Positions 1 to 64,000 of a stretch of 64,000 nucleotides of DNA are shown one piece after another. Below the pieces are notes generated by a model, which worked only from the letters and a program-made list of their open reading frames with translations, was not told where the DNA came from and did not search any database. Position numbers and translations under genes: made by a program. Origin of the DNA: a virus (Duplodnaviria > Heunggongvirae > Uroviricota > Caudoviricetes); IMG/VR virus record IMGVR_UViG_3300007609_001205, positions 40,834-104,833 of that record. The stretch is one strand, 5' to 3'. Within the stretch, counting starts at the first letter, position 1. Each line of letters starts with the position of its first letter.

Positions 1-46
1 GATTATATATAAACTATGATAAATTCCAAACCAAGTAAGTGGTCTA

Positions 47-1639
47 GTGAATTCAATATATAAATATATGAAGAAATTAAATAGAGAAGAGATGATAGAA
101 AAGATAATAGAAATACACGGAAAAAAGTATTTATTCAATTTCTTCAAATACACATCATACAAAGAAAAAGTTCAATTAATCTGTAAAACACATGGTAAAT
201 TCAATATTTCATTAAGTAATTTAATAGGAAATAAAAGAGGTTGTCCTGAATGTGGAAGAACAAGAGGTTGGGAATCAAATAAAAAAACAACTGATGAGTT
301 TATTGAAAATTCCCAAAAAATACATAAAAATAAATACAGTTATGAGAATGTAGTATATGAGAAATGGAATATCAAAGTATCTATAACCTGTAAAATACAT
401 GGTGATTTTCTCCAAAGGCCAAATACGCATTTAAATGGAAGTGGTTGTCCACAATGTGGTAAAAGAAAAAGAAGTAACAAAAAACCAAAAAAGATAGACA
501 TTAAAAAAATAAAAGAATTGAACTTTATAAATTTAGCAAAAGCCAAACACAATAATAAATATGATTATACACTTGTAGAATACCAAAGAAGCAATGAGAA
601 GGTCAAGATAGTTTGTAAGAAGCATGGAATATTCCAACAAACTCCACACCATCATAAAAATGGAAGTGGTTGTCCACAATGTGCATATCTAAATCAATTT
701 GGACCAAGACTTAAGACATGTGATTTTATCTCTATTTCAAAAAACAAACATAATAACTATTACACGTACACAAAATCTAATTACACAGGATATAAAAACA
801 AAATAATAATAACATGTCCAATACACGGTGATTTTAAACAAATACCCAAATATCATATGAACGGTGGTGGATGTATAAAATGTAATAATGGAAATGGGAA
901 TAGAAATAGGAATATTCTAAAATACACTACAAAAGAATATATTGAAAATTGCCAAAAAATACACAAAAATTATGATTACAATTTTTGTGAGTATAAGGGG
1001 ATGAAGGAAAATGTTAAAATTATATGCAATAAACATAAAGAATTTGACATCAACGCATACCTACACATAAATGGAAGTGGGTGTCCAAAATGTTCATTGG
1101 ATATGAGGAAAAGAACAAAGGACGAATTTATACAGGAGGCAAACGAAATACATAACAATATATATAAATATCTTATAAGAGATGACTATGTATCGATATC
1201 AGATAGAATACCCATAATATGTAATGAACATGGAACATTTCAACAAAAAGTTGAAACACATCTAAAGGGATGTGGTTGTAACCTTTGCAAAACAAAAAGT
1301 AGAGGGGAGATATCAATAATTAACTTTTTAAATAAATATAATATACCACACACAAGAGAAAAAACGTTCAATAATATAGATAATACAAGACTTAGGTTTG
1401 ACTTTTGGTTACCCCACAAAAAAACATTAATAGAATATGATGGGAAACATCATTTCAAACCCATAAAATATTTTGGTGGTGAAAAAGCATTCGAAAAAAT
1501 TCAAATAAATGATGAAATTAAAAACAGGTACTGCATCGAAAATAATATAAACCTCATAAGAATTAGTTACAAAGAATATAAGAATATTAAAAATATATTA
1601 AAAAATAAATTATTGATAAATGATAAATTCAAAGCCTAA
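47..1639 (+). CDS. DUF559/Vsr-like (PD-(D/E)XK) homing-endonuclease-type protein with six ~50-aa zinc-ribbon-like repeats
   Basis: Six repeats of pattern H..KYDY...EKVKI.C..HG.F.Q.P..H.NGSGCP.C. C-terminus RFDFWLP...IEYDGKHHF matches the DUF559/Vsr endonuclease motif. The track ORF opens at GTG 47; the first ATG is at 68, directly after TATAAATA. Confidence 0.6.
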   Translation: MNSIYKYMKKLNREEMIEKIIEIHGKKYLFNFFKYTSYKEKVQLICKTHGKFNISLSNLIGNKRGCPECGRTRGWESNKKTTDEFIENSQKIHKNKYSYENVVYEKWNIKVSITCKIHGDFLQRPNTHLNGSGCPQCGKRKRSNKKPKKIDIKKIKELNFINLAKAKHNNKYDYTLVEYQRSNEKVKIVCKKHGIFQQTPHHHKNGSGCPQCAYLNQFGPRLKTCDFISISKNKHNNYYTYTKSNYTGYKNKIIITCPIHGDFKQIPKYHMNGGGCIKCNNGNGNRNRNILKYTTKEYIENCQKIHKNYDYNFCEYKGMKENVKIICNKHKEFDINAYLHINGSGCPKCSLDMRKRTKDEFIQEANEIHNNIYKYLIRDDYVSISDRIPIICNEHGTFQQKVETHLKGCGCNLCKTKSRGEISIINFLNKYNIPHTREKTFNNIDNTRLRFDFWLPHKKTLIEYDGKHHFKPIKYFGGEKAFEKIQINDEIKNRYCIENNINLIRISYKEYKNIKNILKNKLLINDKFKA

Positions 1640-2159
1640 TAATAATAAATATCACCAAGGAAATTACATTCCTATAAATAAAGAAAAAGTAATAAAACTA
1701 AACTCAGAAGGGGGAATCTACTACCGTAGTTCCCTCGAAAAAAAAAAAATGATGGTTTGGTTCGATAATAATGATAAAATAATTAGATGGTGTGCAGAGT
1801 GTAACAAAATACCATACCAACTCACACATTATGAAAAATCAGGTGATATAAACTTAAAAAGCCATACCTATTATCCCGATTTCTATTACGAATTAGAAAA
1901 GAATGACAGAACAACCTCAAAAGTTATATGTGAGGTAAAACCACACAAGGAATATGAAGATGTTATTCTATTCGAAAAGAAATTGTTCAATGTACCCCAA
2001 AATGCAACCACAAAAAAATTGAAAAATTTAGAATATCGACTTAAAATGGCACAAAAGAATTCACAGAAATGGAAAACAATGATACGTTACTGTGAGAAAA
2101 AGGGACTTAAATTCATTGTTATAACAGAACAACACCTCAAAAGCAAAAAATTCAATTAA
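1620..2159 (+). CDS. hypothetical protein
   Basis: 179-aa ORF with phage-like K/E-rich composition; its 5' end overlaps the previous gene by 20 nt, so the true start may be internal. Confidence 0.35.
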   Translation: MINSKPNNNKYHQGNYIPINKEKVIKLNSEGGIYYRSSLEKKKMMVWFDNNDKIIRWCAECNKIPYQLTHYEKSGDINLKSHTYYPDFYYELEKNDRTTSKVICEVKPHKEYEDVILFEKKLFNVPQNATTKKLKNLEYRLKMAQKNSQKWKTMIRYCEKKGLKFIVITEQHLKSKKFN

Positions 2160-3106
2160 TTTTTATCACTGAACGTATCCAATGTTTTTAGAAATTCTTT
2201 ATATGTCATATCTATACCATCTCTTAGAGAGGTTTTTGGTTCCCACCCAATTTCTTTCAATTTAGAAACATCCAATAATTTTCTAGGAGTACCATCTGGT
2301 TTGCTCTGATCAAACTCAACGTTACAATAATGACCAATAACATCCTGTATCAGATACACAAGATCTCTTATAGATATATCCTCACCTGTACCAATATTCA
2401 CAATTTCACTTCCGTTATGATGTTCAAATAAATAAACACACGCCTCTGCAAGATCATCAACATAAAGGAATTCCCTTTTTGGGTTTCCGGAACCCCAAAC
2501 AACCACATTATTATCACTTGAATTCATTGATTCGTGTACCTTCCGAATAAGGGCGGGTAATACATGCGATGCTTCAAGATCATAATTATCATTCGGTCCA
2601 TATAGATTCGTAGGCATCACCGATATGAAATTTGTACCATGTTGCTCATTATACGATTGACACATCTTTATACCGGCAATCTTAGCAATTGCATAAGAGT
2701 CATTAGTGGGTTCTAACTCACCGGTCATCAAATACTCCTCTTTTATTGGCTGTTTGGACATCTTAGGATAAATACATGATGAACCAAGGAATAACAATTT
2801 CTCCACTCCATACAAATAAGAGTGGTGTATTACATTATTCTGTATCATCAGATTCTTGTATAGAAAATCTGCTTTTTTAGAATCATTCGCATGGATACCA
2901 CCTACCTTGGCGGCTGCCATAAAAACAAACACCGGACGATGTTTTTTAAAATACATATCCACTCTACCTTGGTTTGTCATGTCCAATTCTGAACTTGTTG
3001 GGGATAGTATATTATTAAATCCCCTCGATTTTAATTGTCGTATTATAGCAGAGCCAACCATACCTCTACCACCACAGACTAATATTTTAGAATACGGTTT
3101 TATCAT
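2156..3106 (-). CDS. fcl: GDP-L-fucose synthase (GDP-4-keto-6-deoxymannose 3,5-epimerase/4-reductase)
   Basis: N-terminus [15 protein letters not shown] (Rossmann GxxGxxG), plus YxxxK and NLYGPNDN motifs typical of Fcl/WcaG; its 3' end overlaps gmd by 4 nt. Confidence 0.85.
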
Positions 3107-4149
3107 TGTGTAACTTTCAATTTAATCAAATCTGCTGATACCATTTCCCTACAAAGTTCTTCAACCGTATATTCGGGTTCCCAATTAAGTACCTCTTTGG
3201 CTTTTGTAGAATCACCAAGGAGTTCATCTACCTCTGTGGGGCGGAAGTATTTCTCATCAATTTTTATAAGAACTTTATTTGTTTTCGAATCAATACCCAC
3301 TTCATCAACTCCTTCACCTTTCCACTCAATATCAACACCAATTTCACGAAATGCCATTTCACAAAAATCCCGAACTGATATCTTCTTACCAGTTGATAAT
3401 ACATAATCTTCTGCTTTTTTTTGCTGCAGCATCAACCACATACCACGAACATAATCCTTTGCATGTCCCCAATCCCTTTCAGCATCCAAATTCCCAATAG
3501 AAAGACTGTCTTGTAGTCCAAGTTTTATTTTCGCAACTGCCTGTGTTATCTTCCGAGTAACAAATGTTTCTCCACGAACAGGACTTTCGTGATTGAACAA
3601 TATACCAGAACAGGCATAAATTCCATATGACTCTCTATAATTCACAGTTATCCAATGTGCATATAACTTTGCTACACCATAAGGACTACGTGGATAAAAG
3701 GGTGTAGTTTCCTTTTGTGGAACTTCTTGTACAAGACCAAACATCTCAGATGTTGATGCTTGGTAAAATTTGGTCTTATTTTCCAATTTCAGAATACGGA
3801 TGGCTTCAAGGATTCTCAAAGTTCCCAGTGCATCAGAGTTTGCCGTGTATTCAGGTGTTTCAAATGAAACCTTAACGTGTGATTGTGCAGCCAAATTATA
3901 AATTTCAGTTGGCTGCACTTCCTGTACGATCCGTATTATATTTGTCGAATCCGTAAGATCCCCATAATGCAAAAAGAAACGATCCTTATATTTGGGGTTT
4001 TCGTATATGTGGTCTATCCTATCTGTATTGAACGAGGAACTTCTTCTTTTTATACCATGGACAATATACCCATTGTCCAAAAGTAATTCCGCCAAATATG
4101 ACCCATCTTGTCCGGTTATACCGGTAATTAATCCAACTTTTTTAGCCAT
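3103..4149 (-). CDS. gmd: GDP-mannose 4,6-dehydratase
   Basis: [43 protein letters not shown] is the canonical GMD N-terminus; SDR catalytic region present. Confidence 0.9.
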
Positions 4150-4200
4150 TGATAAATCTTAAATTTATTTCTTATATCAAATGGAAATAGATTTGTCCAA

Positions 4201-4572
4201 TTAAATTGAATGTAATCCTTGTCCATCATTCGAACCCTGTATAGATATCAACTTAATATTGTTATCGGGGTCACCCTTCTTTTTATACAGAACATTAAAT
4301 TGTTCAGTAAGGGCACGTTTAAATATTTCTGTGAAATATGCAAATGCATTCTCAGACTTCTCTTGATTGAAATTATACCAATTCTGGTACATTTTCAACA
4401 ACCCCATCTGAAAACAATCCATTTTATCATCTTCGGTGAAGAAACGTTTGTTCATTTTTTTTATAGCCTCAGTTCCCAAAATCTCCAACATTTTTACAGA
4501 TCTTCTTGTTAATTTCCCTCTGGCTTTTGATACTACTATTTCATAATACAGTTCTTTATTATTTATGTGCAT
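4201..4572 (-). CDS. late-transcription sigma factor, T4 gp55-like
   Basis: The NNKELYYEIV, KMLEIL and NAFAYFTEIF blocks align with T4 gp55 (VNNKELLQAI ... NPHAYITQACFNAF). Size 123 aa. Confidence 0.65.
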   Translation of the reverse strand: MHINNKELYYEIVVSKARGKLTRRSVKMLEILGTEAIKKMNKRFFTEDDKMDCFQMGLLKMYQNWYNFNQEKSENAFAYFTEIFKRALTEQFNVLYKKKGDPDNNIKLISIQGSNDGQGLHSI

Positions 4573-4668
4573 AAATTAAGCATTGTTTTTTTACCACTAG
4601 TGGTTATACTAATGCTTTTGAATTATATGATAAAATTATAAATAAGTTTTAAAAATAGCCCAGAAACA

Positions 4669-4699
4669 AAAAAAAAAATCCGACCGTAGGTCGGATTTT
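4669..4699 (-). terminator. intrinsic terminator (hairpin TCCGACC-GTA-GGTCGGA)
   Basis: 7-bp GC-rich stem flanked by A10 upstream and T4 downstream on the + strand. On the minus strand it reads hairpin + T10, separating the 4719..5996 gene from the gp55-like gene. Confidence 0.6.
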
Positions 4700-4718
4700 C
4701 CAAGTATAACTATTCAGG

Positions 4719-5996
4719 TTATTTTTTAACTCTTTCTTTGTACTGAAGTTCTTTAATTCCATCAACTTCTGTCTTCAAGTTATTTTCTCTTGTTTTTAAG
4801 TTTTCAAATGCCTCTGTAAGAACTTCGGACTCACCCATAATTTCCATAGAAGACTTTATCTTAGAAATGTTGAATTGAACATCTTCCAATTTAAGAGTAA
4901 CTTCTCTTTCTTTGTCTTCTAATTTTTTCTTAACAACTACCTCTTTATCAAGTTTAGTTTCAAAGAAATAAGTGAGATCACACTGAAGTTCATTTCTAAC
5001 TTCATTAACCAACTCCAATGCTGATTCATATTTGAAGAATGAATGTCCATATCTTTCATCACATCTATACAAGAATGTATTATCTTTGTAATTGAAAACA
5101 TATGCTTCCAATGTAGGGTTAATCAGATTACTAACTCTTTTAACAACATCCAATTCAACAAATGAATCTAAATTATTAGATACTTCAAGAATGATCGGAT
5201 AAAAACTTCTATTTACGATAGGAATTACCGGTGAATTGAAAACTGACTCAAGAGTACTCTCATCAGTCATCTCATCATCATTGATATAAACTCCTTTCTT
5301 TGAAACTCCAAGCCCAATAGTCAAATATTCAGAAATTCTGAAATCTATTCTTGATTCAGAGATTTCACTGAACTGCATTGAGTTTTGAAGAGTTCTTAAT
5401 GTTTCTAATCTCTCATCATCAGAAATATGTGATTCAAGCAATGTTTTCTCAATAACGCCATCTGAAAGCAAAAACCATGAATCCTTAATAAATGCCAAGT
5501 GACCATCTTCAACTTGCTCTACAATAGTATAAACAGGCTCAGATTTACCACCACTCAAAAGATTTGATCTATCCTCCGGATTCTTTGTTAAATTATGAAC
5601 AAAAAGCTTTATTTCTGGAACCCAGTCATAGATTGACAATTCGTTTAGGATCTTAGTGATTCGATCTTGATCAGTTTCCATGTTAATTGTTTCCAATAAA
5701 ACATTTATAGGCTGTCGATACAATTCACCCTGGTTCTTTGAATTTAAAACATTGAATAATGACTTCAATTCATATACCAATTTAAATTCCTCAACATCAT
5801 TGTTAATGCCTTCAAGAAAGGATTTAACTTGGTCATCAAATGAATACTTATTAAGTTTTTCATTCAGTGATTTTATAATCCCTAATTCTGCGTGGTCATT
5901 GAAATTCATGTGTCCCTCTATAATATAAGCCACATCTGATTGGTCATATGACAAAGATTTTTTGAAGTTGAATAGTTCAAGCTTTAGATTCTTCAT
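4719..5996 (-). CDS. hypothetical protein (acidic, coiled-coil C-terminus)
   Basis: 425-aa ORF; no motif recognised. Confidence 0.5.
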   Translation of the reverse strand: MKNLKLELFNFKKSLSYDQSDVAYIIEGHMNFNDHAELGIIKSLNEKLNKYSFDDQVKSFLEGINNDVEEFKLVYELKSLFNVLNSKNQGELYRQPINVLLETINMETDQDRITKILNELSIYDWVPEIKLFVHNLTKNPEDRSNLLSGGKSEPVYTIVEQVEDGHLAFIKDSWFLLSDGVIEKTLLESHISDDERLETLRTLQNSMQFSEISESRIDFRISEYLTIGLGVSKKGVYINDDEMTDESTLESVFNSPVIPIVNRSFYPIILEVSNNLDSFVELDVVKRVSNLINPTLEAYVFNYKDNTFLYRCDERYGHSFFKYESALELVNEVRNELQCDLTYFFETKLDKEVVVKKKLEDKEREVTLKLEDVQFNISKIKSSMEIMGESEVLTEAFENLKTRENNLKTEVDGIKELQYKERVKK

Positions 5997-6053
5997 ATTC
6001 TGAAATATTTTTTTTATATAAACTATATATTAGTATTAAAAACCCACTTTTTT

Positions 6054-6800
6054 CTATTTACCGATATCACCGGAATTTGGGTTTTTCCCATTCGGCTTAC
6101 CATCTCTCAAATTTTTCAAATTATTATACCACTTGGTCCTCATTGGACTGGCTTTCAATGTATCATCCTCCTCGTTAAACGATGGGTAATATGTTTGAAC
6201 TTCAATTTGTGCATTTAACCGTATCTCATTATCACCGGTCAAACCACCCTTTTCTCTCGAAATATCAATACTATTATTATCAGGCATTTGCATATAAGCA
6301 TCAATATGCATATAGTTATATTCAAAGAACATAAATTTATATAACCAAAGTGTATCCATTATTGACTGAGAACACTTAAATGTATCAATTTCAGTTTTCA
6401 ACAATATGGATAGGTCATAAGTGGCACTTATTGGCACAGCCCTTACCTTTTTCAACTCTCTCCTCAATTCAAGTCCCTCTTCTTTAATATCCTTTAACCA
6501 CATATTGGGATTTCTGAATTCATCAGAACGAATTGTCCAATCTTTCAATGTCAGGTGACCACGTGGTATCTGGTCAGTATTAAGTTCGACATACCTATTC
6601 TCGGAAACAATATCATCTTGGAAAGAATCCAAAAGAAATCTCTCATCACCGGACAGAGAATAATAAATCGGAACATTCACCTCAACATCTTTCTTAGTGA
6701 AACGGTTTGTCCATTTTATCCTTCCTTCGAGTGTATCCAACACACAAATGGTCAGATCACGAAAAAATACATCTTGATAATTAAACTTTTTGCCAATCAT
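6054..6800 (-). CDS. hypothetical protein
   Basis: The track ORF 6054..6887 overlaps the start of the clamp-loader gene by ~100 nt. An internal Met (MIGKKF, ~6800) gives a non-overlapping 249-aa product. Confidence 0.45.
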   Translation of the reverse strand: MIGKKFNYQDVFFRDLTICVLDTLEGRIKWTNRFTKKDVEVNVPIYYSLSGDERFLLDSFQDDIVSENRYVELNTDQIPRGHLTLKDWTIRSDEFRNPNMWLKDIKEEGLELRRELKKVRAVPISATYDLSILLKTEIDTFKCSQSIMDTLWLYKFMFFEYNYMHIDAYMQMPDNNSIDISREKGGLTGDNEIRLNAQIEVQTYYPSFNEEDDTLKASPMRTKWYNNLKNLRDGKPNGKNPNSGDIGK

Positions 6801-7782
6801 ACCACTATATATTAAGAAACAAAAACCTCGTAATATGAAAGACTTACTTTTTTGGGAAAGATACAGACCAAGGAAAATGGAAGACATGGTTCTCCCTGAA
6901 AGAATAACAAATCATTTTAAGAATGGACTCAATAAAAATGTTATATTATATGGAGATTTTGGAACAGGGAAAACATCACTTGCAAGAATTCTCATTGGGA
7001 AATATAGAACAGGTACCAATTACATCGAAGTAAACTCATCACTATACACATCAATTGATTTATTGAGAAACGAGATAGAAAAATTCTGCAAATCAACAAA
7101 TATAATAGACACAGAAGATGATGTAAAATATGTTTTCCTAGATGAATATGAACGTGTATCTGCTCAATTCGAAGATGCATTCAAAGCATTTAGTGAAAAA
7201 TACAAACACGTAAGGTTTATTCTAACCACCAACCACTATAACAAAGTATCTAAAGGAATAAAATCAAGGTTTACAGGAATAAACTTCAACTTTCACGAAG
7301 ATGAAAAGAAAGACATTCAACAGAGGTTTTATAAAAAGTTAAAAAATATATGTGCCAACGAATCAATAACCATTGATAATAAGACATTGGCCGATGTTGT
7401 TAAGAAGAATTTTCCCGATATGAGGTCAATGGTACAAAGAGTCCAAGACATCAAAGATACCGGAACAGAAGAGAAGTCAATTGAAATAAATACAGAACTA
7501 CAAGAAAACCTATACAAAACCCTATTCGAAAAAGATATGACATACAATGAAATATATCATTTCGTAATGGATAATTTTGGGGATGATAACATTGATGTAA
7601 TGTTTCAAATATTATCAAGACCATTTGTTGATCATATGATTGAAAAGAAACAATCAGTAAACCAACTCTTCAAATGTAATTATATCATAACCGATACCTA
7701 CCCCAAATTGGAAACAAATGCAGACCCAATTATCGTTGCAATGACAACCATAGGAAGGTTAAGAGATATTCTCACATCTTAA
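6790..7782 (+). CDS. clamp loader ATPase subunit, T4 gp44-like (AAA+)
   Basis: The Walker A motif GDFGTGKTSLARIL, the Walker B motif VFLDEYER, and VKKNFPDMRSMVQRVQDI aligning with T4 gp44 ALVKKNFPDFRKTIGELD. Confidence 0.8.
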   Translation: MPIIPLYIKKQKPRNMKDLLFWERYRPRKMEDMVLPERITNHFKNGLNKNVILYGDFGTGKTSLARILIGKYRTGTNYIEVNSSLYTSIDLLRNEIEKFCKSTNIIDTEDDVKYVFLDEYERVSAQFEDAFKAFSEKYKHVRFILTTNHYNKVSKGIKSRFTGINFNFHEDEKKDIQQRFYKKLKNICANESITIDNKTLADVVKKNFPDMRSMVQRVQDIKDTGTEEKSIEINTELQENLYKTLFEKDMTYNEIYHFVMDNFGDDNIDVMFQILSRPFVDHMIEKKQSVNQLFKCNYIITDTYPKLETNADPIIVAMTTIGRLRDILTS

Positions 7783-7947
7783 TCATTCAAAAATGCTGCT
7801 TCCATAATTTAACCGTACACCCATTTCATAATATCATCGATATATATATCAAATCTATTGCATAATATTCATCACATACGAATGATATATCAACTAAGAT
7901 GAGGTATTCCATTTAAATAATGATGAAAATTCATAAAAAGGTACAAG

Positions 7948-8352
7948 GTGTTCCATATCAATAATATATATTATATGCCAGAGTTCGATTTTAAAGATAT
8001 GTATATAGGATACCAAGGACACCCACGGTTCCAAGTGAATACCATCATAACCGATGACATAATCCGTGTGATTATTCAAAAATACGAGATGATCATCTTC
8101 ACAAATAAAGGAGAACTCTATGGTGATCCAAATTTTGGGGCAGATCTTTTGAAATTATTATACGAAACAAGAATATCAGCAACAGCAACACGAAATGTGA
8201 TTGCTCAACAAATCTCGGAATACATACCAGAATTGAACGATATCGATTATGGGTTGGAAGTTGTATTTGAACAAGACCCGGAAAAGTTCCAAGATATAAT
8301 GATTGTGAATTTCACCATACGTGAATACGAAGTTAAAGCAATAATTGCCTAA
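7948..8352 (+). CDS. baseplate wedge protein, gp25/GPW family
   Basis: TNKGELYGDPNFGADLLKLLYE...ATRNVIAQQISEYIPELNDIDYGLEV aligns with T4 gp25 TRKGSRPFDPEFGCDLSDQLFE...VERNIESAVRNYEPRI. The track start is GTG 7948; there is an ATG at 7975. Confidence 0.7.
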   Translation: MFHINNIYYMPEFDFKDMYIGYQGHPRFQVNTIITDDIIRVIIQKYEMIIFTNKGELYGDPNFGADLLKLLYETRISATATRNVIAQQISEYIPELNDIDYGLEVVFEQDPEKFQDIMIVNFTIREYEVKAIIA

Positions 8353-11300
8353 CTCAACCTCTTAGTACCAAGTGTCGCATTCCTATATTGCTTCGATGTT
8401 AAATTAGCAAATGCCTCTAATTCCTGTATATCAAGTATCCCCTTTATCTCATAATTCTTTCTATCTCTCCAATTAAGACCATAACCATTATTAGAACTCA
8501 CCTCAACAACTATAAATGGGTCAATATTTGAATCAACCGTGAAGTTGAATGGGTCAGTGTTAGAAGATAGCCTTCTCTCACTTATTCGTTGAATTGGATG
8601 TAAATCTATCTCTTTCCATTCTGTTATATCAATCCAATTCGTAAATTGACCACCATTATCATTCACGGGTGGAATAACTGAGGCTGTTACAGATTGTGTC
8701 ATTCCATAACCAGAAAATATATAATTATACCTATTATAACTCACAACATCAGAAACATTATAAGTAGTACCCGTTTTCCATTCCGGAACATCCTCATACT
8801 TCCGAGGGTTATTCAAACGATTATCACCAATAACAGACTCATACACCTTATCAAAATAAATAACCTTTTCACCGACAGAATATGTCTTCAATGGATACCA
8901 TTCACGGTATATCTCATATGTTTTGATATCAACAACATATTCGTCCGGCAATGATTGAGTTACACCAAGTGGTTGATCTGCATAAAAATCAAGAACACAA
9001 TTATACACAGTTGATCCATTATTAACAGGCATCAAATAAGATTCATTCAATCTAAAACTGATAGGTGTCATCGATTCCCTCACATTGAATATGGTAACAT
9101 CTCTCATCTGGTGAGAAATATAAGTGTTCTGAACAAAATCTGTTCGACCGGTGATATCCAATATCTTATGTGATAATGGTATTATATTCCCCTGCAACCA
9201 ATATTTCAAACCTTGTAACTTTTTCTGAACCTCCTCAAGAGTATATGTCAGAACACTATTACCATCTCTATCAGTTATACGGTAAGTAAGGTTGAATAAA
9301 TTCGTGTCTTCATATGTATCATTTGGAAATGTACCTTTCAAAAAGTCATTATCTTCCCACCCCACAACAGTTTGGTCAAATATATCAGGTATCTCTACTT
9401 TGAACAATTTCATATAGTTTTTTGAAAGGCGATCAACATTCTTATAATATTCATACAGTTCAAGGTCATTATAACCAAAATAGTTTATGGCATTTATTAT
9501 TGACTTATATGCCCCAACATATGGGTATATAACATGTCGCATCATCAACATCTCTTTACGTTTCTTATTAAGGAATGTCCAATCAATTCCTTCTTCTTTA
9601 ATATCATACTCCTTAAAAATATAAACATCATCTGATGATATCAATTTACCCATATTGTTCAATTCCGTCTTGTATCTTATGTCTTCATTTTCGGTTTGAC
9701 CATATACGAAAAATCTCCCTATCTCTTTATCCCACACCCTTATACGCAACGACAAATAAGTAATTGAATTATCTGATGGATAGCCATTGACGATTGTTGA
9801 TTCATCTTCGAAAAAATCTATTTCTTTGAAAAATTCAACCTCTATCTCTCTTGAATAAACTGCCTTTACTTTCACCAAATAACCATTATTAACTGATATG
9901 TATTGGTTTGAAGCATTTGAAACATCATTTAAGAAAATGGCTATATGTTGCCCAACTTCAAGACCCCTATTGACAAACATGGTATTTGATTGTGGATTTA
10001 ACTTTATAAAACCCGAACGTTTTCCCGATACGGGATCAACCACGGTTGAAAATGATATTTCATTTGTAATATCTTGTGATACATCAATGGTAAAGTCAAT
10101 ATCTTCCTTCATATACAATTGTAATACTGAACGAAGTGCCCCCTCTTCTCTTGAACGATACCCGACAAAGGTTTCAATTGGTTGTGGTGTTGATGAAATA
10201 TCATCATTATCATCTACAAACCCCAATTCGTGGTCAATTCTCGGAAAAACGGTCTGTTGATAGATGGAATTTCCCACTTTGTCAATATCCCTATTAGGCT
10301 TATTGTTCAAATGAACCGTTGGCAAAGGCTTTTGACCAATATAGGCGAGTGGTCCATCAGTAGTCAGTTGTTCCCCCGAAAAATCATAAAGGAAAAATTC
10401 CGGAACATTATCCGAATACCATTTCCAATAAACACTTGCTGTTATACCGCCATTGAAATTGTATCGTGGTCTTCTCAAATAATCCCTCGTATTCAACCAG
10501 AGACCATCTGGTTGTGTATAATTAGGATGAAGAGCACCATATTGACTTTGTGTAACAGTCAATGGATTCGACACAACCACATTGGAAACCACAAAAGAAA
10601 CTTGTGGAACAACTTCAATTATCTGTGATAATGTAGGTTGCAAAAACCAAACAGAATTCCTATCCGGGTTGAAAACATTTCGTGTAGTATTATCACCAAC
10701 AGGTAATGTGAATAATTCCCTCACAACACCTGTAACAGAATTCATAACAGATATATTTGCATTACCCGGATCCTGATTGGAAATATAAACATCCCCATCA
10801 TAATAATTCAATACTTGGTATCCATATGCAGGCGGTACTGTATTATTATAAAATTGATTGCCATTGCTTGCATTTCTTTTATAAAACTTAGGTGCATCCG
10901 ATGATGCATATATAGAATCATCCACCCCTGAAAATTCAAGATAATTATTCGTTCCTGATGCAATACCAGTTGATATAACAACATTATTATCAATATAATA
11001 TAAATCCGAAGAGTCATAGAAATAAACTGCCTCTCTTACCGGGTCATAGATAACCTCATCATCTGTTACCGATGGAACAGAATACGTATTCACAACGGTT
11101 CGTGTCGAACCATCTATCCTTCTAACATCAGTTGGTGGGGAAACAACATACATATCCCCTTCAAATTCATTGAAAACAATATCATATCCCTGACCCGATA
11201 TGGTCTGCACCAATGAACCGGAATTGTATATTAGAACTGATGTATCTGTCGTAACATAAACATCCCCATTATCACGATTGAAATCAAGTGAGAATGCAGT

Positions 11301-14138
11301 TGATGGTAATGTTACCGAACCAATAAGATTCTGTGTGTAAATATCAATCCAATAAAGATCCCTTTCTTCTAAGGCATATACATAAGAATCATATGTATTA
11401 TAAATCATCTTCAATGGTGAGTAAGTACCTGATAAAGTAACTTGTGATTCTAAATTACTCGTTATTGAATCATATACCAATACATCATTACCAAGTACAA
11501 AAATTGAACTCGATGGTTGCACATAAAGAATATCCACAATAGATTGTGTTGCTGTTGCATATGTGTTCAATGAATATGTTGCCGTGTTTTGGAATGTGAT
11601 ATTATATGCACTCGAAAATTGCTGATTGTTGAATTGACCACCTGACTGGGTCACGGAAATACACCCTGATTGCTGAAACCCATTAGAGAACCCAACAATT
11701 GCAAATGGAGAATTACCATAACACGCCTGAGTCAATCCCCAAAATGGACCCTCATAACTTAAATTCATTATATATGGATCAAGGAATATTATACTATAAT
11801 CAACATTCTGCAATGTATAAACAGTATTATTTACCCCCATGACCATACCCGTAGAAAATCCAGAATCCTCAAAATGAAGACATGAAAATGTTCCGGACTG
11901 TGTTCCGGATTGTGTCCCAAGTATTACCGAATTTGATGTGAGAAGTGAACCATGGTTCCCTTTGAATTTCTCAGTTATCACATAATTACTATCACCTGGC
12001 AAAACACTTGCACCCGGCTTCACACTTATATCACACCTTTGGGATGGGTCTTTAACATTAAATTTCAATGTTGAGCCAAGATTATCAACATATACACCAA
12101 AATCATCCAAAATAAATTGGTGTTGGTCTATCCAATCCTCCAATGTTTCTACCATCGAAGATACCCCACCCGTTGGAAGGCTGTGTGTTACTGGATATGA
12201 TCGATCATTCACAACAATATCCACATATGGTCCATAACTGAAAGTAACACCCTCAATAGATGGTTCGTGAAAAGTTACCTCTGTGTGTTCTATATAAAAA
12301 TCTGCAGTTGAACCAACACTTACATTGAAATCCATTGGAACATTCGGATATTGAGTTTCTAATTTTATAGAATTCTTATAGGGTGAAATCATACCTATTG
12401 TCTGTAATGTTGGTGCAATACCCAAACTCACCAACTCAGATAGGTTGTTATTATACCACTCAATAAGTGTGGCGTGTATTGTTCGTTCCATATCAATCTG
12501 ACCAGATGAATACACAAATTTTATATCTGCTTGATAAATTTCACCATTTATATTTATGACAAACCCAAATTCGTCAAGGTCAGTGAAGACAATATTATAA
12601 AGGAAATTCTCAGATATATCATAATTATACTCACTTGTAAGTTGTTCTTCAACTTCAATAAGTCTTTCTATTTTCTGATTCGTTGTACCAATATTCACCT
12701 GTGGGGTGGTATCTGTTAAAAAATTAACAATAGTGTATTGCGATGGATGCACAAGGTCGGCCTTTAACTCAGAACCTTCATAATAAAGGTCTATATCAAG
12801 CTCAGAAAAGACATCTGAGTACTTATCAGCAGCAGATGCAAGTGTTACCCCCTCAGAGAAGGTGAAACTCTGTGTGAATGCGAATCTATCAACAGTAAGA
12901 TAAACTTTACCATTTACCCCAATTGTCTCATTCACGGGTGTCTGTTCAACGGGTATATAAGTTGCCGTACTTGACCAATAATCCGTATCATCCGGATTTA
13001 CAGTAGTTACCGGTGGAGTAACAGTAAGGTCTTCACTTATGGAGTTAGCAACCCACGTATATGATTGAACACATTGATATATTTTATTCTTCCATATTAC
13101 TTGCTGACCAACTTGGTATGTTGTTTGGTTAGCATTCCCAACAAATGAAGAAATTGGGGAAACTCTATAAAATTGTTGGTTAGATATCGACTCCGGTATC
13201 TTAAATTCAACACCCGGCTTCAATATTTGAGGAACACCCGAAACAAAATCAATAACACCAACAAAACCAAGTGAGTTGGTTGTTGTTGCATCATAAAATT
13301 GCATTGCTCCCTCATAAACCAAAGGAACATCTGTTCTTGTAAGAACTTCTATGAAAAGTCCCGTGTTGGTTGGTAACTGTGTATTTGATACCGAATACTC
13401 ATAATGACTCATATCAAGTAGGTTATCATTCTTTATAGTAACAATATCAACATCATCAAAATCATTAGTTTGTTTATAATCATCATTACTATCAGTATTA
13501 ACAATATTTATCCTCCTACCAACATCGATCTTAGTGTAGAATTCATCCTCATTCCAAGTGGATAAAGTATTCTGTAATGATGGAGTTATGTAATTATAAA
13601 TACCAAGGGCATCAACAGATGATATCTTCTCGTCATTGTATGACGAATTATTCTGATAAGGATACGTATTATCGAAGAACGAATTTGTTTCATCAGATAA
13701 TATCATAATTGCACCCGGCTTTGTTCTTATAACGAAATACATTCTATTGGGGTCTGTGAATCCAAATATAGGATCATCGAACCGTATCAATGTACCAATA
13801 GGAAATTTCTTATGAAAATCAACACCATAAACCCACTTGGAATAATATGAATCCTCAAAATTAACAGGTTCAATAGATGTCACAACCTCAGACAAAACAC
13901 CGGATTCATAGAAATGAAAGCCATATTCATTAAATAACTGCCATTTATCAAGTGTAAGATTCTCTCCACACTCATAATCAAAAGCATCTACATTTTCAAA
14001 CATATAAATGCCCTGTGTTTTAAATGTGTCTGTTGAATTCTCATGAAAGAGGATATCCCCATCATATCTTTCAATATCTGTATTATACGTAATGTTTAAA
14101 GACTTTCCCTCCTTATCAAAGAACCTAAGATTATTCAT
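8349..14138 (-). CDS. very large virion structural protein (1929 aa; baseplate or tail-fibre candidate)
   Basis: Uninterrupted 5.8-kb ORF that is S/T/N/G-rich, with an SGTQSGTQSGT repeat. It is convergent with the gp25-like gene and carries the late-promoter-like motif upstream. Confidence 0.6.
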   Translation of the reverse strand: MNNLRFFDKEGKSLNITYNTDIERYDGDILFHENSTDTFKTQGIYMFENVDAFDYECGENLTLDKWQLFNEYGFHFYESGVLSEVVTSIEPVNFEDSYYSKWVYGVDFHKKFPIGTLIRFDDPIFGFTDPNRMYFVIRTKPGAIMILSDETNSFFDNTYPYQNNSSYNDEKISSVDALGIYNYITPSLQNTLSTWNEDEFYTKIDVGRRINIVNTDSNDDYKQTNDFDDVDIVTIKNDNLLDMSHYEYSVSNTQLPTNTGLFIEVLTRTDVPLVYEGAMQFYDATTTNSLGFVGVIDFVSGVPQILKPGVEFKIPESISNQQFYRVSPISSFVGNANQTTYQVGQQVIWKNKIYQCVQSYTWVANSISEDLTVTPPVTTVNPDDTDYWSSTATYIPVEQTPVNETIGVNGKVYLTVDRFAFTQSFTFSEGVTLASAADKYSDVFSELDIDLYYEGSELKADLVHPSQYTIVNFLTDTTPQVNIGTTNQKIERLIEVEEQLTSEYNYDISENFLYNIVFTDLDEFGFVININGEIYQADIKFVYSSGQIDMERTIHATLIEWYNNNLSELVSLGIAPTLQTIGMISPYKNSIKLETQYPNVPMDFNVSVGSTADFYIEHTEVTFHEPSIEGVTFSYGPYVDIVVNDRSYPVTHSLPTGGVSSMVETLEDWIDQHQFILDDFGVYVDNLGSTLKFNVKDPSQRCDISVKPGASVLPGDSNYVITEKFKGNHGSLLTSNSVILGTQSGTQSGTFSCLHFEDSGFSTGMVMGVNNTVYTLQNVDYSIIFLDPYIMNLSYEGPFWGLTQACYGNSPFAIVGFSNGFQQSGCISVTQSGGQFNNQQFSSAYNITFQNTATYSLNTYATATQSIVDILYVQPSSSIFVLGNDVLVYDSITSNLESQVTLSGTYSPLKMIYNTYDSYVYALEERDLYWIDIYTQNLIGSVTLPSTAFSLDFNRDNGDVYVTTDTSVLIYNSGSLVQTISGQGYDIVFNEFEGDMYVVSPPTDVRRIDGSTRTVVNTYSVPSVTDDEVIYDPVREAVYFYDSSDLYYIDNNVVISTGIASGTNNYLEFSGVDDSIYASSDAPKFYKRNASNGNQFYNNTVPPAYGYQVLNYYDGDVYISNQDPGNANISVMNSVTGVVRELFTLPVGDNTTRNVFNPDRNSVWFLQPTLSQIIEVVPQVSFVVSNVVVSNPLTVTQSQYGALHPNYTQPDGLWLNTRDYLRRPRYNFNGGITASVYWKWYSDNVPEFFLYDFSGEQLTTDGPLAYIGQKPLPTVHLNNKPNRDIDKVGNSIYQQTVFPRIDHELGFVDDNDDISSTPQPIETFVGYRSREEGALRSVLQLYMKEDIDFTIDVSQDITNEISFSTVVDPVSGKRSGFIKLNPQSNTMFVNRGLEVGQHIAIFLNDVSNASNQYISVNNGYLVKVKAVYSREIEVEFFKEIDFFEDESTIVNGYPSDNSITYLSLRIRVWDKEIGRFFVYGQTENEDIRYKTELNNMGKLISSDDVYIFKEYDIKEEGIDWTFLNKKRKEMLMMRHVIYPYVGAYKSIINAINYFGYNDLELYEYYKNVDRLSKNYMKLFKVEIPDIFDQTVVGWEDNDFLKGTFPNDTYEDTNLFNLTYRITDRDGNSVLTYTLEEVQKKLQGLKYWLQGNIIPLSHKILDITGRTDFVQNTYISHQMRDVTIFNVRESMTPISFRLNESYLMPVNNGSTVYNCVLDFYADQPLGVTQSLPDEYVVDIKTYEIYREWYPLKTYSVGEKVIYFDKVYESVIGDNRLNNPRKYEDVPEWKTGTTYNVSDVVSYNRYNYIFSGYGMTQSVTASVIPPVNDNGGQFTNWIDITEWKEIDLHPIQRISERRLSSNTDPFNFTVDSNIDPFIVVEVSSNNGYGLNWRDRKNYEIKGILDIQELEAFANLTSKQYRNATLGTKRLS

Positions 14139-14204
14139 TTAAATGATCAATTTGGTGTATATATAAAATTAGGTTATTCTCGGACAAATTCATATATTTA
14201 CAAA

Positions 14205-14486
14205 ATGAAAGTAATAATTGTATGGTATGAGAACTTTGTGTTCTTATATAAACATGGGAATAAATTAGGAACTGCTATAACAAATCAAATAGAATATTTG
14301 GAATATTTTGAAGGTACTAAAAAAGAATTCATGGTGAGATACCAAAAAGATTATCCAACTTCATCAAAACAAATTTTCTGCGATTCAAAACACCCACTTC
14401 GATTCCATATCAGACAGGCTATCGAAACATCATCCGAATTCAAAATAGTTGAAAGAAGTAGGAAATTGAAGAATATATTACGATAA
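14205..14486 (+). CDS. hypothetical small protein
   Basis: 93-aa ORF sitting between two minus-strand genes; balanced composition. Confidence 0.3.
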   Translation: MKVIIVWYENFVFLYKHGNKLGTAITNQIEYLEYFEGTKKEFMVRYQKDYPTSSKQIFCDSKHPLRFHIRQAIETSSEFKIVERSRKLKNILR

Positions 14487-15605
14487 TTTATCAGAGGAGG
14501 ATTTATAATTCTCCTCATACTTCTGAAGTATAATATCATACTGTTCTACCATAACTTCTCGAAATTTATCATTTGAATAAGTTTGGCGTTCAATATAGTT
14601 CTTGATATAATTTTCATAATCCAACTTCGTAGTTATCTCAACATCACCATCAGCAGCCTCTAGCAATATCTCTTCTTCATCTTCCTCATCCTCATCATCT
14701 ACTATATCATCAAGATAATCAATTGAAGCAAATCCACCTTTTGACAGTAATATCTCTAAATTCCTACGAATCTTCCTATCGGTAACAAGTAGGTTATTTG
14801 AAATAACAAGGTCTATATAATCCTTAGAATTTATCTCATCATCCAACTTATCAATATCTTCCTTTTCCTTTATAACAATTTCACGGAATATAGGTGAATA
14901 TTTATTTGGTACAAATTCAATCTCACCTGAATCTGGCCGAAGTATGGTTATTCCCTTCTGATCACCACGGTCATTCCTATCCATCTGATACGGAGAACCT
15001 ATAAATGTAAAGTTTTTAGTTCGTTGACGGATATGTATATGACCACTGAAAACATGCTCATATCTCGAAAATGCAGAAACATCAATTTTATCATGGTTTC
15101 TATGTGCAACAGAATTAAGATGCATTCGACAACCATTCAGATCGGAATGACAAAACAAATAATCACCCGGGCTATTCTCTATTTCCTTTATCATATCCAC
15201 TCTATGCTCAACCCAAGGCATAAGTACAAGTTTCTTTTCAGCAAAATCAATTGTAGTTGTTTCTGTATAAACATGAACATCATCTATATGATCGAAAAGC
15301 CTAACCGAATTAACATCATTCGTTCCCTTATTCCATAGATCATGGTTTCCAACTATCATATGAACTGGGAGTATCTTAGATATCTCTGTTATTATCTTCT
15401 CTGCTTTATAAGAAACAATAATAGGAATTGCAGTCCTATTATCATAGAGATCACCACAATGGATAAGAATATCTCCCTCTTCAACATTTTCTTTCAGAAA
15501 TGGTATATAGGAGTTCATAAAATAATCCTCCATCATATCCAACCATTTATCCAAATTATTCAAGTAAACACCAAAGTGCCAATCCGTAGTAATAAAAACC
15601 TTCAT
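14478..15605 (-). CDS. Mre11/SbcD-type nuclease, T4 gp47-like (calcineurin-like phosphoesterase)
   Basis: MKVFITTDWHFG, HCGDLYD and VGNHD are metallophosphoesterase motifs and are collinear with T4 gp47. Acidic C-terminal tail. Confidence 0.8.
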   Translation of the reverse strand: MKVFITTDWHFGVYLNNLDKWLDMMEDYFMNSYIPFLKENVEEGDILIHCGDLYDNRTAIPIIVSYKAEKIITEISKILPVHMIVGNHDLWNKGTNDVNSVRLFDHIDDVHVYTETTTIDFAEKKLVLMPWVEHRVDMIKEIENSPGDYLFCHSDLNGCRMHLNSVAHRNHDKIDVSAFSRYEHVFSGHIHIRQRTKNFTFIGSPYQMDRNDRGDQKGITILRPDSGEIEFVPNKYSPIFREIVIKEKEDIDKLDDEINSKDYIDLVISNNLLVTDRKIRRNLEILLSKGGFASIDYLDDIVDDEDEEDEEEILLEAADGDVEITTKLDYENYIKNYIERQTYSNDKFREVMVEQYDIILQKYEENYKSSSDKLS

Positions 15606-15656
15606 ATAATCTATTGATTTTAAAGGTTATATACATTATCACAGAATATGTTTAAG

Positions 15657-15694
15657 AAAAAAAAAACCCACCAATCGAATAAATGATTGGTGGG
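15657..15694 (-). terminator. intrinsic terminator (CCCACCAATC / GATTGGTGGG stem)
   Basis: 10-bp stem preceded by A10 on the + strand, which reads as hairpin + T10 on the minus strand. It lies between the tail tube and sbcD-like genes. Confidence 0.55.
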
Positions 15695-15716
15695 TTCAAA
15701 AATACACTCAATAGGA

Positions 15717-16343
15717 TTATACATATCCCGCCACGAATGGTGGAGATATTGTAAAGTTATTATCAATAAATTCATCAATCCAGTAATCACAAACAAAACT
15801 AGCATCTGCTTGAAAAATTTCTTTTGATGACCAATCCATTGATGGAGAAGATACAGATTTCAACTGACAGTTTTGGAATGTTACTCTTCGTAGAACAAGA
15901 CCCTTCTTATCATGTTGATTCACTATCATTGTACCAATAGTATCTGCTTTATAATGAAGAGTACCATTCTGTGAATTCCACGCAAGATCATACCAAGCCC
16001 TTAATGTATTCCATGTTTCCATAGAACCTTGGTTATTAACATTCACATTGAATTTAATACTCAAATCATCAATATGTGTCTGTTCCGGACCCGCATCCAA
16101 AAATGCACGTGTAGTGTATTTGAACCTTTGATCCTTTACACCAATTTGTTTATTGGTCAAGTTAAGGTCAATATCTGTTGCTTGTTGTAATAAAAGAACA
16201 GGGTCACGACCTTGTGCTTGTAATATTGTTGGTAAGATAAAAGTAATCTCGAATAAATTCATGAATACTGGCTCTTGTGGATCAGAACCCGGACCACCTG
16301 GTGACCCAGTCATTTGAAGTTGAGTGAAATGTGGTAATGGCAT
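15717..16343 (-). CDS. tail tube protein, T4 gp19-like
   Basis: MNLFEITF matches T4 gp19 PNLFQVEI, and C-terminal SFVCDYWIDE matches LALDYWE. 208 aa. A terminator follows the gene. Confidence 0.75.
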   Translation of the reverse strand: MPLPHFTQLQMTGSPGGPGSDPQEPVFMNLFEITFILPTILQAQGRDPVLLLQQATDIDLNLTNKQIGVKDQRFKYTTRAFLDAGPEQTHIDDLSIKFNVNVNNQGSMETWNTLRAWYDLAWNSQNGTLHYKADTIGTMIVNQHDKKGLVLRRVTFQNCQLKSVSSPSMDWSSKEIFQADASFVCDYWIDEFIDNNFTISPPFVAGYV

Positions 16344-16544
16344 ATGTTTTATGTTTCTTTTTGTTATATATTCCTTAGAATATTCTCTCTTGTATTATAT
16401 ATTCCAAACAAAAAGTCATTTTTTAACTTTCATCACAAAAAAGAAATATAAACATCAGTATATACCACACTAAAAAAGAGTTTTTATATTTTATATATAA
16501 TAATAGACTCACATAAAAAGTGGTCTAAAAATAAAGTATCTGTT

Positions 16545-16727
16545 ATGAGAAATATTAAAGAAAACAAATTAACTTCTGTTATGAAGTTCAATGAGTGGTC
16601 AAAAGAACCAAAGGCCGAGAAAGCCAATGGAGAAGTTACAAATGAATCTGCTAAATGTGATTGCACAGATTGTGATTGCAAAGGAGATTGTAAAAATTGT
16701 GACTGTGATTGTAGTTGCTGTAAATAA
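16545..16727 (+). CDS. small cysteine-rich protein (metallothionein-like CxC cluster)
   Basis: C-terminal 23 residues CDCTDCDCKGDCKNCDCDCSCCK contain 12 Cys arranged as CxC/CC. A TTTTATATATAATAAT motif lies ~60 nt upstream. Confidence 0.5.
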   Translation: MRNIKENKLTSVMKFNEWSKEPKAEKANGEVTNESAKCDCTDCDCKGDCKNCDCDCSCCK

Positions 16728-16744
16728 GACCAAACTAAACATAA

Positions 16745-17371
16745 TCAATTAGAATATAACAATTTACTAAGGGTTATAGGTGATGGGAAATATCCAATAT
16801 CATCTACTTTCCGTCTAACCGAATTGAATAAATTTGAATAGAACATATCATAATCCTTAAAAATAAAATCATTATTATCAACATCCTTTATTGATCGCCT
16901 ACTCTCAATAAAGTCCTTAATATCAATAACATTGAACCTAGAACACGCACCACCAATGACTGCATGTTTGGTATAAGTGTTACCTCTCCTAAAAGGAACA
17001 TCTTTAAAAACCCCCAATTCCTCATTAAGTGATAACAACTCATTGAATACTCGTTCTGTTATTTCTTGGTGCTCAATGAATATCCCACACAGGTTTTCAA
17101 GATGTTGTTCATCAAATCCAAATGGCAAATTCCATTTTTTGGATATACCACTGACACCAACTTTTTCTTCGAGATCCTGTGATGGGAATACTGTGGAAAA
17201 ATAGATATCATACTCAGGTAATTCATTTGTTTCCAATTTTAATTTATCCAATTCAGAATTAACAGATATATAATCACCCTTCAGAAAGTCGGCTTCTATC
17301 GTAGATACTATCTCACGAAATTTATCAAATCCTTGAAAATTTTCATATAGTTTAATATACCTCATCACCAT
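16745..17371 (-). CDS. hypothetical protein
   Basis: 208-aa ORF; nothing recognised. Confidence 0.5.
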   Translation of the reverse strand: MVMRYIKLYENFQGFDKFREIVSTIEADFLKGDYISVNSELDKLKLETNELPEYDIYFSTVFPSQDLEEKVGVSGISKKWNLPFGFDEQHLENLCGIFIEHQEITERVFNELLSLNEELGVFKDVPFRRGNTYTKHAVIGGACSRFNVIDIKDFIESRRSIKDVDNNDFIFKDYDMFYSNLFNSVRRKVDDIGYFPSPITLSKLLYSN

Positions 17372-17444
17372 ATATATTATATTTTAAACATAACAAGGGA
17401 GGGATTATATAAACATATATATGCTATAAAAATAACTTACTATT

Positions 17445-18395
17445 ATGACTCAAAGTAACCATATGTCCGAAGAGGATTATCTCAAAAAATACATAAGCAA
17501 TGATGGTGGCAATAATAACCAATCACTTGAAAATATTGAAAATTACGAGAAGGAAAACACAAATACGAGCAAATCAGGATCACGTACAGAAGACCTACAA
17601 TACTTAACATTTGATATAAATCAATTACCATGTGGTAAATTTTACCCAATGGGTACAATCTTAACCGTAAGAGCAGCACAAGTAAGAGAGATTCAAGCAT
17701 ATTCAATGGTCGATGATAACAACTTTTATGATGTGGTTGAGAAGATGAATGATATGTTAGCATCATGTGTCAGATTAAAAAGACCAGATGGTTCCTTTGG
17801 AACATATTTAGAACTAAAAGACCAAGATAGATTATTCATAATTTTTCTAATAAGAGAACTCACTTTCCAAAAAGGGAACTCACTTGAAGTAAAAGAAAAG
17901 TGTTCTTGTGGAGAAGAAGTTAGTATGGAATTGAAAAGGGAAAATTTCAAATTCCACAAAATAGAACCATCACTGGAAAAGTTCTTTGATAGTTCATCAC
18001 AATCGTTTGTATTTGAGTTGAAAAATGGTACTGTTTTCAACCTAACACCACCAACAATAGGCATACAAAAAGCATTCACTGAATACATAATTGAAGAAAA
18101 TAACCAAAAAAGAAAACCAGACCTATCCTTTTTGAAAATAATACCATTTCTATTAGATGGACGTAGTTCTATAACAAACGAAGGCATCAAGAAAAAATTA
18201 CAAAAGTATCAACAACTTTCACCAAATGAATTCCAATTCTTAAATTCGGCAGTAGATAAACTTACATTCGGGATAAAAAATCTTAGCAGAGAATGCACGT
18301 GTGGTCAGGAGGTCCACACGGAAATGTCATTTCCCAACGGAGCGTCAGGTATTTTCGTTATTCATGATGCCTTTGAAAAGTTTATTAAAGAATAA
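17445..18395 (+). CDS. hypothetical protein with duplicated C-x-C-G-(E/Q)-E-V motif
   Basis: EKCSCGEEV and RECTCGQEVHTE lie ~140 aa apart, suggesting internal duplication and possible metal binding. Confidence 0.5.
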   Translation: MTQSNHMSEEDYLKKYISNDGGNNNQSLENIENYEKENTNTSKSGSRTEDLQYLTFDINQLPCGKFYPMGTILTVRAAQVREIQAYSMVDDNNFYDVVEKMNDMLASCVRLKRPDGSFGTYLELKDQDRLFIIFLIRELTFQKGNSLEVKEKCSCGEEVSMELKRENFKFHKIEPSLEKFFDSSSQSFVFELKNGTVFNLTPPTIGIQKAFTEYIIEENNQKRKPDLSFLKIIPFLLDGRSSITNEGIKKKLQKYQQLSPNEFQFLNSAVDKLTFGIKNLSRECTCGQEVHTEMSFPNGASGIFVIHDAFEKFIKE

Positions 18396-18615
18396 ACTCC
18401 TTATACAAAAACATAATAATGTGAATGAAATGGCACTTGATTGTTGGCCATTTTGGATGTTGGAAGAAAATATCTCTATAATAAATGAAATGGTTGAGGA
18501 AGAAGAAAAAGAACGAAAAAACCAAGAGGATGAACAACAACACTCAATGCCCAATTTCAACCCCGGTCAATATATGAACCAAATGAAAAATATGACAAGT
18601 GGTTTTAAGAAATAA
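18301..18615 (+). CDS. hypothetical small acidic protein (start uncertain)
   Basis: Overlaps the 3' end of the preceding gene; the internal Met at ~18431 is more plausible. Confidence 0.25.
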   Translation: MVRRSTRKCHFPTERQVFSLFMMPLKSLLKNKLLIQKHNNVNEMALDCWPFWMLEENISIINEMVEEEEKERKNQEDEQQHSMPNFNPGQYMNQMKNMTSGFKK

Positions 18616-18658
18616 CCAACCTTTGAAAACCTTATTAAATAATAAGGATATATAATAT

Positions 18659-20296
18659 ATGATATTATCTGAAACCATTCAAGTAAAAACCAAGGGGAAT
18701 AAGAAACTCAAACACTACAATTCACTTGGATACAATACAAGTAAAGAGTTTATAGAAGTTTATATAAAGGACTTGCCTCTATCAATATCCAATGAGGTAT
18801 TAGTAAAATGTGATTATTGTGGCACTGAACACTATAAAAAGTATGTCGATTATAATAGAGTGGCAAGTGATACTAAATACGCATGTTCCCGTAAATGTGG
18901 AACGATCAAAGCAAAAGAAACAATTGAGAATTCCCCAAAAAAAGACCATCCCCTAAAAGGTAAAAAAATAGATCCGGATAAATTAAATGAGATAATCCAA
19001 AAAAGGATAAACACCAACATTGAAAAATATGGTGTTGAACATGTTCTACAAAAAGAAGAAATAAAAGAAAAATTCAAAAAAACCAACATAAAGAAATATG
19101 GGACTGACAACTATGCAAAAACAGACGAATTCATAGAAAGGCAACGAAAAAATACAATCGACAAATATGGTGTTACACATATATCAAAATTAGAAGAAAC
19201 AAAAGAGAAAATAAGAAGAACAAATATAAAGAAATATGGTGTTCCTTCCACATTGAATATTGAACGGGCAAATGAAAACAGACTTGAAGTTTTCAAATCT
19301 GAAGAACACAGAAAGGATTATGAAATATCTAATCACAAAGATTATATAAAATACATAGGAAACAGCACATCACTGTTCATGTGTGAAAAAGGACACGAAT
19401 TTCGAATAAAATATGATAATTATAAAAGTAGATTATCGAATAATATACCTTTATGTACCACATGTTACCCCATAAACAGTTTAACATCCATAAAAGAAGA
19501 AGAACTATACAACCACATATCATCACTATACAACAAAGAAGTCATAAAATCCCACCGGGATATAACGGAATTGGATATATACATCCCAAGCCTCAATATT
19601 GGGTTTGAATTCAATGGGTTATATTGGCATTCAAATAAATTCAAAGACAAGAATTACCATCTGAATAAGACAAATTACTTTAAGAAAAAGAACATAAGAG
19701 TTATACACATATGGGAAGATGAATGGGATAATAAGAAAGAAATAATATTATCACAAACAAAAAACCTACTCAACAAAAGCAATCGAATAGGTGCAAGAAA
19801 ATGCAAAGTTATTGAAATAAATGACACATCCATAAGTAAAGGATTCTTAAATGAAAACCACATACAAGGGAATGATAGATCCAATATTAAAATAGGACTA
19901 TATTACGAAGGAAACTTAGTATCTATTATGACATTTGATAAAAGTGAAGGCAGGAAAAAAATGCCAAATGGTGAATGGAATCTGTCAAGATTCTGTAACC
20001 TTAAAAACACAACAATAATGGGTGGATTCAGTAAATTACTTAAATATTTCATAAAAACATATAGTCCCAATAGAATAATAAGTTATGCAGACCGTTCGTG
20101 GTCAGAAGGAAATGTTTATACCAAAAACGGATTCACTAAAATATCAGAAACAAGACCCGATTATAAGTATTTAGTGAACAACCAAAGAATACACAAATCA
20201 AGGTATAGAAAATCATACACAGGTATCTCCGAATCAGATCTTGACATATTAAAAATATATGACTGTGGGAAGTTGAAATTTGAAATGGTATTATAA
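18659..20296 (+). CDS. DUF559/Vsr-like homing-endonuclease-type protein with KYG repeats
   Basis: Four ~30-aa repeats (IEKYGVEHV / IKKYGTDNY / IDKYGVTHI / IKKYGVPST). The central block DIYIPSLNIGFEFNGLYWHS...IRVIHIWEDEW matches the Vsr/DUF559 fold, followed by a C-terminal domain of unknown function. Confidence 0.6.
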   Translation: MILSETIQVKTKGNKKLKHYNSLGYNTSKEFIEVYIKDLPLSISNEVLVKCDYCGTEHYKKYVDYNRVASDTKYACSRKCGTIKAKETIENSPKKDHPLKGKKIDPDKLNEIIQKRINTNIEKYGVEHVLQKEEIKEKFKKTNIKKYGTDNYAKTDEFIERQRKNTIDKYGVTHISKLEETKEKIRRTNIKKYGVPSTLNIERANENRLEVFKSEEHRKDYEISNHKDYIKYIGNSTSLFMCEKGHEFRIKYDNYKSRLSNNIPLCTTCYPINSLTSIKEEELYNHISSLYNKEVIKSHRDITELDIYIPSLNIGFEFNGLYWHSNKFKDKNYHLNKTNYFKKKNIRVIHIWEDEWDNKKEIILSQTKNLLNKSNRIGARKCKVIEINDTSISKGFLNENHIQGNDRSNIKIGLYYEGNLVSIMTFDKSEGRKKMPNGEWNLSRFCNLKNTTIMGGFSKLLKYFIKTYSPNRIISYADRSWSEGNVYTKNGFTKISETRPDYKYLVNNQRIHKSRYRKSYTGISESDLDILKIYDCGKLKFEMVL

Positions 20297-20334
20297 CCAC
20301 CCAAAAGATACTATGATTATCTAATATATATAGT

Positions 20335-21000
20335 ATGAAATACCTTAAAAACTTTAAATCACTCAACGAAGAAAAAGATTGTGGGTGTGGATGTAATGGA
20401 GATTGTAACGGAAATTATAAATTAAACGAATCTGTGAATATTTCCGAATCTTTGGGATACCATATAGAAAATGACATACCACTCACAGAAAACATATTCA
20501 GATATGGCTCAGAACAATTCTTCAACACTATAAATGAGGCAAGAGAATTGTATTTATCCGGTGATCTAAAACTATCGGAGGAAAATGAGGAATTGGTTAA
20601 AACAGAAATTGGACAAAAGGCCATATTCGAAGGGAATGAAGTTTGGCTTGATATCCCAATGGAGGACGAAACCCCTATAAATGAATCCAAGGATAAGTAT
20701 AAAGGCAAAAAGTCTTCAAAACCAATGAGAGATACATCAGGGGGCAAAGCATATAAAGTATATGTACCCGGTTGTTCCAAGAAAACACCATCAAACCCAA
20801 GAGGTATAAAACTAGTTAGATTTGGATCTGGTGGTCTAAAGGCAAAGTTAAGTGACTCCGATGCCAAAAAACGATACGATTCAAGACATGGCTGTTCCAA
20901 AGGGAAACACAACGATAAATGTAAAGCCGGTTATTGGTCTTGTAGATTACCAAGATATGCAAAGGCACTTGGTCTAAGTGGTGGTGGAAAATGGTGGTAA
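20335..21000 (+). CDS. hypothetical protein with N-terminal CxC cluster and G/K-rich C-terminus
   Basis: DCGCGCNGDCNGN lies near the N-terminus and resembles the C-terminal CxC cluster of the 16545..16727 ORF. Confidence 0.5.
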   Translation: MKYLKNFKSLNEEKDCGCGCNGDCNGNYKLNESVNISESLGYHIENDIPLTENIFRYGSEQFFNTINEARELYLSGDLKLSEENEELVKTEIGQKAIFEGNEVWLDIPMEDETPINESKDKYKGKKSSKPMRDTSGGKAYKVYVPGCSKKTPSNPRGIKLVRFGSGGLKAKLSDSDAKKRYDSRHGCSKGKHNDKCKAGYWSCRLPRYAKALGLSGGGKWW

Positions 21001-21006
21001 TATAAT

Positions 21007-21399
21007 ATGAAATGTGAAAATTGTAATTGGGAATGGGATATTGAGAAAGATGATGAAAATCCATATCTATGCCATCAGTGTGGGTATGATACAAAATTGG
21101 GGGATTTTGATATGGAATCTTTCCACAAATGGTTGAGAGAAAATAGACCATATGACGAAGAATTGAAAGAGGGCTACCAGATAAGAACCTTCTACGAAAG
21201 TGTTGATAATGACGAATTGGTATGGCACAGAGATAAAGAAGATAGAATAATAGAACCCATTGGAGAAACAGATTGGTTATTCCAACACGACAACGAAATC
21301 CCGATTAAAATAGAAGGAAGAATATACATACCGAAGAATAAGTACCACCGAATAATCAAAGGATCTGGTGAACTTAAAATAAAACTGAGAAAATTATAA
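21007..21399 (+). CDS. zinc-ribbon protein
   Basis: MKCENCNWEW...CHQCGYD forms a CxxC...CxxC zinc ribbon. The gene is followed by a strong terminator. Confidence 0.5.
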   Translation: MKCENCNWEWDIEKDDENPYLCHQCGYDTKLGDFDMESFHKWLRENRPYDEELKEGYQIRTFYESVDNDELVWHRDKEDRIIEPIGETDWLFQHDNEIPIKIEGRIYIPKNKYHRIIKGSGELKIKLRKL

Positions 21400-21420
21400 A
21401 CAAACCTACGGAATATGTTA

Positions 21421-21452
21421 AAAAAAAAAGGAGTCTTTAAGACTCCTTTTTT
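21421..21452. terminator. bidirectional intrinsic terminator (AGGAGTC-TTTAA-GACTCCT)
   Basis: Perfect 7-bp stem flanked by A9 and T6. It sits between the convergent zinc-ribbon gene and the tail sheath gene. Confidence 0.7.
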
Positions 21453-21469
21453 AATTATAAAGAATAATA

Positions 21470-24400
21470 TCAAGACTGAATAAATCCACCTGACTGGATT
21501 GCACCATTTCTGAGCACATTCACATTATTCACAATTATACCCATTCCCTGAATAGGCTCGACATATGTATCGAGAACACCTATCTGATTAGCAATTATAT
21601 CACTTGTGTTATTCTCACCATCACACTTATTGAAGTATGCGAAAAGACCATCTCTCGATTTATAACTTTCACAAATAGAATCGGCTCTCAATTTTATCTC
21701 TGCTCTGATTTCAGGTGTGTTAAACTTCCACTGGTAATCAAGTAGCATATTTGTCAATTCTCTTTCCAATTCAATAAGCACTTCTCTAACATGTAAGAAT
21801 GATAAAGATGATTCGTACAATGTTTGTGCAGTGTTCTCTGTTTCGATAACGTGTCCTCTGTTTCGTTTGAAAACAATCGGGTTCATCATCGCACCATTTA
21901 AATTGGTTATGTCATCTGGTCCAAAGTCTTGCTCTACACCAGCAATATTAGTAATTCTACCATTAGTTATACCTGCTGCAATTGTCCAAGGAACAATATT
22001 AGTTACCGTGGATGTATGCTTTCTCATATAAGTAAGACCAACATATGCTGCCGGTGGAATACTTGCAGGACGACCACCATCATTCACAGTAAGGTATGGT
22101 CCGAAATAACCAACCGATGAAACACCAACCCCATCACCAAATGAGTAAAGGAATGCTGGAGAACTATTTGGATCACCACCACTTGCAATAAACTCTGTGC
22201 TTAGAACACCATCACTATCCAAGAAGGAAGGCGAAGATGAATTTTTGAAAGATTTCATCGATGGCATATTCAATATACCCAACACATCCAATCTTTCACC
22301 ACATATATCAACAAGTTGTTGCTTTGATCTCTCCGCAAGTCCAAGACCAAATCCATCAATCAAGTATCTGAAATCAAATGCTTCCTTATTTGTAATTGCT
22401 TTGAACAATGGTGTTCCTTTCGCAACCAAATTCAGAATATCTTCTTGTTTTGACTCAGTACCATCAGGCATAGACTCTTGTCTTATTCTAAAACCTTTAA
22501 GACTAATTGCTTTGTATGTTGAAACATAATCATCAACAGTTGTATATCTGAATGTCTGCTTATCACCATCGCCAAAATCTCTTATCTTGATTTCATCATC
22601 ACAAGTTATAACAACAAATGTGCTATCTTGTGCCCAAAGTCTCTTAGATAAAATACGTGTAAGTTTTCTAGGCATTTCATCAGACTCCAAAGATACTGTC
22701 GCATAGTTTGCCTCAAGATAATCACCAACTTTAATTTCAGTATATCTACTAGCACGTGCAAGGATTTTATTAGCAACCGGAACCCAACCAGATGGCTCAT
22801 CTACTTCAACAGATTGCTTGAAGTTAGAATCAAACGAATTGACATAGAAGTTATTATTCGCCAACAATGCATTGGCATCACCATCACCACCATTAAGTGT
22901 TCCAAATCTAGCAAGTGATTGAAGAGAAACATCTTCAAATGTTACCTTCATATTCAATTCATTATCAATGTACATATCAAGGTACAATGGAGCATCCTCA
23001 TAATCCCCACTATAAGCATATAAATTATCAACATCCAACAATTCTTCTACGACATTCTCATTTACCTCATATGCAAAATAACTATAAGTTGCAGATGATG
23101 AAGCAAACACACCACCACTCAAATTTGAAAGTTCCAATGCTCTTGCTTGTGCAGAAGCAGGTGTTGAATATGCTTGTACCGGGTTGTCTGGACTAAGACC
23201 TTCATCAGATTTAACAGTGAAAGAACCTTCATTCTCAACACCCGTAACAAGGAATTGGTAACCAGCACCCGAAACACTCACATCAGCCGCAGCCAAGAAT
23301 GCTTGGTTTCTATCAATATTATCATCACCGGCACCACCAAGTCCAGATAACTGAACTCCGTATGGATCTTCTTCCAATAAATTAACACCGAATACTAAAT
23401 AATCATAACCTGCAAGTGAAGCAGTTACAGACTCACCGGGAACAAACTCTGCCTTTAAAGAAGAGAAGTTTGTCTTTTGGTAAATAACATCGGTTGAATT
23501 AATAAGTCCTTGGTCATATTTCTGATATAAATCAGAATACCTACCAATAACCCCTTGTGTAAGACCTGCCGGTGCAGACGTTGTTTCCGCACCTTCAGTA
23601 CCTAGAATCATCTCGTCATCCACTTTATAAAATACAAGTGGCAATTCATTACCAGCAATCGAAATTGCATCAGTAACATCTGCAAAATAATTATCAACAT
23701 AATCATCCTCAACATATGTATTAGATGATGGGTTTGTAACAGTATAATCAAAATTCAAAACAAATGAACGATCCACTGTATTAGTGTTCTTAACATCAGT
23801 AACATCGACAAAAGAAAGTGATGATTTCTGTGGGTCACCTGAACCACCAAGTGGGTCAAGTAATAAAGACCCTCTATCAGAACTAGAAGTATCAATATAA
23901 CCAAGCATGTTATTAAATGTCTTAATTCTTCTATACTGTTCATAATCTCTTGGTGTAATACTCTGGTTCGTATCTTCAAATACAACCCTGAATGAATCCG
24001 TAGTTATACCATCATAATAATAATCATTACCAACACCATAAACCAATGGATTGAATGTAGTATCACCCGCACCCGTAACCGAATGGCGAAGTGAAACATC
24101 AACCAAGTTGAATGAACCACTTGAAAAAGTACCACCGGTATTAACAGAAAATGTTGCATAACCTAACACAATATCAGAAGCAGATGGTAATGGATTCGTA
24201 TCTGGTGTAGTAGTCTGATATGCTTTGACAACACCCGTTGAATCAAGAGCCATTGCAACATGATAAGTTTCATTAGTTGTAGATACTGGGTAGTAATCAG
24301 AAGTAACCTCCAAATTAAACGAAGAAGTTGCAATCTGTACCCAAGAACCACCTATAACACAATACCCATTGTCAGATGTAGCATCAACAGTATAATCCAT

Positions 24401-25720
24401 TGATATCGCAGTAGCAGATGTCACAGATGCTGTACCATTAAGGTCATTTACATAACCTTCAGAGAACCACCATGTTCTATTAGATGGGTTATGTACTTGT
24501 CCGGAAATAATACCACCAACTCTTTCACCAGCACCATAAAAAGAACCTCTACTTGCATGTTCGCCACCAAAACTTGGAACAGAACTTGTTCCAAACAATG
24601 CCATAACATTACCAGGTCTATCCAATACTTTCTGTGTCAATGACACACTCTCAGTAATTGTTTCTTGGTATGAAAGGTAATTGATATCAACATGACCATC
24701 ATCTGAACCATCATTTGTGTCCAAATTCGTATAGTTTGTTGACCCAGATGTTGGTGGATTAGGATTCAATGAATCTCTAACCAAATTATTACCAATAAGA
24801 TCAACTAGACCCTTAGGATAATCCGTTTCAAATAAATCAATGTTAAATGCACAGAATACACCATGTTCATCAGTACCTTGGTTTATAACAGTTTCTATAA
24901 ATATATTTCGGCCATTTTGATCTCTGAAATAAGGTATCATAGAAAGACCCTCTGCATATGCAAGAGTTGTTACATTCCTATCATTTGCAAAATTTCTCAA
25001 CTCATCTTTTCTAAGACCAGATGCCGAGAAATATTGTGAAAATCTAGCATCAACAGATAAATTCAAATAATTTGAATAATCTCCCGCAATGACCACAACA
25101 TCCACAAGGTAATCGGAAACCAAATCCTTAGAATTTACATAAGGTGGGATATCTTCTTGTGATCCATACCATTCAATCATCGGAACATCAAAACCACTTC
25201 TTTGTGATTTAACGACAAATATTGTTACATATTTATCAGATAAGTTCGTAAAGTTAAGCAATCTATTTTCGTATCCTGAATTATCATCTGCCAATGCCAA
25301 GAAAGAATCAGTATCCCTCTTCCAAAAACCGGTTGTATCAAAGAATCTTCTATATGGACCCTCTCTTTCAACATCATTTTGGTATGTAGTAGCACACGAC
25401 AAAGACTGGTATTCTATTTTATCAAGAACATCATCAGTAATCAACAAGTTTATTGCATAAACTGGCGATGCTTCCAACATTTTAGAAATTGTTCTATGAA
25501 AGAAAGAACCCTTTCTTTCAAGTTGTCTATCAATAGGACCGAAGACCGATTCAAGAGAATTGATATTATCGATAAGGATAGGTGTATTAACCGGTCCCTT
25601 TCGTGAAACACCGATCACAGTATTAACAATACCATCAACTGTTGGGCTTGTTATAACTGACTGATCACTTTCTTCTGTAAAAATCCCTGGTCTTCCGTAT
25701 TTTCCGATTTGGATTGCCAT
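21470..25720 (-). CDS. tail sheath protein, T4 gp18-like (1416 aa with large insertions)
   Basis: N-terminus RPGIFTEESDQSVITSPTVDGIVNTVIGVSRKGPVNTPILIDNINSLESVFGP parallels T4 gp18 SPGIELKETTVQSTVV...GKFQWGPAFQIKQVTNEVDLVNTFGQP. C-terminus FNTPEIRAEIKLRADSICESYKSRDGLFAYFNKCDGENNTSD parallels the gp18 C-terminal domain. Confidence 0.75.
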   Translation of the reverse strand: MAIQIGKYGRPGIFTEESDQSVITSPTVDGIVNTVIGVSRKGPVNTPILIDNINSLESVFGPIDRQLERKGSFFHRTISKMLEASPVYAINLLITDDVLDKIEYQSLSCATTYQNDVEREGPYRRFFDTTGFWKRDTDSFLALADDNSGYENRLLNFTNLSDKYVTIFVVKSQRSGFDVPMIEWYGSQEDIPPYVNSKDLVSDYLVDVVVIAGDYSNYLNLSVDARFSQYFSASGLRKDELRNFANDRNVTTLAYAEGLSMIPYFRDQNGRNIFIETVINQGTDEHGVFCAFNIDLFETDYPKGLVDLIGNNLVRDSLNPNPPTSGSTNYTNLDTNDGSDDGHVDINYLSYQETITESVSLTQKVLDRPGNVMALFGTSSVPSFGGEHASRGSFYGAGERVGGIISGQVHNPSNRTWWFSEGYVNDLNGTASVTSATAISMDYTVDATSDNGYCVIGGSWVQIATSSFNLEVTSDYYPVSTTNETYHVAMALDSTGVVKAYQTTTPDTNPLPSASDIVLGYATFSVNTGGTFSSGSFNLVDVSLRHSVTGAGDTTFNPLVYGVGNDYYYDGITTDSFRVVFEDTNQSITPRDYEQYRRIKTFNNMLGYIDTSSSDRGSLLLDPLGGSGDPQKSSLSFVDVTDVKNTNTVDRSFVLNFDYTVTNPSSNTYVEDDYVDNYFADVTDAISIAGNELPLVFYKVDDEMILGTEGAETTSAPAGLTQGVIGRYSDLYQKYDQGLINSTDVIYQKTNFSSLKAEFVPGESVTASLAGYDYLVFGVNLLEEDPYGVQLSGLGGAGDDNIDRNQAFLAAADVSVSGAGYQFLVTGVENEGSFTVKSDEGLSPDNPVQAYSTPASAQARALELSNLSGGVFASSSATYSYFAYEVNENVVEELLDVDNLYAYSGDYEDAPLYLDMYIDNELNMKVTFEDVSLQSLARFGTLNGGDGDANALLANNNFYVNSFDSNFKQSVEVDEPSGWVPVANKILARASRYTEIKVGDYLEANYATVSLESDEMPRKLTRILSKRLWAQDSTFVVITCDDEIKIRDFGDGDKQTFRYTTVDDYVSTYKAISLKGFRIRQESMPDGTESKQEDILNLVAKGTPLFKAITNKEAFDFRYLIDGFGLGLAERSKQQLVDICGERLDVLGILNMPSMKSFKNSSSPSFLDSDGVLSTEFIASGGDPNSSPAFLYSFGDGVGVSSVGYFGPYLTVNDGGRPASIPPAAYVGLTYMRKHTSTVTNIVPWTIAAGITNGRITNIAGVEQDFGPDDITNLNGAMMNPIVFKRNRGHVIETENTAQTLYESSLSFLHVREVLIELERELTNMLLDYQWKFNTPEIRAEIKLRADSICESYKSRDGLFAYFNKCDGENNTSDIIANQIGVLDTYVEPIQGMGIIVNNVNVLRNGAIQSGGFIQS

Positions 25721-25800
25721 ATTATTTAAATTATTTTTTATCTATTAGGTTATATATAAAATAAAAAAAATCAACTTTTTCTATTTCGGATATAATGATA

Positions 25801-28032
25801 TCAGTCCTTTGTGGGGGACTCCGTAAGTTTTTTCATTACATTTATACCACTTGTCGATTCAAAATCAACCCCGCCCAAAACTCTAAGCTTTTTGAATAAT
25901 TTACCATGAAGATCAACCAAAACTTCAACATCATCTAATGATAATTTATCATTCTCTTTTGTTGTCTTACCATTGACATTCACATATCTCATTTTAGAAC
26001 CACCATCAAAGAATATACTCAGGTATAATTGAGACCGGCTATATTCTTCTTTAATTTCAATATTTGTCATATCAAACCCAAACCTAGATAGGTAATAGAA
26101 ATATATAACATCTTTTTTCTGTTTTGCCAATACAAAATATACCCATTCCCCCTTACTTTTAATTCGGAATGCAATACCATTAGGTAACTTTGTGGACTCA
26201 TTCTTCAACTTCTCAAACCAATCAAATAAACTTAAACCACTTAATTCACCAACATTACGTTGATCAACATATTTTACCTTTGTTTTAACAATTTTATTAG
26301 AAACTTCCTGAACAACATCATTATCTGATTTACCCTTATGTGTCATTGCAGTATCAGATAGATCAACAGTAAGTCCAAAATATTCCTTTAAGAAAGTAGG
26401 CAATGCACCACTCCCCGTATACATTTTAGAATCGGCCAATAACTTGGTGATGAAGTTCAACAATATCTTTCCAGATTTTTTTCCGGATTTCACAGTTGAA
26501 CCATCTGATTCAAAATGAAATTCACACTCATCAGAAAAAATAGTTGTCTTATACCTATTATCTGCTAATATATCCATAACTGCATTCTCCCATTGATCAT
26601 ACAATTTAACATTTCTCCATGGACCGGGACCGGGTTGCTCAGGAGAACCACCACTATTAGACCCAAGATTTTCATATTCTCGGAAAACCCTATTGGAAAC
26701 CTTACCACCAGTTCTACCAGAAGGAATAACCGATGTTGTGTGTAGCCTATATGCCCTTTTAAACAATCTGACGATTTCAATTATATGGTCCGGATTTCTC
26801 ATCACCAATTTTGGACTCCTCTCATATTTCTTAAATTCTGTAACCTTTTCCTTTGTTATAGTAAATTCTGCAATTACATCTTGAGTGAAGATCTCTTCAA
26901 ATTTACTTTTCATTTCCTCTGTTGTCACTTCAACACCTACCTTCTTCTCATAAAACTTCACATAACCAGAAAGGTGTGACATCCTTGTTTCTTTCTGAAC
27001 CTGAACTTCCTTACCATTATCCGAACCATCACCGATTAATTTGGTCTTATCCGAATTTCCATTTTGTGCATCTTTTTGCTTAGATGTAAGTTCATTTAGA
27101 ACTTTTTCATATTCTTTAATGGTCTTATGCTTCTTTACAAGAATTTCCATCTTCTCCCATAAACCTTTCATTGCTTCCTCATCATTATCTTGATATGCTT
27201 TGGTAACTTTTTGTAAAATCTCCTTTGCTTTATCATCACCGATGGTTGATATTATAGAAGCATCATTATTTCTGTAATCACTATGGATATATTTAGCAAT
27301 TTGTCGATACATTTTCTTAAATTCCTTAGTATCCTTTACCTTCTTTTTAGCAACTGGTATTTTCTTAGCCTCTTCTGCATCTTTTTGCATTTCTTGTTTA
27401 ACCTTTTGAATTGCTTGTTTATACCTCTCAATATACTTAGGTATTAATTCCAATGTCAAATTCCTTGGCAATTCCAATGGGTCACCAGTTTCCTCACCAA
27501 GTTCTTTGACCTTACTCTTATCTATATCAGGTGCATCACCTTGACCCAATGCCTTACTTGCATCAAAATCACTTTCTTCACCACCTTCTTCCTTAACACC
27601 GTCCAACAGAAAAGTCTTATATTCTCCTAATTTTTCATAAACAACATCAACACCCTCCTGATCCTTTACTTGATCAAGTGCCTCTTCTGCCTCAACTACC
27701 AATTGGATTATCTTCTTATATGATGAACCACTAACGATTTTCTCTGATAACATATGTAGGCGAGCTGCAACGTGTATGGTTATCTTTTCCTTTGCAGGTA
27801 GATCTGACAATTGAACATCATCATTCATAACTTCAAATTTATTCTTCAATAATTTGATGATATTCTTCATTCTCATCATGTTATAGCCTATCTCACCCTT
27901 TCTAAGTATAGAATTGAACAACCTACCCACTAATGAATCACCCCAATTTACATCATTCTCAATCATCTCATTGACTGAATAATGTTTCTTATATTGTGAA
28001 AGGTATTGTTCTCTTGTATAAACTCTCCGCAT
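25801..28032 (-). CDS. hypothetical protein with K/E-rich coiled-coil centre
   Basis: 743 aa, immediately upstream of the sheath on the same strand; possibly virion or neck-associated. Confidence 0.5.
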   Translation of the reverse strand: MRRVYTREQYLSQYKKHYSVNEMIENDVNWGDSLVGRLFNSILRKGEIGYNMMRMKNIIKLLKNKFEVMNDDVQLSDLPAKEKITIHVAARLHMLSEKIVSGSSYKKIIQLVVEAEEALDQVKDQEGVDVVYEKLGEYKTFLLDGVKEEGGEESDFDASKALGQGDAPDIDKSKVKELGEETGDPLELPRNLTLELIPKYIERYKQAIQKVKQEMQKDAEEAKKIPVAKKKVKDTKEFKKMYRQIAKYIHSDYRNNDASIISTIGDDKAKEILQKVTKAYQDNDEEAMKGLWEKMEILVKKHKTIKEYEKVLNELTSKQKDAQNGNSDKTKLIGDGSDNGKEVQVQKETRMSHLSGYVKFYEKKVGVEVTTEEMKSKFEEIFTQDVIAEFTITKEKVTEFKKYERSPKLVMRNPDHIIEIVRLFKRAYRLHTTSVIPSGRTGGKVSNRVFREYENLGSNSGGSPEQPGPGPWRNVKLYDQWENAVMDILADNRYKTTIFSDECEFHFESDGSTVKSGKKSGKILLNFITKLLADSKMYTGSGALPTFLKEYFGLTVDLSDTAMTHKGKSDNDVVQEVSNKIVKTKVKYVDQRNVGELSGLSLFDWFEKLKNESTKLPNGIAFRIKSKGEWVYFVLAKQKKDVIYFYYLSRFGFDMTNIEIKEEYSRSQLYLSIFFDGGSKMRYVNVNGKTTKENDKLSLDDVEVLVDLHGKLFKKLRVLGGVDFESTSGINVMKKLTESPTKD

Positions 28033-28119
28033 ATGAAAGGGTCATTTTTAGATATATATTAAAAGATTTTGTTGTAATTTGTAAAAAAATATTGTATCTT
28101 TGGACAAACAAACAAAATA

Positions 28120-28500
28120 ATGAGCAATTTTAATATCATATCATTCGACATCTCGAAACTATCGCCATCAAATCTGATGCAGGCACTTCTTGATGCAGGG
28201 ATAAAATCCCTTACACCGGAAACAACAGAAACAATCTTACAGTTATTCAAAGAAGACCGGACACGGATTTTTTTAGATGGAACAACACACCAAGTTGTAG
28301 GATACATCGATAATGACACAGAAGAACCCGTATTCACAGAAAATTTCACAGAAAATCTTAAATGGATGCCAAGTATTGAACCAAAACCAGAAATTATTCT
28401 TGATATGGATACCATTCTCGAAAAAATCAATAAATTTGGAATGGATAGCCTATATTCAGAAGAATTAGCATACCTTAAAGAAGAGTCAAACAAAGTTTAA
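28120..28500 (+). CDS. hypothetical acidic protein
   Basis: 126 aa with balanced composition; a TATCTTTG motif lies ~25 nt upstream. Confidence 0.45.
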   Translation: MSNFNIISFDISKLSPSNLMQALLDAGIKSLTPETTETILQLFKEDRTRIFLDGTTHQVVGYIDNDTEEPVFTENFTENLKWMPSIEPKPEIILDMDTILEKINKFGMDSLYSEELAYLKEESNKV

Positions 28501-28536
28501 TGACTGATTATAAATGAACAATTAAAGATATTTTAA

Positions 28537-28737
28537 ATGACAAGCAACGAAACAAAACAAAAAGCAGATTTAATTTGGAACAAACTCTTCTCAAAAGATA
28601 GAGGAAATCGAACTAAGGAAGATGAATTAAACTTAATTGAAAGTGTTGTAATACAGATAGCACAAGAACAAAGAAAAGTGGGCAGAAACCAAATTCTCAA
28701 TCATATCCAAGAAGAGGTTAAGAATCTGCGTGACTAA
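28537..28737 (+). CDS. hypothetical small protein
   Basis: 66-aa ORF. Confidence 0.35.
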   Translation: MTSNETKQKADLIWNKLFSKDRGNRTKEDELNLIESVVIQIAQEQRKVGRNQILNHIQEEVKNLRD

Positions 28738-28762
28738 TAATATAACGAATTCGAATTTTTAA

Positions 28763-28933
28763 ATGAGCAGAAGGGAATTTATGAAATGGCAATTCGGTCT
28801 ATTCTTATATGGAATCATATGCGTATTCCTCCTTGCCATGTATTCTGCTGAACCAATTTGGTGGGTAATCCCATGCATCATTTACACAATTTTGGATGGT
28901 TGGGCAAAAGAGAAATTCAAAAACAGAGAGTAA
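28763..28933 (+). CDS. small two-helix membrane protein (56 aa, below the ORF-track cutoff)
   Basis: Hand-translated as MSRREFMKWQFGLFLYGIICVFLLAMYSAEPIWWVIPCIIYTILDGWAKEKFKNRE. It shows two hydrophobic spans, and a weak terminator-like hairpin follows. Confidence 0.3.
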   Translation: MSRREFMKWQFGLFLYGIICVFLLAMYSAEPIWWVIPCIIYTILDGWAKEKFKNRE

Positions 28934-28956
28934 CCCACCTACAAGTATATACAAAA

Positions 28957-28987
28957 CTTGACCACATTTCGGTCAGGTTTTATTTTT
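28957..28987 (+). terminator. weak terminator-like hairpin
   Basis: TGACC-ACATTTC-GGTCA followed by GGTTTTATTTTTT. Confidence 0.3.
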
Positions 28988-29061
28988 TCACAAAAAATCC
29001 ACACTTCCAAAATACCAGATTCACATCGAATATATAATTATACAAATCATCATATAAGAAT

Positions 29062-29346
29062 ATGAGATACAAACAATTGAAATACGGTGACAAAACAATC
29101 ACCAATTCGAAACAGATAAACAGTATAATAATGGACGAAGGCCTTCAATGGCTTATTGACTGTGAATTAGAAAATGCTGATATCGAAATCAAGAACAAGA
29201 CATTAATTTGGAATTCCGGTGATTTCATTACCGGTAAATGGAAATATGGAATTTTCAAAGACGGTACTTTCCATGGAACTTTTGAAAATGGGATATTTGA
29301 AAAGGGGAACATGTTAGGTAATTTTATCAGTGGAATTAAACACTGA
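29062..29346 (+). CDS. hypothetical protein
   Basis: 94-aa ORF. Confidence 0.4.
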   Translation: MRYKQLKYGDKTITNSKQINSIIMDEGLQWLIDCELENADIEIKNKTLIWNSGDFITGKWKYGIFKDGTFHGTFENGIFEKGNMLGNFISGIKH

Positions 29347-29367
29347 CCAAAAACAAATCAAACATAG

Positions 29368-29820
29368 ATGAACAAGAAGAAGGTTACTACAATTAAACCG
29401 TTCAACCTTGTCGATACAGAAATGGTTAAAATATCCAAGTACCATGGAGAAGATTACTTTTTCGAAATCGGTAAAAACATAACCAATGACATAACAGAAG
29501 CAGTGGCTCTAATGCTAAGAATTGGTGTAGATGAAAATAATCCTATATGGAATACCGAAATAAATGATGTAAATACTTATGAGATAAATCCTAGCAAATC
29601 TCTATATTGGCTATCAGGAGGCGATGATGAATGGCTATCCGGAATGAATTACAAATACCATTGGCATGAATGTGTAAATGAATTCTCAGAAGAATTTGGG
29701 TCGAAAATAATCGATATCATTAATGAATCCAAAAATCTCCGTGATGTCAGAAACAAAATAATAAGGAGGTTTAACCTACCAACATTGTTTGAATTTGCAC
29801 TGGAAAGGGGATTTGTGTAA
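29368..29820 (+). CDS. hypothetical protein
   Basis: 150-aa ORF with a terminator downstream. Confidence 0.45.
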   Translation: MNKKKVTTIKPFNLVDTEMVKISKYHGEDYFFEIGKNITNDITEAVALMLRIGVDENNPIWNTEINDVNTYEINPSKSLYWLSGGDDEWLSGMNYKYHWHECVNEFSEEFGSKIIDIINESKNLRDVRNKIIRRFNLPTLFEFALERGFV

Positions 29821-29842
29821 ATCAAACACCGAATATTCAAAA

Positions 29843-29869
29843 AGTCCGGCTTTTAAGTCGGACTTTTTT
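29843..29869 (+). terminator. intrinsic terminator
   Basis: AGTCCGGC-TTTTAA-GTCGGACT (one mismatch) followed by T6. Confidence 0.55.
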
Positions 29870-29881
29870 ATATATAATAGT

Positions 29882-30730
29882 ATGAATGCACATTTCATAG
29901 ACATAGACCTCGTTATGGAAGATAAATCAATGGCTTGGATCATATCAAAAGATAAACCAACCGAACCACTATTGAAGGTATCCAAATATAAATTCAATCT
30001 ATTCTTGTCTGAAATATACAAAAAGTTTGGGAATAAGATATCATTCAATGGTAAAACTTTTTACTTAGACGACAAAACAATGGAAAATCTGAAACGTCTT
30101 TGTAAAAAGAAAAAATGCAACATAACCAACCTTGGTATATCAATGCAAGAATTCACAAACACTGACATAATAGACGAAATAGATGTGGATATAAACCTTG
30201 AAATTTTCAAACGACTTATAAATAAACCAGATCACATATACATAATATGTTCCAAGAAAAAAAAGTCTACATACACCAAACACATATCCAAATTAGAAGA
30301 GGAGTTGGAGGAGATGGGTCTTAAAATTGAAAATTATTATTTCCTAACTGAAACTTTCTACAACAGAGACAGAGATAAAACTGCATTCCTTAAAATAAAG
30401 TTGATCCTTCAACACTTGATAGGACTTAAAATTGAAGAAGATCAATTTATAAGGGAGGATATACTCAAATATGAACACATATCATTATATGATGACTCAT
30501 ATAAAACCATACAGCTTGCAGATGATATAAATAAAGTATTCGAAAAATTCCTAGAAAAGACGGAAAAAGGAGTCAAACTCAAAGTAAAATCACTTATGAA
30601 GGATTATGACAACGTACTCATAATGAACAAATACACCCATAACAAGGCAAGGAAGATTGAGAAAAAGATAATTCCCCTAATGTATTCAAATATTGTAAAG
30701 GCATTTGAGAACTACCGATATGACCAATGA
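29882..30730 (+). CDS. hypothetical protein
   Basis: The track ORF begins at 29789 and runs across the terminator. The ATG at 29882 (MNAHFIDIDL) is the plausible start. Confidence 0.5.
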   Translation: MNAHFIDIDLVMEDKSMAWIISKDKPTEPLLKVSKYKFNLFLSEIYKKFGNKISFNGKTFYLDDKTMENLKRLCKKKKCNITNLGISMQEFTNTDIIDEIDVDINLEIFKRLINKPDHIYIICSKKKKSTYTKHISKLEEELEEMGLKIENYYFLTETFYNRDRDKTAFLKIKLILQHLIGLKIEEDQFIREDILKYEHISLYDDSYKTIQLADDINKVFEKFLEKTEKGVKLKVKSLMKDYDNVLIMNKYTHNKARKIEKKIIPLMYSNIVKAFENYRYDQ

Positions 30731-31042
30731 AAACTTTCACGAAGTTCTGAGTCTTACTCAGAGCCGATACCTCTTAATTCTATGGGACTCAAAATGGATT
30801 TCATAGTCACCATGTTCAATGAAAAAATGTGGTCTTACCATATTCATATAACCACCCAACTCAGTTTTCATATATGATAAATACTCAAAAAGTTTTTTGA
30901 TATCATAGACCACACCACTTTCAAAAAATTCCAAAATACCATTTAATATTGGTGGGTTTTGGAATCTTATTTTTGAATGTTTGTTCTTTATTCGATATGA
31001 TATAGATAAAGTTAAACAATTTCTCATAACAGTCTAATAATT

Positions 31043-31072
31043 AAAAATGAGTGGTTCTTTAAGAACCACTCA
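31043..31072 (-). terminator. intrinsic terminator (TGAGTGGTTC / GAACCACTCA)
   Basis: 10-bp stem with A5 on the + side, which reads as hairpin + T5 on the minus strand, downstream of the SPFH-like gene. Confidence 0.5.
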
Positions 31073-31094
31073 TTCACACATATTACGTATAACG

Positions 31095-32867
31095 TTACTT
31101 TTCAGTCGGTCTTAATGGAACTGCAGTGGAACCAGCATCTCCCATATCACTTTCTGATACATCTACTGAACCTGTATCATTTTTTGGCTCAGAATTTCCA
31201 CCGAATTTCTCCAACATCTTAAGTGTTTGATACATTCCCATACCCATCATTGGATCAGTTTCATCACCATCACTAGAATCATCAGAACCATTTTGGTAAT
31301 TATAGAACTGTGGTGCTGCAAGTGCTTGTGCAGGCAATTCCTTCATAAATTCCATAAGTCTCAACTGGAATGACATATCTTTCCCAAATACATTCACAAG
31401 TTCTTCTTGACCTTTCGCAACACCTTTATTATATAGGTATTCAGCCTCACCATCCAATCTACGTGCTTCTTTATTCTCAGCAGCAGCTTGTTTCTTAATC
31501 TGTGCAGCTACAAGCGCACCTTGTTGTTCAGCTTCGGCTTTTGCTTTAGATGATGCAACTTTTGCATGGAATGCCTTCTGTTCTTCCTTATAGGTTTGCT
31601 TCAACTTATAAGCCAACTGTTTTCTCTTATCAGGAACAAGCAATTCAGGTGGAATCGAAACAGATGTTAATCGGAATTCTTTAACCTTAACTTTATTCTT
31701 CATAGCCTCATCTACAATAAATTTTTCAATAGAACTCTCAATATCACTACGTTTTGTTACGAATTCAGTAGCTTCTCTAAGTTCTCCTTGATTACGAACC
31801 TGTGACCTTACAAGTGGTGTTATTACCTTGTTTTCAAGATCAACCAAACTCCCAATGGATGATAGGATATATGGAGCATCTTCTGCATCGATCTGTACTA
31901 ATAATCGACCATTTACATGAACTTCCCAACCATCTTTTGTCTTAGTACCCATTGCATCATCTGCAACACCCGATTCTTTACCATATTCAATTGGCTCACG
32001 TGTTTGGGTGATATCACCATTCTCACTCACTTCAAGGTCAATGGTTGCAGTTTTATAATTACCCGCATACTTCCATGTCTGAACACGTGTGTTGAATTTA
32101 GTGATAGTATATGCATTTGTGTTGATGTAATATTTTGATGGTGTAAGTACTTTCTTTCGAATACCTCTAAACCCTTCACCTACAACCGGGTTTGCTAACT
32201 CACCACCATCTGCTGCTCGTTGAATGTCATCTGGAACTTTACCGACTTTTGATAAAACCACACCAACATAACCAGGGGGGATTGTAGTGGCTCTTTCTAA
32301 TTTCGTTCTAAATAAATAAGTATTGATCTTATACTCACCAGGTTCAAGTACATTTAATTGTGGTCCTTTACGCCCACCATTCTCCAAAAAGTACTTCGCA
32401 TCCAACATATTTGTTTCAATACTATCACGATATTGTTCTTGATCAGGTGATACCCAATCAGGTGCAATAAATTCCTCACCTACCAATGGCTGACCATCAA
32501 GTGCAGTAAGAGTTCCCACCATACCATCTGGAACAACAAATGTAGAATCATAGGTAACGGTGTTGTTTACATTAACCCACCAATGCCATGCCATACCCTC
32601 CGAAAGAATTTTCGCCTGACGACCATTTTCGCCATTTTTTGAAATGACACCATCCGTGTTTGATACACCACCCCATTTCTTATAAATAAGACCAATATTC
32701 TCCTTTGGGACACTGATCAAGGAAGTGGCCACGAAACCACCCAAAAAGAAAATGGCTGATACTACCCACAAATGCCACCTTTTGACGGGAAACCTTGGTT
32801 GTTGAAAAATGGGTATAAAAGATGCTCCAAGAGCAATAACCGATAAAATTAATAAAATTGCATACAT
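31095..32867 (-). CDS. membrane-anchored SPFH/band-7 (flotillin/YqiK-like) protein
   Basis: Two N-terminal TM helices and a central SPFH-like region. A coiled coil rich in A/E/Q/K (AEAEQQGALVAAQIKKQAAAENKEARRLDGEAEY) is typical of flotillins. The C-terminal tail is acidic. Confidence 0.55.
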   Translation of the reverse strand: MYAILLILSVIALGASFIPIFQQPRFPVKRWHLWVVSAIFFLGGFVATSLISVPKENIGLIYKKWGGVSNTDGVISKNGENGRQAKILSEGMAWHWWVNVNNTVTYDSTFVVPDGMVGTLTALDGQPLVGEEFIAPDWVSPDQEQYRDSIETNMLDAKYFLENGGRKGPQLNVLEPGEYKINTYLFRTKLERATTIPPGYVGVVLSKVGKVPDDIQRAADGGELANPVVGEGFRGIRKKVLTPSKYYINTNAYTITKFNTRVQTWKYAGNYKTATIDLEVSENGDITQTREPIEYGKESGVADDAMGTKTKDGWEVHVNGRLLVQIDAEDAPYILSSIGSLVDLENKVITPLVRSQVRNQGELREATEFVTKRSDIESSIEKFIVDEAMKNKVKVKEFRLTSVSIPPELLVPDKRKQLAYKLKQTYKEEQKAFHAKVASSKAKAEAEQQGALVAAQIKKQAAAENKEARRLDGEAEYLYNKGVAKGQEELVNVFGKDMSFQLRLMEFMKELPAQALAAPQFYNYQNGSDDSSDGDETDPMMGMGMYQTLKMLEKFGGNSEPKNDTGSVDVSESDMGDAGSTAVPLRPTEK

Positions 32868-32995
32868 GTTTAAATTGTTTTTAATAAATGAATAAATAAT
32901 TGTTTAATTACGGCAAAGGTAGTCATTATCTTTAAACCACCAAAATTAATTTCAATATTCACTAAAAATTAAAATACAAACACGAAATAATTTGA

Positions 32996-33619
32996 TTATT
33001 CTTCGCTTGGTCTATCCTTTTTCTTGGAAAGGGTTTGATTTATAAGGTCATTTAACTTAGTTGGGTCGATTATCTGACCATCATCATCATCACTACTACC
33101 ATTATTTTGACCACCCATACTACTAACTACCTCAGTTAGATCTTGACGAAAATCCCTATATGACTTTTCGATTTCAGTTCTCTGTTTAGATGCAAACTTT
33201 GAATTTTCACGTATCTCCTTGATTGTTTGGTTAACAACCTCATGCATCCGTGCAGTATTATCACCATTATCAACTTGTCTCAACTGAACCAAAAAATTCT
33301 TTCGAGTCATCTTCTGTAAGAATAAAGATTCAGCATAAACCATTGCATCCTCATTCAATTTATTCTTTATATACTTATGGTCTTTCAGTTCGGGAAAATC
33401 AGATAAATAAAGATCAACAAGTGATTCCATCAACTCAATACCTTTCAATGATACAGTCTGTAAATCTGCATCATAATCATATATTGCAATATCACCCAAT
33501 TCCGGTAGATCATCCAATGTTGCCAAATGTTGGCTCATATCAAAATCATCACTGTGTTCTTGTATAAGGTCAAATTCCTCTGAAAGTTTCTCTGCTTTGG
33601 TCTGTTTCTTATCTGCCAT
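32996..33619 (-). CDS. hypothetical acidic protein
   Basis: 207 aa, D/E-rich. Confidence 0.45.
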   Translation of the reverse strand: MADKKQTKAEKLSEEFDLIQEHSDDFDMSQHLATLDDLPELGDIAIYDYDADLQTVSLKGIELMESLVDLYLSDFPELKDHKYIKNKLNEDAMVYAESLFLQKMTRKNFLVQLRQVDNGDNTARMHEVVNQTIKEIRENSKFASKQRTEIEKSYRDFRQDLTEVVSSMGGQNNGSSDDDDGQIIDPTKLNDLINQTLSKKKDRPSEE

Positions 33620-33698
33620 AGATACTTATTTTAGTTTCTGTATATATTCATATTTAAAAGTGGAAAAAATACAATTTTCACATTTCTATATATACACT

Positions 33699-33875
33699 AT
33701 GGGAAGGCCAAAAGGACAAAATAAAGAAAAGGTTGGATTTTCAATCGATAAAAAGATAATGAAACAACTTGACGAGTTCTGTGAATTGAATTCAATCAAC
33801 CGTTCGAAACTTGTCAATAATATAGTCAAGGACTATTTAGAAAATAATCTGATAGAAATATGTCAAGACAAATAG
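33699..33875 (+). CDS. ribbon-helix-helix-like small DNA-binding protein (possible small terminase/regulator)
   Basis: MGRPKGQNKEKVGFSIDKKIMKQLDEFCELNSINRSKLVNNIVKDYLE has an Arc/CopG-like RHH pattern. It lies immediately upstream of, and overlaps, the TerL gene. Confidence 0.4.
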   Translation: MGRPKGQNKEKVGFSIDKKIMKQLDEFCELNSINRSKLVNNIVKDYLENNLIEICQDK

Positions 33876-35959
33876 TATGGACAACGGCAATGGTCGAAGA
33901 GGCAGCCGAAAAGATAAATAATGGATTCTTATTATCAAGGGCAGAAAACCCATTCCACGAGGGAACAATAGGTCTTCGGAAGAATAAAGTAACCTTCAAA
34001 ATGTCCCCAAATGAATTACAAGAGTATATTAAATGTAAAACAGATGTACATTACTTTGCTGAGAATTATTGTTGGGTGAAGGGTGAGAAAGGTGAACCAG
34101 TAAGACTTAGACTAAGAGATTACCAAGTAGATATATTAGATAAATTCTATAACAACAGATTCAATATATTAATGGCGAGTAGGCAAGTTGGTAAAACTAT
34201 ATGCTCATCTATAATGTTACTTCATTTTGTCTTATTCAACAACAATAAGAATGCACTTGTGACTGCAAACAAATTAGACACTGCAGTTGAAGTACTTGAT
34301 AAAATGAGAGAAATATACCAAAGACTTCCATTCTTCTTACAAGCAGGGATTGTCAATTGGAGTATGAAGACCATTGTGTTCGAAAACAAATCAAGAATAA
34401 AGGGATTTGCCACAACAAAAACAGCATCCATTGGACAGGCTGCCGATTTCCTTTACTTGGATGAGTTTGCATACCTACCAGACAATATTGCCGAAAAGTT
34501 CTATAAATCCGTATTCCCAACAGTATCTTCTATGGAAAATTCCAAGATCATTATAACATCCACTCCAAATGGGTATAACCTTTTCCACAAATTATTAACA
34601 GATGCCGAGAAACCAGAAGGCGAGAAATCAAACTACTGTGCAAATAGAGTATATTGGTGGCAAGTACCAAAAAGACACGTTACATACATAAGACTCGATA
34701 ATAAAAAATTAAAGAAGTTTGGTGTAACCAAAGAAGAAGTAAAAGAACTCCTCGAAACGAAATACCCAAATACAGAAACATCAATAAAGTGGAATGATGA
34801 AATACACAAATGGGTAATTCATAAATTAAATGATAAAGATTGTACCGAGGAAATGATTCTAAATGAGAAAATAGGGGATGTTAAATTCCCTATGTTGGGT
34901 GATATAACCACATGGAAAAAAGAAACCATTAAAGATATCGGTGGAGAAGAGGCATTCAACCAAGAATTTGACCTCAGATTTATCAATACATCTAGGTCAT
35001 TATTGGATGAAACACTCATAAAGGAATTAAAAGACAACACCACCGAATACGAATACCAACACATAGACGAGATAAAAGATAAGATAAGATTCGATGTAAC
35101 TGACCTCAAATGGAACTCAAACCCCGAAGTTTATGAACACGAAAAAAGAAAGGATTACAAAATAGTGTTATCAGTAGATATTGCAGAGGGGTTAGGACAA
35201 GACTCATCTGTTATAAACATATTCAAGGTAAAACCAAAACCAATTGATCTAATCAAAAAACACGGCAAAAAGTATAAAGGACTTCAAGACTTTTACCAAT
35301 TAGAACAAATAGGGATATTCAAAAATAACCTTGTTTCTGTGAAGGAATTATCAGAACTCCTATACATAATTGGATTTGAACATTTTGAACCAGATAACGT
35401 CAAAATAGTTGTAGAACTTAACAATTATGGAAATGAGTTAGTTGCACACATGCCACATTTATTTGATGGGAATAATAACTATGGATCATCTGTTTTCTTC
35501 CGTTACAAACATCGTATAGATTCCCAAGATGAGAAAATTGGACTCAAGGTTGGGAATAATAAAAACTTATTGGTAAAATCATATCAGGAAAGAATGGACT
35601 CACGTAGTATCATAATAACCAACTCAGATAACATAGACGAAATGACCACATTCATAAAACACACAACCAATGCAGGGAATGTAGTTTATAAGGCAGATGG
35701 GTCTAAACACGATGACCAAGTTATGACTGTAGTAAATGTATCAAGTGTTTTCGAGAAAGTACAATTTCACCAAATGGTAGAAGACTACCACTACGAGATC
35801 ACAGATAGTGAAGTGAAGAAAATAATAGATGAAATAATGAAAAATATACAATATGATGACCCTGTTGATTATGGTCAGTTATTAGATATAAGACGCAGAA
35901 AAATGGGGAAACATAATAAATCACAAGTCGCCAAAAAGAATTGGGGATTACAGCCATGA
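33860..35959 (+). CDS. terminase large subunit, T4 gp17-like
   Basis: The Walker A motif MASRQVGKT, the Walker B motif FLYLDEFAY, and a C-terminal nuclease region; 699 aa. Confidence 0.8.
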   Translation: MSRQIVWTTAMVEEAAEKINNGFLLSRAENPFHEGTIGLRKNKVTFKMSPNELQEYIKCKTDVHYFAENYCWVKGEKGEPVRLRLRDYQVDILDKFYNNRFNILMASRQVGKTICSSIMLLHFVLFNNNKNALVTANKLDTAVEVLDKMREIYQRLPFFLQAGIVNWSMKTIVFENKSRIKGFATTKTASIGQAADFLYLDEFAYLPDNIAEKFYKSVFPTVSSMENSKIIITSTPNGYNLFHKLLTDAEKPEGEKSNYCANRVYWWQVPKRHVTYIRLDNKKLKKFGVTKEEVKELLETKYPNTETSIKWNDEIHKWVIHKLNDKDCTEEMILNEKIGDVKFPMLGDITTWKKETIKDIGGEEAFNQEFDLRFINTSRSLLDETLIKELKDNTTEYEYQHIDEIKDKIRFDVTDLKWNSNPEVYEHEKRKDYKIVLSVDIAEGLGQDSSVINIFKVKPKPIDLIKKHGKKYKGLQDFYQLEQIGIFKNNLVSVKELSELLYIIGFEHFEPDNVKIVVELNNYGNELVAHMPHLFDGNNNYGSSVFFRYKHRIDSQDEKIGLKVGNNKNLLVKSYQERMDSRSIIITNSDNIDEMTTFIKHTTNAGNVVYKADGSKHDDQVMTVVNVSSVFEKVQFHQMVEDYHYEITDSEVKKIIDEIMKNIQYDDPVDYGQLLDIRRRKMGKHNKSQVAKKNWGLQP

Positions 35960-35977
35960 AAATTTAGCCAACTACAC

Positions 35978-36466
35978 CTATTTAGACATACATCTATACA
36001 ATTTCTGTACTAATTTATCAAAACTCATCCTAATATCAACTTCTATTTCCTCATTATCAGAAATATTAACCAATACTGTGTTTTCACCTTTCGTAATAAG
36101 ATACGACTCACCGCCAATATACCAATTCGTGGACTCATCGAAAATCAGTTCGGTTTTTACATCACTACTGACCTCTAAAAATACCCTTTCCAATTTTTTC
36201 AATATCTCAAGGAACAATTCCTCTTTCTTCATGTTTTCTCGATCCCACTCACCTTTCCTAATAAGTTTCAAAAACTCTACCTTAGAAGGGATATTATACA
36301 TTTTCATATAAGTCGAAAAATCGTGTTTATGAAATTTATGGAGATAATCCTCTCCCAATTGAGCAATCACATACCTAAGATGTAACAACTCAATACTTTC
36401 TTCAAATATTGGAATAGGAAGACCCAATATACTCGATGTATGAACTGACATTTTAATTAGGTTCAA
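35978..36466 (-). CDS. hypothetical protein
   Basis: 162-aa ORF. Confidence 0.45.
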   Translation of the reverse strand: MNLIKMSVHTSSILGLPIPIFEESIELLHLRYVIAQLGEDYLHKFHKHDFSTYMKMYNIPSKVEFLKLIRKGEWDRENMKKEELFLEILKKLERVFLEVSSDVKTELIFDESTNWYIGGESYLITKGENTVLVNISDNEEIEVDIRMSFDKLVQKLYRCMSK

Positions 36467-36728
36467 CAGTCACTGAAAGGTCAGCACCTTGTAGTTTCTC
36501 TTTCATGGTGTTCAATTTATCATAATCACCATACTTAACATCACACACACCCTTAAAATGTACAATATGGGCACATTGTGTTGCTTGTTCTGTCGTATGA
36601 CCACACACCGTAACAAGACATTGTATTACATGATCGAATGTGTTCTTATCATCGTTATGAAGAAGTAATTTATATGGTTGCGAAAGCAACTCTTCTGCAT
36701 CTGTTTTTTTCTCTGTTTTAGTTGACAT
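36453..36728 (-). CDS. clpS: ClpS-like ATP-dependent Clp protease adaptor
   Basis: YKLLLHNDDKNTFDHVIQCLVTVCGHTTEQATQCAHIVHFKGVCDVKYGDYDKLNTMKEKL parallels the ClpS core [24 protein letters not shown]...ATQLMLAVHYQGKAICGVF. Confidence 0.7.
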   Translation of the reverse strand: MSTKTEKKTDAEELLSQPYKLLLHNDDKNTFDHVIQCLVTVCGHTTEQATQCAHIVHFKGVCDVKYGDYDKLNTMKEKLQGADLSVTVEPN

Positions 36729-36786
36729 ATGTTATATTAATTAGTTTTTACAAATATACAAAATAATATTTAATTTACACAAATAA

Positions 36787-37350
36787 TCACTCGTTTATAA
36801 CAACGGGTGTCTTATCTGATTTGGTAACATCAATTACCTCAACCCTACATGGTTGTTCCGGTGCCCACTCTTCAATGAACTTAACCAAGTGAGCATGACG
36901 GTCATCATACATTACAAATGTATCAGGATTGTATTTCTCAATGAGATCACTATATAGAATAGATTTAAAATCATAAGTATCCATACCAGGATTCAAATAA
37001 GTATGTGTCCCAAAATCAATGTTGTGATGTCTTAAAATATCCATAACCTGTTTCCTAAGAGATAACCTACCGGGTCTTTCACCATTACGTGATTTATCTA
37101 ACCGACCAGTCGCAAGAATAGGTAAAGTTGCCTCTTCTGAACACGCCTCAAGGTATTTTTTATAAACAAATGGATTAACAGGTATGTCAAATATATTTAT
37201 ATCCAAAGATTCCGGTTTTGACCACCACCCCGGATATGGCCAATCAAGACCAGTAGATTCCGACCAAAACTTTTTCCCCCAATCCTCCTTAGGACTATAC
37301 ACAAGTGTGTCGTCAAAATCAAATGATACTATTTTATCTACATACTCCAT
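36787..37350 (-). CDS. HAD-superfamily phosphatase/nucleotidase
   Basis: FDFDDTL (DxDxT) forms motif I, with downstream conserved T/S and K/D motifs. Confidence 0.6.
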   Translation of the reverse strand: MEYVDKIVSFDFDDTLVYSPKEDWGKKFWSESTGLDWPYPGWWSKPESLDINIFDIPVNPFVYKKYLEACSEEATLPILATGRLDKSRNGERPGRLSLRKQVMDILRHHNIDFGTHTYLNPGMDTYDFKSILYSDLIEKYNPDTFVMYDDRHAHLVKFIEEWAPEQPCRVEVIDVTKSDKTPVVINE

Positions 37351-37446
37351 TCTATCTAATCTTTTTCTATGTAATTATATATAATGTATATATATTAAAC
37401 ATATATCGCAAAGATACTAAAAATATTAACATAATTATGTTTTCAA

Positions 37447-37880
37447 CTATACTTAAAAAAATTGGACAGATGGATGCCAAAACAATTGTAATATTCATCC
37501 TATTAGCATTATTGGCTTTCTTCTATGTAAAAGGAATGTTTAACCCAAGTGATGACAATTCAGACAAAATTTCGGAACTCGAAAAAATAAACAAGCAATT
37601 GGAAAAGGATCGAGATAACTTAGAAGATGCATATGAAACAACTTATGAAATGTATCTGAATGATTCAAGTGAATTATCAGAATTGAAAAAAGAATTCGAC
37701 CTTTTGGAAGCACTTCTTGCAGACAAAGAAAGAGAACTTAAAAAATCAAGAAAGGAATTATCCGAAGCAAGAAAAAGAGCCGAAGAAACTCGCAAGAAAA
37801 TTAAAGAACTTGAAGAAACCCCAATAAAAAGGACAGGAAACGACCTAATAGAATCTATTCAAGAAAAAACAACAAAATAA
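37447..37880 (+). CDS. N-terminally membrane-anchored coiled-coil protein (lysis-associated candidate)
   Basis: MFSTILKKIGQMDAKTIVIFILLALLAFFYV forms a TM helix, followed by a long coiled coil. The track ORF starts further upstream at 37305. Confidence 0.45.
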
Positions 37881-37884
37881 TCAA

Positions 37885-38538
37885 ATGGAAAAAATATTAT
37901 TACTTATAATCACAATACTATCTTTCGCCAATTTATCAAATGCACAAGATAATGATACCACCGATACACAAAACCACCTTGGTGAATTTTTCGAACAATA
38001 TAGTGATAGCCTTTCAGATGAAGAATTATCCGGTCTATATGAAACAAAACCATGTGATACGGTCTATATCGACACAACTGAACAGATTGTGTTCAGTCCC
38101 AACGAATACTATATAATTGATGGAGATACAATCGGCATCATATTAACAGTTGAACAAGTACAAAAAATAGATTCCGACCTTGAGATGTTAAGATTGTTCA
38201 AATTATTGGATACACAGACACAAGATGTTGATGAATTCTACATCAGTGTTATAAATGACCAAAATGAGAAAATATCAATACTTGAAACAACACTTGGGAA
38301 TGTCAGGAACCAAGGCACGGAACAAGAAGAAATGATCAATAGTCTTAAACGACAATTGAAAATACGACAAAACCAAATGGACTCATATGAAGACCAACTG
38401 ATAAATGATGAATCGATAATAGAAGCACTTAAAGATGATGTCAAAACCCAAAAAAGACAAAAAATAGGTGCATATGCCGGTATGGGTGTCGGTGGAGCAG
38501 CATTTGTTGCAATATTAACAATTTTCCTACTGAGATAA
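37885..38538 (+). CDS. secreted or outer-membrane coiled-coil protein with C-terminal TM helix (spanin-like candidate)
   Basis: Signal-peptide-like MEKILLLIITILSFANLSNAQ is followed by a coiled coil, then C-terminal IGAYAGMGVGGAAFVAILTIFLL. Confidence 0.45.
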   Translation: MEKILLLIITILSFANLSNAQDNDTTDTQNHLGEFFEQYSDSLSDEELSGLYETKPCDTVYIDTTEQIVFSPNEYYIIDGDTIGIILTVEQVQKIDSDLEMLRLFKLLDTQTQDVDEFYISVINDQNEKISILETTLGNVRNQGTEQEEMINSLKRQLKIRQNQMDSYEDQLINDESIIEALKDDVKTQKRQKIGAYAGMGVGGAAFVAILTIFLLR

Positions 38539-38587
38539 TATGAAAAAAAGGGATTTTCAATAATAATATATAATACATAAAATTATT

Positions 38588-39178
38588 TTGAAAAACATGG
38601 GCTATACTAGAAAATTTGAAAGTTTCAAAAAAAACAAAACTACCAAAGTTGATGAAAAAACACAACCAAAAGTAGAAAAAGAAATCAATGAGGCTGCATC
38701 CGAAGCAGGTAATATGTTCAAGGTTGTTGTATCCGTAGATGTTCCAACTTCTCTTGTTAATTCTTATACTAAAAAAGTTAAAGATACGTATGAAAAGGAT
38801 CTTGCTAATACATATGGTAGGGAAACTATTGCAGAAGAACTTGCAAAGTATGTTCTTACAAATTATCTAAATGTTGATGCAGTACATGCAGGAGCATTAA
38901 CAGGTGATCCAGACCCAGCACAGGCACAAGCCCAAGCGCAACCACAACAACAAGCACAAGTTCAACCACAAGGTCAGATGCAACCACAGGCACAAGGACA
39001 GCCACAAGCACAAGTACAAGAGCCACAAACACAAGTACAAGAGCCAGAAGCACAACCAATTGACCCAGAACTTCAGGCACAAGCACAATCACAAGTTCAA
39101 CCATCACCAGAAGAATTTGAGGAAATACAAGCCCAAGATGATGAAGATGAAGAAATGGATGAAGAACTTCCTATCTAA
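38588..39178 (+). CDS. low-complexity PQ/AQ-repeat acidic protein
   Basis: Central PDPAQAQAQAQPQQQAQVQPQGQMQPQAQGQPQAQVQEPQTQVQEPEAQP and a D/E-rich C-terminus, followed by a strong terminator. Confidence 0.5.
   Translation: MKNMGYTRKFESFKKNKTTKVDEKTQPKVEKEINEAASEAGNMFKVVVSVDVPTSLVNSYTKKVKDTYEKDLANTYGRETIAEELAKYVLTNYLNVDAVHAGALTGDPDPAQAQAQAQPQQQAQVQPQGQMQPQAQGQPQAQVQEPQTQVQEPEAQPIDPELQAQAQSQVQPSPEEFEEIQAQDDEDEEMDEELPI
38910..39110. repeat. CA-rich imperfect tandem repeat encoding the QAQ/PQ tract
   Basis: Runs of cacaag/cacagg/gcacaa units, which is why all three antisense frames are open here. Confidence 0.6.
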
Positions 39179-39212
39179 ATAGGACAAATACAACACTTAT
39201 TAAAAATAAAAA

Positions 39213-39237
39213 GGGAGATTCTAATCTCCCTTTTTTT
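39213..39237 (+). terminator. intrinsic terminator (GGGAGAT-TCTA-ATCTCCC + T7)
   Basis: Perfect 7-bp GC-rich stem followed by T7. Confidence 0.7.
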
Positions 39238-39251
39238 ATATATAAATAGCA

Positions 39252-39857
39252 ATGAAACATATAACTGAATTCCAAAATTATAAACAAGACATATTTATAG
39301 TAGATGTACAAAAGTCATTTAAGAAATATTTCACAGATACTTATTTGGAAAAATTAAAGGAACATTGCAAACAATTCACAAATGTATATCAAATATGGGA
39401 TAATCATATAGACAAAGATTCAGACTCAGATTATCTATATGACCATAATCCCAAAATACCAAATCACCCAGATCTCTATAAATTCCCAAACCAAAAGAAA
39501 TTAATAGAGAAAAGGTATAATTATAATGTAGATGCAGATTTTTACAAGAAAATTCTAACTGAAAAGAATTGGAACAAAATAAGTGAGATGGAAGAAAACA
39601 AAACAATCAAAAAAGGCGATATATTTCCAACAATCGAAGGAACTGTCATTGTGTATATAGGAAATAACCACAAGTGGTTTCACTCTCCTAAAAAATTATA
39701 CAACATATTCAATGACCTCAAAGGCAAATCTATTGAAATTGTTGGCGGGGCTGATAACGAATGTTTGGATGATGTTTTCACCCTTGCAGAAAGCATGGGT
39801 GTGAAACCCACACGAAACCACCAATTCATTTATTCTGCAACACACTGCCCTCTATAA
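39252..39857 (+). CDS. hypothetical protein
   Basis: 201-aa ORF. Confidence 0.5.
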   Translation: MKHITEFQNYKQDIFIVDVQKSFKKYFTDTYLEKLKEHCKQFTNVYQIWDNHIDKDSDSDYLYDHNPKIPNHPDLYKFPNQKKLIEKRYNYNVDADFYKKILTEKNWNKISEMEENKTIKKGDIFPTIEGTVIVYIGNNHKWFHSPKKLYNIFNDLKGKSIEIVGGADNECLDDVFTLAESMGVKPTRNHQFIYSATHCPL

Positions 39858-39887
39858 AAAAAGGGTGTATAGTTTCCTACACACCCT
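39853..39887 (-). terminator. terminator-like hairpin (AGGGTGTATAG / CTACACACCCT)
   Basis: 11-bp stem with one mismatch and an A9 run on the + side, which reads as hairpin + T-run on the minus strand after the 39911..40615 gene. Confidence 0.45.
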
Positions 39888-39910
39888 CTGAGATAAATGA
39901 TAAACAGATA

Positions 39911-40615
39911 TTAATCTGTCGATTCACTTTCCTCGCCTACTACAACTTCACCAGTTTCCGCATTATACAATGTCTTATCCTTTGGTGGAACTGCCTCCCC
40001 AACTTCGACAGGAGAGAATTCCATTGCCCATCTTGAAATATCATCCACAAAATTCTTTGCAGTTGTATCATAATAGTTAATAAGACCAGACAACTCACCA
40101 ATTTTCAAAAGAATCTTTGAGAAGGTATATGTATCATTTGTAAGACCCTTAACTTTATGTTCAGAGATAAGATGATAAATATGCACAATATTAGTTGCCG
40201 TTAATGTAAAACATTTCAATTCTACATCATCTGTAAATTTTGTACCCTTCATACTACCAAGTAGATCAGTAAGTTCAATTGCAACAAATAACTGATTCAC
40301 ATCATACTCCATCTTCTTCAAAAGAAGGTCAGTCAAGAATCTGTATTGTGGTCTATTCAGATGAAAGTTGAAATTCGCATCTCTCAATTCATTCTGGTAC
40401 TCTTTCAACATATTCTGTGCCGTTAAGTATAATTGATCTTTCTCTTCCTCTGTACATCCAGTACCCGGGTTATCTTTCATATAATTCTCAAGTTCCGAGA
40501 TGTGATTATCCAAAGAAGTTTCAAAATTAGCATCAATCAATCTATAAAGTTCTTCGTTATAGAAAAAATCTACCTCTGGTTTTACTGTGTGTGTTTTAAT
40601 ATCTTGTTTATTCAT
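39911..40615 (-). CDS. hypothetical protein
   Basis: 234-aa ORF. Confidence 0.5.
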   Translation of the reverse strand: MNKQDIKTHTVKPEVDFFYNEELYRLIDANFETSLDNHISELENYMKDNPGTGCTEEEKDQLYLTAQNMLKEYQNELRDANFNFHLNRPQYRFLTDLLLKKMEYDVNQLFVAIELTDLLGSMKGTKFTDDVELKCFTLTATNIVHIYHLISEHKVKGLTNDTYTFSKILLKIGELSGLINYYDTTAKNFVDDISRWAMEFSPVEVGEAVPPKDKTLYNAETGEVVVGEESESTD

Positions 40616-40636
40616 AATATTCTTTTATTTTTATTT

Positions 40637-41071
40637 TTATACAAGGTCAACTTGTCCATCTTTTTGTTGCTGGTCATATAAATCACTAATCTGATTTGCC
40701 CTTGCGACACTCTCAATACCATAATTATTAATTATTCCCGCGAATGTTGTAAGATCAGGTTTAACCAACTTAATTTTACCCGATTTTGGATCTATCGTGA
40801 TTTTATCCAATTCAGTTTCGATAAGGATATCAACACTCTCATCGTCATCGAATGCATCTAAAAGATTCTCATTAAAAGATACCATTAATTCTTTATCCAA
40901 AATAAAGGCATAGTGGTCAGGTAATTTAGTCAATTTAACCAACTCCTTTTGTTTTACATTTCCAATAAATTGGAATCGCATGGCCATCGGAAAAGCCTTT
41001 TTTTCGAAAACTCTCATAAAAGTTTCCTTTGTAGTTTCATCTAACTCTTGAAATTTATCCATTTTATCCAT
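40637..41071 (-). CDS. hypothetical protein
   Basis: 144-aa ORF. Confidence 0.5.
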   Translation of the reverse strand: MDKMDKFQELDETTKETFMRVFEKKAFPMAMRFQFIGNVKQKELVKLTKLPDHYAFILDKELMVSFNENLLDAFDDDESVDILIETELDKITIDPKSGKIKLVKPDLTTFAGIINNYGIESVARANQISDLYDQQQKDGQVDLV

Positions 41072-41115
41072 TGTAGTAATTGTTTTTTTAATTATATGAA
41101 AATCAACGAGTTAGT

Positions 41116-41541
41116 TTAAAAAAAAGTAAAAAAAGTTGATATAATAGAAATTACTGCAATTGTTGAAGCAATATAAATGTTCCTCAATAATTTTCTTGAA
41201 TCCAACCTTTTATACGAAACAACAATCAAATATGAATATTTATCGACTTTCTTTATTGGTTCTTCTCTATCAAATCCATACAATTCAGCCAAACCTTTTG
41301 AATTCAAGTATTCAGACAATTGCTTAACAAATTCCTTTATATAATTCTCAGCAATAGTATCAATATCACCCGTTCTAATATTATAAGGTTCTTCAAAAAG
41401 GTCTTCCGGAATATTCAATACTGTATATAACCTACTCGCATTATCAATCCGCATACCAAATTTCTTTTTAATTTCCCCACGATTCTCTTTCAATGTTTTT
41501 GAATAAGAAAAGTAAAGATCCATATCTTTCAATAAGCCCAT
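41116..41541 (-). CDS. hypothetical protein with C-terminal TM anchor
   Basis: C-terminus IYIASTIAVISIISTFFTFF. Confidence 0.45.
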   Translation of the reverse strand: MGLLKDMDLYFSYSKTLKENRGEIKKKFGMRIDNASRLYTVLNIPEDLFEEPYNIRTGDIDTIAENYIKEFVKQLSEYLNSKGLAELYGFDREEPIKKVDKYSYLIVVSYKRLDSRKLLRNIYIASTIAVISIISTFFTFF

Positions 41542-41578
41542 ATTAATTATATCTATTTTATAGTAAATTGTTTATAGA

Positions 41579-44383
41579 TTATATATCATCATCAAGTTGT
41601 CTCTGTCTTATACTCATTAGATAATTTTTCAAAGTACCCGATGAACCAACTACACTCGATATGTCAGCAAGCAATGCTGCTACCGTATCCAACTTATCAC
41701 CCAACCCATTCATATCCACTTCCTTGGATGTAGAACCAGCAACAGAAACAGCCGTACCTGATTCACTTCGTTTCTTATCCATATCAAGAGTAAGTTGCCC
41801 AAAAACATCCGACTTCTGTTCTAATTTAGTCATCATCATATCAAATTGATCAGGGTCAATTAATGATAACATTACAACAGAAGATGATAATGATCGTATT
41901 GCCTGCATTTTTTCAAGATCCAATGAACTGATTGAATCAGAGAAACGTTCCATAGATGTACCAAGTTTCTCAAAAGAATCTGCCATAACAACTATGGTAT
42001 CAGTATCTCTCAACCTCTCTACTATATCAAGATATCCAAATATCGCACCTTTTACACCTTGCATATAATATTCATCCGGATAGAACATCCAATTACCCTG
42101 TGAAAATATCCTATCAACCTGTAAAATTCCTTCGGCAATATCAGGAAGTCCAAGACCAACAAAATCAAGCAATTCAGTTGCAATTATATTCAATAGATCA
42201 ATTTCCCTAAAAGCACGTACAAAACTTGTAAGTGTTGCAGAAACACCGCTTATCCATTCAGTTGTTGGAAATTTGGAATAATCCCCTTTACTCAAAAGAC
42301 TGGAAACAGTATAAATAGAACCAGCCATTGCAACCATAGAAGCAGTTCCTATCGCTATCATTGGACCGAACATGATCGAACCAACACCAAATGCTGCAAG
42401 AACACCACCAAATTTCAACAAAGTCATTGCAGCACCGGACATCCAATCAGTTGTTGGGAATTTACTATAATCACCTTTGGATAAAAGCAATGAAACAGAA
42501 TATATTGTACCCGCAACCGCGAGAATAGACATAGACCCAAAAAGAATAGCCGGACCCATAACAGCCATACCTAGTGTCATTATACCAAATGAGGTCATTG
42601 TGAGTGCAACACCACCTACCCAAGCAATCCCGGGATAAGCATTCGTATCATAATTACCCATTGCTAATATATGTGATGTAGCAACTATGGTAAATGCAAG
42701 TGTAACTACTGATGCTGCACCGGCTGCCAATACCAATGCGCCTGTCCCACCCGATGCAACCATTAAAGCACCGAGTGCCAATGTTGATACACCAAATGTA
42801 AGTATAGAAAGACCAACTCCCGCAACCCAACTAACATCTGGATATGTTCCATATTCACCCATTGATAATATATGAGAACTTGCTGCAATAGTAGAAGCAA
42901 TTATAAGAACAGATGCCCCACCAACAAGGTAATCACTTACCTTACCCAACCTACCAACGGCAACCATTGATAATCCCAAAACCGGGGTAACAACAGCTAA
43001 TGCAAGACCCAAACCAACAACTGTTAATAGTTGATCAACACGTAATGGAACTATTGCACTCATTATAATAGATGAAGCTGTTATGGCAGTAGATACTGCC
43101 GTAAAGAAAAGAGGCATCATAAATAACTTACCAACACCCATTGTTTTCTCAAGTATCACCATACCAATAGCAATCTTATCCATAAAATATGATATACCAG
43201 CAAATATACCAGCAATAACAATCGATGTAAGTGCTTGTGTCATAGATATGGGTACTATAAGATTCATCACCCAAGATGAAGCTGTTATGGCAGTAGATAT
43301 AGAAACAAGGCTTAAAAACAGCTTACCTGGATTGATTTTATGTTTATCAAAAGCAGCAACACCTTTCATCATCTTATCCATATTCATCGCAACAACTGCA
43401 AATGTACCCGATATCATTATCGCAGTAAGTCCTTGTGTAAAGGAAACCGGTACTATTAAATTCATGACCCAAGATGCAGCAGTTATAGCACCCGAAATTG
43501 ACATCAAAGCCAATAAAACTTTCTTACTATCAATACCAGCAGCTTCATACTCAGCAACACCCTTCATCATCTTAGACATACTAGAAGAAATTATAGCAAA
43601 TGTACCTGAGATAACAATTGCAGTCAAACCTTGACTAAATGATATAGGAACTATTAGGTTCATCGCCCATGATGCTGCAACAATACCCGCACTTACCGCA
43701 CCAAACATAGCAAGGACACTTGATGAACTCACATTTGCCTTGTCATATTCAGAAGCACCTGACATCAATTCACTCATACTACTTGCAATGATAGAGAACA
43801 TCCCAGCAATTATAAGACCAGTTGCCAATTGAAATGGACTGACCGGAATAACCAATTGTAGTGCCCAAGAGGAAAACGCAATTGCAGATGCCATAGTAGC
43901 AGTAACACCAAATAAACTTGCCATGTTCCTTGGTGTCAGATCTTTCATCTCTGCAATTCTTTCAAATGCATACGCAATCAATGGTAATGATATGGATAAT
44001 GCTATCACAGAAGCCCAGTCAACTGTTCCAACCAGTTGGAAAGCCAATCCAATTGCCATAACTGCACCAGCAATCAAGACAATTACACTCACACCATCTT
44101 TCAACATTTCTTTCTGCTTACCTGCTCCCTGAAATACCTCAGATGTTGGGGATTGTTGCTGTTTTTGTAATTTTATTATGGTTTCTTGATTATCAAGTAT
44201 TTTCTTATTATCCTCTTTCAATGATTCAATTCCCTCTGATATTTCCAATAAACCCCCCGAAAATCCACCTCCTTGCATTGCACTTCCAACCGAAGAAACT
44301 TGCTTCTTATTATCTAAATGATCAGCAACTTGTTGTAAGGCTTCTGCCACATTATTCAAGGCATTAAGTAATTCTCTATCCAT
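41579..44383 (-). CDS. tail tape measure protein candidate with internal tandem repeats
   Basis: 934 aa with coiled-coil ends. The centre holds four or more ~65-aa hydrophobic repeats (SSWAMNLIVPISFSQGLTAIVISGTFA...SSMSKMMKGVAEY) and a second family (SLLSKGDYSKFPTTDWMSG ×2). The late-promoter-like motif lies upstream. Confidence 0.6.
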   Translation of the reverse strand: MDRELLNALNNVAEALQQVADHLDNKKQVSSVGSAMQGGGFSGGLLEISEGIESLKEDNKKILDNQETIIKLQKQQQSPTSEVFQGAGKQKEMLKDGVSVIVLIAGAVMAIGLAFQLVGTVDWASVIALSISLPLIAYAFERIAEMKDLTPRNMASLFGVTATMASAIAFSSWALQLVIPVSPFQLATGLIIAGMFSIIASSMSELMSGASEYDKANVSSSSVLAMFGAVSAGIVAASWAMNLIVPISFSQGLTAIVISGTFAIISSSMSKMMKGVAEYEAAGIDSKKVLLALMSISGAITAASWVMNLIVPVSFTQGLTAIMISGTFAVVAMNMDKMMKGVAAFDKHKINPGKLFLSLVSISTAITASSWVMNLIVPISMTQALTSIVIAGIFAGISYFMDKIAIGMVILEKTMGVGKLFMMPLFFTAVSTAITASSIIMSAIVPLRVDQLLTVVGLGLALAVVTPVLGLSMVAVGRLGKVSDYLVGGASVLIIASTIAASSHILSMGEYGTYPDVSWVAGVGLSILTFGVSTLALGALMVASGGTGALVLAAGAASVVTLAFTIVATSHILAMGNYDTNAYPGIAWVGGVALTMTSFGIMTLGMAVMGPAILFGSMSILAVAGTIYSVSLLLSKGDYSKFPTTDWMSGAAMTLLKFGGVLAAFGVGSIMFGPMIAIGTASMVAMAGSIYTVSSLLSKGDYSKFPTTEWISGVSATLTSFVRAFREIDLLNIIATELLDFVGLGLPDIAEGILQVDRIFSQGNWMFYPDEYYMQGVKGAIFGYLDIVERLRDTDTIVVMADSFEKLGTSMERFSDSISSLDLEKMQAIRSLSSSVVMLSLIDPDQFDMMMTKLEQKSDVFGQLTLDMDKKRSESGTAVSVAGSTSKEVDMNGLGDKLDTVAALLADISSVVGSSGTLKNYLMSIRQRQLDDDI
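42280..43950. repeat. intragenic tandem repeats (~195-nt period) within the tape-measure gene
   Basis: Protein-level repeats are mirrored at the DNA level. The antisense ORF 43083..43634 is also internally repetitive. Confidence 0.55.
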
Positions 44384-44443
44384 TAGTAACTTTTAATTAT
44401 GAGTTATATATAAATTATACAAAGACATCTTAATATATAAACT

Positions 44444-44917
44444 ATGAAAACAAACAATATTATGGGGTTCAAGTCATTCATACATAAAGTAAAAGAGTCA
44501 TACCGAGATAGGAAAAAAGATGAAATATTGGATAAGATGATTGCCAAAAAACCAATAACTGATTTTGAAAAGGAATTTTTAAAAAATTTCGACACAATAG
44601 ATACAAAGGATATGATGGATTTTGTTATGCTCGATAAACAAACTACACATAATCAAATAACTTACTTACTCAATAAAGGTTGTAAAATAATATGTAACCT
44701 TTCCGACAGAAATGGTAAAATAGGACTTCCCATAGTATCAATATACAATGATTTCAATGATGAATTCTCAACTGTCAAAGTTACAAGTGGTGAAAAATGT
44801 AAATTGAAAACAAATTACCTATACAACATAATATACAATAACCGAAAAAATGAATATTCATTGGAAGAACACGATGTATATTATGAAAAAATACCAGTAA
44901 ATAACGATGATACTTAA
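44444..44917 (+). CDS. hypothetical protein
   Basis: 157-aa ORF. Confidence 0.4.
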   Translation: MKTNNIMGFKSFIHKVKESYRDRKKDEILDKMIAKKPITDFEKEFLKNFDTIDTKDMMDFVMLDKQTTHNQITYLLNKGCKIICNLSDRNGKIGLPIVSIYNDFNDEFSTVKVTSGEKCKLKTNYLYNIIYNNRKNEYSLEEHDVYYEKIPVNNDDT

Positions 44918-45176
44918 ATTCAAAGAATTCAATGAGGCAAATGGTATAGAATGGTTGGGTCCAGTTGGACCGGGTTGGCCAGAAACAAAAACACCGAATA
45001 CATTAAGTGATAATGATACAAATATCAAGCAATGTGAAATTGATAATAAATTATACACATACGATGATTATCAAACCATATATCAAGAATACTTAAAATT
45101 GGGCAATGGTCCATTGAATGGATTTACATTGGATAATCTCAACACAGTAGTCCAAACATTACAAGAAGAGAATTAA
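44907..45176 (+). CDS. hypothetical protein
   Basis: 89-aa ORF. Confidence 0.35.
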   Translation: MILKFKEFNEANGIEWLGPVGPGWPETKTPNTLSDNDTNIKQCEIDNKLYTYDDYQTIYQEYLKLGNGPLNGFTLDNLNTVVQTLQEEN

Positions 45177-47425
45177 ACATTATATAGAGGTATTTTCACA
45201 TCTACATTATTCAATGTAAGACATAAATATCCATATGTTGCTCCTGTTGTAGATGCAGTTGCAATAGGTGAATATGTTGAGCCAACAACAAACTGTGAAC
45301 CAGTTGATACTACTGCCTTATAACCAAGTGCAATTGAATCATCTGAAAATGATGAACCTGGTTGTACAAAACTCTCAGCACCAATAAATACACTATGACT
45401 CCCTGTATGAACTCCACCAGAACCAAAACCTACACTTACATTATAACCACCGGAAGTATTAGAACCACCAGCGTTAAATCCAATATATGTATTCTGACCA
45501 CCGGTCGTGTTACTTGACCCAGAGGTATATCCTAAAAATGTATTATTATTACCCGTTGTATTAACAATTCCAGCATCTCTTCCAAAAAAAGCATTTTGAA
45601 CACCATCACTTGACCTACCCGCCCTTTGACCAACATAAGTATTCTTTGAACCTGTTGTATTTAAATAACCTGCCTCGTGTCCAACAAATGTATTACATTC
45701 ACCACTTATATTAAAACGCCCCGATGAAGAACCTATAAATGTATTTCGAAACCCTATGGTATTAACTTGACCAGATGCATTACCCATAAATATATTATCA
45801 TTCCCACTTGTATTGGATTTACCCGACCAATACCCTACAAATACATTCCTAGAATTCGTATTAGCTTGTCCTGCCTCATACCCCACAATAACATTACACG
45901 AACCTAAAACATTTGACTCACCAGAGCCATCACCCACATAAACATTCCGACCACCACTAACATTTGACTCACCCGAAGAAAGTCCCAAAAAAGTATTTTT
46001 TGTTCCACTTGTGGTGTTCCGCCCAGCAGCATAACCAATAAATGTATTATCACCACCGGTGGTGGAAACTCCTGTATGGGACCCAATAAACACAGAATTT
46101 GATATAACTGAAGAACTACCACCAGAACTTCTACCAATAACAACAGAATCTGTTATATTTGTTGATGCAGAAGCAGCAGCAATACCCATAACAGTAGCAT
46201 CACTTCCAATATTCGAAGGCTCTTTATATGTAACAAAAACATCACCATTCAAAACGTCAATATAACCAGCAGACCCTGTTGCACCTGTTGCTCCCATTGG
46301 ACCAGTTGCCCCAACTGAATAACTAGTACCCATTGTAGATAAATCCACTAACTCAATGTTACCACCATTTACAATACTCGAACCCGTGGCTGCACTCAAA
46401 GTACCATTCAATATCACCACTTGTCCAAATGTTGCAATGTCAAGTGTACCGAATACCTCAAGATCACCATAAACAAAATAACTCTGATAATTACCAACAC
46501 TCACTGTTTGACTTGCCGTTATGGTATATTGTGGATAAACTGGCTCAATTGGTAATTGATAAATACCTTGTGCCCCACCAACATTATATAAAGAAAGACC
46601 CGTGCCTGCAATCAGATCAATTGATATATCACGAGTTACCAATGAAGGTTGTTCTACATTTATACCGGTACCACCCAAAACATTTGCCAATAGGTCAACT
46701 TGTTGAACTGACCCTGAACCTGAATTGACTATTGTCCCTGAACCTGAAATTGTTCCATTTATAACAACTACTTTCCCATAATTATCCAATAGACCATCAA
46801 CTTCAAGATCCCCATATGTCATGTACAAGGATTGGGTTGATACACTCACTGTTTCACCGGTTGGTATCGACCATTGTGGATATGAAGAACCATCCGAAAA
46901 TTCTTGTCTTTCCCATGCACCACTTAAATAAGACCATATTGGTCCCTGATCATCATCTACTCTAATTGACATCCCCTCTGTCGGACTCGTATAAGACCAA
47001 GTACCACCATTGAATTCGGCAATTTGGTCATCTTTACCTAACCATCCACCAACACCACCGTATATGAGATACCTATCCCCCGTACTCGGAACTAAAAGAG
47101 ATGGGTCTCCTGTACGTGTAACTGCAGAATCCTGCCACTCAGTTGTGAAACTTGCACTTGGACCCAATGCCAATAATTGCCAATTTGAATTATCATAAAG
47201 ATCAGAAGAAACCAATTGTTTCAATTGATAGAAATCATCACTACCTTCAACATAAACCATCATACCAAAATCCCTTCGGTCAGTCGGTATCTGATTTCTT
47301 TCCGCCAAATTACTCACTGTATGAAGACCACCCTTTATCTCATCGGCATATGCCGTTGGGATGGTCATCCCTGTTGTAAGTGGTCTGATCGGTGAAGATA
47401 CTAATGTTCCTTTATTCTGAGCCAT
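45173..47425 (-). CDS. tail fibre/spike protein with beta-helical GxSNTxG repeats and a short collagen-like tract
   Basis: More than 14 repeats of a ~14-aa unit (NTFIGYAAGRNTTSG / KNTFLGLSSGESNVSGG ...) plus ATGPMGATGATGSAGY. The late-promoter-like motif lies upstream. Confidence 0.6.
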   Translation of the reverse strand: MAQNKGTLVSSPIRPLTTGMTIPTAYADEIKGGLHTVSNLAERNQIPTDRRDFGMMVYVEGSDDFYQLKQLVSSDLYDNSNWQLLALGPSASFTTEWQDSAVTRTGDPSLLVPSTGDRYLIYGGVGGWLGKDDQIAEFNGGTWSYTSPTEGMSIRVDDDQGPIWSYLSGAWERQEFSDGSSYPQWSIPTGETVSVSTQSLYMTYGDLEVDGLLDNYGKVVVINGTISGSGTIVNSGSGSVQQVDLLANVLGGTGINVEQPSLVTRDISIDLIAGTGLSLYNVGGAQGIYQLPIEPVYPQYTITASQTVSVGNYQSYFVYGDLEVFGTLDIATFGQVVILNGTLSAATGSSIVNGGNIELVDLSTMGTSYSVGATGPMGATGATGSAGYIDVLNGDVFVTYKEPSNIGSDATVMGIAAASASTNITDSVVIGRSSGGSSSVISNSVFIGSHTGVSTTGGDNTFIGYAAGRNTTSGTKNTFLGLSSGESNVSGGRNVYVGDGSGESNVLGSCNVIVGYEAGQANTNSRNVFVGYWSGKSNTSGNDNIFMGNASGQVNTIGFRNTFIGSSSGRFNISGECNTFVGHEAGYLNTTGSKNTYVGQRAGRSSDGVQNAFFGRDAGIVNTTGNNNTFLGYTSGSSNTTGGQNTYIGFNAGGSNTSGGYNVSVGFGSGGVHTGSHSVFIGAESFVQPGSSFSDDSIALGYKAVVSTGSQFVVGSTYSPIATASTTGATYGYLCLTLNNVDVKIPLYNV

Positions 47426-47496
47426 TTAATTAAATAGATTTTAACTATATATTAAATACCTATTGTAGTTTACCAAAAATTACTTATCTTTGTATT

Positions 47497-47937
47497 ATGA
47501 AAGAAAAAGAATTAGTTATTGTAGTACGTGAATTTGATAAACTGAATCTCATAGAAAATGATATGTATTCAGAAAATCCCGATTTGTATGAAAATTACAA
47601 ACTTTCTGATTTACCACTTGTAAAATATACAGAAAAACTCAAAAAAGAAAATAAGACATTGTTAGAAAATTTCAATGCCATATCTAAATCACTTGATAAT
47701 GATGAGGAATTTGTATATTATTTATCCGTAAAAAATGATCTTTTATACATTGCTGGATATGATACATTTGCAGAAGGTCGTGAAAAACTTATGGATCTTG
47801 TCAAAGAATTGAAATTGGATATTGAACTTATCGATTATAAGATTCCACTAACAAGAACTCAGAAAGAAGACCTCCGAAAGTTAATAGATGATGTATATGA
47901 GGGGAATGTAGATGCATTCTATTACGAATACTTCTAA
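47497..47937 (+). CDS. hypothetical protein
   Basis: 146 aa; TATCTTTG lies 8 nt before the ATG. Confidence 0.45.
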   Translation: MKEKELVIVVREFDKLNLIENDMYSENPDLYENYKLSDLPLVKYTEKLKKENKTLLENFNAISKSLDNDEEFVYYLSVKNDLLYIAGYDTFAEGREKLMDLVKELKLDIELIDYKIPLTRTQKEDLRKLIDDVYEGNVDAFYYEYF

Positions 47938-49370
47938 TTCAATTTAAGCCTTCTGATGTGATATCCCAATGTGTTCCATAATATGGAATAGATATCATCA
48001 AATTCATCATACCGTATCCTTACCATATTGATATAGTTATCCTCACAGTAATCGTTCTTTATCTGGTCGTTTTCTCTGAGCAAATAATATGATGTCGTGC
48101 CACCGAATAACTCTACCGGTTGGTAATGTTGGATACCATCGAATTCTATACATGTTCTCATAGAGGGGATGTAGAAATCAAATGGTAACTTTTTTTCATT
48201 TACACAATCTTCAAATTTATGTTTATATGAATATGTTATATCATACTTATTCAAAAATTTCATTATCCCCTTTTCACCTTTCGAATGATTACATTCAGGA
48301 CAACCAACACCACTCAAATGTGAATTAGGTGTTTGTTCAAAATCTCCGTGGTATGGACAAGTTATTAAAATTTTTTCATTCGATTTCTTATAAACCGACT
48401 TTTCATATTTGTATCTGAATTCATGTATAAGATTTGCTTCTGATATAAATTGGTGTGTTGTTTTTTTCAACAGCCTCATTTCTGGTCGATCACCTCTTAG
48501 ATGATATCTAGGTTTTTGTAAATATATAATATCACGAAATTTTATCTTAACAGGTGTATCTGTATCAACATATTCAACTAATGAATAATCATATCTATCC
48601 TTAAATATTTCAACAGACTTTCTTATAAATGTTTCTGTATCTATAACATTTAAACCCTCAGGCCTCAATCCTTTTAAATGATACTGTGGACATTGATTAT
48701 AAATCCTCTCACGGAATTTTATCTTAACAGGTGTTTTCATATTAACATAATCAACCATTGAATAATCATATCTATCTCCAAATATTTTAACAGACCGACT
48801 TATGAATTCACTTTTAGTCAATTTACTACTACAACTAAATTCAGGCTTTCTCCCCATTAAATGTTTAGCAGGTGTTTGTTCATAAATTATACCATCATAT
48901 ATTATCTTCACATGTTTATTCATTGATTCGTATTCAACCATTGAATAATCATATCTATCTTTAAATATTTTCACGGAATCACTTATAAATTTATCAGTAG
49001 TATACATACGTTCACATTTATAACCACACAAATGATTATTAACAATTTGTCTATATTCTACACCCTGATATATCAAAGTAATAGGCTTTGTACTACCTTT
49101 AAATTCTGATTTAGAATAATCATATTTATTATGACCCCACAACAATTTGGATTTATTTATGAAATCATCAGTATTCCTTATTCGAGATTCTTCTGGACAC
49201 TTACCATTCAAATGATACACAACTTTTTGTTTAAAAAGTAACCCTTTATATCCAATGAATACATAATCACTACTAATAACTTTATCAGGAACTGATTTAT
49301 AATCATATTTACATTTAAATATCTTATTCGATTTATTCACAAATTCTTGCTTAGTCATACTTTTCACCAC
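47934..49370 (-). CDS. DUF559/Vsr-like homing-endonuclease-type protein with degenerate zinc-ribbon repeats
   Basis: Six ~48-aa repeats (KIFKDRYDYSMVEYESMNKHVKIIYDGIIYEQTPAKHLMGRKPE); only the last keeps C..HG....GVGCPEC. C-terminus LPFDFYIPSMRTCIEFDGIQHY. Confidence 0.6.
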   Translation of the reverse strand: MVKSMTKQEFVNKSNKIFKCKYDYKSVPDKVISSDYVFIGYKGLLFKQKVVYHLNGKCPEESRIRNTDDFINKSKLLWGHNKYDYSKSEFKGSTKPITLIYQGVEYRQIVNNHLCGYKCERMYTTDKFISDSVKIFKDRYDYSMVEYESMNKHVKIIYDGIIYEQTPAKHLMGRKPEFSCSSKLTKSEFISRSVKIFGDRYDYSMVDYVNMKTPVKIKFRERIYNQCPQYHLKGLRPEGLNVIDTETFIRKSVEIFKDRYDYSLVEYVDTDTPVKIKFRDIIYLQKPRYHLRGDRPEMRLLKKTTHQFISEANLIHEFRYKYEKSVYKKSNEKILITCPYHGDFEQTPNSHLSGVGCPECNHSKGEKGIMKFLNKYDITYSYKHKFEDCVNEKKLPFDFYIPSMRTCIEFDGIQHYQPVELFGGTTSYYLLRENDQIKNDYCEDNYINMVRIRYDEFDDIYSILWNTLGYHIRRLKLN

Positions 49371-49494
49371 ATATTATATTTGTATGTATATATAATAACA
49401 GATAGCTCCCCTATTCCCCCTCAACTCGTTATTTCTATATTATACCCATCCTATACGGGATTTGGTAATATATAATTAAAAGAAATTACATAAT

Positions 49495-50709
49495 ATGGCT
49501 AAGAAAAAAAGTAGTAAAAAATTCACATTCTCGGAAGTAGGTAATCTGTTAAATGATATCACCAAAAAAGTTCCTGTTGTCATTGAAACAGAAGCAAAAG
49601 AAAAGCATTTTATTGATACTGGGGTTTATCTTTTAAATGCAGCATTAAGTGCTGATATGTTGAATGGCGGAGTACAACACGGTAAGATATTCACTGTTGC
49701 CGGTGATTCTGGAACGGGTAAAACATTTGTTGCACTATCAATTGCAAAAAATGCACAAAGAGATGGTATGGGTGTTATATATATTGACACAGAACATAGT
49801 TTGAATTATGATGATTTAGCAAATTATGGTATCGATAATGATACTGAAAAGTTCAAACTTATAAGAGGTAATAAAGTTGAAGATATTAATATCCTCCTAA
49901 CACAATTATTGGATTCACTCAAAGAACAAAAAATAAAAAATGGTTCTATCGACCCATTCCTAATTATACTAGATTCTGTTGGACAAATGAGTTCAAACAA
50001 AGAAAAAGAAGATTTAATATCTGGGAATCTTAAAGTTGATATGACAAGAGCAAAAGCATTAGCTGCTATGTTCCGTTCAATTAACACTGATCTAGGATTT
50101 TTAGAAATTCCAATGGTTGTTTGCAACCATGTTTATCTTGAACAAGGCCAAATGTATCCTTCTCAGGTCTTGAAGGGTGGAAAAGCATTGGTGTATTCAA
50201 GTTCGGTTATTGGTATGATGTCAAAAGCAAAATTGAAAGATAATAATGTCGATGATATGGACCTTGGGCAATCAGGTATTGTCGTAACGTTTAAAACTGC
50301 TAAAAACAGATTAGCAAAACCAAAGAAAATTAAATTTGAAATATCATTCATATCCGGTATGAACCCATACACAGGCTTAGATGCTTTCTGCCGACCAGAA
50401 TATTATGAACAAATCGGAATTGCAAAGGGTAAAGAAGAAGTCGACAAAAAAACGGGGGAAATAACATTCAAACCCGGTGGTCATAGATGGTATATTAGAC
50501 ATTTAGGTAAATCAGTCTATTCAAAAGACCTCTTTAAACCAAATGTTTTCACACAAGAAGTTCTTGAAACTATGGCACCGATTATAAATGATTACTTCAG
50601 ATACCGATCAGTTGATGAAATTGAAGAATCTGTCAAAGAGTTTGATGAAATACAAGATAACGGTGTAGTCGAAGGTGAAGACTTCGATGCAGGGGAATTA
50701 TTCGAATAA
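49495..50709 (+). CDS. uvsX: UvsX/RecA-family recombinase
   Basis: The Walker A motif GDSGTGKT, and LDSVGQMSSNKEKEDLISGNLKVDMTRAKALAAMFRS aligning with T4 UvsX IDSIGNMASKKETEDALNEKSVADMTRAKSLKSLFRI. Confidence 0.85.
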   Translation: MAKKKSSKKFTFSEVGNLLNDITKKVPVVIETEAKEKHFIDTGVYLLNAALSADMLNGGVQHGKIFTVAGDSGTGKTFVALSIAKNAQRDGMGVIYIDTEHSLNYDDLANYGIDNDTEKFKLIRGNKVEDINILLTQLLDSLKEQKIKNGSIDPFLIILDSVGQMSSNKEKEDLISGNLKVDMTRAKALAAMFRSINTDLGFLEIPMVVCNHVYLEQGQMYPSQVLKGGKALVYSSSVIGMMSKAKLKDNNVDDMDLGQSGIVVTFKTAKNRLAKPKKIKFEISFISGMNPYTGLDAFCRPEYYEQIGIAKGKEEVDKKTGEITFKPGGHRWYIRHLGKSVYSKDLFKPNVFTQEVLETMAPIINDYFRYRSVDEIEESVKEFDEIQDNGVVEGEDFDAGELFE

Positions 50710-50744
50710 AAGATAGTGTGATCAACATTGTTCATCACCATTCA

Positions 50745-50775
50745 GAAAAGACCTCAATAGAGGTCTTTTCTTTTT
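50745..50775 (+). terminator. intrinsic terminator (GAAAAGACCT-CAATAG-AGGTCTTTTC + T5)
   Basis: 10-bp perfect stem followed by a T-run after uvsX. Confidence 0.7.
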
Positions 50776-51046
50776 AATACTCCCAACTACTAATTATCTC
50801 TTCTAATTGATCACTAACATCTCCTAAGGAATCAACTGATTGATTTCCGTGTGGGTATGGAGTTTCATCTTGGATGTACTGTTTGATCCTATCAAGTTTC
50901 TCAAGTATTTTTTTCTGATCTTTTGGAATTTGTCTTTGACGTTCTTCCATTTCCTTGTCTGTATAGAAGTTGTTTGTGTTGTTGTTCTCTATCATATTAC
51001 AAATATAATAAAAATATATACAACATGGAATATTTAAATTCTTCAA
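50774..51046 (-). CDS. hypothetical small protein
   Basis: 90-aa ORF. Confidence 0.35.
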   Translation of the reverse strand: MKNLNIPCCIYFYYICNMIENNNTNNFYTDKEMEERQRQIPKDQKKILEKLDRIKQYIQDETPYPHGNQSVDSLGDVSDQLEEIISSWEY

Positions 51047-51086
51047 AGAGTATTATAATAATGATTCTTTTTTTGATAAAAAATAA

Positions 51087-51583
51087 TCACTGAATAGTTT
51101 CTCTATAATCAAGTAAGTCCTGATAATTAAAGTATCTCTTTTTAAAGTAATCTTTTGGAAAATGACCAGTAATATCTGTCCAATTATCCCTATTCCCGTA
51201 TAAATACTTTATTATTTTTTCGTCCTTCTTATTATTCAGATCAAATACACTCCGTTCAAATGTCTTAGGATATTCATCAAAATTATTATACATCCATGGA
51301 TCGATTATATATCTATCATTAAGTACTGCAAAATGATGTCCATCGTCCGAATCTTCACCTTCAAGTTCAATGAAATATTCACTTTCTGGATTTTCATAAG
51401 TACTGAAACCATATATCTTTATACCATCCCCTTCATCATTCTAATTGCATTTGCAACTGATGTGCAATAAAAAGAACCACCTTTATCAATAACTTCTTCA
51501 ATTAAATTAACAAAATTTGGATCATCATATATATATGGATCAAATGTGGAATTATTCTCGAAATATTTAAGATGTTTCATTTA
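51087..51583 (-). pseudogene. split/frameshifted small gene
   Basis: A 52-codon ORF (MKHLKYFENN...RMMKGMV*, ATG at 51583) ends at a TAA. Reading resumes in another frame without a start codon (NDEGDGIKIYGF...) and continues into ORF 51087..51293. Confidence 0.35.
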
Positions 51584-52147
51584 TTAATTTAATTCTGCAT
51601 TTTGTGACTTAACGAATTCCATATATGACCCATATTCTTTTACAATATCTTCATATGGAACTTTTTCAAATCGACCTATATCTTTTTTATTCACTAACTT
51701 ACTTGGAGTGACAACACCATCATCCAACCACTTCTGACACATATTCAGGTAATGTTTCTTTTCTTCGGTATTAAGTTTATTCAAAATACCGATCCAATCC
51801 ATAACCTTCGTGAAATCTTCATTATACCGATTATCAATTAACCACTCCACTACATCCAAATGTTTATATTCGAATGCAACAATGACCAATTTTGGACGAT
51901 CCGTATAGACCACACCTTTTTCGTGAAAAAATTTAACAATTTCCAACCTTCCGTGTTTAACACTATGTTTTAATAACATTTGGTATAAGTATGAGGTATG
52001 GTCTTTATGTCTTTTCAATCTGTTGGCCAATTCATTGACATCACTTCGGAATACAAGATCCCTTAATTCAATTTGTTCCTGTTCTTCCTTGTCAAATTCT
52101 TCTTGGGTTTTAGCCTCATTGAATGTATTCCAGTTTTTTATAGTCAT
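51584..52147 (-). CDS. hypothetical protein
   Basis: 187 aa; possibly degenerate ankyrin-like repeats. Confidence 0.45.
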   Translation of the reverse strand: MTIKNWNTFNEAKTQEEFDKEEQEQIELRDLVFRSDVNELANRLKRHKDHTSYLYQMLLKHSVKHGRLEIVKFFHEKGVVYTDRPKLVIVAFEYKHLDVVEWLIDNRYNEDFTKVMDWIGILNKLNTEEKKHYLNMCQKWLDDGVVTPSKLVNKKDIGRFEKVPYEDIVKEYGSYMEFVKSQNAELN

Positions 52148-52165
52148 TATCTATATATTATTTCC

Positions 52166-52405
52166 CTACATATATTTATTCATCGTACCACCAATGTTAT
52201 TCAAACTCATATGATATTGTTTGGGTCCAACAACATATTTTGGACTCATTTTGGTTATTTGTTCCGGAAACTTAGTGAAATATTCAATCAATTCCTTCTT
52301 AATTTCATATTCATCTTTAGTATTATCTACACTATCCATCCTTAAAGATAATCTATACCAATTATTATCTACATAATTCTTTATTTCATGTGGTGTATGT
52401 TCCAT
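52166..52405 (-). CDS. hypothetical small protein
   Basis: 79-aa ORF. Confidence 0.35.
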   Translation of the reverse strand: MEHTPHEIKNYVDNNWYRLSLRMDSVDNTKDEYEIKKELIEYFTKFPEQITKMSPKYVVGPKQYHMSLNNIGGTMNKYM

Positions 52406-52451
52406 AATAAATCCAAAAATTAAAATATAAGTATTAAAATACTATATAGTA

Positions 52452-53189
52452 TCATGATGTTGCATCTTTTTTGCCCATGGAGGGATTCATTCCTATAAAA
52501 TTACCATTTGCCGATTTAATGTCTGAACAACCCAACATTTCTTTTAAAACATCAGATATTACTTCATCCGTTAATAAATTATTAGAATATGTCTTCAATT
52601 TTGATTCATCAACGAATTTCCCCACCTCAACTTCCATAGGAAATCCTTCTACCTTAACTTTTGATTTCGAAATAGAATTTGATATCATTGATATCATATT
52701 ATCTTTGATTATGTTCATTTCAGATTCATCAAATACAACAACACGATTATCTGCAACCATTCCATCAACATCAAATATATGCCTTGCCGGATTTACAATT
52801 GATATTCTACTCAAAGCCGTATCAAATTTATCTGCCAATATCTTTTCATGGTCAATAGATGCATTTGGTATATTACTATACACATCAATTTCTGAAACTT
52901 CCGATTCAAGTGACTCCATTATATAACTTTCAAAAGTGAGTACATTATCCTTTTCCATTGAAACCCGATCATCAATAACATCATCAATTACCCTATTGAT
53001 CATTTTAACACTATCCAACCCACTCTTCTCAAGGTAGGATTTTACACGATTTGGATTAAGATACTTCTTCAATTTTGAAGGTCGTATGTTCCATTCATCT
53101 ATGTATGAATCAATATACTGATTTATAAGATCATAATACTTATTAACCTCTTCTGTTGTTTCCATATCAGTATATATAAAATCTTTCAT
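52452..53189 (-). CDS. hypothetical acidic protein
   Basis: 245-aa ORF. Confidence 0.45.
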   Translation of the reverse strand: MKDFIYTDMETTEEVNKYYDLINQYIDSYIDEWNIRPSKLKKYLNPNRVKSYLEKSGLDSVKMINRVIDDVIDDRVSMEKDNVLTFESYIMESLESEVSEIDVYSNIPNASIDHEKILADKFDTALSRISIVNPARHIFDVDGMVADNRVVVFDESEMNIIKDNMISMISNSISKSKVKVEGFPMEVEVGKFVDESKLKTYSNNLLTDEVISDVLKEMLGCSDIKSANGNFIGMNPSMGKKDATS

Positions 53190-53317
53190 ACCAAAGTATG
53201 ATGTGCATTAGGTTTTTAATATATAGATTAAATTACAGATACAATTCAATGTTCCTTTCGAGTTCAAAAAGTTACCATAACAGAAAACCGGTTGAATTTA
53301 TAATACGTGAGAATTAT

Positions 53318-54154
53318 ATGTCCTTACGAGAAGACAAGGAATATATCCCAAGATTTTCATTCAAAGATATTACTGAGTTCAAGAACATTCCGATAAACGA
53401 ACCAATAAAGTATAACCAAGACATTGTTATAAAGGCGATAAAATATGGTATGATCTTTCTTATAAATTACAAAGGTGAAGAAGATAAACACTTTGCCGGA
53501 CACGAAAGAGTTATTTATCCAATGGTCATTGGTAGGTCATCAAAAGGTAAAATACTTATAAGAGGATGGCATTTGAATGGATGGTCGGTTTCTAAGAATC
53601 GCCACGTAAATAAGATATGGAGGCTGTTCAGAGGGGATAGAATTCTTTCTATGACATTCACCGGTTCATTTTACAGACTTGCCCCCGAAGGGTATAATAT
53701 GAATGATAAAGGAATGAGAGGTGGTATTATTGCCAAGGCAGATTTTAATGCTATACGAAGAAACCAACAGAATTTGGTAAAACGGAATTACCTACAAAAC
53801 CGAGACGAAGTATCAATTGGTACAGATGAAGAAAAATTCTCAACTATTCGATTAAAGAATACTGAATCTCAATTAGACCTCAACGAACCAACGGAAAACG
53901 CATACATAAATAACCTAAAATCTTCTGATAATTTGAGGATAAGTTTTCTTAAGTCAATATATGGAACTGAATATGTTGCAGTCCTTGGGGCAATCGGTAA
54001 GCCAGGGAACACTGTGAAAATACTCACAGATGATGGTAAGAGTTTAGGCGTATATAAAGTACTCGATTCAACCACGGGGGAGATATTGAAAAATATAAAG
54101 AACGTCAAAGGAAATACCATATACGACCTATACATATTTGACAAGAAATTGTAA
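53318..54154 (+). CDS. WYL-like domain protein
   Basis: ILIRGWHLNGWSVS....WRLFRGDRILSM resembles the WYL signature (W-Y/H-L ... FR.DRI). The track ORF starts at 53198; the ATG at 53318 (MSLREDKEY) is more plausible. Confidence 0.4.
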   Translation: MSLREDKEYIPRFSFKDITEFKNIPINEPIKYNQDIVIKAIKYGMIFLINYKGEEDKHFAGHERVIYPMVIGRSSKGKILIRGWHLNGWSVSKNRHVNKIWRLFRGDRILSMTFTGSFYRLAPEGYNMNDKGMRGGIIAKADFNAIRRNQQNLVKRNYLQNRDEVSIGTDEEKFSTIRLKNTESQLDLNEPTENAYINNLKSSDNLRISFLKSIYGTEYVAVLGAIGKPGNTVKILTDDGKSLGVYKVLDSTTGEILKNIKNVKGNTIYDLYIFDKKL

Positions 54155-54186
54155 AAACAAAGTTTAGTATCTGATATATAAATTAT

Positions 54187-54678
54187 ATGGAAATATACAC
54201 ACAAAAAGAGATAGATTCTATCAGGAGCAAACAAGAAACCAATGACCGTTTAGAAAAATATTTCTTACAAAAGAGAGATGGTTGGAATAACTTACTAGCA
54301 CCACTTTTTGAGGTCGTTAAAATGGAACCATCAAAAGAGACATCTACAAAAATAACAGATACTCAATCAATGTCATTGGCATATCGTCAAAAAATAAATG
54401 AGGAGATATCAATATATCTTGAAAAAAGATCAAGACAAGATGTTAAGATAAAAAAGTTGAAACAAGATAAGTTCTTGTTCTATGCAACGGGATTTGGTCT
54501 AAAAACAAATTATGGCGAGAAACAATTGATGATAGATGGTCATATCCGAGAAGAAGAAAGAAACATCGAATTAATTGAAAATTATGTAGAGTTTTTACGT
54601 GCAATGAATAAAAACCTTGAATCACTTCAATATACTTTGAAAAATATTATCGAACTTTACAATATCCTATTAAGATAA
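54187..54678 (+). CDS. hypothetical protein
   Basis: 163-aa ORF. Confidence 0.45.
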   Translation: MEIYTQKEIDSIRSKQETNDRLEKYFLQKRDGWNNLLAPLFEVVKMEPSKETSTKITDTQSMSLAYRQKINEEISIYLEKRSRQDVKIKKLKQDKFLFYATGFGLKTNYGEKQLMIDGHIREEERNIELIENYVEFLRAMNKNLESLQYTLKNIIELYNILLR

Positions 54679-54707
54679 ATTACACTAACCAATTTAATAT
54701 ATACCAT

Positions 54708-55142
54708 ATGGAGAAATTTTTAGAAAAGTTCGATGAATTCGAAAGAAAGAATTATAATAGGAAATATCCACGTATAATTAATCCTGAAACAATTTGGGAT
54801 GGTACTTGTAATTTAATAAGGAATATGGACAGAAAAGGACTACACCCATATTACCTGAATGATAAATACGAACTTTTGGAAATACAACACACACCACAAG
54901 GAGTTCCATATAAATTAAGTCCTTCTGGAAAGAAACAATACCAAAAAGATAGAAAAAACACATTTGGTACTATTTACTTTGTAAGAGATGAAGAACTTTC
55001 TGAATTAAACCCTGTTGTAGAACAAATGCAATCCCTTATTACGAAATTGGATAAAATGAGGGAAACACTCAGTGACCTAGTCGGTAGTAAGGTACAACAC
55101 CATTTTGGAAAAGATGATTACGAAAGAGACCGAGAGGAATAA
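54708..55142 (+). CDS. hypothetical protein
   Basis: 144-aa ORF. Confidence 0.45.
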   Translation: MEKFLEKFDEFERKNYNRKYPRIINPETIWDGTCNLIRNMDRKGLHPYYLNDKYELLEIQHTPQGVPYKLSPSGKKQYQKDRKNTFGTIYFVRDEELSELNPVVEQMQSLITKLDKMRETLSDLVGSKVQHHFGKDDYERDREE

Positions 55143-55195
55143 AGGTTTCTGCTAAGATAATATAAACATCCATATACATTATACATATACATGAT

Positions 55196-55504
55196 ATGCA
55201 ATACGTTGTCAAAGAAGACATAATTGTGGCAGATCAAACTATTGCCACAACCGGAGAAACATTCGAAGAAATTGATGGTTTCATAGAAGTTAATACATCA
55301 TTTGGGAGTTCTATGAAATTCGATGTTACCAAATCAAGTAAATTCTTTAAAGCCAAAAATGATATAGATGTTAGATTCAAGGAAATAGACTCCGATGATG
55401 ATGCCATTAAAACATGGAGATTACAATTGGATGTGAAGACAACACGCACAAATGCAAAGAAAATTGAAAAATATCTTAAAGAAAGTTTAGCTAATATGAT
55501 ATAA
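55196..55504 (+). CDS. hypothetical protein
   Basis: 102-aa ORF. Confidence 0.4.
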   Translation: MQYVVKEDIIVADQTIATTGETFEEIDGFIEVNTSFGSSMKFDVTKSSKFFKAKNDIDVRFKEIDSDDDAIKTWRLQLDVKTTRTNAKKIEKYLKESLANMI

Positions 55505-55521
55505 ATCCTTATATTTGCATC

Positions 55522-56106
55522 ATGTTTCTACGGTTGGAGAATAATCACTTAGTTAAATTTTTACCCATGCCATTAAAGGATGGTACATATACTGATCGTA
55601 TTGAAAGTGATGCAATATACTATAATAATACCACTATTTACGACCGAACTGGGTATCTAAAAGAATTGATGAATGAACACCTAAAGCAACGAAATGAACG
55701 TCCGATAAGTTATTACAATATGACATACGCACTTGTTATCTATAATGGACAAATAAGATTTGTAAAAATTGGTAGAACTTTATTAAATATTCTTCCTAGT
55801 AAACTATACAACATCAAAACAAACGAACATTTGTTAGTGTGTACTACCAATACAACAAGTGCTTTTCCCGACTTTAGATCATCAAAATTAGTAATGTGTG
55901 ATTACAAACAACCCATACAATCTAAAAATGTTGAAGATTGGGTTAGGTATATCAGAAAAGAACAACCATTTTATTTGGAAGATTGGCTCAATAGATATGA
56001 AATTTCTAAAAATATTCCTATTTTAGAAGAATTATTCGGAGAAAATTCTATTCAAAGAATCACTCAAAAAAGGAGAAATGAAAAATTAAACAATATATTA
56101 ACTTGA
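55522..56106 (+). CDS. hypothetical protein
   Basis: 194-aa ORF. Confidence 0.45.
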   Translation: MFLRLENNHLVKFLPMPLKDGTYTDRIESDAIYYNNTTIYDRTGYLKELMNEHLKQRNERPISYYNMTYALVIYNGQIRFVKIGRTLLNILPSKLYNIKTNEHLLVCTTNTTSAFPDFRSSKLVMCDYKQPIQSKNVEDWVRYIRKEQPFYLEDWLNRYEISKNIPILEELFGENSIQRITQKRRNEKLNNILT

Positions 56107-56121
56107 ACGTATAATCAATAG

Positions 56122-56328
56122 ATGGGATTTTTGAATAATTTTTTTGGCTATCGGTCATGGTTAAAAGAACCGAAATATTGTGAACATTGTGATGATACAG
56201 GAGAGATTGAAGTTATTGTAATGGGAACTGATGATACGAATTACGTAGAATGCACAGTTTGTAAAAATAGACCATCAAGAGTACGAACCAAAAGAAACAG
56301 AACACTAACCAAAATATTAGACACATGA
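56122..56328 (+). CDS. small zinc-ribbon protein
   Basis: CEHCDDTG...CTVCKN forms a CxxC-x20-CxxC arrangement. Confidence 0.4.
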   Translation: MGFLNNFFGYRSWLKEPKYCEHCDDTGEIEVIVMGTDDTNYVECTVCKNRPSRVRTKRNRTLTKILDT

Positions 56329-57239
56329 CAACAGATCCAACAAATTATTCAATTGGCGTAGTGGTGGCGAGATTCCAAGTCGATGATCTCCACGAAGGAC
56401 ACCATCACATTATTGAACAAGTTTCCAATAACCATGGAAAGATTCTTGTATTTCTAGGAATACCGGAATTCATTGGAACAATGAAAAATCCACTGGACTT
56501 TGACACAAGGAAAAAGATGGTTCAACAAGATTACCCCAATGCAGTGATCATGTCAATACCGGACCAACCGGAAAATGACCTATGGGCAAAGGAATTGGAT
56601 AGACGAATCCGAGAAATTTACCCAAAATCCCACGGAGAAGTTCTACTTTATGGTTCAAGGGATTCATTCATTCCGTCATATGAAGATGGTGGCGGTGAAT
56701 TCGACTGCACCGAATTAAAATCACATGGTACATATGCAGGTATTGATATCCGAAAGAAAATATCTGATGAAAACCTTGCCTCACGAGATTTCAGGTATGG
56801 ATGCATCTATACAGCATATAACCAATTTCCAAGAGTTATTCCAGGGGTAGATATTATCCTCATGAGAAAAGGGAAAGTTATGTTGGCAAAAAGATATAAT
56901 GAACATCGATACCGATTCATCGGTTCTCTGGTAAAAGAGGGTTCTGATTCATTCGATGTTGCTGCCAACAAAATACTCACCGAAAAAATCGGAAGCAATT
57001 GTGAGATAAGTCCTTTGAAATATCTATTCTCAACAAATGTTGATGATTGGCGTGTGAGGAATTCAAGGGATAGTGTTATATCCACTGTTTTTGAGACAGA
57101 AATACTATGGGGTCACCCACAACCATATTCTAAATATGACGAAATCAAAGAATTTGATATTTCTGACATAAACCACGAAATCATCACCAAAGATCACCAT
57201 CCAATTCTCGAAAAATATTTAAAAATTAAAACAAAATAA
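56325..57239 (+). CDS. natV: bifunctional NMN adenylyltransferase / Nudix hydrolase (NatV/NadM-like)
   Basis: N-terminal cytidylyltransferase motif VVVARFQVDDLHEGHHHII (HxGH) and a C-terminal Nudix-box-like region GSLVKEGSDSFDVAANKILTEKIGS. It lies directly upstream of the NadV-like gene, as in vibriophage KVP40. Confidence 0.65.
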   Translation: MTTDPTNYSIGVVVARFQVDDLHEGHHHIIEQVSNNHGKILVFLGIPEFIGTMKNPLDFDTRKKMVQQDYPNAVIMSIPDQPENDLWAKELDRRIREIYPKSHGEVLLYGSRDSFIPSYEDGGGEFDCTELKSHGTYAGIDIRKKISDENLASRDFRYGCIYTAYNQFPRVIPGVDIILMRKGKVMLAKRYNEHRYRFIGSLVKEGSDSFDVAANKILTEKIGSNCEISPLKYLFSTNVDDWRVRNSRDSVISTVFETEILWGHPQPYSKYDEIKEFDISDINHEIITKDHHPILEKYLKIKTK

Positions 57240-57241
57240 TT

Positions 57242-58894
57242 ATGAAAACAGTCAAATTACCACAGAAAAGGGTTACTCGAACCCCAAGATTACTTTTAGC
57301 AGATGCTTATACAGTCGGAGGAAATGATTTCCAAAGTGATAAAGCACAAGAGAAATCATCCTATTATGCAACATTCAGAAGGGAGTTATTTAAGATAAAC
57401 CCCGACCTATATGTAAAAGGAGATAACCGAATGGTCTTTTACGGACTTGGGAGAATCCTCGAAAAATTATTTTATGATCCGGTCACACATCAAGAAATAG
57501 ATGATGCCAAGGCGTTCTTAGAAACAGCCAAAGTAACTGCAACAGGCCTAACAAAATACAATTTCCCCGAAGAACTATGGCGAACAGTAGTAGATGATTA
57601 CAACGGAAGACCACCTATTAGAATTATGGCAATGCCCGAAGGATCTGTTGTTTATCCAAACGAACCAGTAATGCAAGTTACAAGTACTGCACATGGACGT
57701 AAAATGGGTGAGTTGGCAGCATGGTTTGAGAGTAAGTTACTACAAGTATGGGCAACTTCTGAAAGAGCCACACAAGATAGACATTGGCTTAATTACCTTA
57801 TTGAAATGGTAAAGGAAATTGACCCGAACAACGAACAATTCCTATTGGATGCATCATCAATGCTTACCGATTTTGGTGACCGAGCCGGGGCATGTATGAT
57901 GGAATCTGATGAAATTCCATTGGGTGGTCTATTGAGTTTTATGGGATCAGATACATTCTCAGCAGGATATCAAGCATGGAATGAATCCGGTCGAAAAGAA
58001 CCAACTGCAATCAGTGTGTTGGCACTTGCCCATAGAAATGTACAAGCATATGAAAAAGAAGAAGATTGCTACCGTGCATTATACGATGCTATGGAAGACA
58101 ATGAAATTGGGAGTTTTGTGGCTGATTGCTACGACTACTATAATGCAGTGGAAAACCATTTGTTAAAACTTGCACTCGAAAGTAAGAAAACCGGAAATGG
58201 GAAAGTTGTTACAGTAAGACCCGATAGTGGTGACCCAGTAGAACAAGTTATTTGGACATGCCGATTGGCAGTAAAAAATGGTCTTTATACCGAAAGAGCC
58301 ATCACTGACAAACATGGCATGAAAAGACATTGGAAGTTCGGTACATTCTTGAAATTCATTGAAGGTGATGGAATGGATTTCAAAACAATGAAAGATATTA
58401 TGAAAGCTTTGATGTCTGAAGGATTTGCACCTTACGGTTGGGGATTATTTGGATCTGGTGGCGGATTAAGAAACAATCTCAAAAGAGATAACCTATCTGC
58501 AAAATATGCAATCAATGCAGTGGGAGATGATAATACAGGAGTTATCAAAACATCTGAGGTTGTTGAGAAGTCAAGCCTACCCGGACCATTGAAAGTCCTT
58601 AGAACAAAAGAAGCACTCCAAAAGGGAGAAACTATAACATTCTTAGACAATGATGGTGAAAATGCAATGAAGCTTTACTTTGATGGATCAAATATTTGGG
58701 AACCATTCGGACCAGGAATGGATGACCATTTCTTGGTTGCAAAGGAAAGACTAAATGAGCAATGGGACTCTATGCCAAAAAACTTACCAAACAAGTTTCC
58801 AGCAACAACAGATGTTCTCGAAGAAAGAGACAGATTATTGGCTATCAATGCTCCATCAAAATTCGAAGAACGTAGTTTTGGAACACTTGCATAA
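57242..58894 (+). CDS. nadV: nicotinamide phosphoribosyltransferase (NadV/NAMPT)
   Basis: N-terminus LLLADAYTVGG parallels NAMPT LLATDSYKVTH; the motif GLFGSGGGL is conserved; 550 aa. Confidence 0.7.
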   Translation: MKTVKLPQKRVTRTPRLLLADAYTVGGNDFQSDKAQEKSSYYATFRRELFKINPDLYVKGDNRMVFYGLGRILEKLFYDPVTHQEIDDAKAFLETAKVTATGLTKYNFPEELWRTVVDDYNGRPPIRIMAMPEGSVVYPNEPVMQVTSTAHGRKMGELAAWFESKLLQVWATSERATQDRHWLNYLIEMVKEIDPNNEQFLLDASSMLTDFGDRAGACMMESDEIPLGGLLSFMGSDTFSAGYQAWNESGRKEPTAISVLALAHRNVQAYEKEEDCYRALYDAMEDNEIGSFVADCYDYYNAVENHLLKLALESKKTGNGKVVTVRPDSGDPVEQVIWTCRLAVKNGLYTERAITDKHGMKRHWKFGTFLKFIEGDGMDFKTMKDIMKALMSEGFAPYGWGLFGSGGGLRNNLKRDNLSAKYAINAVGDDNTGVIKTSEVVEKSSLPGPLKVLRTKEALQKGETITFLDNDGENAMKLYFDGSNIWEPFGPGMDDHFLVAKERLNEQWDSMPKNLPNKFPATTDVLEERDRLLAINAPSKFEERSFGTLA

Positions 58895-59628
58895 TGAGTA
58901 GAGTTTTCAACAAAGAAGATGTTAAAAGGTGGCAAAAGAGGTTCGATGAACTTGATATCTCTTGCCACCTTATTGACGAATCAAGTAAAATAGTAGCATT
59001 CTATCAAAAAACAAGTAACCATACATTCCAACCTAATATAACCCAAATTCAAGAATTACAAATATCTACACATTTTAAATATAAATTTAATTACTCAGTT
59101 CCAAAGAGTAATTTAAACACATTCAATAAGATATTAGACGATACACTTAACAACAGACCATTTATCATAAGACAACAGAACGATAACACTTATACAAATG
59201 ATAAAATAATAACCCCCCTATCTGAATTACCCACGATTAAAAGAACCGAACTTTTTATAAATGGAACTGATTACATATTACACGAGGCAACATTACACAC
59301 ACAATTATCAAATTTGATAATGTGGGTAACAAATGTTGAGGATGCATTTATAACCCTATCAAAATGGTATCCACTTGATGGTAATGGAGAAGAATTATCC
59401 AAACTCCCATTCAAATTACATGATATAGTTTCACGTAAAGGGAAAAGAGATGAATGCCTTATCAAAGGAATATCATATAATAGGGAATTTTTATTCTATG
59501 ATATAATAGAAATAAATGAAAAAATAGGTAATTCTATCATATTCGGTGATAATTATAAGCAATCTCCTGAATTCCTTGAAATATCAAGAAACTCTAAATT
59601 AGTAAGTTTACTCAAAGCCTCCAAATGA
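58894..59628 (+). CDS. hypothetical protein
   Basis: 244-aa ORF. Confidence 0.45.
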   Translation: MSRVFNKEDVKRWQKRFDELDISCHLIDESSKIVAFYQKTSNHTFQPNITQIQELQISTHFKYKFNYSVPKSNLNTFNKILDDTLNNRPFIIRQQNDNTYTNDKIITPLSELPTIKRTELFINGTDYILHEATLHTQLSNLIMWVTNVEDAFITLSKWYPLDGNGEELSKLPFKLHDIVSRKGKRDECLIKGISYNREFLFYDIIEINEKIGNSIIFGDNYKQSPEFLEISRNSKLVSLLKASK

Positions 59629-60060
59629 CTTAATATGTTTGAGAGTTGAATGACTTTCATCAACTGGACCATCCGGTTCGGTATATACTCTCAATTTATC
59701 AATCACTTCCTCTAATGCAGTTATGACTTGCTTTGGCTCAGTCCCATATCGTTGGAGTATCTTTTTACTTATTTCAATAAATGATTCTTTCAGAGATGCT
59801 TCATCCTCTTTATCAGAAAGAATCAACTTTTGTATTATAACATCCCCTAATATTTTATCAAACGGCCTTAGTCCTTCTTCCAATTCATGCACAATGTCAT
59901 GAATTTCCTTTTCGGTCATATCGGATTCTTGAAACCGTTCATGTATCACAACAAGTTTTGGAAGTAGTTCCTTTATCCGATTTTCAACAACAGATGCATC
60001 AAATTCCCCTATAACATTTAATTCATTGATATGTTGCATAAACAATTGGTAATTTATCAT
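59608..60060 (-). CDS. hypothetical acidic protein
   Basis: 150-aa ORF. Confidence 0.4.
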   Translation of the reverse strand: MINYQLFMQHINELNVIGEFDASVVENRIKELLPKLVVIHERFQESDMTEKEIHDIVHELEEGLRPFDKILGDVIIQKLILSDKEDEASLKESFIEISKKILQRYGTEPKQVITALEEVIDKLRVYTEPDGPVDESHSTLKHIKSFGGFE

Positions 60061-60092
60061 ATATATTAACTACAAAATATAAGTATTCAATT

Positions 60093-60872
60093 ATGAAGAC
60101 ACTTACTACAACATTTCAATTCATTCAAGATAATTTCATGGAATTACGTGATAAACTTGAAGACCTGACAAAATTATCAGATATTGTAAAATTACAATTC
60201 GACCAAGACAAAGTAATGATATATTCAATGGATGGTTCAGGTCAGATGGTACTGGCGATGAAATCCTATCAAGTCAATACACACGAATATATCACACTTG
60301 ATGATACACTTGATGATACAATAGAATGTGTAATATTGAATGCAAAGAAATTCGTAAAGAATTTAAAATTCGTAAACACAGCAACACCTATTAAATGTAA
60401 AGTAACCTATAAGAAATTTGATGATGGTCTTACAGAAGTCAGGTCTTTTATATTCACTAATGCCAAACTGAAATTAAATGTTGAAACCGGCAATAGAAAT
60501 GAACTAAAAAGGATAACAACTGATAGAATGAATCAAATGTTAGACCCAGATAGAAGGGAATGGGATTTTAATATAGATGCGAACACTTTCCATGACATCT
60601 CTAAATTGGCAAGAATAAATTCGGATGAATCCCGTAGAATTCTTGAAATAGATGCACATAATGGAAAGGTCAAACTTTCAGAACGTTCATTATGGGAGAT
60701 GGAAGTAGATGAAACTGACCAACCCAATGCAAATATAATGATAAATAAGAAATATTTACCATTCATAGATTCCAAAGGAAATGATGTTACATTCAATGTA
60801 TTCAATAACTTCATATTCATTGAAGGGGAGCAGTCAAAATTCATGATAAGTTTCGAACAATCATTCGATTGA
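60093..60872 (+). CDS. sliding clamp candidate, T4 gp45-like
   Basis: N-terminus MKTLTTTFQFIQDNF parallels gp45 MKLSKDTTALLKNF. The C-terminal block NANIMINKKYLPFIDSKGNDVTFNV...FMISFE parallels gp45 NMANMKMQPGNYKLLLWAKGKQGAAKFEG...VVALE. The size fits two beta-clamp domains. Confidence 0.45.
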   Translation: MKTLTTTFQFIQDNFMELRDKLEDLTKLSDIVKLQFDQDKVMIYSMDGSGQMVLAMKSYQVNTHEYITLDDTLDDTIECVILNAKKFVKNLKFVNTATPIKCKVTYKKFDDGLTEVRSFIFTNAKLKLNVETGNRNELKRITTDRMNQMLDPDRREWDFNIDANTFHDISKLARINSDESRRILEIDAHNGKVKLSERSLWEMEVDETDQPNANIMINKKYLPFIDSKGNDVTFNVFNNFIFIEGEQSKFMISFEQSFD

Positions 60873-60873
60873 T

Positions 60874-61290
60874 ATGAGTCTGGTACAATCATACAAGAAC
60901 ACCCATTATAATAGTGATATTAACATCACACTTATCGTAGATACTGATTCTAAACAATTGGATGAATTATTGAAAGACCGTGGTATGCGATCAGCCATCT
61001 ATATAACGGCATGGAACCCCTTAAGTGAAAGCCGCCCCATCAGGGAAAACCAATCATCAAACGAAAATCTTAAGGATGACCTACTCACCATTACAAGTGA
61101 GGAAAATATAATAATGGGATTTGGTGAATCTATTTCAAATGAAGTACCAGGTGAGGAAAGTTTCCTAGTATTGGGTCTTTCAAAAGAAATTGGTAATGAA
61201 CTGGCATATAAATATCAACAGAACGCCTTTATCTTACATCAGTTGAACTCTTTTACAGAGTTGGTGATAACTGATCATTATAAAGAATAA
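60874..61290 (+). CDS. hypothetical protein
   Basis: 138-aa ORF. Confidence 0.4.
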   Translation: MSLVQSYKNTHYNSDINITLIVDTDSKQLDELLKDRGMRSAIYITAWNPLSESRPIRENQSSNENLKDDLLTITSEENIIMGFGESISNEVPGEESFLVLGLSKEIGNELAYKYQQNAFILHQLNSFTELVITDHYKE

Positions 61291-61350
61291 ATAAGACCAC
61301 ATAACTTTTAAAGAAGAAAAAGGGAATACATAAGACACAATATATATTTT

Positions 61351-61569
61351 GTGTCCGAAAATATCATATACAACCTTTTCCTATTCCATCTTGATACGAT
61401 GGTTAAAAAACATGATTACTCAGACATTTGGTACAATAGTTTAAAAGGTAGTGAGTATAGGTTTGCTTCTTTCAAATACGAACTATACACTGATGAGAAG
61501 TTCAAAAGCAAACTGATAAAAGATTTCCGGGCAAAAAAAATCAATTACGTATTATATGAGGTTGATTGA
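61351..61569 (+). CDS. hypothetical small protein
   Basis: 72-aa ORF. Confidence 0.3.
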   Translation: MSENIIYNLFLFHLDTMVKKHDYSDIWYNSLKGSEYRFASFKYELYTDEKFKSKLIKDFRAKKINYVLYEVD

Positions 61570-61888
61570 TGAACAAGATAATATTAAATACTATGAAGGA
61601 TTTGATGTTGAAAAAATTAAAAATCACCCACCAGATGGTTCGAACGGTATGATGGTAGTATTCTTTGAATCACTTGAAAATGAACAAAAGAAATATAACA
61701 GAAAGCAAAAATTATCAAATTTATTAAATAACACAATATATAATGATTTCAATAAATTGATAGATGGACTATCCAATAACTACCTTATGATAAATGAAAC
61801 AAAAGGATACCATGACATCATCTATCGTTCTGTTAAATCTAAATTGGAAACAACACCAAGTTTATTGCCGTGGAATTTGAAATGGTAA
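61556..61888 (+). CDS. hypothetical protein
   Basis: 110-aa ORF. Confidence 0.35.
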   Translation: MRLIDEQDNIKYYEGFDVEKIKNHPPDGSNGMMVVFFESLENEQKKYNRKQKLSNLLNNTIYNDFNKLIDGLSNNYLMINETKGYHDIIYRSVKSKLETTPSLLPWNLKW

Positions 61889-61922
61889 TTTCAACTAATA
61901 TCATTTCTAATATATAATACAT

Positions 61923-62405
61923 ATGAAACATCTTATGAGATATGAAGGATTTTCGGTAAGTGAAAGAGTTGATGAAATCTTAGATAAGATCACCAAATAT
62001 GGTCTCGACATAATTTCACAAGACGAAATAGATTTCTTAAATGCCCATCAAACACCCGAACAAGAGAAAATACACAAAAGGATGTTACGAAAAGAAAATG
62101 AAGTGGTATTTGAAGATGATCAAAACCATTTCCGATTCGAATTAGAAGATTATAAGGATTATGGGAAAGAAAAACAACTAATCGGAACTTTTTACGTACC
62201 AAATATTAAGGACATTGATAATGGGGAAGTTATAGAAGGTCAATTGAAAGGACAAATAACAATCCACATTGATGGACAGATATCACCCGACTTCACAAAA
62301 GATGAGTATGATATATTTGACTTCTGTGAAGGAATCGAACACGAATTAGACTCGTTCGTTGAATATATTGTGATTGAAGTTATGGAAATGTCCTATAAAA
62401 ACTGA
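61923..62405 (+). CDS. hypothetical acidic protein
   Basis: 160-aa ORF. Confidence 0.4.
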   Translation: MKHLMRYEGFSVSERVDEILDKITKYGLDIISQDEIDFLNAHQTPEQEKIHKRMLRKENEVVFEDDQNHFRFELEDYKDYGKEKQLIGTFYVPNIKDIDNGEVIEGQLKGQITIHIDGQISPDFTKDEYDIFDFCEGIEHELDSFVEYIVIEVMEMSYKN

Positions 62406-62413
62406 TCATTAAA

Positions 62414-63229
62414 ATGGAACGTATCATAGAAAAAACCACTGATAATAACCAAATACACTCAGATGATTTTTACCAAGCAATAAAGCCATTGAAATCATGG
62501 TTATTTAAAGAACTTGGTATGAGAGAGGTTATCGAAAAAATGACAATTCCTCACTGGCAACCGGCAACAGAGAAACAAATTAGGAAATTCAATAGAGGAA
62601 TTCGTCTTATAAAGAAGACATCAATGCCCAAAGACCTCATTGAAAGGAATATTGAACGTTCCAAGACATTTAAAATGATATATGATGAAAAGGGGAAATG
62701 GCATCCTGTCAATAAATTGAAAACAAACTATTCAGATATTGCAGTTATCCTCACACAACTCGTAGAGAGGGCATACAAGGACAAACCAGAAAAAACAATG
62801 GTATGGTATAAGAGAATAATAGATAATCCAAAAGAGGGTCTATTACAGATAAAACCATACCTTGAAGATATGGTTTTGAAATACTTTACATTTGAAGATC
62901 TTTGTAATAATGTATCTGAAATTAAGAAATTCTCAAAGTCAGGTGAACAAGCAGAGGAAACAGTAATCGAATGGTTGGAATATCTTGGGTATACTATTGA
63001 ATACCACGGTGGTGATGGTGACCTTATAGACATGTTATTCGGAACAGACCTTATCATATCAAACTCCGATGGTAAATATTTCACGATTCAAGTGAAGAGA
63101 AGTAAATTGGAATTCCAATCACTTGATTATTTGAATGTTGATTGGTTGATTTTTGTGAAACCTATAATAACTGTATTTGAAAGAGAAACCCGTAAAGAAT
63201 TAAAAGAAGCAGACCTTATGGTGGATTGA
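62414..63229 (+). CDS. protein with C-terminal PD-(D/E)XK nuclease-like motif
   Basis: C-terminus GYTIEYHGGDGDLIDM...YFTIQVKRSK follows a D...D-x-(E/Q)-V-K pattern. Confidence 0.4.
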   Translation: MERIIEKTTDNNQIHSDDFYQAIKPLKSWLFKELGMREVIEKMTIPHWQPATEKQIRKFNRGIRLIKKTSMPKDLIERNIERSKTFKMIYDEKGKWHPVNKLKTNYSDIAVILTQLVERAYKDKPEKTMVWYKRIIDNPKEGLLQIKPYLEDMVLKYFTFEDLCNNVSEIKKFSKSGEQAEETVIEWLEYLGYTIEYHGGDGDLIDMLFGTDLIISNSDGKYFTIQVKRSKLEFQSLDYLNVDWLIFVKPIITVFERETRKELKEADLMVD

Positions 63230-63254
63230 GGAGTGATAAAATAAATAAAAACCT

Positions 63255-63728
63255 TTGGAAATTGTAAAAAAACTACGTTGGACATATAAACAAGAGAATA
63301 AACCATTCATATCAATCGCATCAAATGATTGGGTTAGATGGGGGTTTCTGTTTAAAATAGCAATATGGCTTAACCCCAATTACAAAAATGTTACAATATT
63401 CAGGAAAAAATACAAATCCCTTAGGAACTTTGTAGTTATTGGACTTAGATGGAATGGCAGGAATGTTAATCGTAGAACAACCGGCTTTGCCAAAAAAGTC
63501 ATACAGAAGCACAAGGATTCCAAGTGCCTTTATTGCGAATGTGTAATAACCGATGAAAATGCTTCTACTGATCACATAATACCCATCTCAAAGGGTGGAA
63601 ACAACTCTCAAGTAAATCTTATGGTCTGCTGTTTTGATTGCAATAACGAAAGAGGTGATATGGACTTTAATAAATTTTTGAGATATAAGAACCCAAAATA
63701 CAAAAAAACGAAAATACCATATGTATGA
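63255..63728 (+). CDS. HNH endonuclease
   Basis: CLYCEC...ASTDHIIPISKGGNN..VNLMVCCFDCNNERG is an HNH motif with a zinc-binding Cys box. Confidence 0.65.
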   Translation: MEIVKKLRWTYKQENKPFISIASNDWVRWGFLFKIAIWLNPNYKNVTIFRKKYKSLRNFVVIGLRWNGRNVNRRTTGFAKKVIQKHKDSKCLYCECVITDENASTDHIIPISKGGNNSQVNLMVCCFDCNNERGDMDFNKFLRYKNPKYKKTKIPYV

Positions 63729-64000
63729 TGAAAGTAGGTGAAATATGGGCATTCAAAGGTGATCTTATTCAAATAAGAGGTATATATAAGGATATTGTTA
63801 TATGTCGTAAATTAATGATAAATCCATCCAACCGTTCCGATATTAAAGAATTCAATGAAACAGATTCAATGTTCAGACAACCGGTTAAAATGGACCGCCT
63901 TATAAAGTATTCCATAAAAATAGCCGACAGTATTGATGATGAACAAAAACTCATCGATTTCAGTACTTGCGAATCGATATCAATAAATGAAGATTCCTAT

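Follow-up and report, generated by a model that had tools for sequence, protein, structure and literature searches.

Three genes in the analysed window, a stretch of 64,000 nt, probably encode freestanding homing endonucleases from the Vsr-like (EDxHD) nuclease superfamily in a T4-like phage: gene A (47..1639, plus strand), gene B (18659..20296, plus strand) and gene C (47934..49370, minus strand). All belong to already described kinds of selfish site-specific nuclease and lie between, or within, essential genes of the phage. The analysis itself shows domain architecture, fold, residue conservation, an insertion junction and site polymorphism among relatives. The host phage is uncultured, AT-rich and T4-like, and the window is part of its genome. 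Megablast of window positions 1-8000 against deposited phage genomes gave no match, which indicates that there is no close cultured relative. The three ORFs were present at the coordinates listed in the first-pass annotation. Their GC contents (26.8-29.9%) are the lowest among the genes of the window (33.2% overall). More copies or fragments of A, B or C were not found elsewhere in the window. The matching PHROGs 559, 681 and 9084 (A and C) and 3339 (B) are all annotated as endonuclease or homing endonuclease; NCBIfam returned nothing meaningful.

The three genes had been described as paralogues. A and C are true paralogues, with 32% identity over 466 aa (E 4e-53) and a shared architecture of six ~58-aa CapR/DUF723/DUF4379-type units followed by a ~115-aa Vsr-like nuclease domain. 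B is not a paralogue in this sense: its architecture is Hef-like and includes DUF7487 repeats as well as a GNAT domain similar to Mom. BLASTP found no significant similarity of B to A, and the similarity of B to C was marginal (E 0.002) and limited to the last zinc unit and the nuclease core.

The protein of A has 523 aa from ATG 68, which is likely the true start; the listed GTG 47 (530 aa) is merely the first possible one. The six units of A span 80..1291 on the plus strand (nt 80-256, 287-460, 512-685, 713-886, 923-1096 and 1118-1291). Each carries a complete treble-clef zinc ribbon of the CxxH...CxxC type (C-x2-H-x16-17-C-x2-C), as observed initially, with the first ligands at aa 46, 115, 190, 257, 327 and 392. 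Pfam scores for A pass the cut-offs of DUF723 (46.8 bits, cut-off 20.9) and DUF4379 (43.1 bits, cut-off 24.5); DUF2726 stays below its threshold (18.6 bits, cut-off 24.7). The repeat length of ~50 aa given earlier is too short: the unit comprises ~58 aa and recurs every 65-75 aa in A and every ~60 aa in C.

The protein of C has 478 aa from GTG 49370 and 474 aa from ATG 49358. The latter is likely the true start; the database copy P0001 also has 474 aa. The units of C align column by column with those of A. The first five are CapR-like but cysteine-less and zinc-free (aa 8-303; 48462..49349, minus strand). Only the last (48282..48455, minus strand), which adjoins the nuclease, keeps CxxH...CxxC (aa 338-360; C338, H341, C357, C360), in agreement with the initial count of five units without zinc cysteines. 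Pfam scores of C are under the cut-offs (DUF723 19.5 bits, DUF4379 14.4 bits); P0001 has a precomputed PF05265 match.

The nuclease domain covers aa 416-530 in A (1292..1639, plus strand; SRGE, FDF, IEYDGKHH, FGG and NDEIK) and 47934..48281 on the minus strand in C (E366, D398, E409, D411, H415, D435 and K438). The shared C-terminal motif FDF(W/Y)(L/I)P...IE(Y/F)DG..H had been reported for all three genes. It closes A and C; in B, a related motif, LDIYIPSLNIGFEFNGLYWHS, is located mid-protein at aa 305-325 of 545 and is followed by a 170-aa extra domain. An AlphaFold2 model of C reached a mean pLDDT of 93.4. Foldseek against the PDB placed the catalytic domain of I-Bth0305I (3r3p) first, with a probability of 1.00 and a target-normalised TM of 0.73, and the Vsr structures 1cw0 and 1vsr at ranks 5 and 7. 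The same fold is expected for the nuclease of A from the model of its paralogue. The active-site residues of A and C (E366, D398, D411, H415 and D435 in C numbering) are each 87-100% conserved in 122 sequences, a range that also holds for E409 and K438 of the C domain. The early assignment to Vsr-type nucleases thus agrees with the fold of C and with the sequence profile of the B core, which also resembles 3r3p. A loss of catalytic residues in all three genes, which would have pointed away from nucleases, was not observed: A, B and C all retain the conserved residues. Membership in DUF559 was not recovered, as neither A, B nor C matched PF04480 of Pfam at E <= 0.1. Distant homologues are named 'DUF559 domain-containing' or 'very-short-patch-repair endonuclease' in some sources.

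I-Bth0305I is the prototype EDxHD homing endonuclease (PDB 3R3P; PMC3239194). Its Vsr-like catalytic fold is the top structural match of C and the top sequence-profile match of B. Common features are the E, D, N/D, H and D active-site positions and the order of an N-terminal modular DNA-binding region and a C-terminal nuclease. I-Bth0305I differs in being intron-encoded in recA and in having NUMOD/HTH-type DNA-binding motifs instead of zinc-ribbon arrays. A and C have ExDGxxH in place of ExNGxxWH and ~11 extra residues, including the FGG motif, between the histidine and the last aspartate, whereas B carries the added GNAT domain. Single-sequence searches with A and B found no PDB match. The A/C-type profile (alignment A2, built on C) had no match among PDB sequences at E <= 10, consistent with the EDxHD/Vsr 'outgroup' status assigned in the relevant passages of PMC12350094.

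Those passages (NAR 2025, 'Presence of group II introns in phage genomes') describe proteins with several ~60-aa CapR/DUF4379/DUF723-related domains and a ~100-aa C-terminal domain distantly related to EDxHD/Vsr; the class is treated as an outgroup and has thousands of homologues, mostly unannotated. A and C fit this class, with repeat domains preceding a Vsr-outgroup C-terminal domain. The examples presented there have three to five repeat domains and reside in group I or II introns of virion RNA polymerase genes of jumbo phages, whereas A and C, with six each, are freestanding genes of a T4-like phage. The clade of C moreover replaces most units by a zinc-free version, and such units are not mentioned in those passages. 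We know of no member of the A/C class with demonstrated cleavage, a target site or a homing event.

The cysteine-less units had been interpreted as different states of decay. C would then be a degenerating copy of an A-like gene, with zinc ribbons caught in mid-decay. Five of its six units without ligands fit this interpretation, and inactivated relatives exist, such as the L001 copy without the nuclease motif. Yet C itself has intact nuclease residues, and the cysteine-less units form a conserved subtype with fixed patterns in 103 of the 120 best homologues of C. With Z for a zinc unit and o for a cysteine-less unit, the patterns included oooZooZ (48), oooZ (19), ooooZ (16), ZZZooZ (10) and oooooZ (8). 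Cysteine-less units persist in this set down to about 30-40% identity and have a replacement signature of their own, W, Y/F and G at fixed columns. The clade of C retains the same six-unit pattern at 54-60% identity. The AlphaFold2 model shows the cysteine-less units at pLDDT 85-98 with the helix-hairpin-helix pattern of the zinc unit. Decay is therefore extremely improbable. Sequence conservation and model together indicate that the cysteine-less units are a stable, conserved zinc-free variant of the same fold as the zinc DNA-binding module. The nuclease-proximal unit is CHCC in all 120 homologues, and only this module of C would need its zinc site. This conserved zinc retention provides a simple structural hypothesis on how the array works. 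The arrays of zinc and zinc-free ~60-aa modules in A and C may represent a modular DNA-recognition code with a few bp per unit, in which zinc may be obligatory only in the nuclease-proximal unit.

The predicted architecture of B is that of the Hef-like class: a zinc ribbon, DUF7487 KYG repeats, a second zinc ribbon, an EDxHD core and a Mom-like GNAT domain. The 545-aa protein matches phrog_3339 ('homing endonuclease') at E 3.5e-106. The N-terminal zinc ribbon (C51, C54, C76 and C80; 18791..18913, plus strand) has ligands that are invariant or nearly so in alignment A1, and forms beta strands in the model. Four 23-aa TN(I/L)xKYG repeats follow (18971..19303, plus strand; DUF7487, 63.2 bits), modelled as helices. 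Their KYG motifs at aa 123, 146, 169 and 192 define a period of 23 aa (69 nt), and the ~30-aa KKYG repeat of the first-pass annotation is corrected accordingly. The second zinc ribbon (C242, H246, C266 and C269; 19343..19474, plus strand) resembles the second half of an A/C unit. The EDxHD/Vsr-like nuclease core is located mid-protein (19487..19768, plus strand), and its residues S277, E280, D306, E317, N319 and H324 are invariant or nearly invariant in A1; E280, D306, N319 and H324 are the ones assigned to EDxHD active-site positions. A profile of B matched 3r3p marginally (E 0.024); in this marginal match, D306, N319 and H324 fall on D196, N208 and H213 of I-Bth0305I. Annotated phage homologues that match B over almost its entire length bear the name Hef-like homing endonuclease, and the comparison with Hef is drawn through this annotation. 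Phage Hef-type enzymes were placed in the Vsr-like family (Taylor et al. 2011). As B, the Hef and Hef-like enzymes of T4-related, Campylobacter and jumbo phages are freestanding and located beside conserved phage genes. The Hef of phage U5 is reportedly the only Hef enzyme that was studied experimentally.

The C-terminal domain of B (aa 375-545; 19781..20293, plus strand) has a GNAT fold and resembles the Mom protein of phage Mu. The Foldseek list for the B model is dominated by matches to this domain, with Mu Mom (8bv8) as the best PDB match (E 9e-7) and many acetyltransferases behind it. Pfam Mom (PF25680) scored 22.2 bits (E 1.2e-4) for B, under the cut-off of 27.1, which is exceeded by the homologues P0124 (30.9 bits) and P0180 (29.5 bits). 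A sequence profile of the C-terminal domain searched against PDB sequences did not reach Mom. In Mom, R111, S124, D149 and R151 are essential (PMC13219725). A weak hhalign alignment (E 0.018) places Mom R111, S124, D149 and Y159 on R444, S458, D478 and Y487 of B, all of them fully or almost fully conserved positions; in this alignment, R151 has no conserved counterpart. An obvious counterpart of Com, the regulator of Mom, is missing for B. To our knowledge, no modification activity is known for any Mom-nuclease fusion protein.

Fusions of a Mom domain with a nuclease of the restriction endonuclease fold were reported from jumbo phages, and a role in restriction-modification was proposed for them (Iyer et al. 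2021; PMC7824862). Accordingly, B could be a single-chain restriction-modification-like module instead of a homing element: the nuclease would attack unmodified host or competitor DNA, and the Mom-like domain would modify adenines in the DNA of the phage itself. The residues shared with Mom in the weak alignment suit such a function, as does the conservation of the GNAT domain, which exceeds that of every other part of B and includes many invariant residues. This explanation is nevertheless unlikely. Close relatives carry the gene, lack it or have it in the opposite orientation at one locus, and jumbo phage genomes contain several copies; selfish elements behave in this way. The DNA-binding repeat arrays are long and variable, which suggests that their specific targets are long as well. 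The restriction-modification and homing functions are not mutually exclusive. The occurrence of a Mom-like domain in the Hef-like class raises the question whether some homing endonucleases also modify DNA. B-type elements might be self-immunising homing endonucleases whose GNAT domain marks adenines in or near their own recognition site, possibly by an aminoacyl-tRNA-dependent reaction in analogy to Mom; we regard this as rather improbable. If true, the carrier would be protected without a sequence change, and unmarked relatives would be cut.

Gene A interrupts a gp4-like head-completion gene, gp4 (1620..2159, plus strand; PHROG 218 'head closure', Pfam TnsA-like N-terminal domain), within codon 7, past the complete codon 6. 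The insert (35-1619) lies between two 19-nt copies of the gp4 5' end, which form an imperfect direct repeat with a left copy at 16..34 (ATGATAAATTCCAAACCAA) and a right copy at 1620..1638, both on the plus strand. The copies agree in 16 of 19 bases, and the three differences are all synonymous third positions. The right copy is the regenerated gp4 5' end, and the last codons of the A nuclease domain overlap it. The left copy belongs to the displaced original gp4 start (first six codons), now a 15-codon stub ORF (16..63, plus strand; MINSKPSKWSSEFNI and a stop codon) that ends 4 nt before ATG 68 of A. The MINSKP of the stub is identical to the N-termini of gp4 at 1620 and of gp4 in the nearest relative, L027. 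Positions 1..15 (plus strand) are the native gp4 upstream region with the late-promoter-like motif TATATATAAA; they match L027 directly upstream of gp4, and the motif also precedes gp4 in L028-L033 and L196-L198. This region, once upstream of gp4, is now upstream of A, and A is probably expressed from the promoter and start region of gp4 via the stub.

In L027, gp4 is uninterrupted (tatatataaattATGATAAACTCTAAGCCAAATAATAGC...), as it is in more distant relatives; neither L027 nor L195 has an endonuclease gene upstream. The gp4 proteins of the window and L027 are 75% identical. A scan of IMG/VR and JGI metagenomes for a more similar gp4 allele without the endonuclease gene returned only this same relative, and at 75% identity neither a co-conversion tract nor the exact target can be defined. 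The junction points to the first few codons of gp4 as a concrete candidate target.

The insertion-site comparison suggested in the first-pass annotation also covered B and C, whose sites are occupied or empty in relatives. C and its conserved neighbour uvsX (49495..50709, plus strand; RecA-like recombinase, Pfam RecA_N) are divergently transcribed. Upstream of uvsX, L006 and L018 carry a full-length copy, and L001 and L002 an inactivated one, in which the nuclease motif is destroyed and the repeats are intact; the site is empty in L003-L005. At the B site, L034, L035 and L091 have a 58-60% identical copy in the corresponding position. In L070, L072 and L077 the orientation of the copy is reversed, and many other loci are empty, for example L099 and L081. 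Flanking duplications were not found at B and C. The left flanks of both sites vary between relatives, which precludes the definition of simple insertion junctions, and an alignment of the uvsX upstream regions of relatives was uninformative. The 3' end of ORF 17445-18395 seemed to contain another conserved frame, which proved to be a by-product of high nucleotide conservation.

Polymorphism in presence and orientation at all three sites, with the duplication-flanked insertion of A, supports the mobility of A, B and C at the sequence level, as had been supposed. Alternatively, A, B and C could be descendants of homing endonucleases that have lost their mobility. The phage would keep them to attack co-infecting phages, satellites or host DNA, as ICP1 does with Odn, or they may have a regulatory role in binding DNA, comparable to that of CapR, a repressor encoded by a satellite. 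In conflicts between phages and satellites, such DNA-binding modules and nucleases are documented to have been co-opted (PMC10448857), and the uvsX-site copy of L001 and L002 could be such a domesticated DNA-binding protein. For A, B and C, this explanation is improbable: the catalytic residues are intact in all three, and the position of A within gp4, together with the duplicated start, is what an invading element typically shows. Copies that share a site have no more than 34-60% identity between related phages, and their orientations vary; this points to repeated independent invasion and not to vertical retention.

For homing, we infer DNA binding by the repeats, cleavage, target sites and the homing process itself. 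The repeat array would bind a long DNA target in or adjoining a conserved phage gene, gp4 for A and the uvsX neighbourhood for C. In a mixed infection, the nuclease would cut genomes without the endonuclease gene. Recombinational repair off the endonuclease-bearing genome would then copy the gene and flanking markers into the cut genome, and A would bring the regenerated gp4 start at its own 3' end.

None of these findings overturns the current understanding. The three genes add well-resolved examples to two very large, almost uncharacterised classes of selfish nucleases of phages and giant viruses, and more than 5,000 database relatives were found for each class (A/C-type and B-type). CapR/DUF723/DUF4379 repeats are regarded as DNA-binding modules of phage homing endonucleases in PMC10448857. 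The T5orf172/GIY-YIG enzymes of phage ICP1 described there share the zinc-ribbon modules, their variable copy number and recombination between repeats; their nuclease domain is T5orf172 (GIY-YIG-like), in contrast to the Vsr-like domain of A and C. Tandem Repeats Finder detected no DNA-level arrays in the repeat regions. The notion of diversifying repeat modules is borne out by arrays that differ in unit number and by an internal duplication in C, where units 3-5 share 72-76% nucleotide identity with one another (gapless repeat finder).

With 33.2% GC, the window is AT-rich, and its genes are those of a T4-like phage: they include a RecA-like uvsX, a head-completion gene of the gp4 type, and genes for tail and structural proteins. 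A close relative was not found among deposited phage genomes. The most AT-rich parts are three endonuclease genes: A (47-1639, plus strand), B (18659-20296, plus strand) and C (47934-49370, minus strand). The data are consistent with freestanding genes for homing endonucleases, which would have invaded at or near conserved phage genes and would then diverge, become inactivated and be replaced. They are additions to two already known kinds. The first-pass annotation had described three paralogous DUF559/Vsr-type genes with repeat arrays at various stages of decay, the repeat of A and C being put at about 50 amino acids. The three open reading frames are real, and their Vsr-type, mobile and modular nature was borne out; the DUF559 assignment was not, and the repeat unit of A and C has about 58 residues with a period of 60-75.

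A and C share a single architecture (32% identity over 466 residues, E 4e-53). All six units of A carry C-x2-H-x16-17-C-x2-C. The six units of C align with them column by column, the four ligands being kept only in the last. The A units match Pfam DUF723 and DUF4379, a treble-clef zinc finger, with scores above the curated cut-offs. In Vibrio phage ICP1, T5orf172 homing endonucleases are considered to bind DNA through these repeat modules (PMC10448857), and the arrays of A and C are likewise predicted to bind DNA. Both proteins fall into PHROGs families that are labelled endonuclease or homing endonuclease. Matches to C comprise more than 5,500 database proteins, and A has matches in 1,058 deposited phage genomes. 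By predicted structure (BFVD matches), the family also includes proteins of Klosneuvirus, Mimivirus (R892), Marseillevirus and Orpheovirus. A/C-type proteins are also present on two giant-virus MAG contigs (L140 and L150), and the family is therefore shared between phages and the giant viruses that infect eukaryotes. A passage in PMC12350094 calls this class a large unrecognised outgroup of EDxHD/Vsr homing endonucleases.

The nuclease domain occupies the C-terminal 115 residues or so. Among the 120 best homologues of C together with A and C, conserved residues are SxGE366, D398 (100%), E409 (99%), D411, H415 (98%), D435 (98%) and K438 (100%), all present in both A and C. A sequence-level search of solved structures with A and C gave no match. 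An AlphaFold2 model of C, built from 80 sequences (mean pLDDT 93.4), was most similar to the I-Bth0305I catalytic domain (3r3p, target-normalised TM 0.73), with E. coli Vsr next. The active site of I-Bth0305I, the EDxHD homing endonuclease prototype (PMC3239194), consists of E170, D196, N208, H213 and D222, and the residues conserved in A and C fall on these positions. Both A and C are putative DNA-cleaving enzymes.

The cysteine-less units of C had been read as decay products. The four ligand columns were typed with a unit profile in 760 units from the 120 best homologues of C. The unit adjoining the nuclease is CHCC in all 120, and cysteine-less units occur in 103 of them, in few fixed patterns. 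With Z for zinc units and o for cysteine-less units, these are oooZooZ (48), oooZ (19), ooooZ (16), ZZZooZ (10) and oooooZ (8); the last is kept within C's own clade at 54-60% identity. Cysteine-less units have a conserved signature of their own, an early W for H, Y/F for the first Cys and G for the His. All six units are modelled with a common pattern of helix, hairpin and short helix (block pLDDT 85-98). The conserved patterns, signature and modelled fold contradict decay, which was rejected. In the locus set retrieved with A and with flanking genes of the three sites, the ligands are retained in 230 of about 250 units, which makes the zinc-free subtype a property of the C-like branch. The arrays grow by duplicating units internally, as has been reported for related genes; in C, units 3-5 are 72-76% identical at the nucleotide level and repeat every 177-183 nt.

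A adjoins gp4 (1620-2159, plus strand). Comparison with the endonuclease-free locus L027, where a 75% identical gp4 lies directly behind a divergent gene, identified positions 1-34 as the native gp4 upstream region and the first six codons (MINSKP). A 19-nt repeat of this 5' end recurs at 1620-1638 as the intact gp4 start, with 16 of 19 bases identical and three synonymous mismatches. The gp4 5' end is duplicated at both flanks of A, and the insert therefore comprises 35-1619, inside gp4 codon 7. The displaced start opens a 15-codon stub ending 4 nt before the ATG of A at 68, and the last codons of A overlap the regenerated gp4 start. In seven further, more distant relatives gp4 lies directly behind a TATATATAAA motif; a closer empty allele was not found in IMG/VR or the metagenome scan. 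A distant phage has an A-type endonuclease gene immediately behind its gp4 homologue, which is 31% identical (L190 3564-4561; L191 3549-4546), and genes of this family may repeatedly adjoin gp4. In phage LIMEstone1, too, the head-completion protein gene is the downstream neighbour of one freestanding endonuclease gene (PMC3296691).

C adjoins uvsX (49495-50709, plus strand). The closest relatives by UvsX (78%), contigs L001 and L002, have a 285-residue C-type homologue (34% identical) at the same site upstream of uvsX and on the same strand (L001 3110-3967, minus strand). Two of its three repeats are cysteine-less, and the nuclease motif has been lost (IDFRTRQNY in place of IEFDGIQHY, NNKRT in place of NDxIK). 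This homologue is an inactivated copy or else a domesticated DNA-binding protein. The window's nucleases may themselves be domesticated weapons or regulators; the intact catalytic residues of A, B and C and the changing occupancy of the sites are consistent with mobile endonucleases. At the C site, two relatives (L006 and L018) have full-length copies (37-39% identical) and three (L003-L005, 75% UvsX) have none.

B is not a third paralogue. It has another domain order, no significant similarity to A, and a marginal similarity to C confined to the last zinc unit and nuclease core of C. An N-terminal zinc ribbon (C51, C54, C76, C80) is accompanied by four TNxxKYG repeats of 23 residues each (Pfam DUF7487), a second ribbon (C242, H246, C266, C269), a nuclease core and a further C-terminal domain of 170 residues. 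The core residues S277, E280, D306, E317, N319 and H324 are all invariant or nearly so. The B-family profile marginally matches I-Bth0305I (E 0.024), with D306/N319/H324 on D196/N208/H213. Homologues in deposited phages, matching over nearly the full length, are annotated as "Hef-like homing endonuclease", and phage Hef-type enzymes are counted in the Vsr-like family (Taylor et al.).

The last domain of B has a GNAT fold, and its top match of all solved structures is phage Mu Mom (8bv8, E 9e-7). Two homologues pass the Pfam Mom cut-off of 27.1 bits (30.9 and 29.5); B itself scores 22.2. A weak profile alignment (E 0.018) places Mom R111/S124/D149/Y159 on B R444/S458/D478/Y487, invariant or nearly so, and Mom R151 is not conserved. 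Mom modifies adenine in double-stranded DNA in a glycyl-tRNA-dependent manner (PMC13219725). Fusions of Mom domains with restriction-endonuclease-fold nucleases in jumbo phages were interpreted as restriction-modification-like modules (PMC7824862), and B may be such a module. On another, improbable reading, the Mom-like domain would let Hef-like elements shield their own target through modification.

Among 80 relatives, three have a 58-60% identical copy of B in the same place. Others have 36-50% identical copies in opposite orientation or beyond the neighbouring gene; many have no copy, and some have A/C-type genes nearby. Occupied, empty, inverted or inactivated sites and the gp4 junction of A support mobility. 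A flanking duplication was sought at B and C, and none was found. The neighbourhood of 17445-18395 is a hot spot of endonuclease genes: around its homologue in about 80 contigs (L034-L113), B-type and CapR-repeat A/C-type genes vary in position and orientation and sometimes occur together (e.g., L091, L113). ORF 18301-18615 overlaps the 3' end of ORF 17445-18395 (18301-18395). Both frames appear about 80% conserved in relatives because nucleotide conservation of this 3' end is very high, and ORF 18301-18615 probably has its real start at an internal ATG.

Directly downstream of gp4 are two sugar-nucleotide genes (2156-4149, minus strand), 71-78% identical to their L027 counterparts; one of them, ORF 2156-3106, has a match to a nucleotide-sugar epimerase PHROG. 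Both resemble auxiliary metabolic genes and probably serve to modify cell-surface or virion glycans. Two minus-strand ORFs are very long, 8349-14138 (1929 aa) and 21470-25720 (1416 aa). The latter has conserved counterparts in relatives, up to 82% identical, and its position relative to the 17445 gene varies between genomes. A 750-aa tail-fibre or tail-spike-like protein (45173-47425, minus strand) contains a short collagen-like stretch, GATGATGSAG, along with numerous glycine-rich repeats. Good conservation in L001/L002 is limited to its N-terminal half (66% identity, residues 1-361), with 44% over 388-708 in L001.

Follow-up and report, generated by a model that had tools for sequence, protein, structure and literature searches.

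Adjacent and co-oriented gmd and fcl genes, with gmd first, are carried by the T4-like cyanophages S-SCSM1 (ORF121 and ORF122), S-SKS1, S-SRM01, DSL-LC03 and ACG-2014f. The pair analysed here has the same arrangement, and its products are 66–68% (Gmd) and 50–59% (Fcl) identical to the cyanophage proteins; the Prochlorococcus phages P-SSM2 and P-SSM5 gave an Fcl match only. The cyanophage pairs have been interpreted as an auxiliary module for the cell surface or for glycans, as is the present one, and in S-SCSM1 the two genes are accompanied by three fucosyltransferases (PMC9602691). The cyanophage clusters are large: besides fucosyltransferases and several glycosyltransferases, they encode a GDP-mannose epimerase and a mannose-6-phosphate isomerase, and a wcaG RNA motif is annotated in them. 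In contrast, the present pair is a bare two-gene cassette behind gp55, with no transferase found within reach and no Rfam match, in a phage of a different lineage whose host is probably a member of the Bacteroidota.

Chloroviruses and prasinoviruses of the PBCV-1 type likewise encode both steps of a GDP-fucose pathway. The chlorovirus major capsid protein contains fucose, and one chlorovirus lineage has lost the pair and relies on host GDP-fucose (PMC3602175), a loss that parallels the range of states in the family described below, whose members have both genes, gmd only, fcl only or neither. These, however, are giant viruses of eukaryotes that encode glycosyltransferases of their own and have a capsid protein shown to carry fucose, whereas for the present phage the parallel extends to the two genes. 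The same enzymes, in the same order and with the same catalytic residues, are encoded in bacterial colanic-acid and O-antigen operons, and the Gmd (1db3) and GMER (1bws) of Escherichia coli align with the phage proteins with high scores and over nearly their full length. The bacterial gmd-fcl set lies in polysaccharide loci together with manB/manC, transferases and exporters, while the phage pair is outside any such locus and fixed in the phage core.

The nearest terminases are those of the Mahaphages LR756502, LR745206, LR756501/3 and LR756504 (39–54% identity), whose genomes measure 634–735 kb against about 135–152 kb for the present phage. Bacteroidetes hosts have been predicted for the Mahaphages (PMC7162821), some of which encode an Fcl 55–57% identical to the present one. 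In LR756502, fcl has neither gmd nor gp55 within 15 kb, and GT2-like and alpha-1,2-FucT-like genes lie 10–12 kb off. Phage gmd and fcl pairs are thus already known from cyanophages and, among other viruses, from those of algae; the present pair is a further, well-supported example.

Enzymes encoded by gmd and fcl

The window, the whole stretch of 64,000 nt that was analysed, contains the two ORFs on the minus strand at 2156–4149, exactly where the preliminary description had placed a gmd and fcl pair, and both have profile and PDB matches far beyond chance. The first gene, gmd (3103..4149, minus strand), encodes a protein of 348 aa that scores 599.6 bits with TIGR01472 (extended SDR; equivalog cutoff 415), residues 4–341 aligning with positions 1–339 of the 342 in the profile. 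The preliminary description had named GDP_Man_Dehyd as the family to search, and this Pfam profile (PF16363) matches with E 5e-160. Among PDB entries for GDP-mannose 4,6-dehydratases, 7kf3 matches with E about 1e-155 to 5e-155 and 1db3 with E about 1e-152 to 7e-152. The NADP(H) motif GxxGxxG is present as GITGQDGS (residues 10–17). Catalytic residues, which the preliminary description had singled out in advance as decisive for both proteins, are intact: in the alignment with 1db3, Gmd has T133 and E135 in ASTSE (131–135) and Y157 and K161 in YGVAK (157–161), with the same numbering as in E. coli, and they are invariant across all clade relatives compared. By these matches, the gmd product is a GDP-mannose 4,6-dehydratase.

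The second gene, fcl (wcaG/GMER; 2156..3106, minus strand), encodes 316 aa. Its product scores 468.2 bits with NF047922, which is 32 below the equivalog cutoff of 500, and residues 6–309 cover positions 3–305 of the 308 in this profile; the next family reaches 75 bits, about 390 bits less. The PDB entries among the matches listed are GDP-L-fucose synthase/GMER, with 7ll6 the best (E 1e-104) and 1bws at E 2e-100, and two homologues 82% and 78% identical carry the JGI name GDP-L-fucose synthase. The cofactor motif GxxGxxG is present as GGRGMVGS (residues 12–19). Intact are also the SDR triad S109/Y138/K142 (E. coli S107, Y136 and K140) and, as aligned to 1bws, the epimerase pair formed by C111 in GSSCIYP and H181 in SHVLP (E. 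coli C109 and H179); we take the roles of these residues, with Cys and His as acid/base of the 3,5-epimerisation, to be those known from work on E. coli GMER. The catalytic residues are kept in all clade relatives compared, and C111 and H181 also in an fcl-only relative (L312). The assignment of the fcl product as a GDP-L-fucose synthase is well supported by these comparisons.

In the proposed de novo pathway, Gmd would oxidise and dehydrate host GDP-D-mannose to GDP-4-keto-6-deoxy-D-mannose; Fcl would then epimerise C3 and C5 through Cys111 and His181 and reduce C4 with NADPH through Ser109, Tyr138 and Lys142, giving GDP-beta-L-fucose. It is very improbable that the product is instead another 6-deoxyhexose, namely GDP-D-rhamnose, GDP-6-deoxy-D-talose or GDP-L-colitose. 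The Fcl score of 468 bits, slightly under the NCBIfam cutoff, would fit such a product, as would a second activity reported for some viral Gmd, which yields GDP-D-rhamnose (Tonetti et al. 2003, as cited in PMC3602175). Against it stand the fucose synthase identity of the listed PDB matches and the presence of the Cys/His pair for 3,5-epimerisation, and the Pfam scan of the window found no ColD-type aminotransferase or Rmd-type reductase nearby.

Junction, neighbours and transcription of the pair

The stop codon of gmd and the start codon of fcl overlap by 4 nt, as had been described, in an ATGA read from the sequence at 3106..3103 on the minus strand (ACA CAA TGA in the gmd frame and ATG ATA AAA in the fcl frame). 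The junction is tight in every relative with both genes, either as TAAATG without spacer (L004 and L006) or as a 17-nt overlap (L008–L014), and the two genes would be translated as a coupled pair.

The pair had been described as wedged between a homing-endonuclease-type gene and the late sigma factor, and on the sigma side there is a gene for a putative late sigma factor. Directly upstream of gmd, the gene at 4201..4572 (minus strand) encodes a gp55-like protein of 123 aa that matches PHROG 234, 'late sigma transcription factor', with a modest E of 1.5e-7 over profile positions 11–109 of 181. It has a weak match to a sigma70-ECF region (E 1.4e-4) and none in Pfam, and homologues 64–89% identical occupy the same position in relatives. 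On the other side, the neighbour of fcl is a different gene, and the endonuclease lies one gene further. This neighbour (1620..2159, plus strand, 179 aa) is convergent with fcl, their stop codons overlapping in TTAA at 2156..2159, and its product matches PHROG 218, 'head closure', with E 1e-25 (profile positions 2–145 of 148), and PF08722 (TnsA_N) with E 6e-13. The gene is syntenic in relatives at 51–78% identity and always adjoins p233 and the portal gene there. Judged from these matches and this position, the gene abutting fcl is a T4 gp4-type head-completion nuclease, a conserved core gene and not a homing endonuclease.

The homing-endonuclease-type gene itself (Zn-finger/DUF723; 47..1639, plus strand) is found between the gp4-like gene and the conserved p233, and its product matches PHROG 559 with E 9e-109 and the 'homing endonuclease' family PHROG 9084 with E 2e-24; its 530-aa version with a GTG start is without a database record. 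Most relatives lack it, gp4 being followed directly by p233, and similar endonuclease insertions are sporadic among them (L013, L286, L328, L343 and L352).

Upstream of gp55, a terminator-like hairpin of 13 pairs followed by a T run (4701..4673, minus strand) ends the preceding gene, and an AT-rich stretch of about 100 nt lies between this hairpin and gp55, within 4573..4701 on the minus strand. The region 4573..4701 would be the start of a transcription unit comprising gp55, gmd and fcl. The terminator scan found no site between these three genes, and the 51-nt spacer between gp55 and gmd (4150..4200, minus strand) contains neither a terminator-like site nor the motif ATATATAW, so that transcripts would presumably read through from gp55 into gmd.

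The motif ATATATAW is enriched in the window, with 66 occurrences against 25.8 ± 7.5 expected, and precedes many genes, the large structural ORFs among them; the stretch 1168–7839 has none. The T4 late promoter TATAAATA is not enriched (15 found, 12.5 expected). Sigma-70-like promoters matched 46 times, as often as expected by chance (46.0), and no promoter could be assigned to the operon. In addition, the wcaG RNA motif was not found: no Rfam family reached its gathering score in the window, and a search of 1500–6200 at E<=5 returned nothing relevant. The cassette would be transcribed along with gp55, earlier than the genes behind the ATATATAW sites, which are candidate late promoters, or independently of these sites.

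Phage lineage and inheritance of the pair

The backbone genes identified encode a gp44 clamp loader, a gp25-like protein, TerL, UvsX and the gp55-like and gp4-like proteins. Megablast of window positions 1–9000 against 50,697 phage records gave no match; close relatives of this phage are lacking among sequenced phages. Its TerL shares 54% identity with those of a 642-kb and a 635-kb genome, both members of the Mahaphage clade, to which Bacteroidetes hosts have been assigned (PMC7162821). The phage belongs to a large T4-like family with a terminase closest to those of the Mahaphage huge phages; the family is uncultured, and IMG/VR holds at least 205 related capsid genes. The host is probably a member of the Bacteroidota, as judged from these relatives and from the bacterial Fcl most similar to the present one. 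In this phylum, capsules and glycoproteins are commonly fucosylated.

The gene order p1929-gp25-gp44-p277-p425-gp55-gmd-fcl-gp4 recurs at 64–84% protein identity in metagenome contigs, 10 with the window included. The nine relatives (L006, L008–L014 and L291) share the order, the tight junction and the catalytic residues. In the phylogeny, the Fcl of this clade are monophyletic, and their sister is a mostly Bacteroidota set of bacterial Fcl; identity to bacterial Fcl reaches 65% at most. A JGI metagenome scan with Gmd gave identities of at most 77% among the matches listed, none of those belonging to the phage clade, which cannot be traced with a protein as conserved as Gmd. The composition of the pair is that of the phage: GC3 is 0.281 and 0.290 for the two genes and 0.280 ± 0.040 for the genes of the window, and their codon log-likelihoods are within about 1 sd of the other genes.

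These data bear on the suggestion that the pair consists of recently captured host genes, a neutral or decaying passenger. The slot behind gp55 is an insertion hot spot and mobile endonuclease genes lie nearby, as a passenger would lead one to expect. However, the composition is fully ameliorated, no bacterial Fcl comes closer than 65% identity, the phages that share the monophyletic Fcl clade have diverged to 64–82% identity, and neither the tight junction nor any catalytic residue has been lost. Recent host capture, which the preliminary description had raised as a point against its own proposal, is contradicted by composition, phylogeny and synteny, and we give the passenger explanation practically no credence. 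The pair is of phage origin, as first proposed, and the cassette is vertically inherited within one sub-lineage.

The slot behind gp55 and the use of GDP-L-fucose

In the wider family, the position behind gp55 is variable. It is occupied by gmd and fcl, by gmd alone (L015, L296 and L308), by an intact fcl alone (L312 and L313), by gmd with a glycosyltransferase or by a glutamine-synthetase-like gene, or it is empty. In L017, L021 and L316, fcl is replaced and a GT-B glycosyltransferase (PF13528, E 6e-32) and a metallophosphoesterase lie beside gmd. The GT-B of L017 has no close homologue in IMG/VR outside its own sub-clade and none in the window, and no PDB sequence match.

No glycosyltransferase was found among the approximately 58 ORFs of the window (Pfam, E<=0.01), in agreement with the preliminary description, nor in the 11 kb beyond the window (L002), nor, towards the opposite side, in 20 kb of the closest relative's sequence. 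Together, the search covered about 75 kb of this phage, about half of its genome. Searches by tblastn with a panel of fucosyltransferases and glycosyltransferases from cyanophage S-SCSM1 also gave no match. A FUT8_N_cat match on the ORF at 37305–37880 (E 0.005) is a coiled-coil artefact, far below the cutoff, with TPR_MLP1_2, OmpH and others matching the same residues. In a gmd-only relative (contig 3300032294_002710) followed to 79.9 kb, a GT2 gene was found. This gene recurs in the family independently of gmd and fcl, with homologues also in phages whose slot is empty or otherwise occupied, and the closest relative with both genes lacks it at the corresponding position; on this distribution we rejected it as the dedicated consumer of GDP-fucose. 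A phage fucosyltransferase may lie elsewhere in the genome or be one of the numerous ORFs that match no family.

We consider it rather probable that the pair is an auxiliary GDP-L-fucose operon, co-transcribed with gp55 and translated in a coupled manner, whose product is used by fucosyltransferases of the host. The phage would thereby sustain or raise the fucosylation of cell-surface glycans during infection. That the GDP-fucose is consumed by enzymes encoded elsewhere, in all likelihood by host enzymes, is less certain than the co-transcription. The preliminary description had named glycosylation of virion proteins or remodelling of the host surface as the putative purpose; the evidence leans only slightly toward the feeding of a host fucosylation pathway. 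The gmd-only and fcl-only members are most easily explained by a host that carries out the missing step and hence has a GDP-fucose pathway and transferases of its own.

The main competing explanation, which we judge possible though distinctly less probable, is that a phage-encoded transferase, either unrecognised or located outside the window, fucosylates virion proteins or assembles a glycan specified by the phage. The cassette has late and structural genes around it (gp55 and the gp4-like gene, followed in relatives by those for the portal, prohead protease and capsid protein), and the GT-B that stands beside gmd in place of fcl in sister phages shows that the slot is able to hold a phage-directed transferase. 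Other phages, with Gmd 77–78% identical, cluster it with a GT11 fucosyltransferase, Glf and methyltransferases, and the transferase-like genes near fcl in Mahaphage LR756502, the three fucosyltransferases of S-SCSM1 (PMC9602691) and the fucose on the chlorovirus major capsid protein (PMC3602175) point the same way. On the other hand, the roughly 75 kb searched in this phage and the 20 kb of the closest relative yielded no transferase, the recurrent GT2 is distributed independently of the pair, the single-gene relatives point to dependence on host enzymes, and the operon is without the ATATATAW motif that precedes structural genes.

The pair could also act as a sink that drains host GDP-mannose and so starves the synthesis of mannose-containing capsule, O-antigen or glycoprotein. 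An accompanying transferase is missing in the window, and gmd-only relatives would still use up GDP-mannose, as this explanation would have it. Nevertheless, a sink has no need of an intact and tightly coupled Fcl across the clade, nor of the fcl-only variant that exists. Gmd is feedback-inhibited by GDP-fucose in known systems, which would limit the draining, and we regard this explanation as improbable.

A more novel proposal takes the slot between gp55 and the head-completion gene as a diversifying 'glyco-cassette' with alternating occupants, of which the one present would set a phage-specific 6-deoxyhexose modification through a not-yet-recognisable transferase among the family-less ORFs. 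The target would be virion proteins or the host receptor, and the purpose immune evasion, stability or the exclusion of competing relatives. We consider this doubtful; if true, the fucose donor would serve phage-directed modification and not the host pathway.

The finding opens no new kind of biology. It adds a case of a virus-encoded GDP-fucose pathway, beyond those of cyanophages and algal viruses, in an uncultured T4-like family. Its main side benefit is a map of the slot, where phages of one family have both pathway steps, a single step, or a transferase instead. With this natural series one could examine whether genes of this type supplement a host pathway or are there for phage-directed glycosylation.

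The gmd and fcl genes and their predicted product

The gene gmd (3103..4149, minus strand) encodes a GDP-mannose 4,6-dehydratase of 348 aa, and fcl (2156..3106, minus strand) encodes a GDP-L-fucose synthase of 316 aa. This pair had been proposed in a preliminary description, and it is borne out by the ORFs, the profile scores and the PDB matches. In the profile searches suggested there, Gmd reached 599.6 bits against TIGR01472 (cutoff 415) and E 5e-160 against Pfam GDP_Man_Dehyd, and the solved Gmd structures 7kf3 (E 5e-155) and 1db3 (E 7e-152) align with it over almost its full length. Fcl scored 468.2 bits against NF047922, 32 under the NCBIfam cutoff of 500, with the next family about 390 bits lower; the PDB matches listed for it all belong to GDP-L-fucose synthase/GMER (best E 1e-104). 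On the minus strand the junction reads GTT ACA CAA TGA in one frame and ATG ATA AAA CCG in the other, so that ATGA at 3106..3103 both ends gmd and begins fcl, which confirms the proposed 4-nt overlap.

Aligned to E. coli Gmd, the phage enzyme keeps the GxxGxxG motif (GITGQDGS, residues 10-17), T133, E135, Y157 and K161, and alignment to E. coli GMER shows that Fcl keeps GGRGMVGS (12-19) and the SDR triad S109, Y138 and K142. The cofactor-motif and catalytic residues of both proteins are identical across the related phage copies, contrary to the loss of the catalytic triad that had been raised as possible counter-evidence. In addition, C111 and H181 of Fcl, likewise identical across these copies, align with Cys109 and His179 of E. 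coli GMER, a pair to which published work attributes 3,5-epimerisation. Since epimerase and catalytic residues are retained, the sequences argue for GDP-L-fucose as the predicted product, over that of a simple 4-reductase such as GDP-D-rhamnose, and a different sugar product is at most a minor alternative. Gmd followed by Fcl would very probably convert host GDP-mannose to GDP-L-fucose; a role of the pair as a GDP-mannose sink deserves little weight, if any.

A variable slot behind the gp55-like gene

Directly upstream of gmd lies a gp55-like gene (4572..4201, minus strand; PHROG 234, E 1.5e-7), a late sigma candidate. On the other side, fcl is convergent with a plus-strand gene (1620..2159), and their stop codons overlap in TTAA. 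This gene, found at the same position in every relative, matches PHROG 218 ("head closure", E 1e-25 over the whole profile) and Pfam TnsA_N, and is a core gene corresponding to the T4 head-completion nuclease gp4. The pair had been described as wedged between the late sigma factor and a homing-endonuclease-type gene; a gp55-like gene does lie on the sigma side, but the abutting gene is gp4-like and the endonuclease (47..1639; PHROG 559, E 9e-109; PHROG 9084) is one further out, where it separates the gp4-like gene from the conserved gene p233, its direct neighbour in most relatives. Two Zn-finger (DUF723/DUF4379) endonuclease-type paralogues and an HNH endonuclease are located at 47-1639, 47934-49370 and 63255-63728, and similar genes sit at varying insertion places in relatives.

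A capsid-protein search gave a backbone family of at least 205 IMG/VR contigs, the best 80 of which have capsid proteins 63-74% identical. The space between gp55 and the small ORF s99 or the gp4-like gene was tallied in contigs showing both sides. It holds gmd and fcl in ten contigs (the window, L006, L008-L014 and L291), gmd alone in one (L015), and fcl alone, with intact catalytic motifs, in two (L312, L313). In two others (L017, L316) gmd is accompanied by a GT-B glycosyltransferase (PF13528, E 6e-32) and a metallophosphoesterase on the opposite strand; four contigs (L332, L333, L339, L348) have a glutamine-synthetase-like gene and two (L357, L358) one unknown ORF, and the slot is essentially empty in ten (L285, L302, L303, L306, L317, L318, L326, L327, L338, L354). 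Outside the tally, with gp55 out of view, gmd is followed directly by s99 in L296/L297 and L308, and a partial view of L021 shows the gmd/GT-B/metallophosphoesterase content. Therefore, the gmd-fcl cassette is an accessory module that occupies a hot spot and is inherited stably in one sub-lineage.

In the sister sub-clade (L017 11040-12733; L021; L316 1553-3231), the GT-B and the metallophosphoesterase, which is calcineurin-like, take the place of fcl beside gmd; for this GT-B, neither a sequence match in the PDB nor any close homologue in the rest of IMG/VR was found. In the fcl-only members, fcl comes right after gp55 (L312 1974-2903; L313 1826-2743), and no gmd was found within the approximately 21.7 kb examined. 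The glutamine-synthetase-like gene recurs at one of two places, the gp55 slot or the interval from p233 to portal (L332 1476-2561; L339 724-1857; L348 1944-3095; L015 13007-14044; L017 14649-15737), and the L015 and L017 copies carry Gln-synt_N plus Gln-synt_C.

Recent host-derived cargo, the other counter-evidence considered earlier, is contradicted by composition, gene order and phylogeny, and was rejected. GC3 is 0.281 for gmd and 0.290 for fcl, against a mean of 0.280 +/- 0.040 for 60 window genes, and, scored against the codon usage of the other genes, both have a log-likelihood within about 1 sd. The order p1929-gp25-gp44-p277-p425-gp55-gmd-fcl-gp4-p233-portal recurs in IMG/VR relatives, whose Gmd and Fcl are 78-84% and 64-78% identical, respectively; Fcl homologues in a large protein collection reach 82%. 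The Fcl copies of the clade group together beside a mostly Bacteroidota bacterial set in a neighbour-joining tree built from 101 distinct sequences, a simple distance tree drawn without support values. The junction is tight throughout: the genes overlap by 4 nt in the window and by 17 nt in L008-L014, and they abut directly in L004/L006.

Lineage, likely host and possible use of GDP-fucose

The window encodes a gp44 clamp loader (PHROG 168, E 2e-47), a gp25-like baseplate protein, a T4-type large terminase, a UvsX/RecA homologue and very large structural ORFs (1929, 1416, 934 and 750 aa), the first of which (8349-14138) bears a CBM5/12 carbohydrate-binding module. No tRNA genes were found in the window, and megablast of positions 1-9000 against 50,697 phage records showed no DNA-level similarity. 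The terminase is nearest (53-54% identity) to those of uncultured phage genomes of 642,428 and 634,780 bp, followed by genomes of 636,363 and 735,411 bp and by Tenacibaculum phage PTm1 (34%). Genomes of these four sizes are assigned to the Mahaphage clade in PMC7162821, which predicts Bacteroidetes hosts for them. The window phage is far smaller: the longest reported Fcl contig has 151,869 bp and a related IMG/VR contig 134,852 bp. Its host is likely one of the Bacteroidota, since the nearest cellular Fcl proteins (at most 65% identical) come overwhelmingly from this phylum (Cytophagales, Chitinophagales, Flavobacteriales, Saprospiraceae).

Other window genes encode an SPFH/Band-7 protein (31095-32867), an ankyrin-repeat protein (51584-52147), a DUF3293 protein (60874-61290) and a candidate NAD+ salvage pair, formed by a NadR/NMNAT-like protein with weak cytidylyltransferase-like and NUDIX matches (56325-57239) and a nicotinamide/nicotinate phosphoribosyltransferase (57242-58894; NAPRTase E 5e-14, NAMPT_N). 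In the closest relative, L250, a 480-aa ORF (8479-9921, minus strand), read by eye as a candidate C-terminal part of a family-B DNA polymerase (YADTDS), adjoins an endonuclease-like gene (10001-10762, plus strand) with dispersed weak homologues in IMG/VR, which suggests a split polymerase gene.

Neighbouring gmd and fcl genes have been annotated before in T4-like cyanophages: ORF121/122 of Synechococcus phage S-SCSM1 come with three fucosyltransferases (PMC9602691), and phycodnaviruses are likewise known to have the pair (PMC3602175). At a coverage of 80% or more, the phage collection contains 124 records for Gmd and 199 for Fcl. The window pair is set apart by its lineage and likely host, by its minimal form of just two genes, by its constant position behind gp55 and by the range of other contents seen in the slot. 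In Mahaphage LR756502, GT2-like and FucT-like genes lie 10-12 kb from fcl, whereas no glycosyltransferase was found among the roughly 58 ORFs of the window scanned with Pfam (E<=0.01), in agreement with the preliminary description. The same held for 11 kb past the right end (precomputed Pfam of ENA ERZ27257077 contig k141_63257) and for the other-side 20 kb of the closest gmd+fcl relative, and tblastn with the S-SCSM1 fucosyltransferase and glycosyltransferase panel was negative. The ENA contig (92,273 bp) was placed by one shared gene (window 62414 = record 21161) and by arithmetic would start at about window 41,254 and extend about 70 kb beyond the window end; gmd/fcl are reported on another contig, of 151,869 bp. 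About half of the phage genome was read.

A gmd-only relative (IMGVR_UViG_3300032294_002710), followed to 79.9 kb, has a GT2 gene beside a PLP-dependent enzyme and a second M20-like peptidase (L363 8329-11077; 67.1-69.9 kb). This GT2, for which the protein collection gives 839 homologues (E<1e-10), was rejected as the dedicated consumer of GDP-fucose because it occurs regardless of gmd/fcl, including in members with an empty or glutamine-synthetase-like slot, and has no homologue at the syntenic position of the closest gmd+fcl relative. The same contig carries genes for a NADAR-domain protein (L292 14929-15429) and a Dam-like N6-adenine DNA methyltransferase (L292 15426-16379), together at 54.2-55.7 kb.

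We tentatively favour the reading in which GDP-L-fucose would augment a host fucosylation pathway, because the cassette is bare and because relatives with one step are easiest explained by a host supplying the other step, hence the transferases too. Reliance on host GDP-fucose has a documented parallel in a chlorovirus lineage that has lost both genes and still has fucose on its capsid (PMC3602175). The main rival, rather unlikely though backed by the GT-B slot variant and by the position of the cassette among head genes, is glycosylation directed by the phage, with a transferase in the unseen genome half or among the family-less ORFs. Other phages with 77-78% identical Gmd carry gmd inside larger glycan clusters, with a GT11 fucosyltransferase, UDP-galactopyranose mutase, FkbM methyltransferases and a nucleotidyltransferase.

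Transcription of the cassette

Sigma-70-like promoter matches in the window are at chance level, with no promoter assignable to the operon, and T4's TATAAATA is not enriched in it. A wcaG RNA motif is annotated near the S-SCSM1 genes, whereas no Rfam family, this motif included, matched the window. The 8-mer ATATATAW occurs 66 times in the whole window, against 25.8 +/- 7.5 expected (0/100 shuffles reach 66), and sits 10-35 nt upstream of many ORFs, large structural ones included (e.g. 14159-14166, 18648-18655, 25750-25759, 38566-38573, 44404-44413, 49468-49475, 54174-54181, 61910-61917). It is a candidate phage promoter, possibly a late one. It is absent from 1168-7839 and so precedes none of gp55, gmd and fcl. 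A hairpin of 13 pairs with a T run (4701..4673) ends the gene preceding gp55, and no terminator-like site was detected by scan in the 51-nt gp55-gmd spacer; as the hairpin lies upstream and internal terminators are lacking, we infer a single gp55-gmd-fcl transcript, independent of ATATATAW. If ATATATAW is the late promoter, expression of the pathway would go with the late-sigma gene and not with the late genes.

Follow-up and report, generated by a model that had tools for sequence, protein, structure and literature searches.

The ATATATA element that recurs before genes in this 64,000-nucleotide stretch of phage DNA (the window, 64 kb of a genome probably larger than 600 kb) raises the question of whether it is a promoter, and if so, which sigma factor reads it. 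The original prediction took it for a variant late -10 element of a gp55-like sigma factor, and cited six sites. All six exist, as (TA)3-4 runs before the genes for the tail sheath, a 934-aa protein, the tail tube, a 1929-aa protein and the tail spike/fibre, and before gene 4719–5996. We consider it probable that the element is a -10-type promoter box of this megaphage, read by its own gp55-like sigma.

The non-coding DNA of the window is 75% A+T. TATATA ranks first there among the 2080 reverse-complement hexamer pairs, with 38 copies (z = 7.9) where a Markov-1 model built on this same non-coding DNA predicts 11.2; at counts of 38–43 against ~11, the excess over the Markov-1 model is 3.4- to 3.8-fold. 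Its density is ~1/85 nt in non-coding and 1/1077 nt in coding DNA. Counted in the window, ATATATA occurs 84 times, compared to 37 ± 7 in dinucleotide shuffles (0/100 reached 84), and thus exceeds the AT-rich background. TATATA lies at -50 to -1 of 32 of the 69 genes, while dinucleotide-shuffled upstream regions give 12.9 ± 2.7, with a maximum of 20. It is also the top non-coding hexamer in LR756502.1 (36 vs 8.7 expected) and LR745206.1 (36 vs 7.3), and among strand-specific upstream 7-mers ATATATA ranks first in the window, in both of these genomes and in the 735-kb LR756501.1.

The flanks, predicted to be A/T before and A/C after the core, hold: of 38 sites, 31 have A at -1 and 21 have A at +1, with A or T at -2 and T or G at -3. 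The consensus is [A/T]ATATATA, in extended form [T/G][A/T]ATATATA[A]. The asymmetry gives the box an orientation: 78 of 87 sites have A at -1, whereas 15 of the 87 have T at +1 (Fisher p = 3e-23). No conserved block that could serve as a -35 partner is seen upstream of the box sites. Sigma-70-type -35/-10 pairs in the window are not above background (118 vs 112 in shuffles), and the T4-type ATAAATA precedes only 3 of the 69 window genes and is not enriched.

Boxes occur in 23 of 30 divergent intergenic regions but in only 3 of 21 convergent ones (p = 1e-5), a 7-fold ratio in density. The distance from box to ATG is bimodal, with a spike at 4–5 nt (20/87, p = 8e-10) and a peak at 19–21 nt (19/87, p = 3e-6); about one third of the sites lie 4–7 nt from the ATG. 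The proposed spacing of 8–28 nt needs revision, as at the six cited sites 18–30 nt separate the final A of the box from the ATG. The class at 4–7 nt had been missed.

On the minus strand, the more distant sites include two boxes (6015–6020 and 6024–6029) 18 and 27 nt before gene 4719–5996, whose orthologues keep a box, and the run at 14158–14165, 19 nt before the 1929-aa gene (8349–14138), which had been placed ~6–10 nt away at 14146–14159. Boxes also lie at 16365–16370, 21 nt before the tail tube gene (15717–16343; second copy 16396–16401 at 52 nt); at 25751–25758, a (TA)4 run 30 nt before the tail sheath gene (21470–25720), retained in the L002 and L005 orthologues; and at 28053–28058, 20 nt before 25801–28032. 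A (TA)4 box at 44405–44412 is 21 nt from the 934-aa gene (41579–44383), for which the label "tape measure" lacks family support, and a box at 47446–47451 is 20 nt from the tail spike/fibre gene (45173–47425). Two (TA)4 boxes (37376–37383, 37387–37394) precede the PNK-like gene (36787–37350) by 25 and 36 nt, and single boxes lie at 41580–41585 (38 nt before 41116–41541), 51306–51311 (12 nt before 51087–51293) and, as (TA)4, 49387–49394 (before HNH endonuclease 47934–49370, with 16 nt to GTG 49370 or 28 nt to ATG 49358). On the plus strand, boxes lie at 38567–38572, 24 nt before ATG 38597 (gene 38588/38597–39178), at 49469–49474, 20 nt before the UvsX-like recombinase gene (49495–50709), and at 60060–60065, 27 nt before the sliding clamp gene (60093–60872); on the minus strand the last is also 20 nt from ATG 60039 of 59608–60060. 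Similarly, a (TA)4 box at 53171–53178 is 19 nt before 53198–54154 and, on the minus strand, 5 nt before ATG 53165 of 52452–53189.

The close sites on the plus strand are 57–62 (5 nt before ATG 68 of HNH endonuclease 68–1639, a start also given by an independent 523-aa gene call), 7965–7970 (4 nt before ATG 7975, the corrected start of a baseplate-wedge-like gene, phrog_261, whose L002 orthologue has a box), 18649–18654 (4 nt, HNH endonuclease 18659–20296), 20325–20332 ((TA)4, 2 nt, 20335–21000), 44434–44439 (4 nt, 44444–44917), 54175–54180 (6 nt, 54187–54678), 54698–54703 (4 nt, 54708–55142), 61341–61346 (4 nt before GTG 61351 of 61351–61569, an uncertain start) and 61911–61916 (6 nt, 61923–62405). 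A (TA)4 box at 33687–33694 is 4 nt from ATG 33699 of a 58-aa ORF overlapping the start of the terminase gene (33860–35959), and in terminase orthologues a box lies 21 nt upstream. On the minus strand the class comprises 6806–6811 (5 nt before ATG 6800, the corrected start of gp15-like 6054–6800; orthologue alignment from residue 30), 17371–17376 (5 nt before ATG 17365, the suggested start of gene 16745–17371) and 52152–52157 (4 nt, 51584–52147).

Several boxes directly follow intrinsic terminators. The minus-strand box at 15628–15633, 22 nt before the SbcD/gp47-like gene (14478–15605; L005 orthologue with box), comes after terminator 15697–15664, and on the plus strand the box at 29031–29036 is downstream of terminator 28953–28981. 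Two plus-strand (TA)4 boxes abut terminators: 29869–29876 (terminator 29841–29866) is 5 nt before ATG 29882, the corrected start of 29789–30730 (orthologue alignments begin at residue 32), and 39237–39244 (terminator 39209–39234) is 7 nt before 39252–39857, where the order hairpin, T-run, box, 5–7 nt, ATG is common to the window, L002 and L005. Despite diverged flanks, the box–ATG spacing is conserved before orthologues in two related 630–640 kb phages, at 21/21/20 nt (window box 33641–33646, minus strand, gene 32996–33619), 25/24/24 nt (29031–29036, gene 29062–29346) and 23/22/23 nt (17416–17421, plus strand, gene 17445–18395, with a further box 17406–17411 at 33 nt). Orthologous sites differ in the length of the (TA)n run, which ranges from 3 to 5 repeats.

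The genes headed by the box do not fit a purely structural set, to which the original prediction had tied it. Of the well-annotated structural transcription units, 6 of 7 have it, compared to 6 of 13 non-structural ones, a difference that is not significant. It also precedes the genes for SbcD/gp47-like, UvsX-like and PNK-like proteins, the sliding clamp and three HNH endonucleases, besides many small unknown genes. Equal occurrence before early genes had been named as evidence against a late element, and this is found in part, in that early-type genes also carry the box. The reading as a variant late -10 element for gp55 thus stands as regards oriented -10-type behavior, the match to the T4 box and the presence of a gp55-like gene, but not as regards late specificity; late timing is putative, since non-structural genes share the box. 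Because it heads recombination, clamp and endonuclease genes too, the box probably drives a post-early (middle and late) program and not morphogenesis genes alone.

The predicted gp55 homologue is encoded on the minus strand (4201–4572; 123 aa) and consists of a sigma region-2 domain followed by a disordered, conserved tail, SNDGxGLHS[IL]. It matches phrog_234, "late sigma transcription factor" (E 1.5e-7), and T4 gp55 (phmmer E 4.6e-4), and homologues in XacN1 and Xoo-sp13 carry the late sigma factor annotation. The AlphaFold model (pLDDT 81) has T4 gp55 (7d7c_F) as its best PDB fold match (TMq 0.72, rmsd 1.9 Å). The sequence itself resembles T4 gp55 weakly (hhalign probability 19%), and a PDB sequence search gave no match. 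Y97 and T99, which in T4 gp55 belong to the pockets that take up the flipped adenines at -12 and -8 (PMC7892883), are conserved as Y79 and T81. H95 of the -9 pocket is F in users of both ATATATA and ATAAATA, and therefore no residue accounts for the base change at -9. T4 gp55 is longer by 60 aa, and the model of the window protein has four helices and not the fifth, and therefore lacks the helix-loop-helix motif that T4 gp55 requires for open-complex formation (PMC7892883). Its tail is unlike the acidic/hydrophobic clamp-binding epitope of T4. No ATATATA box precedes the gp55-like gene in the window or in two relatives.

The window also encodes a two-domain gp45/PCNA-like DNA sliding clamp (60093–60872, plus strand, 259 aa; AlphaFold pLDDT 91), with beta-clamps and PCNA as top PDB fold matches (E ~1e-11), and a gp44-like clamp loader (6835–7782, plus strand; phrog_168 E 2e-47; phmmer vs T4 gp44 E 4e-21). 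The clamp-loader start was moved from TTG 6790 to ATG 6835, as orthologue alignments begin at residues 15–19. No gp33 homologue was found, nor any RNA polymerase gene within the 64-kb window.

We suggest that host RNA polymerase core carrying the gp55-like sigma would read the box on the non-template strand, and that ~35 boxes in 64 kb would head transcription units in two geometries. With ~19–21 nt between box and ATG, the 5' leader would be roughly 15 nt. With 4–5 nt, transcription probably starts at the A of the start codon, and the spike at this distance likely reflects leaderless mRNAs. If the final A of the box is placed at -6, as in T4, a spacer of 4 nt would put the transcription start on the T of the ATG; the leaderless reading requires the box to be one base nearer the start. 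By analogy with T4, the sliding clamp may tether or activate the box-reading polymerase. If the clamp gene is itself box-dependent, clamp-activated transcription would require another initial source of clamp. By gene function the box is not late-specific, as UvsX, SbcD, PNK, clamp and HNH genes carry it.

The box could instead be read by a housekeeping or alternative host sigma, or by another phage sigma or RNA polymerase encoded outside the window, with the gp55-like protein acting elsewhere. Such a reader would account for boxes before every functional gene class, early-type functions included; huge phages can encode sigma-70-like factors (PMC7162821), and the window is a small part of the genome. 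Host-type TAnnTTTG boxes are scarce in the window (5 sense vs 3 antisense) and in sampled megaphage DNA, without enrichment, and therefore something else must drive early genes. We nevertheless regard this reading as unlikely: the box does not match the Bacteroidetes sigma-A consensus TAnnTTTG (PMC9723704), with neither TTTG nor a -33 element, sigma-70 pairs are at shuffle level, the window has no RNA polymerase gene, seven of eight positions equal a box known to be read by gp55, and the variable base tracks phage lineage among phages that have Bacteroidota as their recorded or predicted hosts.

An element acting in RNA, either an AU-rich processing site or a translation enhancer in a host not using Shine-Dalgarno sequences, would explain the tight start-codon spacing (4–5 and 19–21 nt), the sense orientation and the fact that Shine-Dalgarno-like sequences are largely absent upstream of window genes. 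It is quite improbable, as boxes are densest in divergent spacers, where there is no upstream transcript to process, several directly follow terminators, a ribosome-binding element would not be expected to show two preferred distances, and the sequence closely matches a known DNA promoter box. Furthermore, in LR756502.1 two divergent genes share one palindromic AATATATATT box, with 21 nt between it and either start codon. We give least credence, very little indeed, to a binding site for a dimeric regulator or a functionless (TA)n microsatellite: the palindromic core, the variable run length and the A+T-rich spacers would suit either, but the excess over the Markov-1 model, the asymmetric flanks, the fixed spacing, the near absence from convergent spacers and the position retained in diverged orthologous spacers argue against both.

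The preferred reading, a box read by the phage's gp55-like sigma, can be compared with known systems. The Bacteroidetes sigma-A promoter has a -7 box, TAnnTTTG, at -12 to -5 and a -33 TTTG (PMC9723704). Both it and the window box are single dominant elements near the start site that begin with TA, but the window box lacks TTTG and the -33 element. A 4-nt spacer is the exact leaderless geometry of the -12 to -5 box (PMC9723704), and TAnnTTTG-N4-ATG, present at two window genes, matches the ATATATA spike in this spacing. TAnnTTTG boxes in phage pT24 lie 16–28 nt from the ATG, a range similar to that of the window box. Leaderless mRNAs make up ~5% in Flavobacterium (PMC9723704), compared to perhaps roughly one third of the box-bearing window genes.

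The T4 late box, TATAAATA at -13 to -6 with A or T allowed at -13 (PMC1524935, PMC2988020), is identical to the window box at 7 of 8 positions, the sole change being A to T at -9, one of three bases flipped into a pocket by T4 gp55 (PMC7892883). Both are 8-bp all-A/T boxes of the form ATA-n-ATA with A/T first, no -35 element and A/T-rich DNA downstream (PMC2988020, PMC1524935, PMC7892883), and both precede virion genes. T4 late transcription uses gp55, gp33 and the gp45 clamp; the window phage encodes a sigma region-2 protein resembling gp55, together with a sliding clamp and a clamp loader, and gp33 was not found. Unlike in T4, the sigma has 123 aa, with a model lacking the helix-loop-helix and the T4-type clamp-binding tail, and genes for recombination, the clamp and endonucleases carry the box as well, with about one third of sites 4–7 nt from the ATG. 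T4-like phages without MotA/AsiA place late boxes before homologues of T4 middle genes (PMC2984593), and the pairing of a diverged gp55 with a diverged box has precedent among T4-like phages (PMC1524935, PMC2984593, PMC2988020). Other T4-like late boxes are known from Aeromonas phage Aeh1 (CTAAATA), cyanophages S-PM2/Syn9 (NATAAATA) and RB49; these variants change -13/-12, whereas the window box and that of PTm1 (ATACATA) change -9. Related phages with gp55-like genes have sister boxes: Lak-A1 (16 sense, 0 antisense) and pT24 (10/49) carry ATAAATA, and PTm1 carries ATACATA (10 sense, 2 antisense). The variable base thus follows phage lineage, being A in the first two, C in PTm1 and T in the window phage.

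The six ATATATA-type boxes that the original prediction placed upstream of structural genes are all present in the window, although the box of the gene for a 1929-aa protein lies at 14158-14165, a few bases from the coordinates first assigned to it. The AT-rich background does not account for the motif, as ATATATA occurs 84 times in the window compared to 37 ± 7 times in shuffled sequence. TATATA is the most over-represented hexamer in the non-coding DNA of the window (25% G+C), with 38-43 copies observed and ~11 expected from a Markov-1 model, and it is found at most 50 nt upstream of 32 of the 69 genes, compared to 12.9 ± 2.7 in dinucleotide-shuffled upstream regions. ATATATA also ranks first in an unbiased, strand-specific count of 7-mers between -45 and -1 (28 of 70 window genes). 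It is upstream of 28/69 genes in the sense orientation versus 16 in antisense, and the exact T4 core ATAAATA precedes just 3/69 genes and is not enriched.

We aligned 38 sites from the window, each oriented toward its downstream gene. The base preceding the TATATA hexamer is A in 31 of the 38 sites, the next base out is A or T and the third T or G; the base following the hexamer is A in 21. No column upstream of position -3 is conserved in this alignment and the box therefore lacks a -35-like block, while the columns downstream of it are mostly A/T. When the window is pooled with its two close relatives LR756502.1 and LR745206.1, the base before the core is A in 78 of 87 sites and the base after it is T in 15 of 87 (p = 3e-23), and this asymmetry of the flanks makes the box directional despite its palindromic core. 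Boxes occur in 23/30 divergent, 59/96 tandem and 3/21 convergent spacers, and their density is 7-fold higher in divergent than in convergent spacers. Several lie directly downstream of intrinsic terminators. The terminator at 15697-15664 is followed by a box and the SbcD gene (14478-15605), and that at 28953-28981 by a box and the gene starting at 29062. The hairpin at 29841-29866 is followed by two T, TATATATA, five bases and the ATG at 29882, and the hairpin at 39209-39234 by two T, TATATATA, seven bases and the ATG at 39252. The ATATATA element is very probably an oriented box with promoter activity. We considered the base that follows TATATA (TATATAAT versus TATATAAC/CA) as a marker of early or late boxes but dropped the idea, as there were too few sites. 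At two places a terminator hairpin is perfect and bidirectional, with a T-run on either strand: at 21426-21450, in the 3'-flanking spacer 21400-21469 between convergent genes, and at 39208-39235, in the 3'-flanking spacer 39179-39251 between tandem genes.

The box does not occur before structural genes alone. It precedes the sheath, tube, baseplate-wedge, tail-spike and 1929-aa genes and the terminase unit, but also SbcD, UvsX, a PNK-like gene, the sliding clamp, three HNH genes and many small unknown genes; in a tally it heads six of seven well-annotated structural units versus six of 13 non-structural ones. T4-like phages without MotA/AsiA likewise carry late-type boxes upstream of genes homologous to T4 middle genes (PMC2984593). 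The boxes before non-structural genes are compatible with a gp55-type promoter, for which the label "late" is unproven. Four HNH/homing-type endonuclease genes (47-1639, 18659-20296, 47934-49370 and 63255-63728) are dispersed among the structural and replication modules, and an individual ATATATA box precedes three of the four.

The 64-kb window has a G+C content of 33%. It encodes the tail sheath (21470-25720), tail tube (15717-16343) and large terminase (33860-35959), as well as a baseplate-wedge-like protein, a head-closure protein and a tail spike/fibre. Replication and recombination proteins of the T4 type are represented by a gp44-like clamp loader, SbcD/gp47 and UvsX, and the window also has NAD-salvage genes and several HNH endonucleases. 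The sheath protein comprises 1416 aa and matches sheath families only in its C-terminal ~350 aa; the N-terminal 1050 aa gave no family match. An operon without a box at 56325-58894 encodes an NMNAT-like cytidylyltransferase and a nicotinamide phosphoribosyltransferase, and the marine megaphage Mar_Mega_1 likewise has NAD-salvage genes (PMC9723777). A megablast search with 8 kb of window sequence against the phages in GenBank returned no match, and the relatives were found by protein search only. The terminase is 54% identical to that of LR756502.1 (642 kb) and 53% identical to that of LR745206.1 (635 kb), both from uncultured phages, with remoter matches in a 735-kb phage, Tenacibaculum phage PTm1 and phage PAU. 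These relatives belong to the Mahaphage clade, whose members have Bacteroidetes as predicted hosts (PMC7162821), and LR756502 and LR745206 form the sister group of Mar_Mega_1 (PMC9723777).

TATATA is also the top non-coding hexamer in LR756502.1 (42 kb analysed; 36 copies versus 8.7 expected) and in LR745206.1 (50 kb analysed; 36 versus 7.3). Before orthologous genes in the three genomes the distance of the box is nearly constant although the spacer sequence has diverged: 21, 21 and 20 nt for the gene at 32996, 25, 24 and 24 nt for that at 29062, and 23, 22 and 23 nt for that at 17445. The box of the sheath gene is retained in all three genomes, as is the order of terminator, box, 5-7 nt and ATG at the 39252 gene. 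In LR756502.1, a single AATATATATT box is located 21 nt from each of the two ATGs of the divergent pair formed by the terminase gene and the 32996 orthologue.

The distance from box to start codon, pooled over the window and its two close relatives, is sharply bimodal. A spike at short distance comprises 15 genes at 4 nt and five at 5 nt (p = 8e-10 versus a uniform spread), and a second peak comprises 19 genes at 19-21 nt (p = 3e-6). Wrongly chosen start codons could produce a short class as an artefact, but most of its genes have no other Met within 40 codons and the order is kept in orthologues, so we rejected this explanation. Box position does revise or question nine start codons (68, 6800, 6835, 7975, 17365, 29882, 33699, 38597 and 53165), where the longest-ORF starts are probably wrong and the true genes shorter. 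Either an independent gene call or the alignment of orthologues backs the revisions at 68, 6800, 6835, 7975 and 29882; those at 17365, 33699, 38597 and 53165 are suggestions only. After these corrections the short class amounts to ~16 window genes, with structural genes among them. The housekeeping box of Flavobacterium, TAnnTTTG, spans -12 to -5 (PMC9723704), and a box-N4-ATG arrangement therefore sets the A of the start codon at +1. Exactly TAnnTTTG-N4-ATG is found at two window genes, 47497 and 55522 (boxes TATCTTTGtattATG and TATATTTGcatcATG), and is the host-promoter counterpart of the leaderless geometry. We infer the start sites from the distances, with leaderless mRNAs for the short class and leaders of ~15 nt for the long class. 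For a T4-like placement of the box, at -13 to -6 with its centre ~10 bp before the start site, the spike at 4-5 nt offers indirect support at most. In the 735-kb phage LR756501.1 (50 kb, 45001-95000), ATATATA is again the top upstream 7-mer, at 11 of 57 genes and 10-30 nt from the start codon. This region has no class at 4-5 nt, which seems to restrict the leaderless geometry to the subgroup of the window, LR756502 and LR745206.

A gp55 homologue is encoded in the window, as originally predicted, by the ORF at 4201-4572 (minus strand, 123 aa), which matches the late sigma factor family phrog_234 (E 1.5e-7) and the fold of T4 gp55 but is shorter. The similarity to T4 gp55 by sequence is weak (hhalign probability 19% against T4 gp55 alone) and a PDB sequence search with the gp55-like profile gave no match at E <= 1; the link to T4 gp55 rests on the PHROG profile and the fold search. 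The AlphaFold model (pLDDT 81) consists of four helices and a disordered tail. By fold, the closest PDB structure is gp55 from the T4 open promoter complex (7d7c_F, TMq 0.72, rmsd 1.9 Å), followed by sigma-E region 2 bound to -10 DNA. The homologues in XacN1 and Xoo-sp13 bear the annotation late sigma factor, and more are found in PAU, pT24 and Lak phages, the Lak protein being 37% identical to that of the window. In metagenomes the family comprises 252 clusters, all of ~121-125 aa, and the window protein itself occurs in JGI/ENA/Logan data (SRR5210209, for instance).

T4 gp55 holds flipped adenines of the promoter in pockets, that at -12 by Y97, that at -9 by N13 and H95, and that at -8 by T99 (PMC7892883). 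Y97, T99, F86 and N13 are conserved in the gp55-like protein as Y79, T81, F68 and N5, and the equivalent of H95 is F77. We considered the exchange of H95 for F as the cause of the change from A to T at -9. This covariation was rejected because the equivalent residue is likewise F in Lak-A1 and pT24, both of them users of ATAAATA. The sole clean split would appear to be at T4 N104, which is N in users of ATAAATA and R (R86) in users of ATATATA. T4 gp55 exceeds the window protein by 60 residues, and the predicted structure of the latter lacks the fifth helix and hence the helix-loop-helix motif, which T4 needs for open-complex formation (PMC7892883). The disordered tail (codons 4201-4275) ends in ...SNDGxGLHS[IL]-COOH, which is near-invariant across 30 homologues and dissimilar to the T4 clamp-binding epitope SLDFLYEAND; it could be a clamp-binding peptide of another type. 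Given the shorter protein, the missing helix-loop-helix and the unlike tail, the mechanism may differ from that of T4 in detail. No box precedes the gp55-like gene in any of the three genomes, which fits a factor that must be made first. Its upstream region (4573-4718) in the window contains a strong terminator at 4701-4673 and neither ATATATA nor TAnnTTTG, and a short TATAAC at variable distance is common to the window and the two relatives.

The window also contains genes for a sliding clamp and a clamp loader, which by their presence are candidate activator machinery for a T4-type promoter. The clamp loader is encoded at 6835-7782, and the ORF at 60093-60872 (plus strand, 259 aa) is a two-domain sliding clamp by predicted structure (pLDDT 91; matches to the beta-clamp/PCNA fold at E ~1e-11). 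The ORF has no PHROG match and was identified through a weak Pfam Hus1 hint followed by structure prediction; phmmer with T4 gp45 and gp62 as queries gave no match. An individual ATATATA box lies 27 nt ahead of the clamp gene. A gp33 candidate, sought as a second ORF ending in the tail motif of the gp55-like protein, was found neither in the window nor in the loci of LR756502.1, LR745206.1 and LR756501.1.

A less likely alternative is that the box is read by a housekeeping sigma factor of the host. Pairs of the sigma-70 type (TTGACA, a spacer of 16-18 nt, TATAAT) are at the level of shuffled sequence in positions 1-20000 of the window (118 versus 112 ± 11). The ATATATA sites do not match the Bacteroidetes sigma-A promoter (TAnnTTTG at -12 to -5 and TTTG at -33), as they lack TTTG. 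Within 60 nt upstream of window genes TAnnTTTG is not enriched (five sense versus three antisense), and no gene carries both it and ATATATA. In Prevotella phage Lak-A1 (MK250016.1:210001-260000, TAG read through) the upstream box is ATAAATA, which in sense lies ahead of 16 of the 62 ORFs and in antisense ahead of none, and Lak megaphages on this account appear to keep the T4-type box. Tenacibaculum phage pT24 (NC_049383.1:125001-174000) has ATAAATA at 10 of 49 genes in sense, before gp171, the gp55-like gene of this phage, and before tail-fibre, baseplate, RNR and thyA genes; host-type TAnnTTTG precedes its DNA polymerase, helicase and small genes (13 sense versus four antisense). pT24 shows a clean division between two promoter types. 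Tenacibaculum phage PTm1 (NC_049340.1:1-49999) does not use TATATA, and its most enriched upstream 7-mer, ATACATA, precedes 10 of 56 annotated genes in sense (antisense two), with ATAGATA ranked second, typically 15-27 nt before the ATG. ATACATA seems to represent a third form of the ATA-n-ATA box. The central base of this pattern varies among phage lineages with related hosts, which argues for a phage-encoded reader and not for a host housekeeping sigma. We consider it likely that the gp55-like sigma reads the box.

The literature searched contains no description of an ATATATA box or of megaphage promoters or transcription, and megaphages of this clade are uncultured. A more tentative possibility is that, in the Mahaphage branch with genomes >630 kb, a minimal gp55-like sigma (123 aa, region 2 only, no helix-loop-helix) has been retuned from ATAAATA to ATATATA and drives about half of the transcription units, a third of them leaderless with an exact box-N4/5-AUG, the central base (A in T4, Lak and pT24, C in PTm1 and T in the window) being a lineage-specific setting. 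If so, related Bacteroidota jumbo phages would hold mutually distinct promoter specificities. A single, easily scanned box would mark the starts of transcription units, correct gene starts and predict a leaderless gene class, and the 123-aa sigma and 8-bp box form a concrete pairing that could be tested in vitro with Bacteroidota RNA polymerase.

The T4 late promoter is TATAAATA at -13 to -6, often with A in place of T at -13, and has no -35 element (PMC1524935, PMC2988020). The window boxes do not conform to this exact consensus, but [A/T]ATATATA is identical to it at seven of eight positions and differs only at the equivalent of -9. As in T4 late promoters, there is no conserved -35 and the segment downstream is A/T-rich. 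The comparison of T4, Lak, pT24, PTm1 and the window group suggests that the flipped-out base at -9 of a gp55 box can change in evolution, which would provide a natural system for how a sigma consisting of region 2 only sets specificity. Variant gp55 boxes are already known, such as CTAAATA in Aeh1, and the window does not hold a new kind of system; the two features that exceed routine annotation are the sharply defined box-N4/5-ATG class and a central base specific to the phage lineage.
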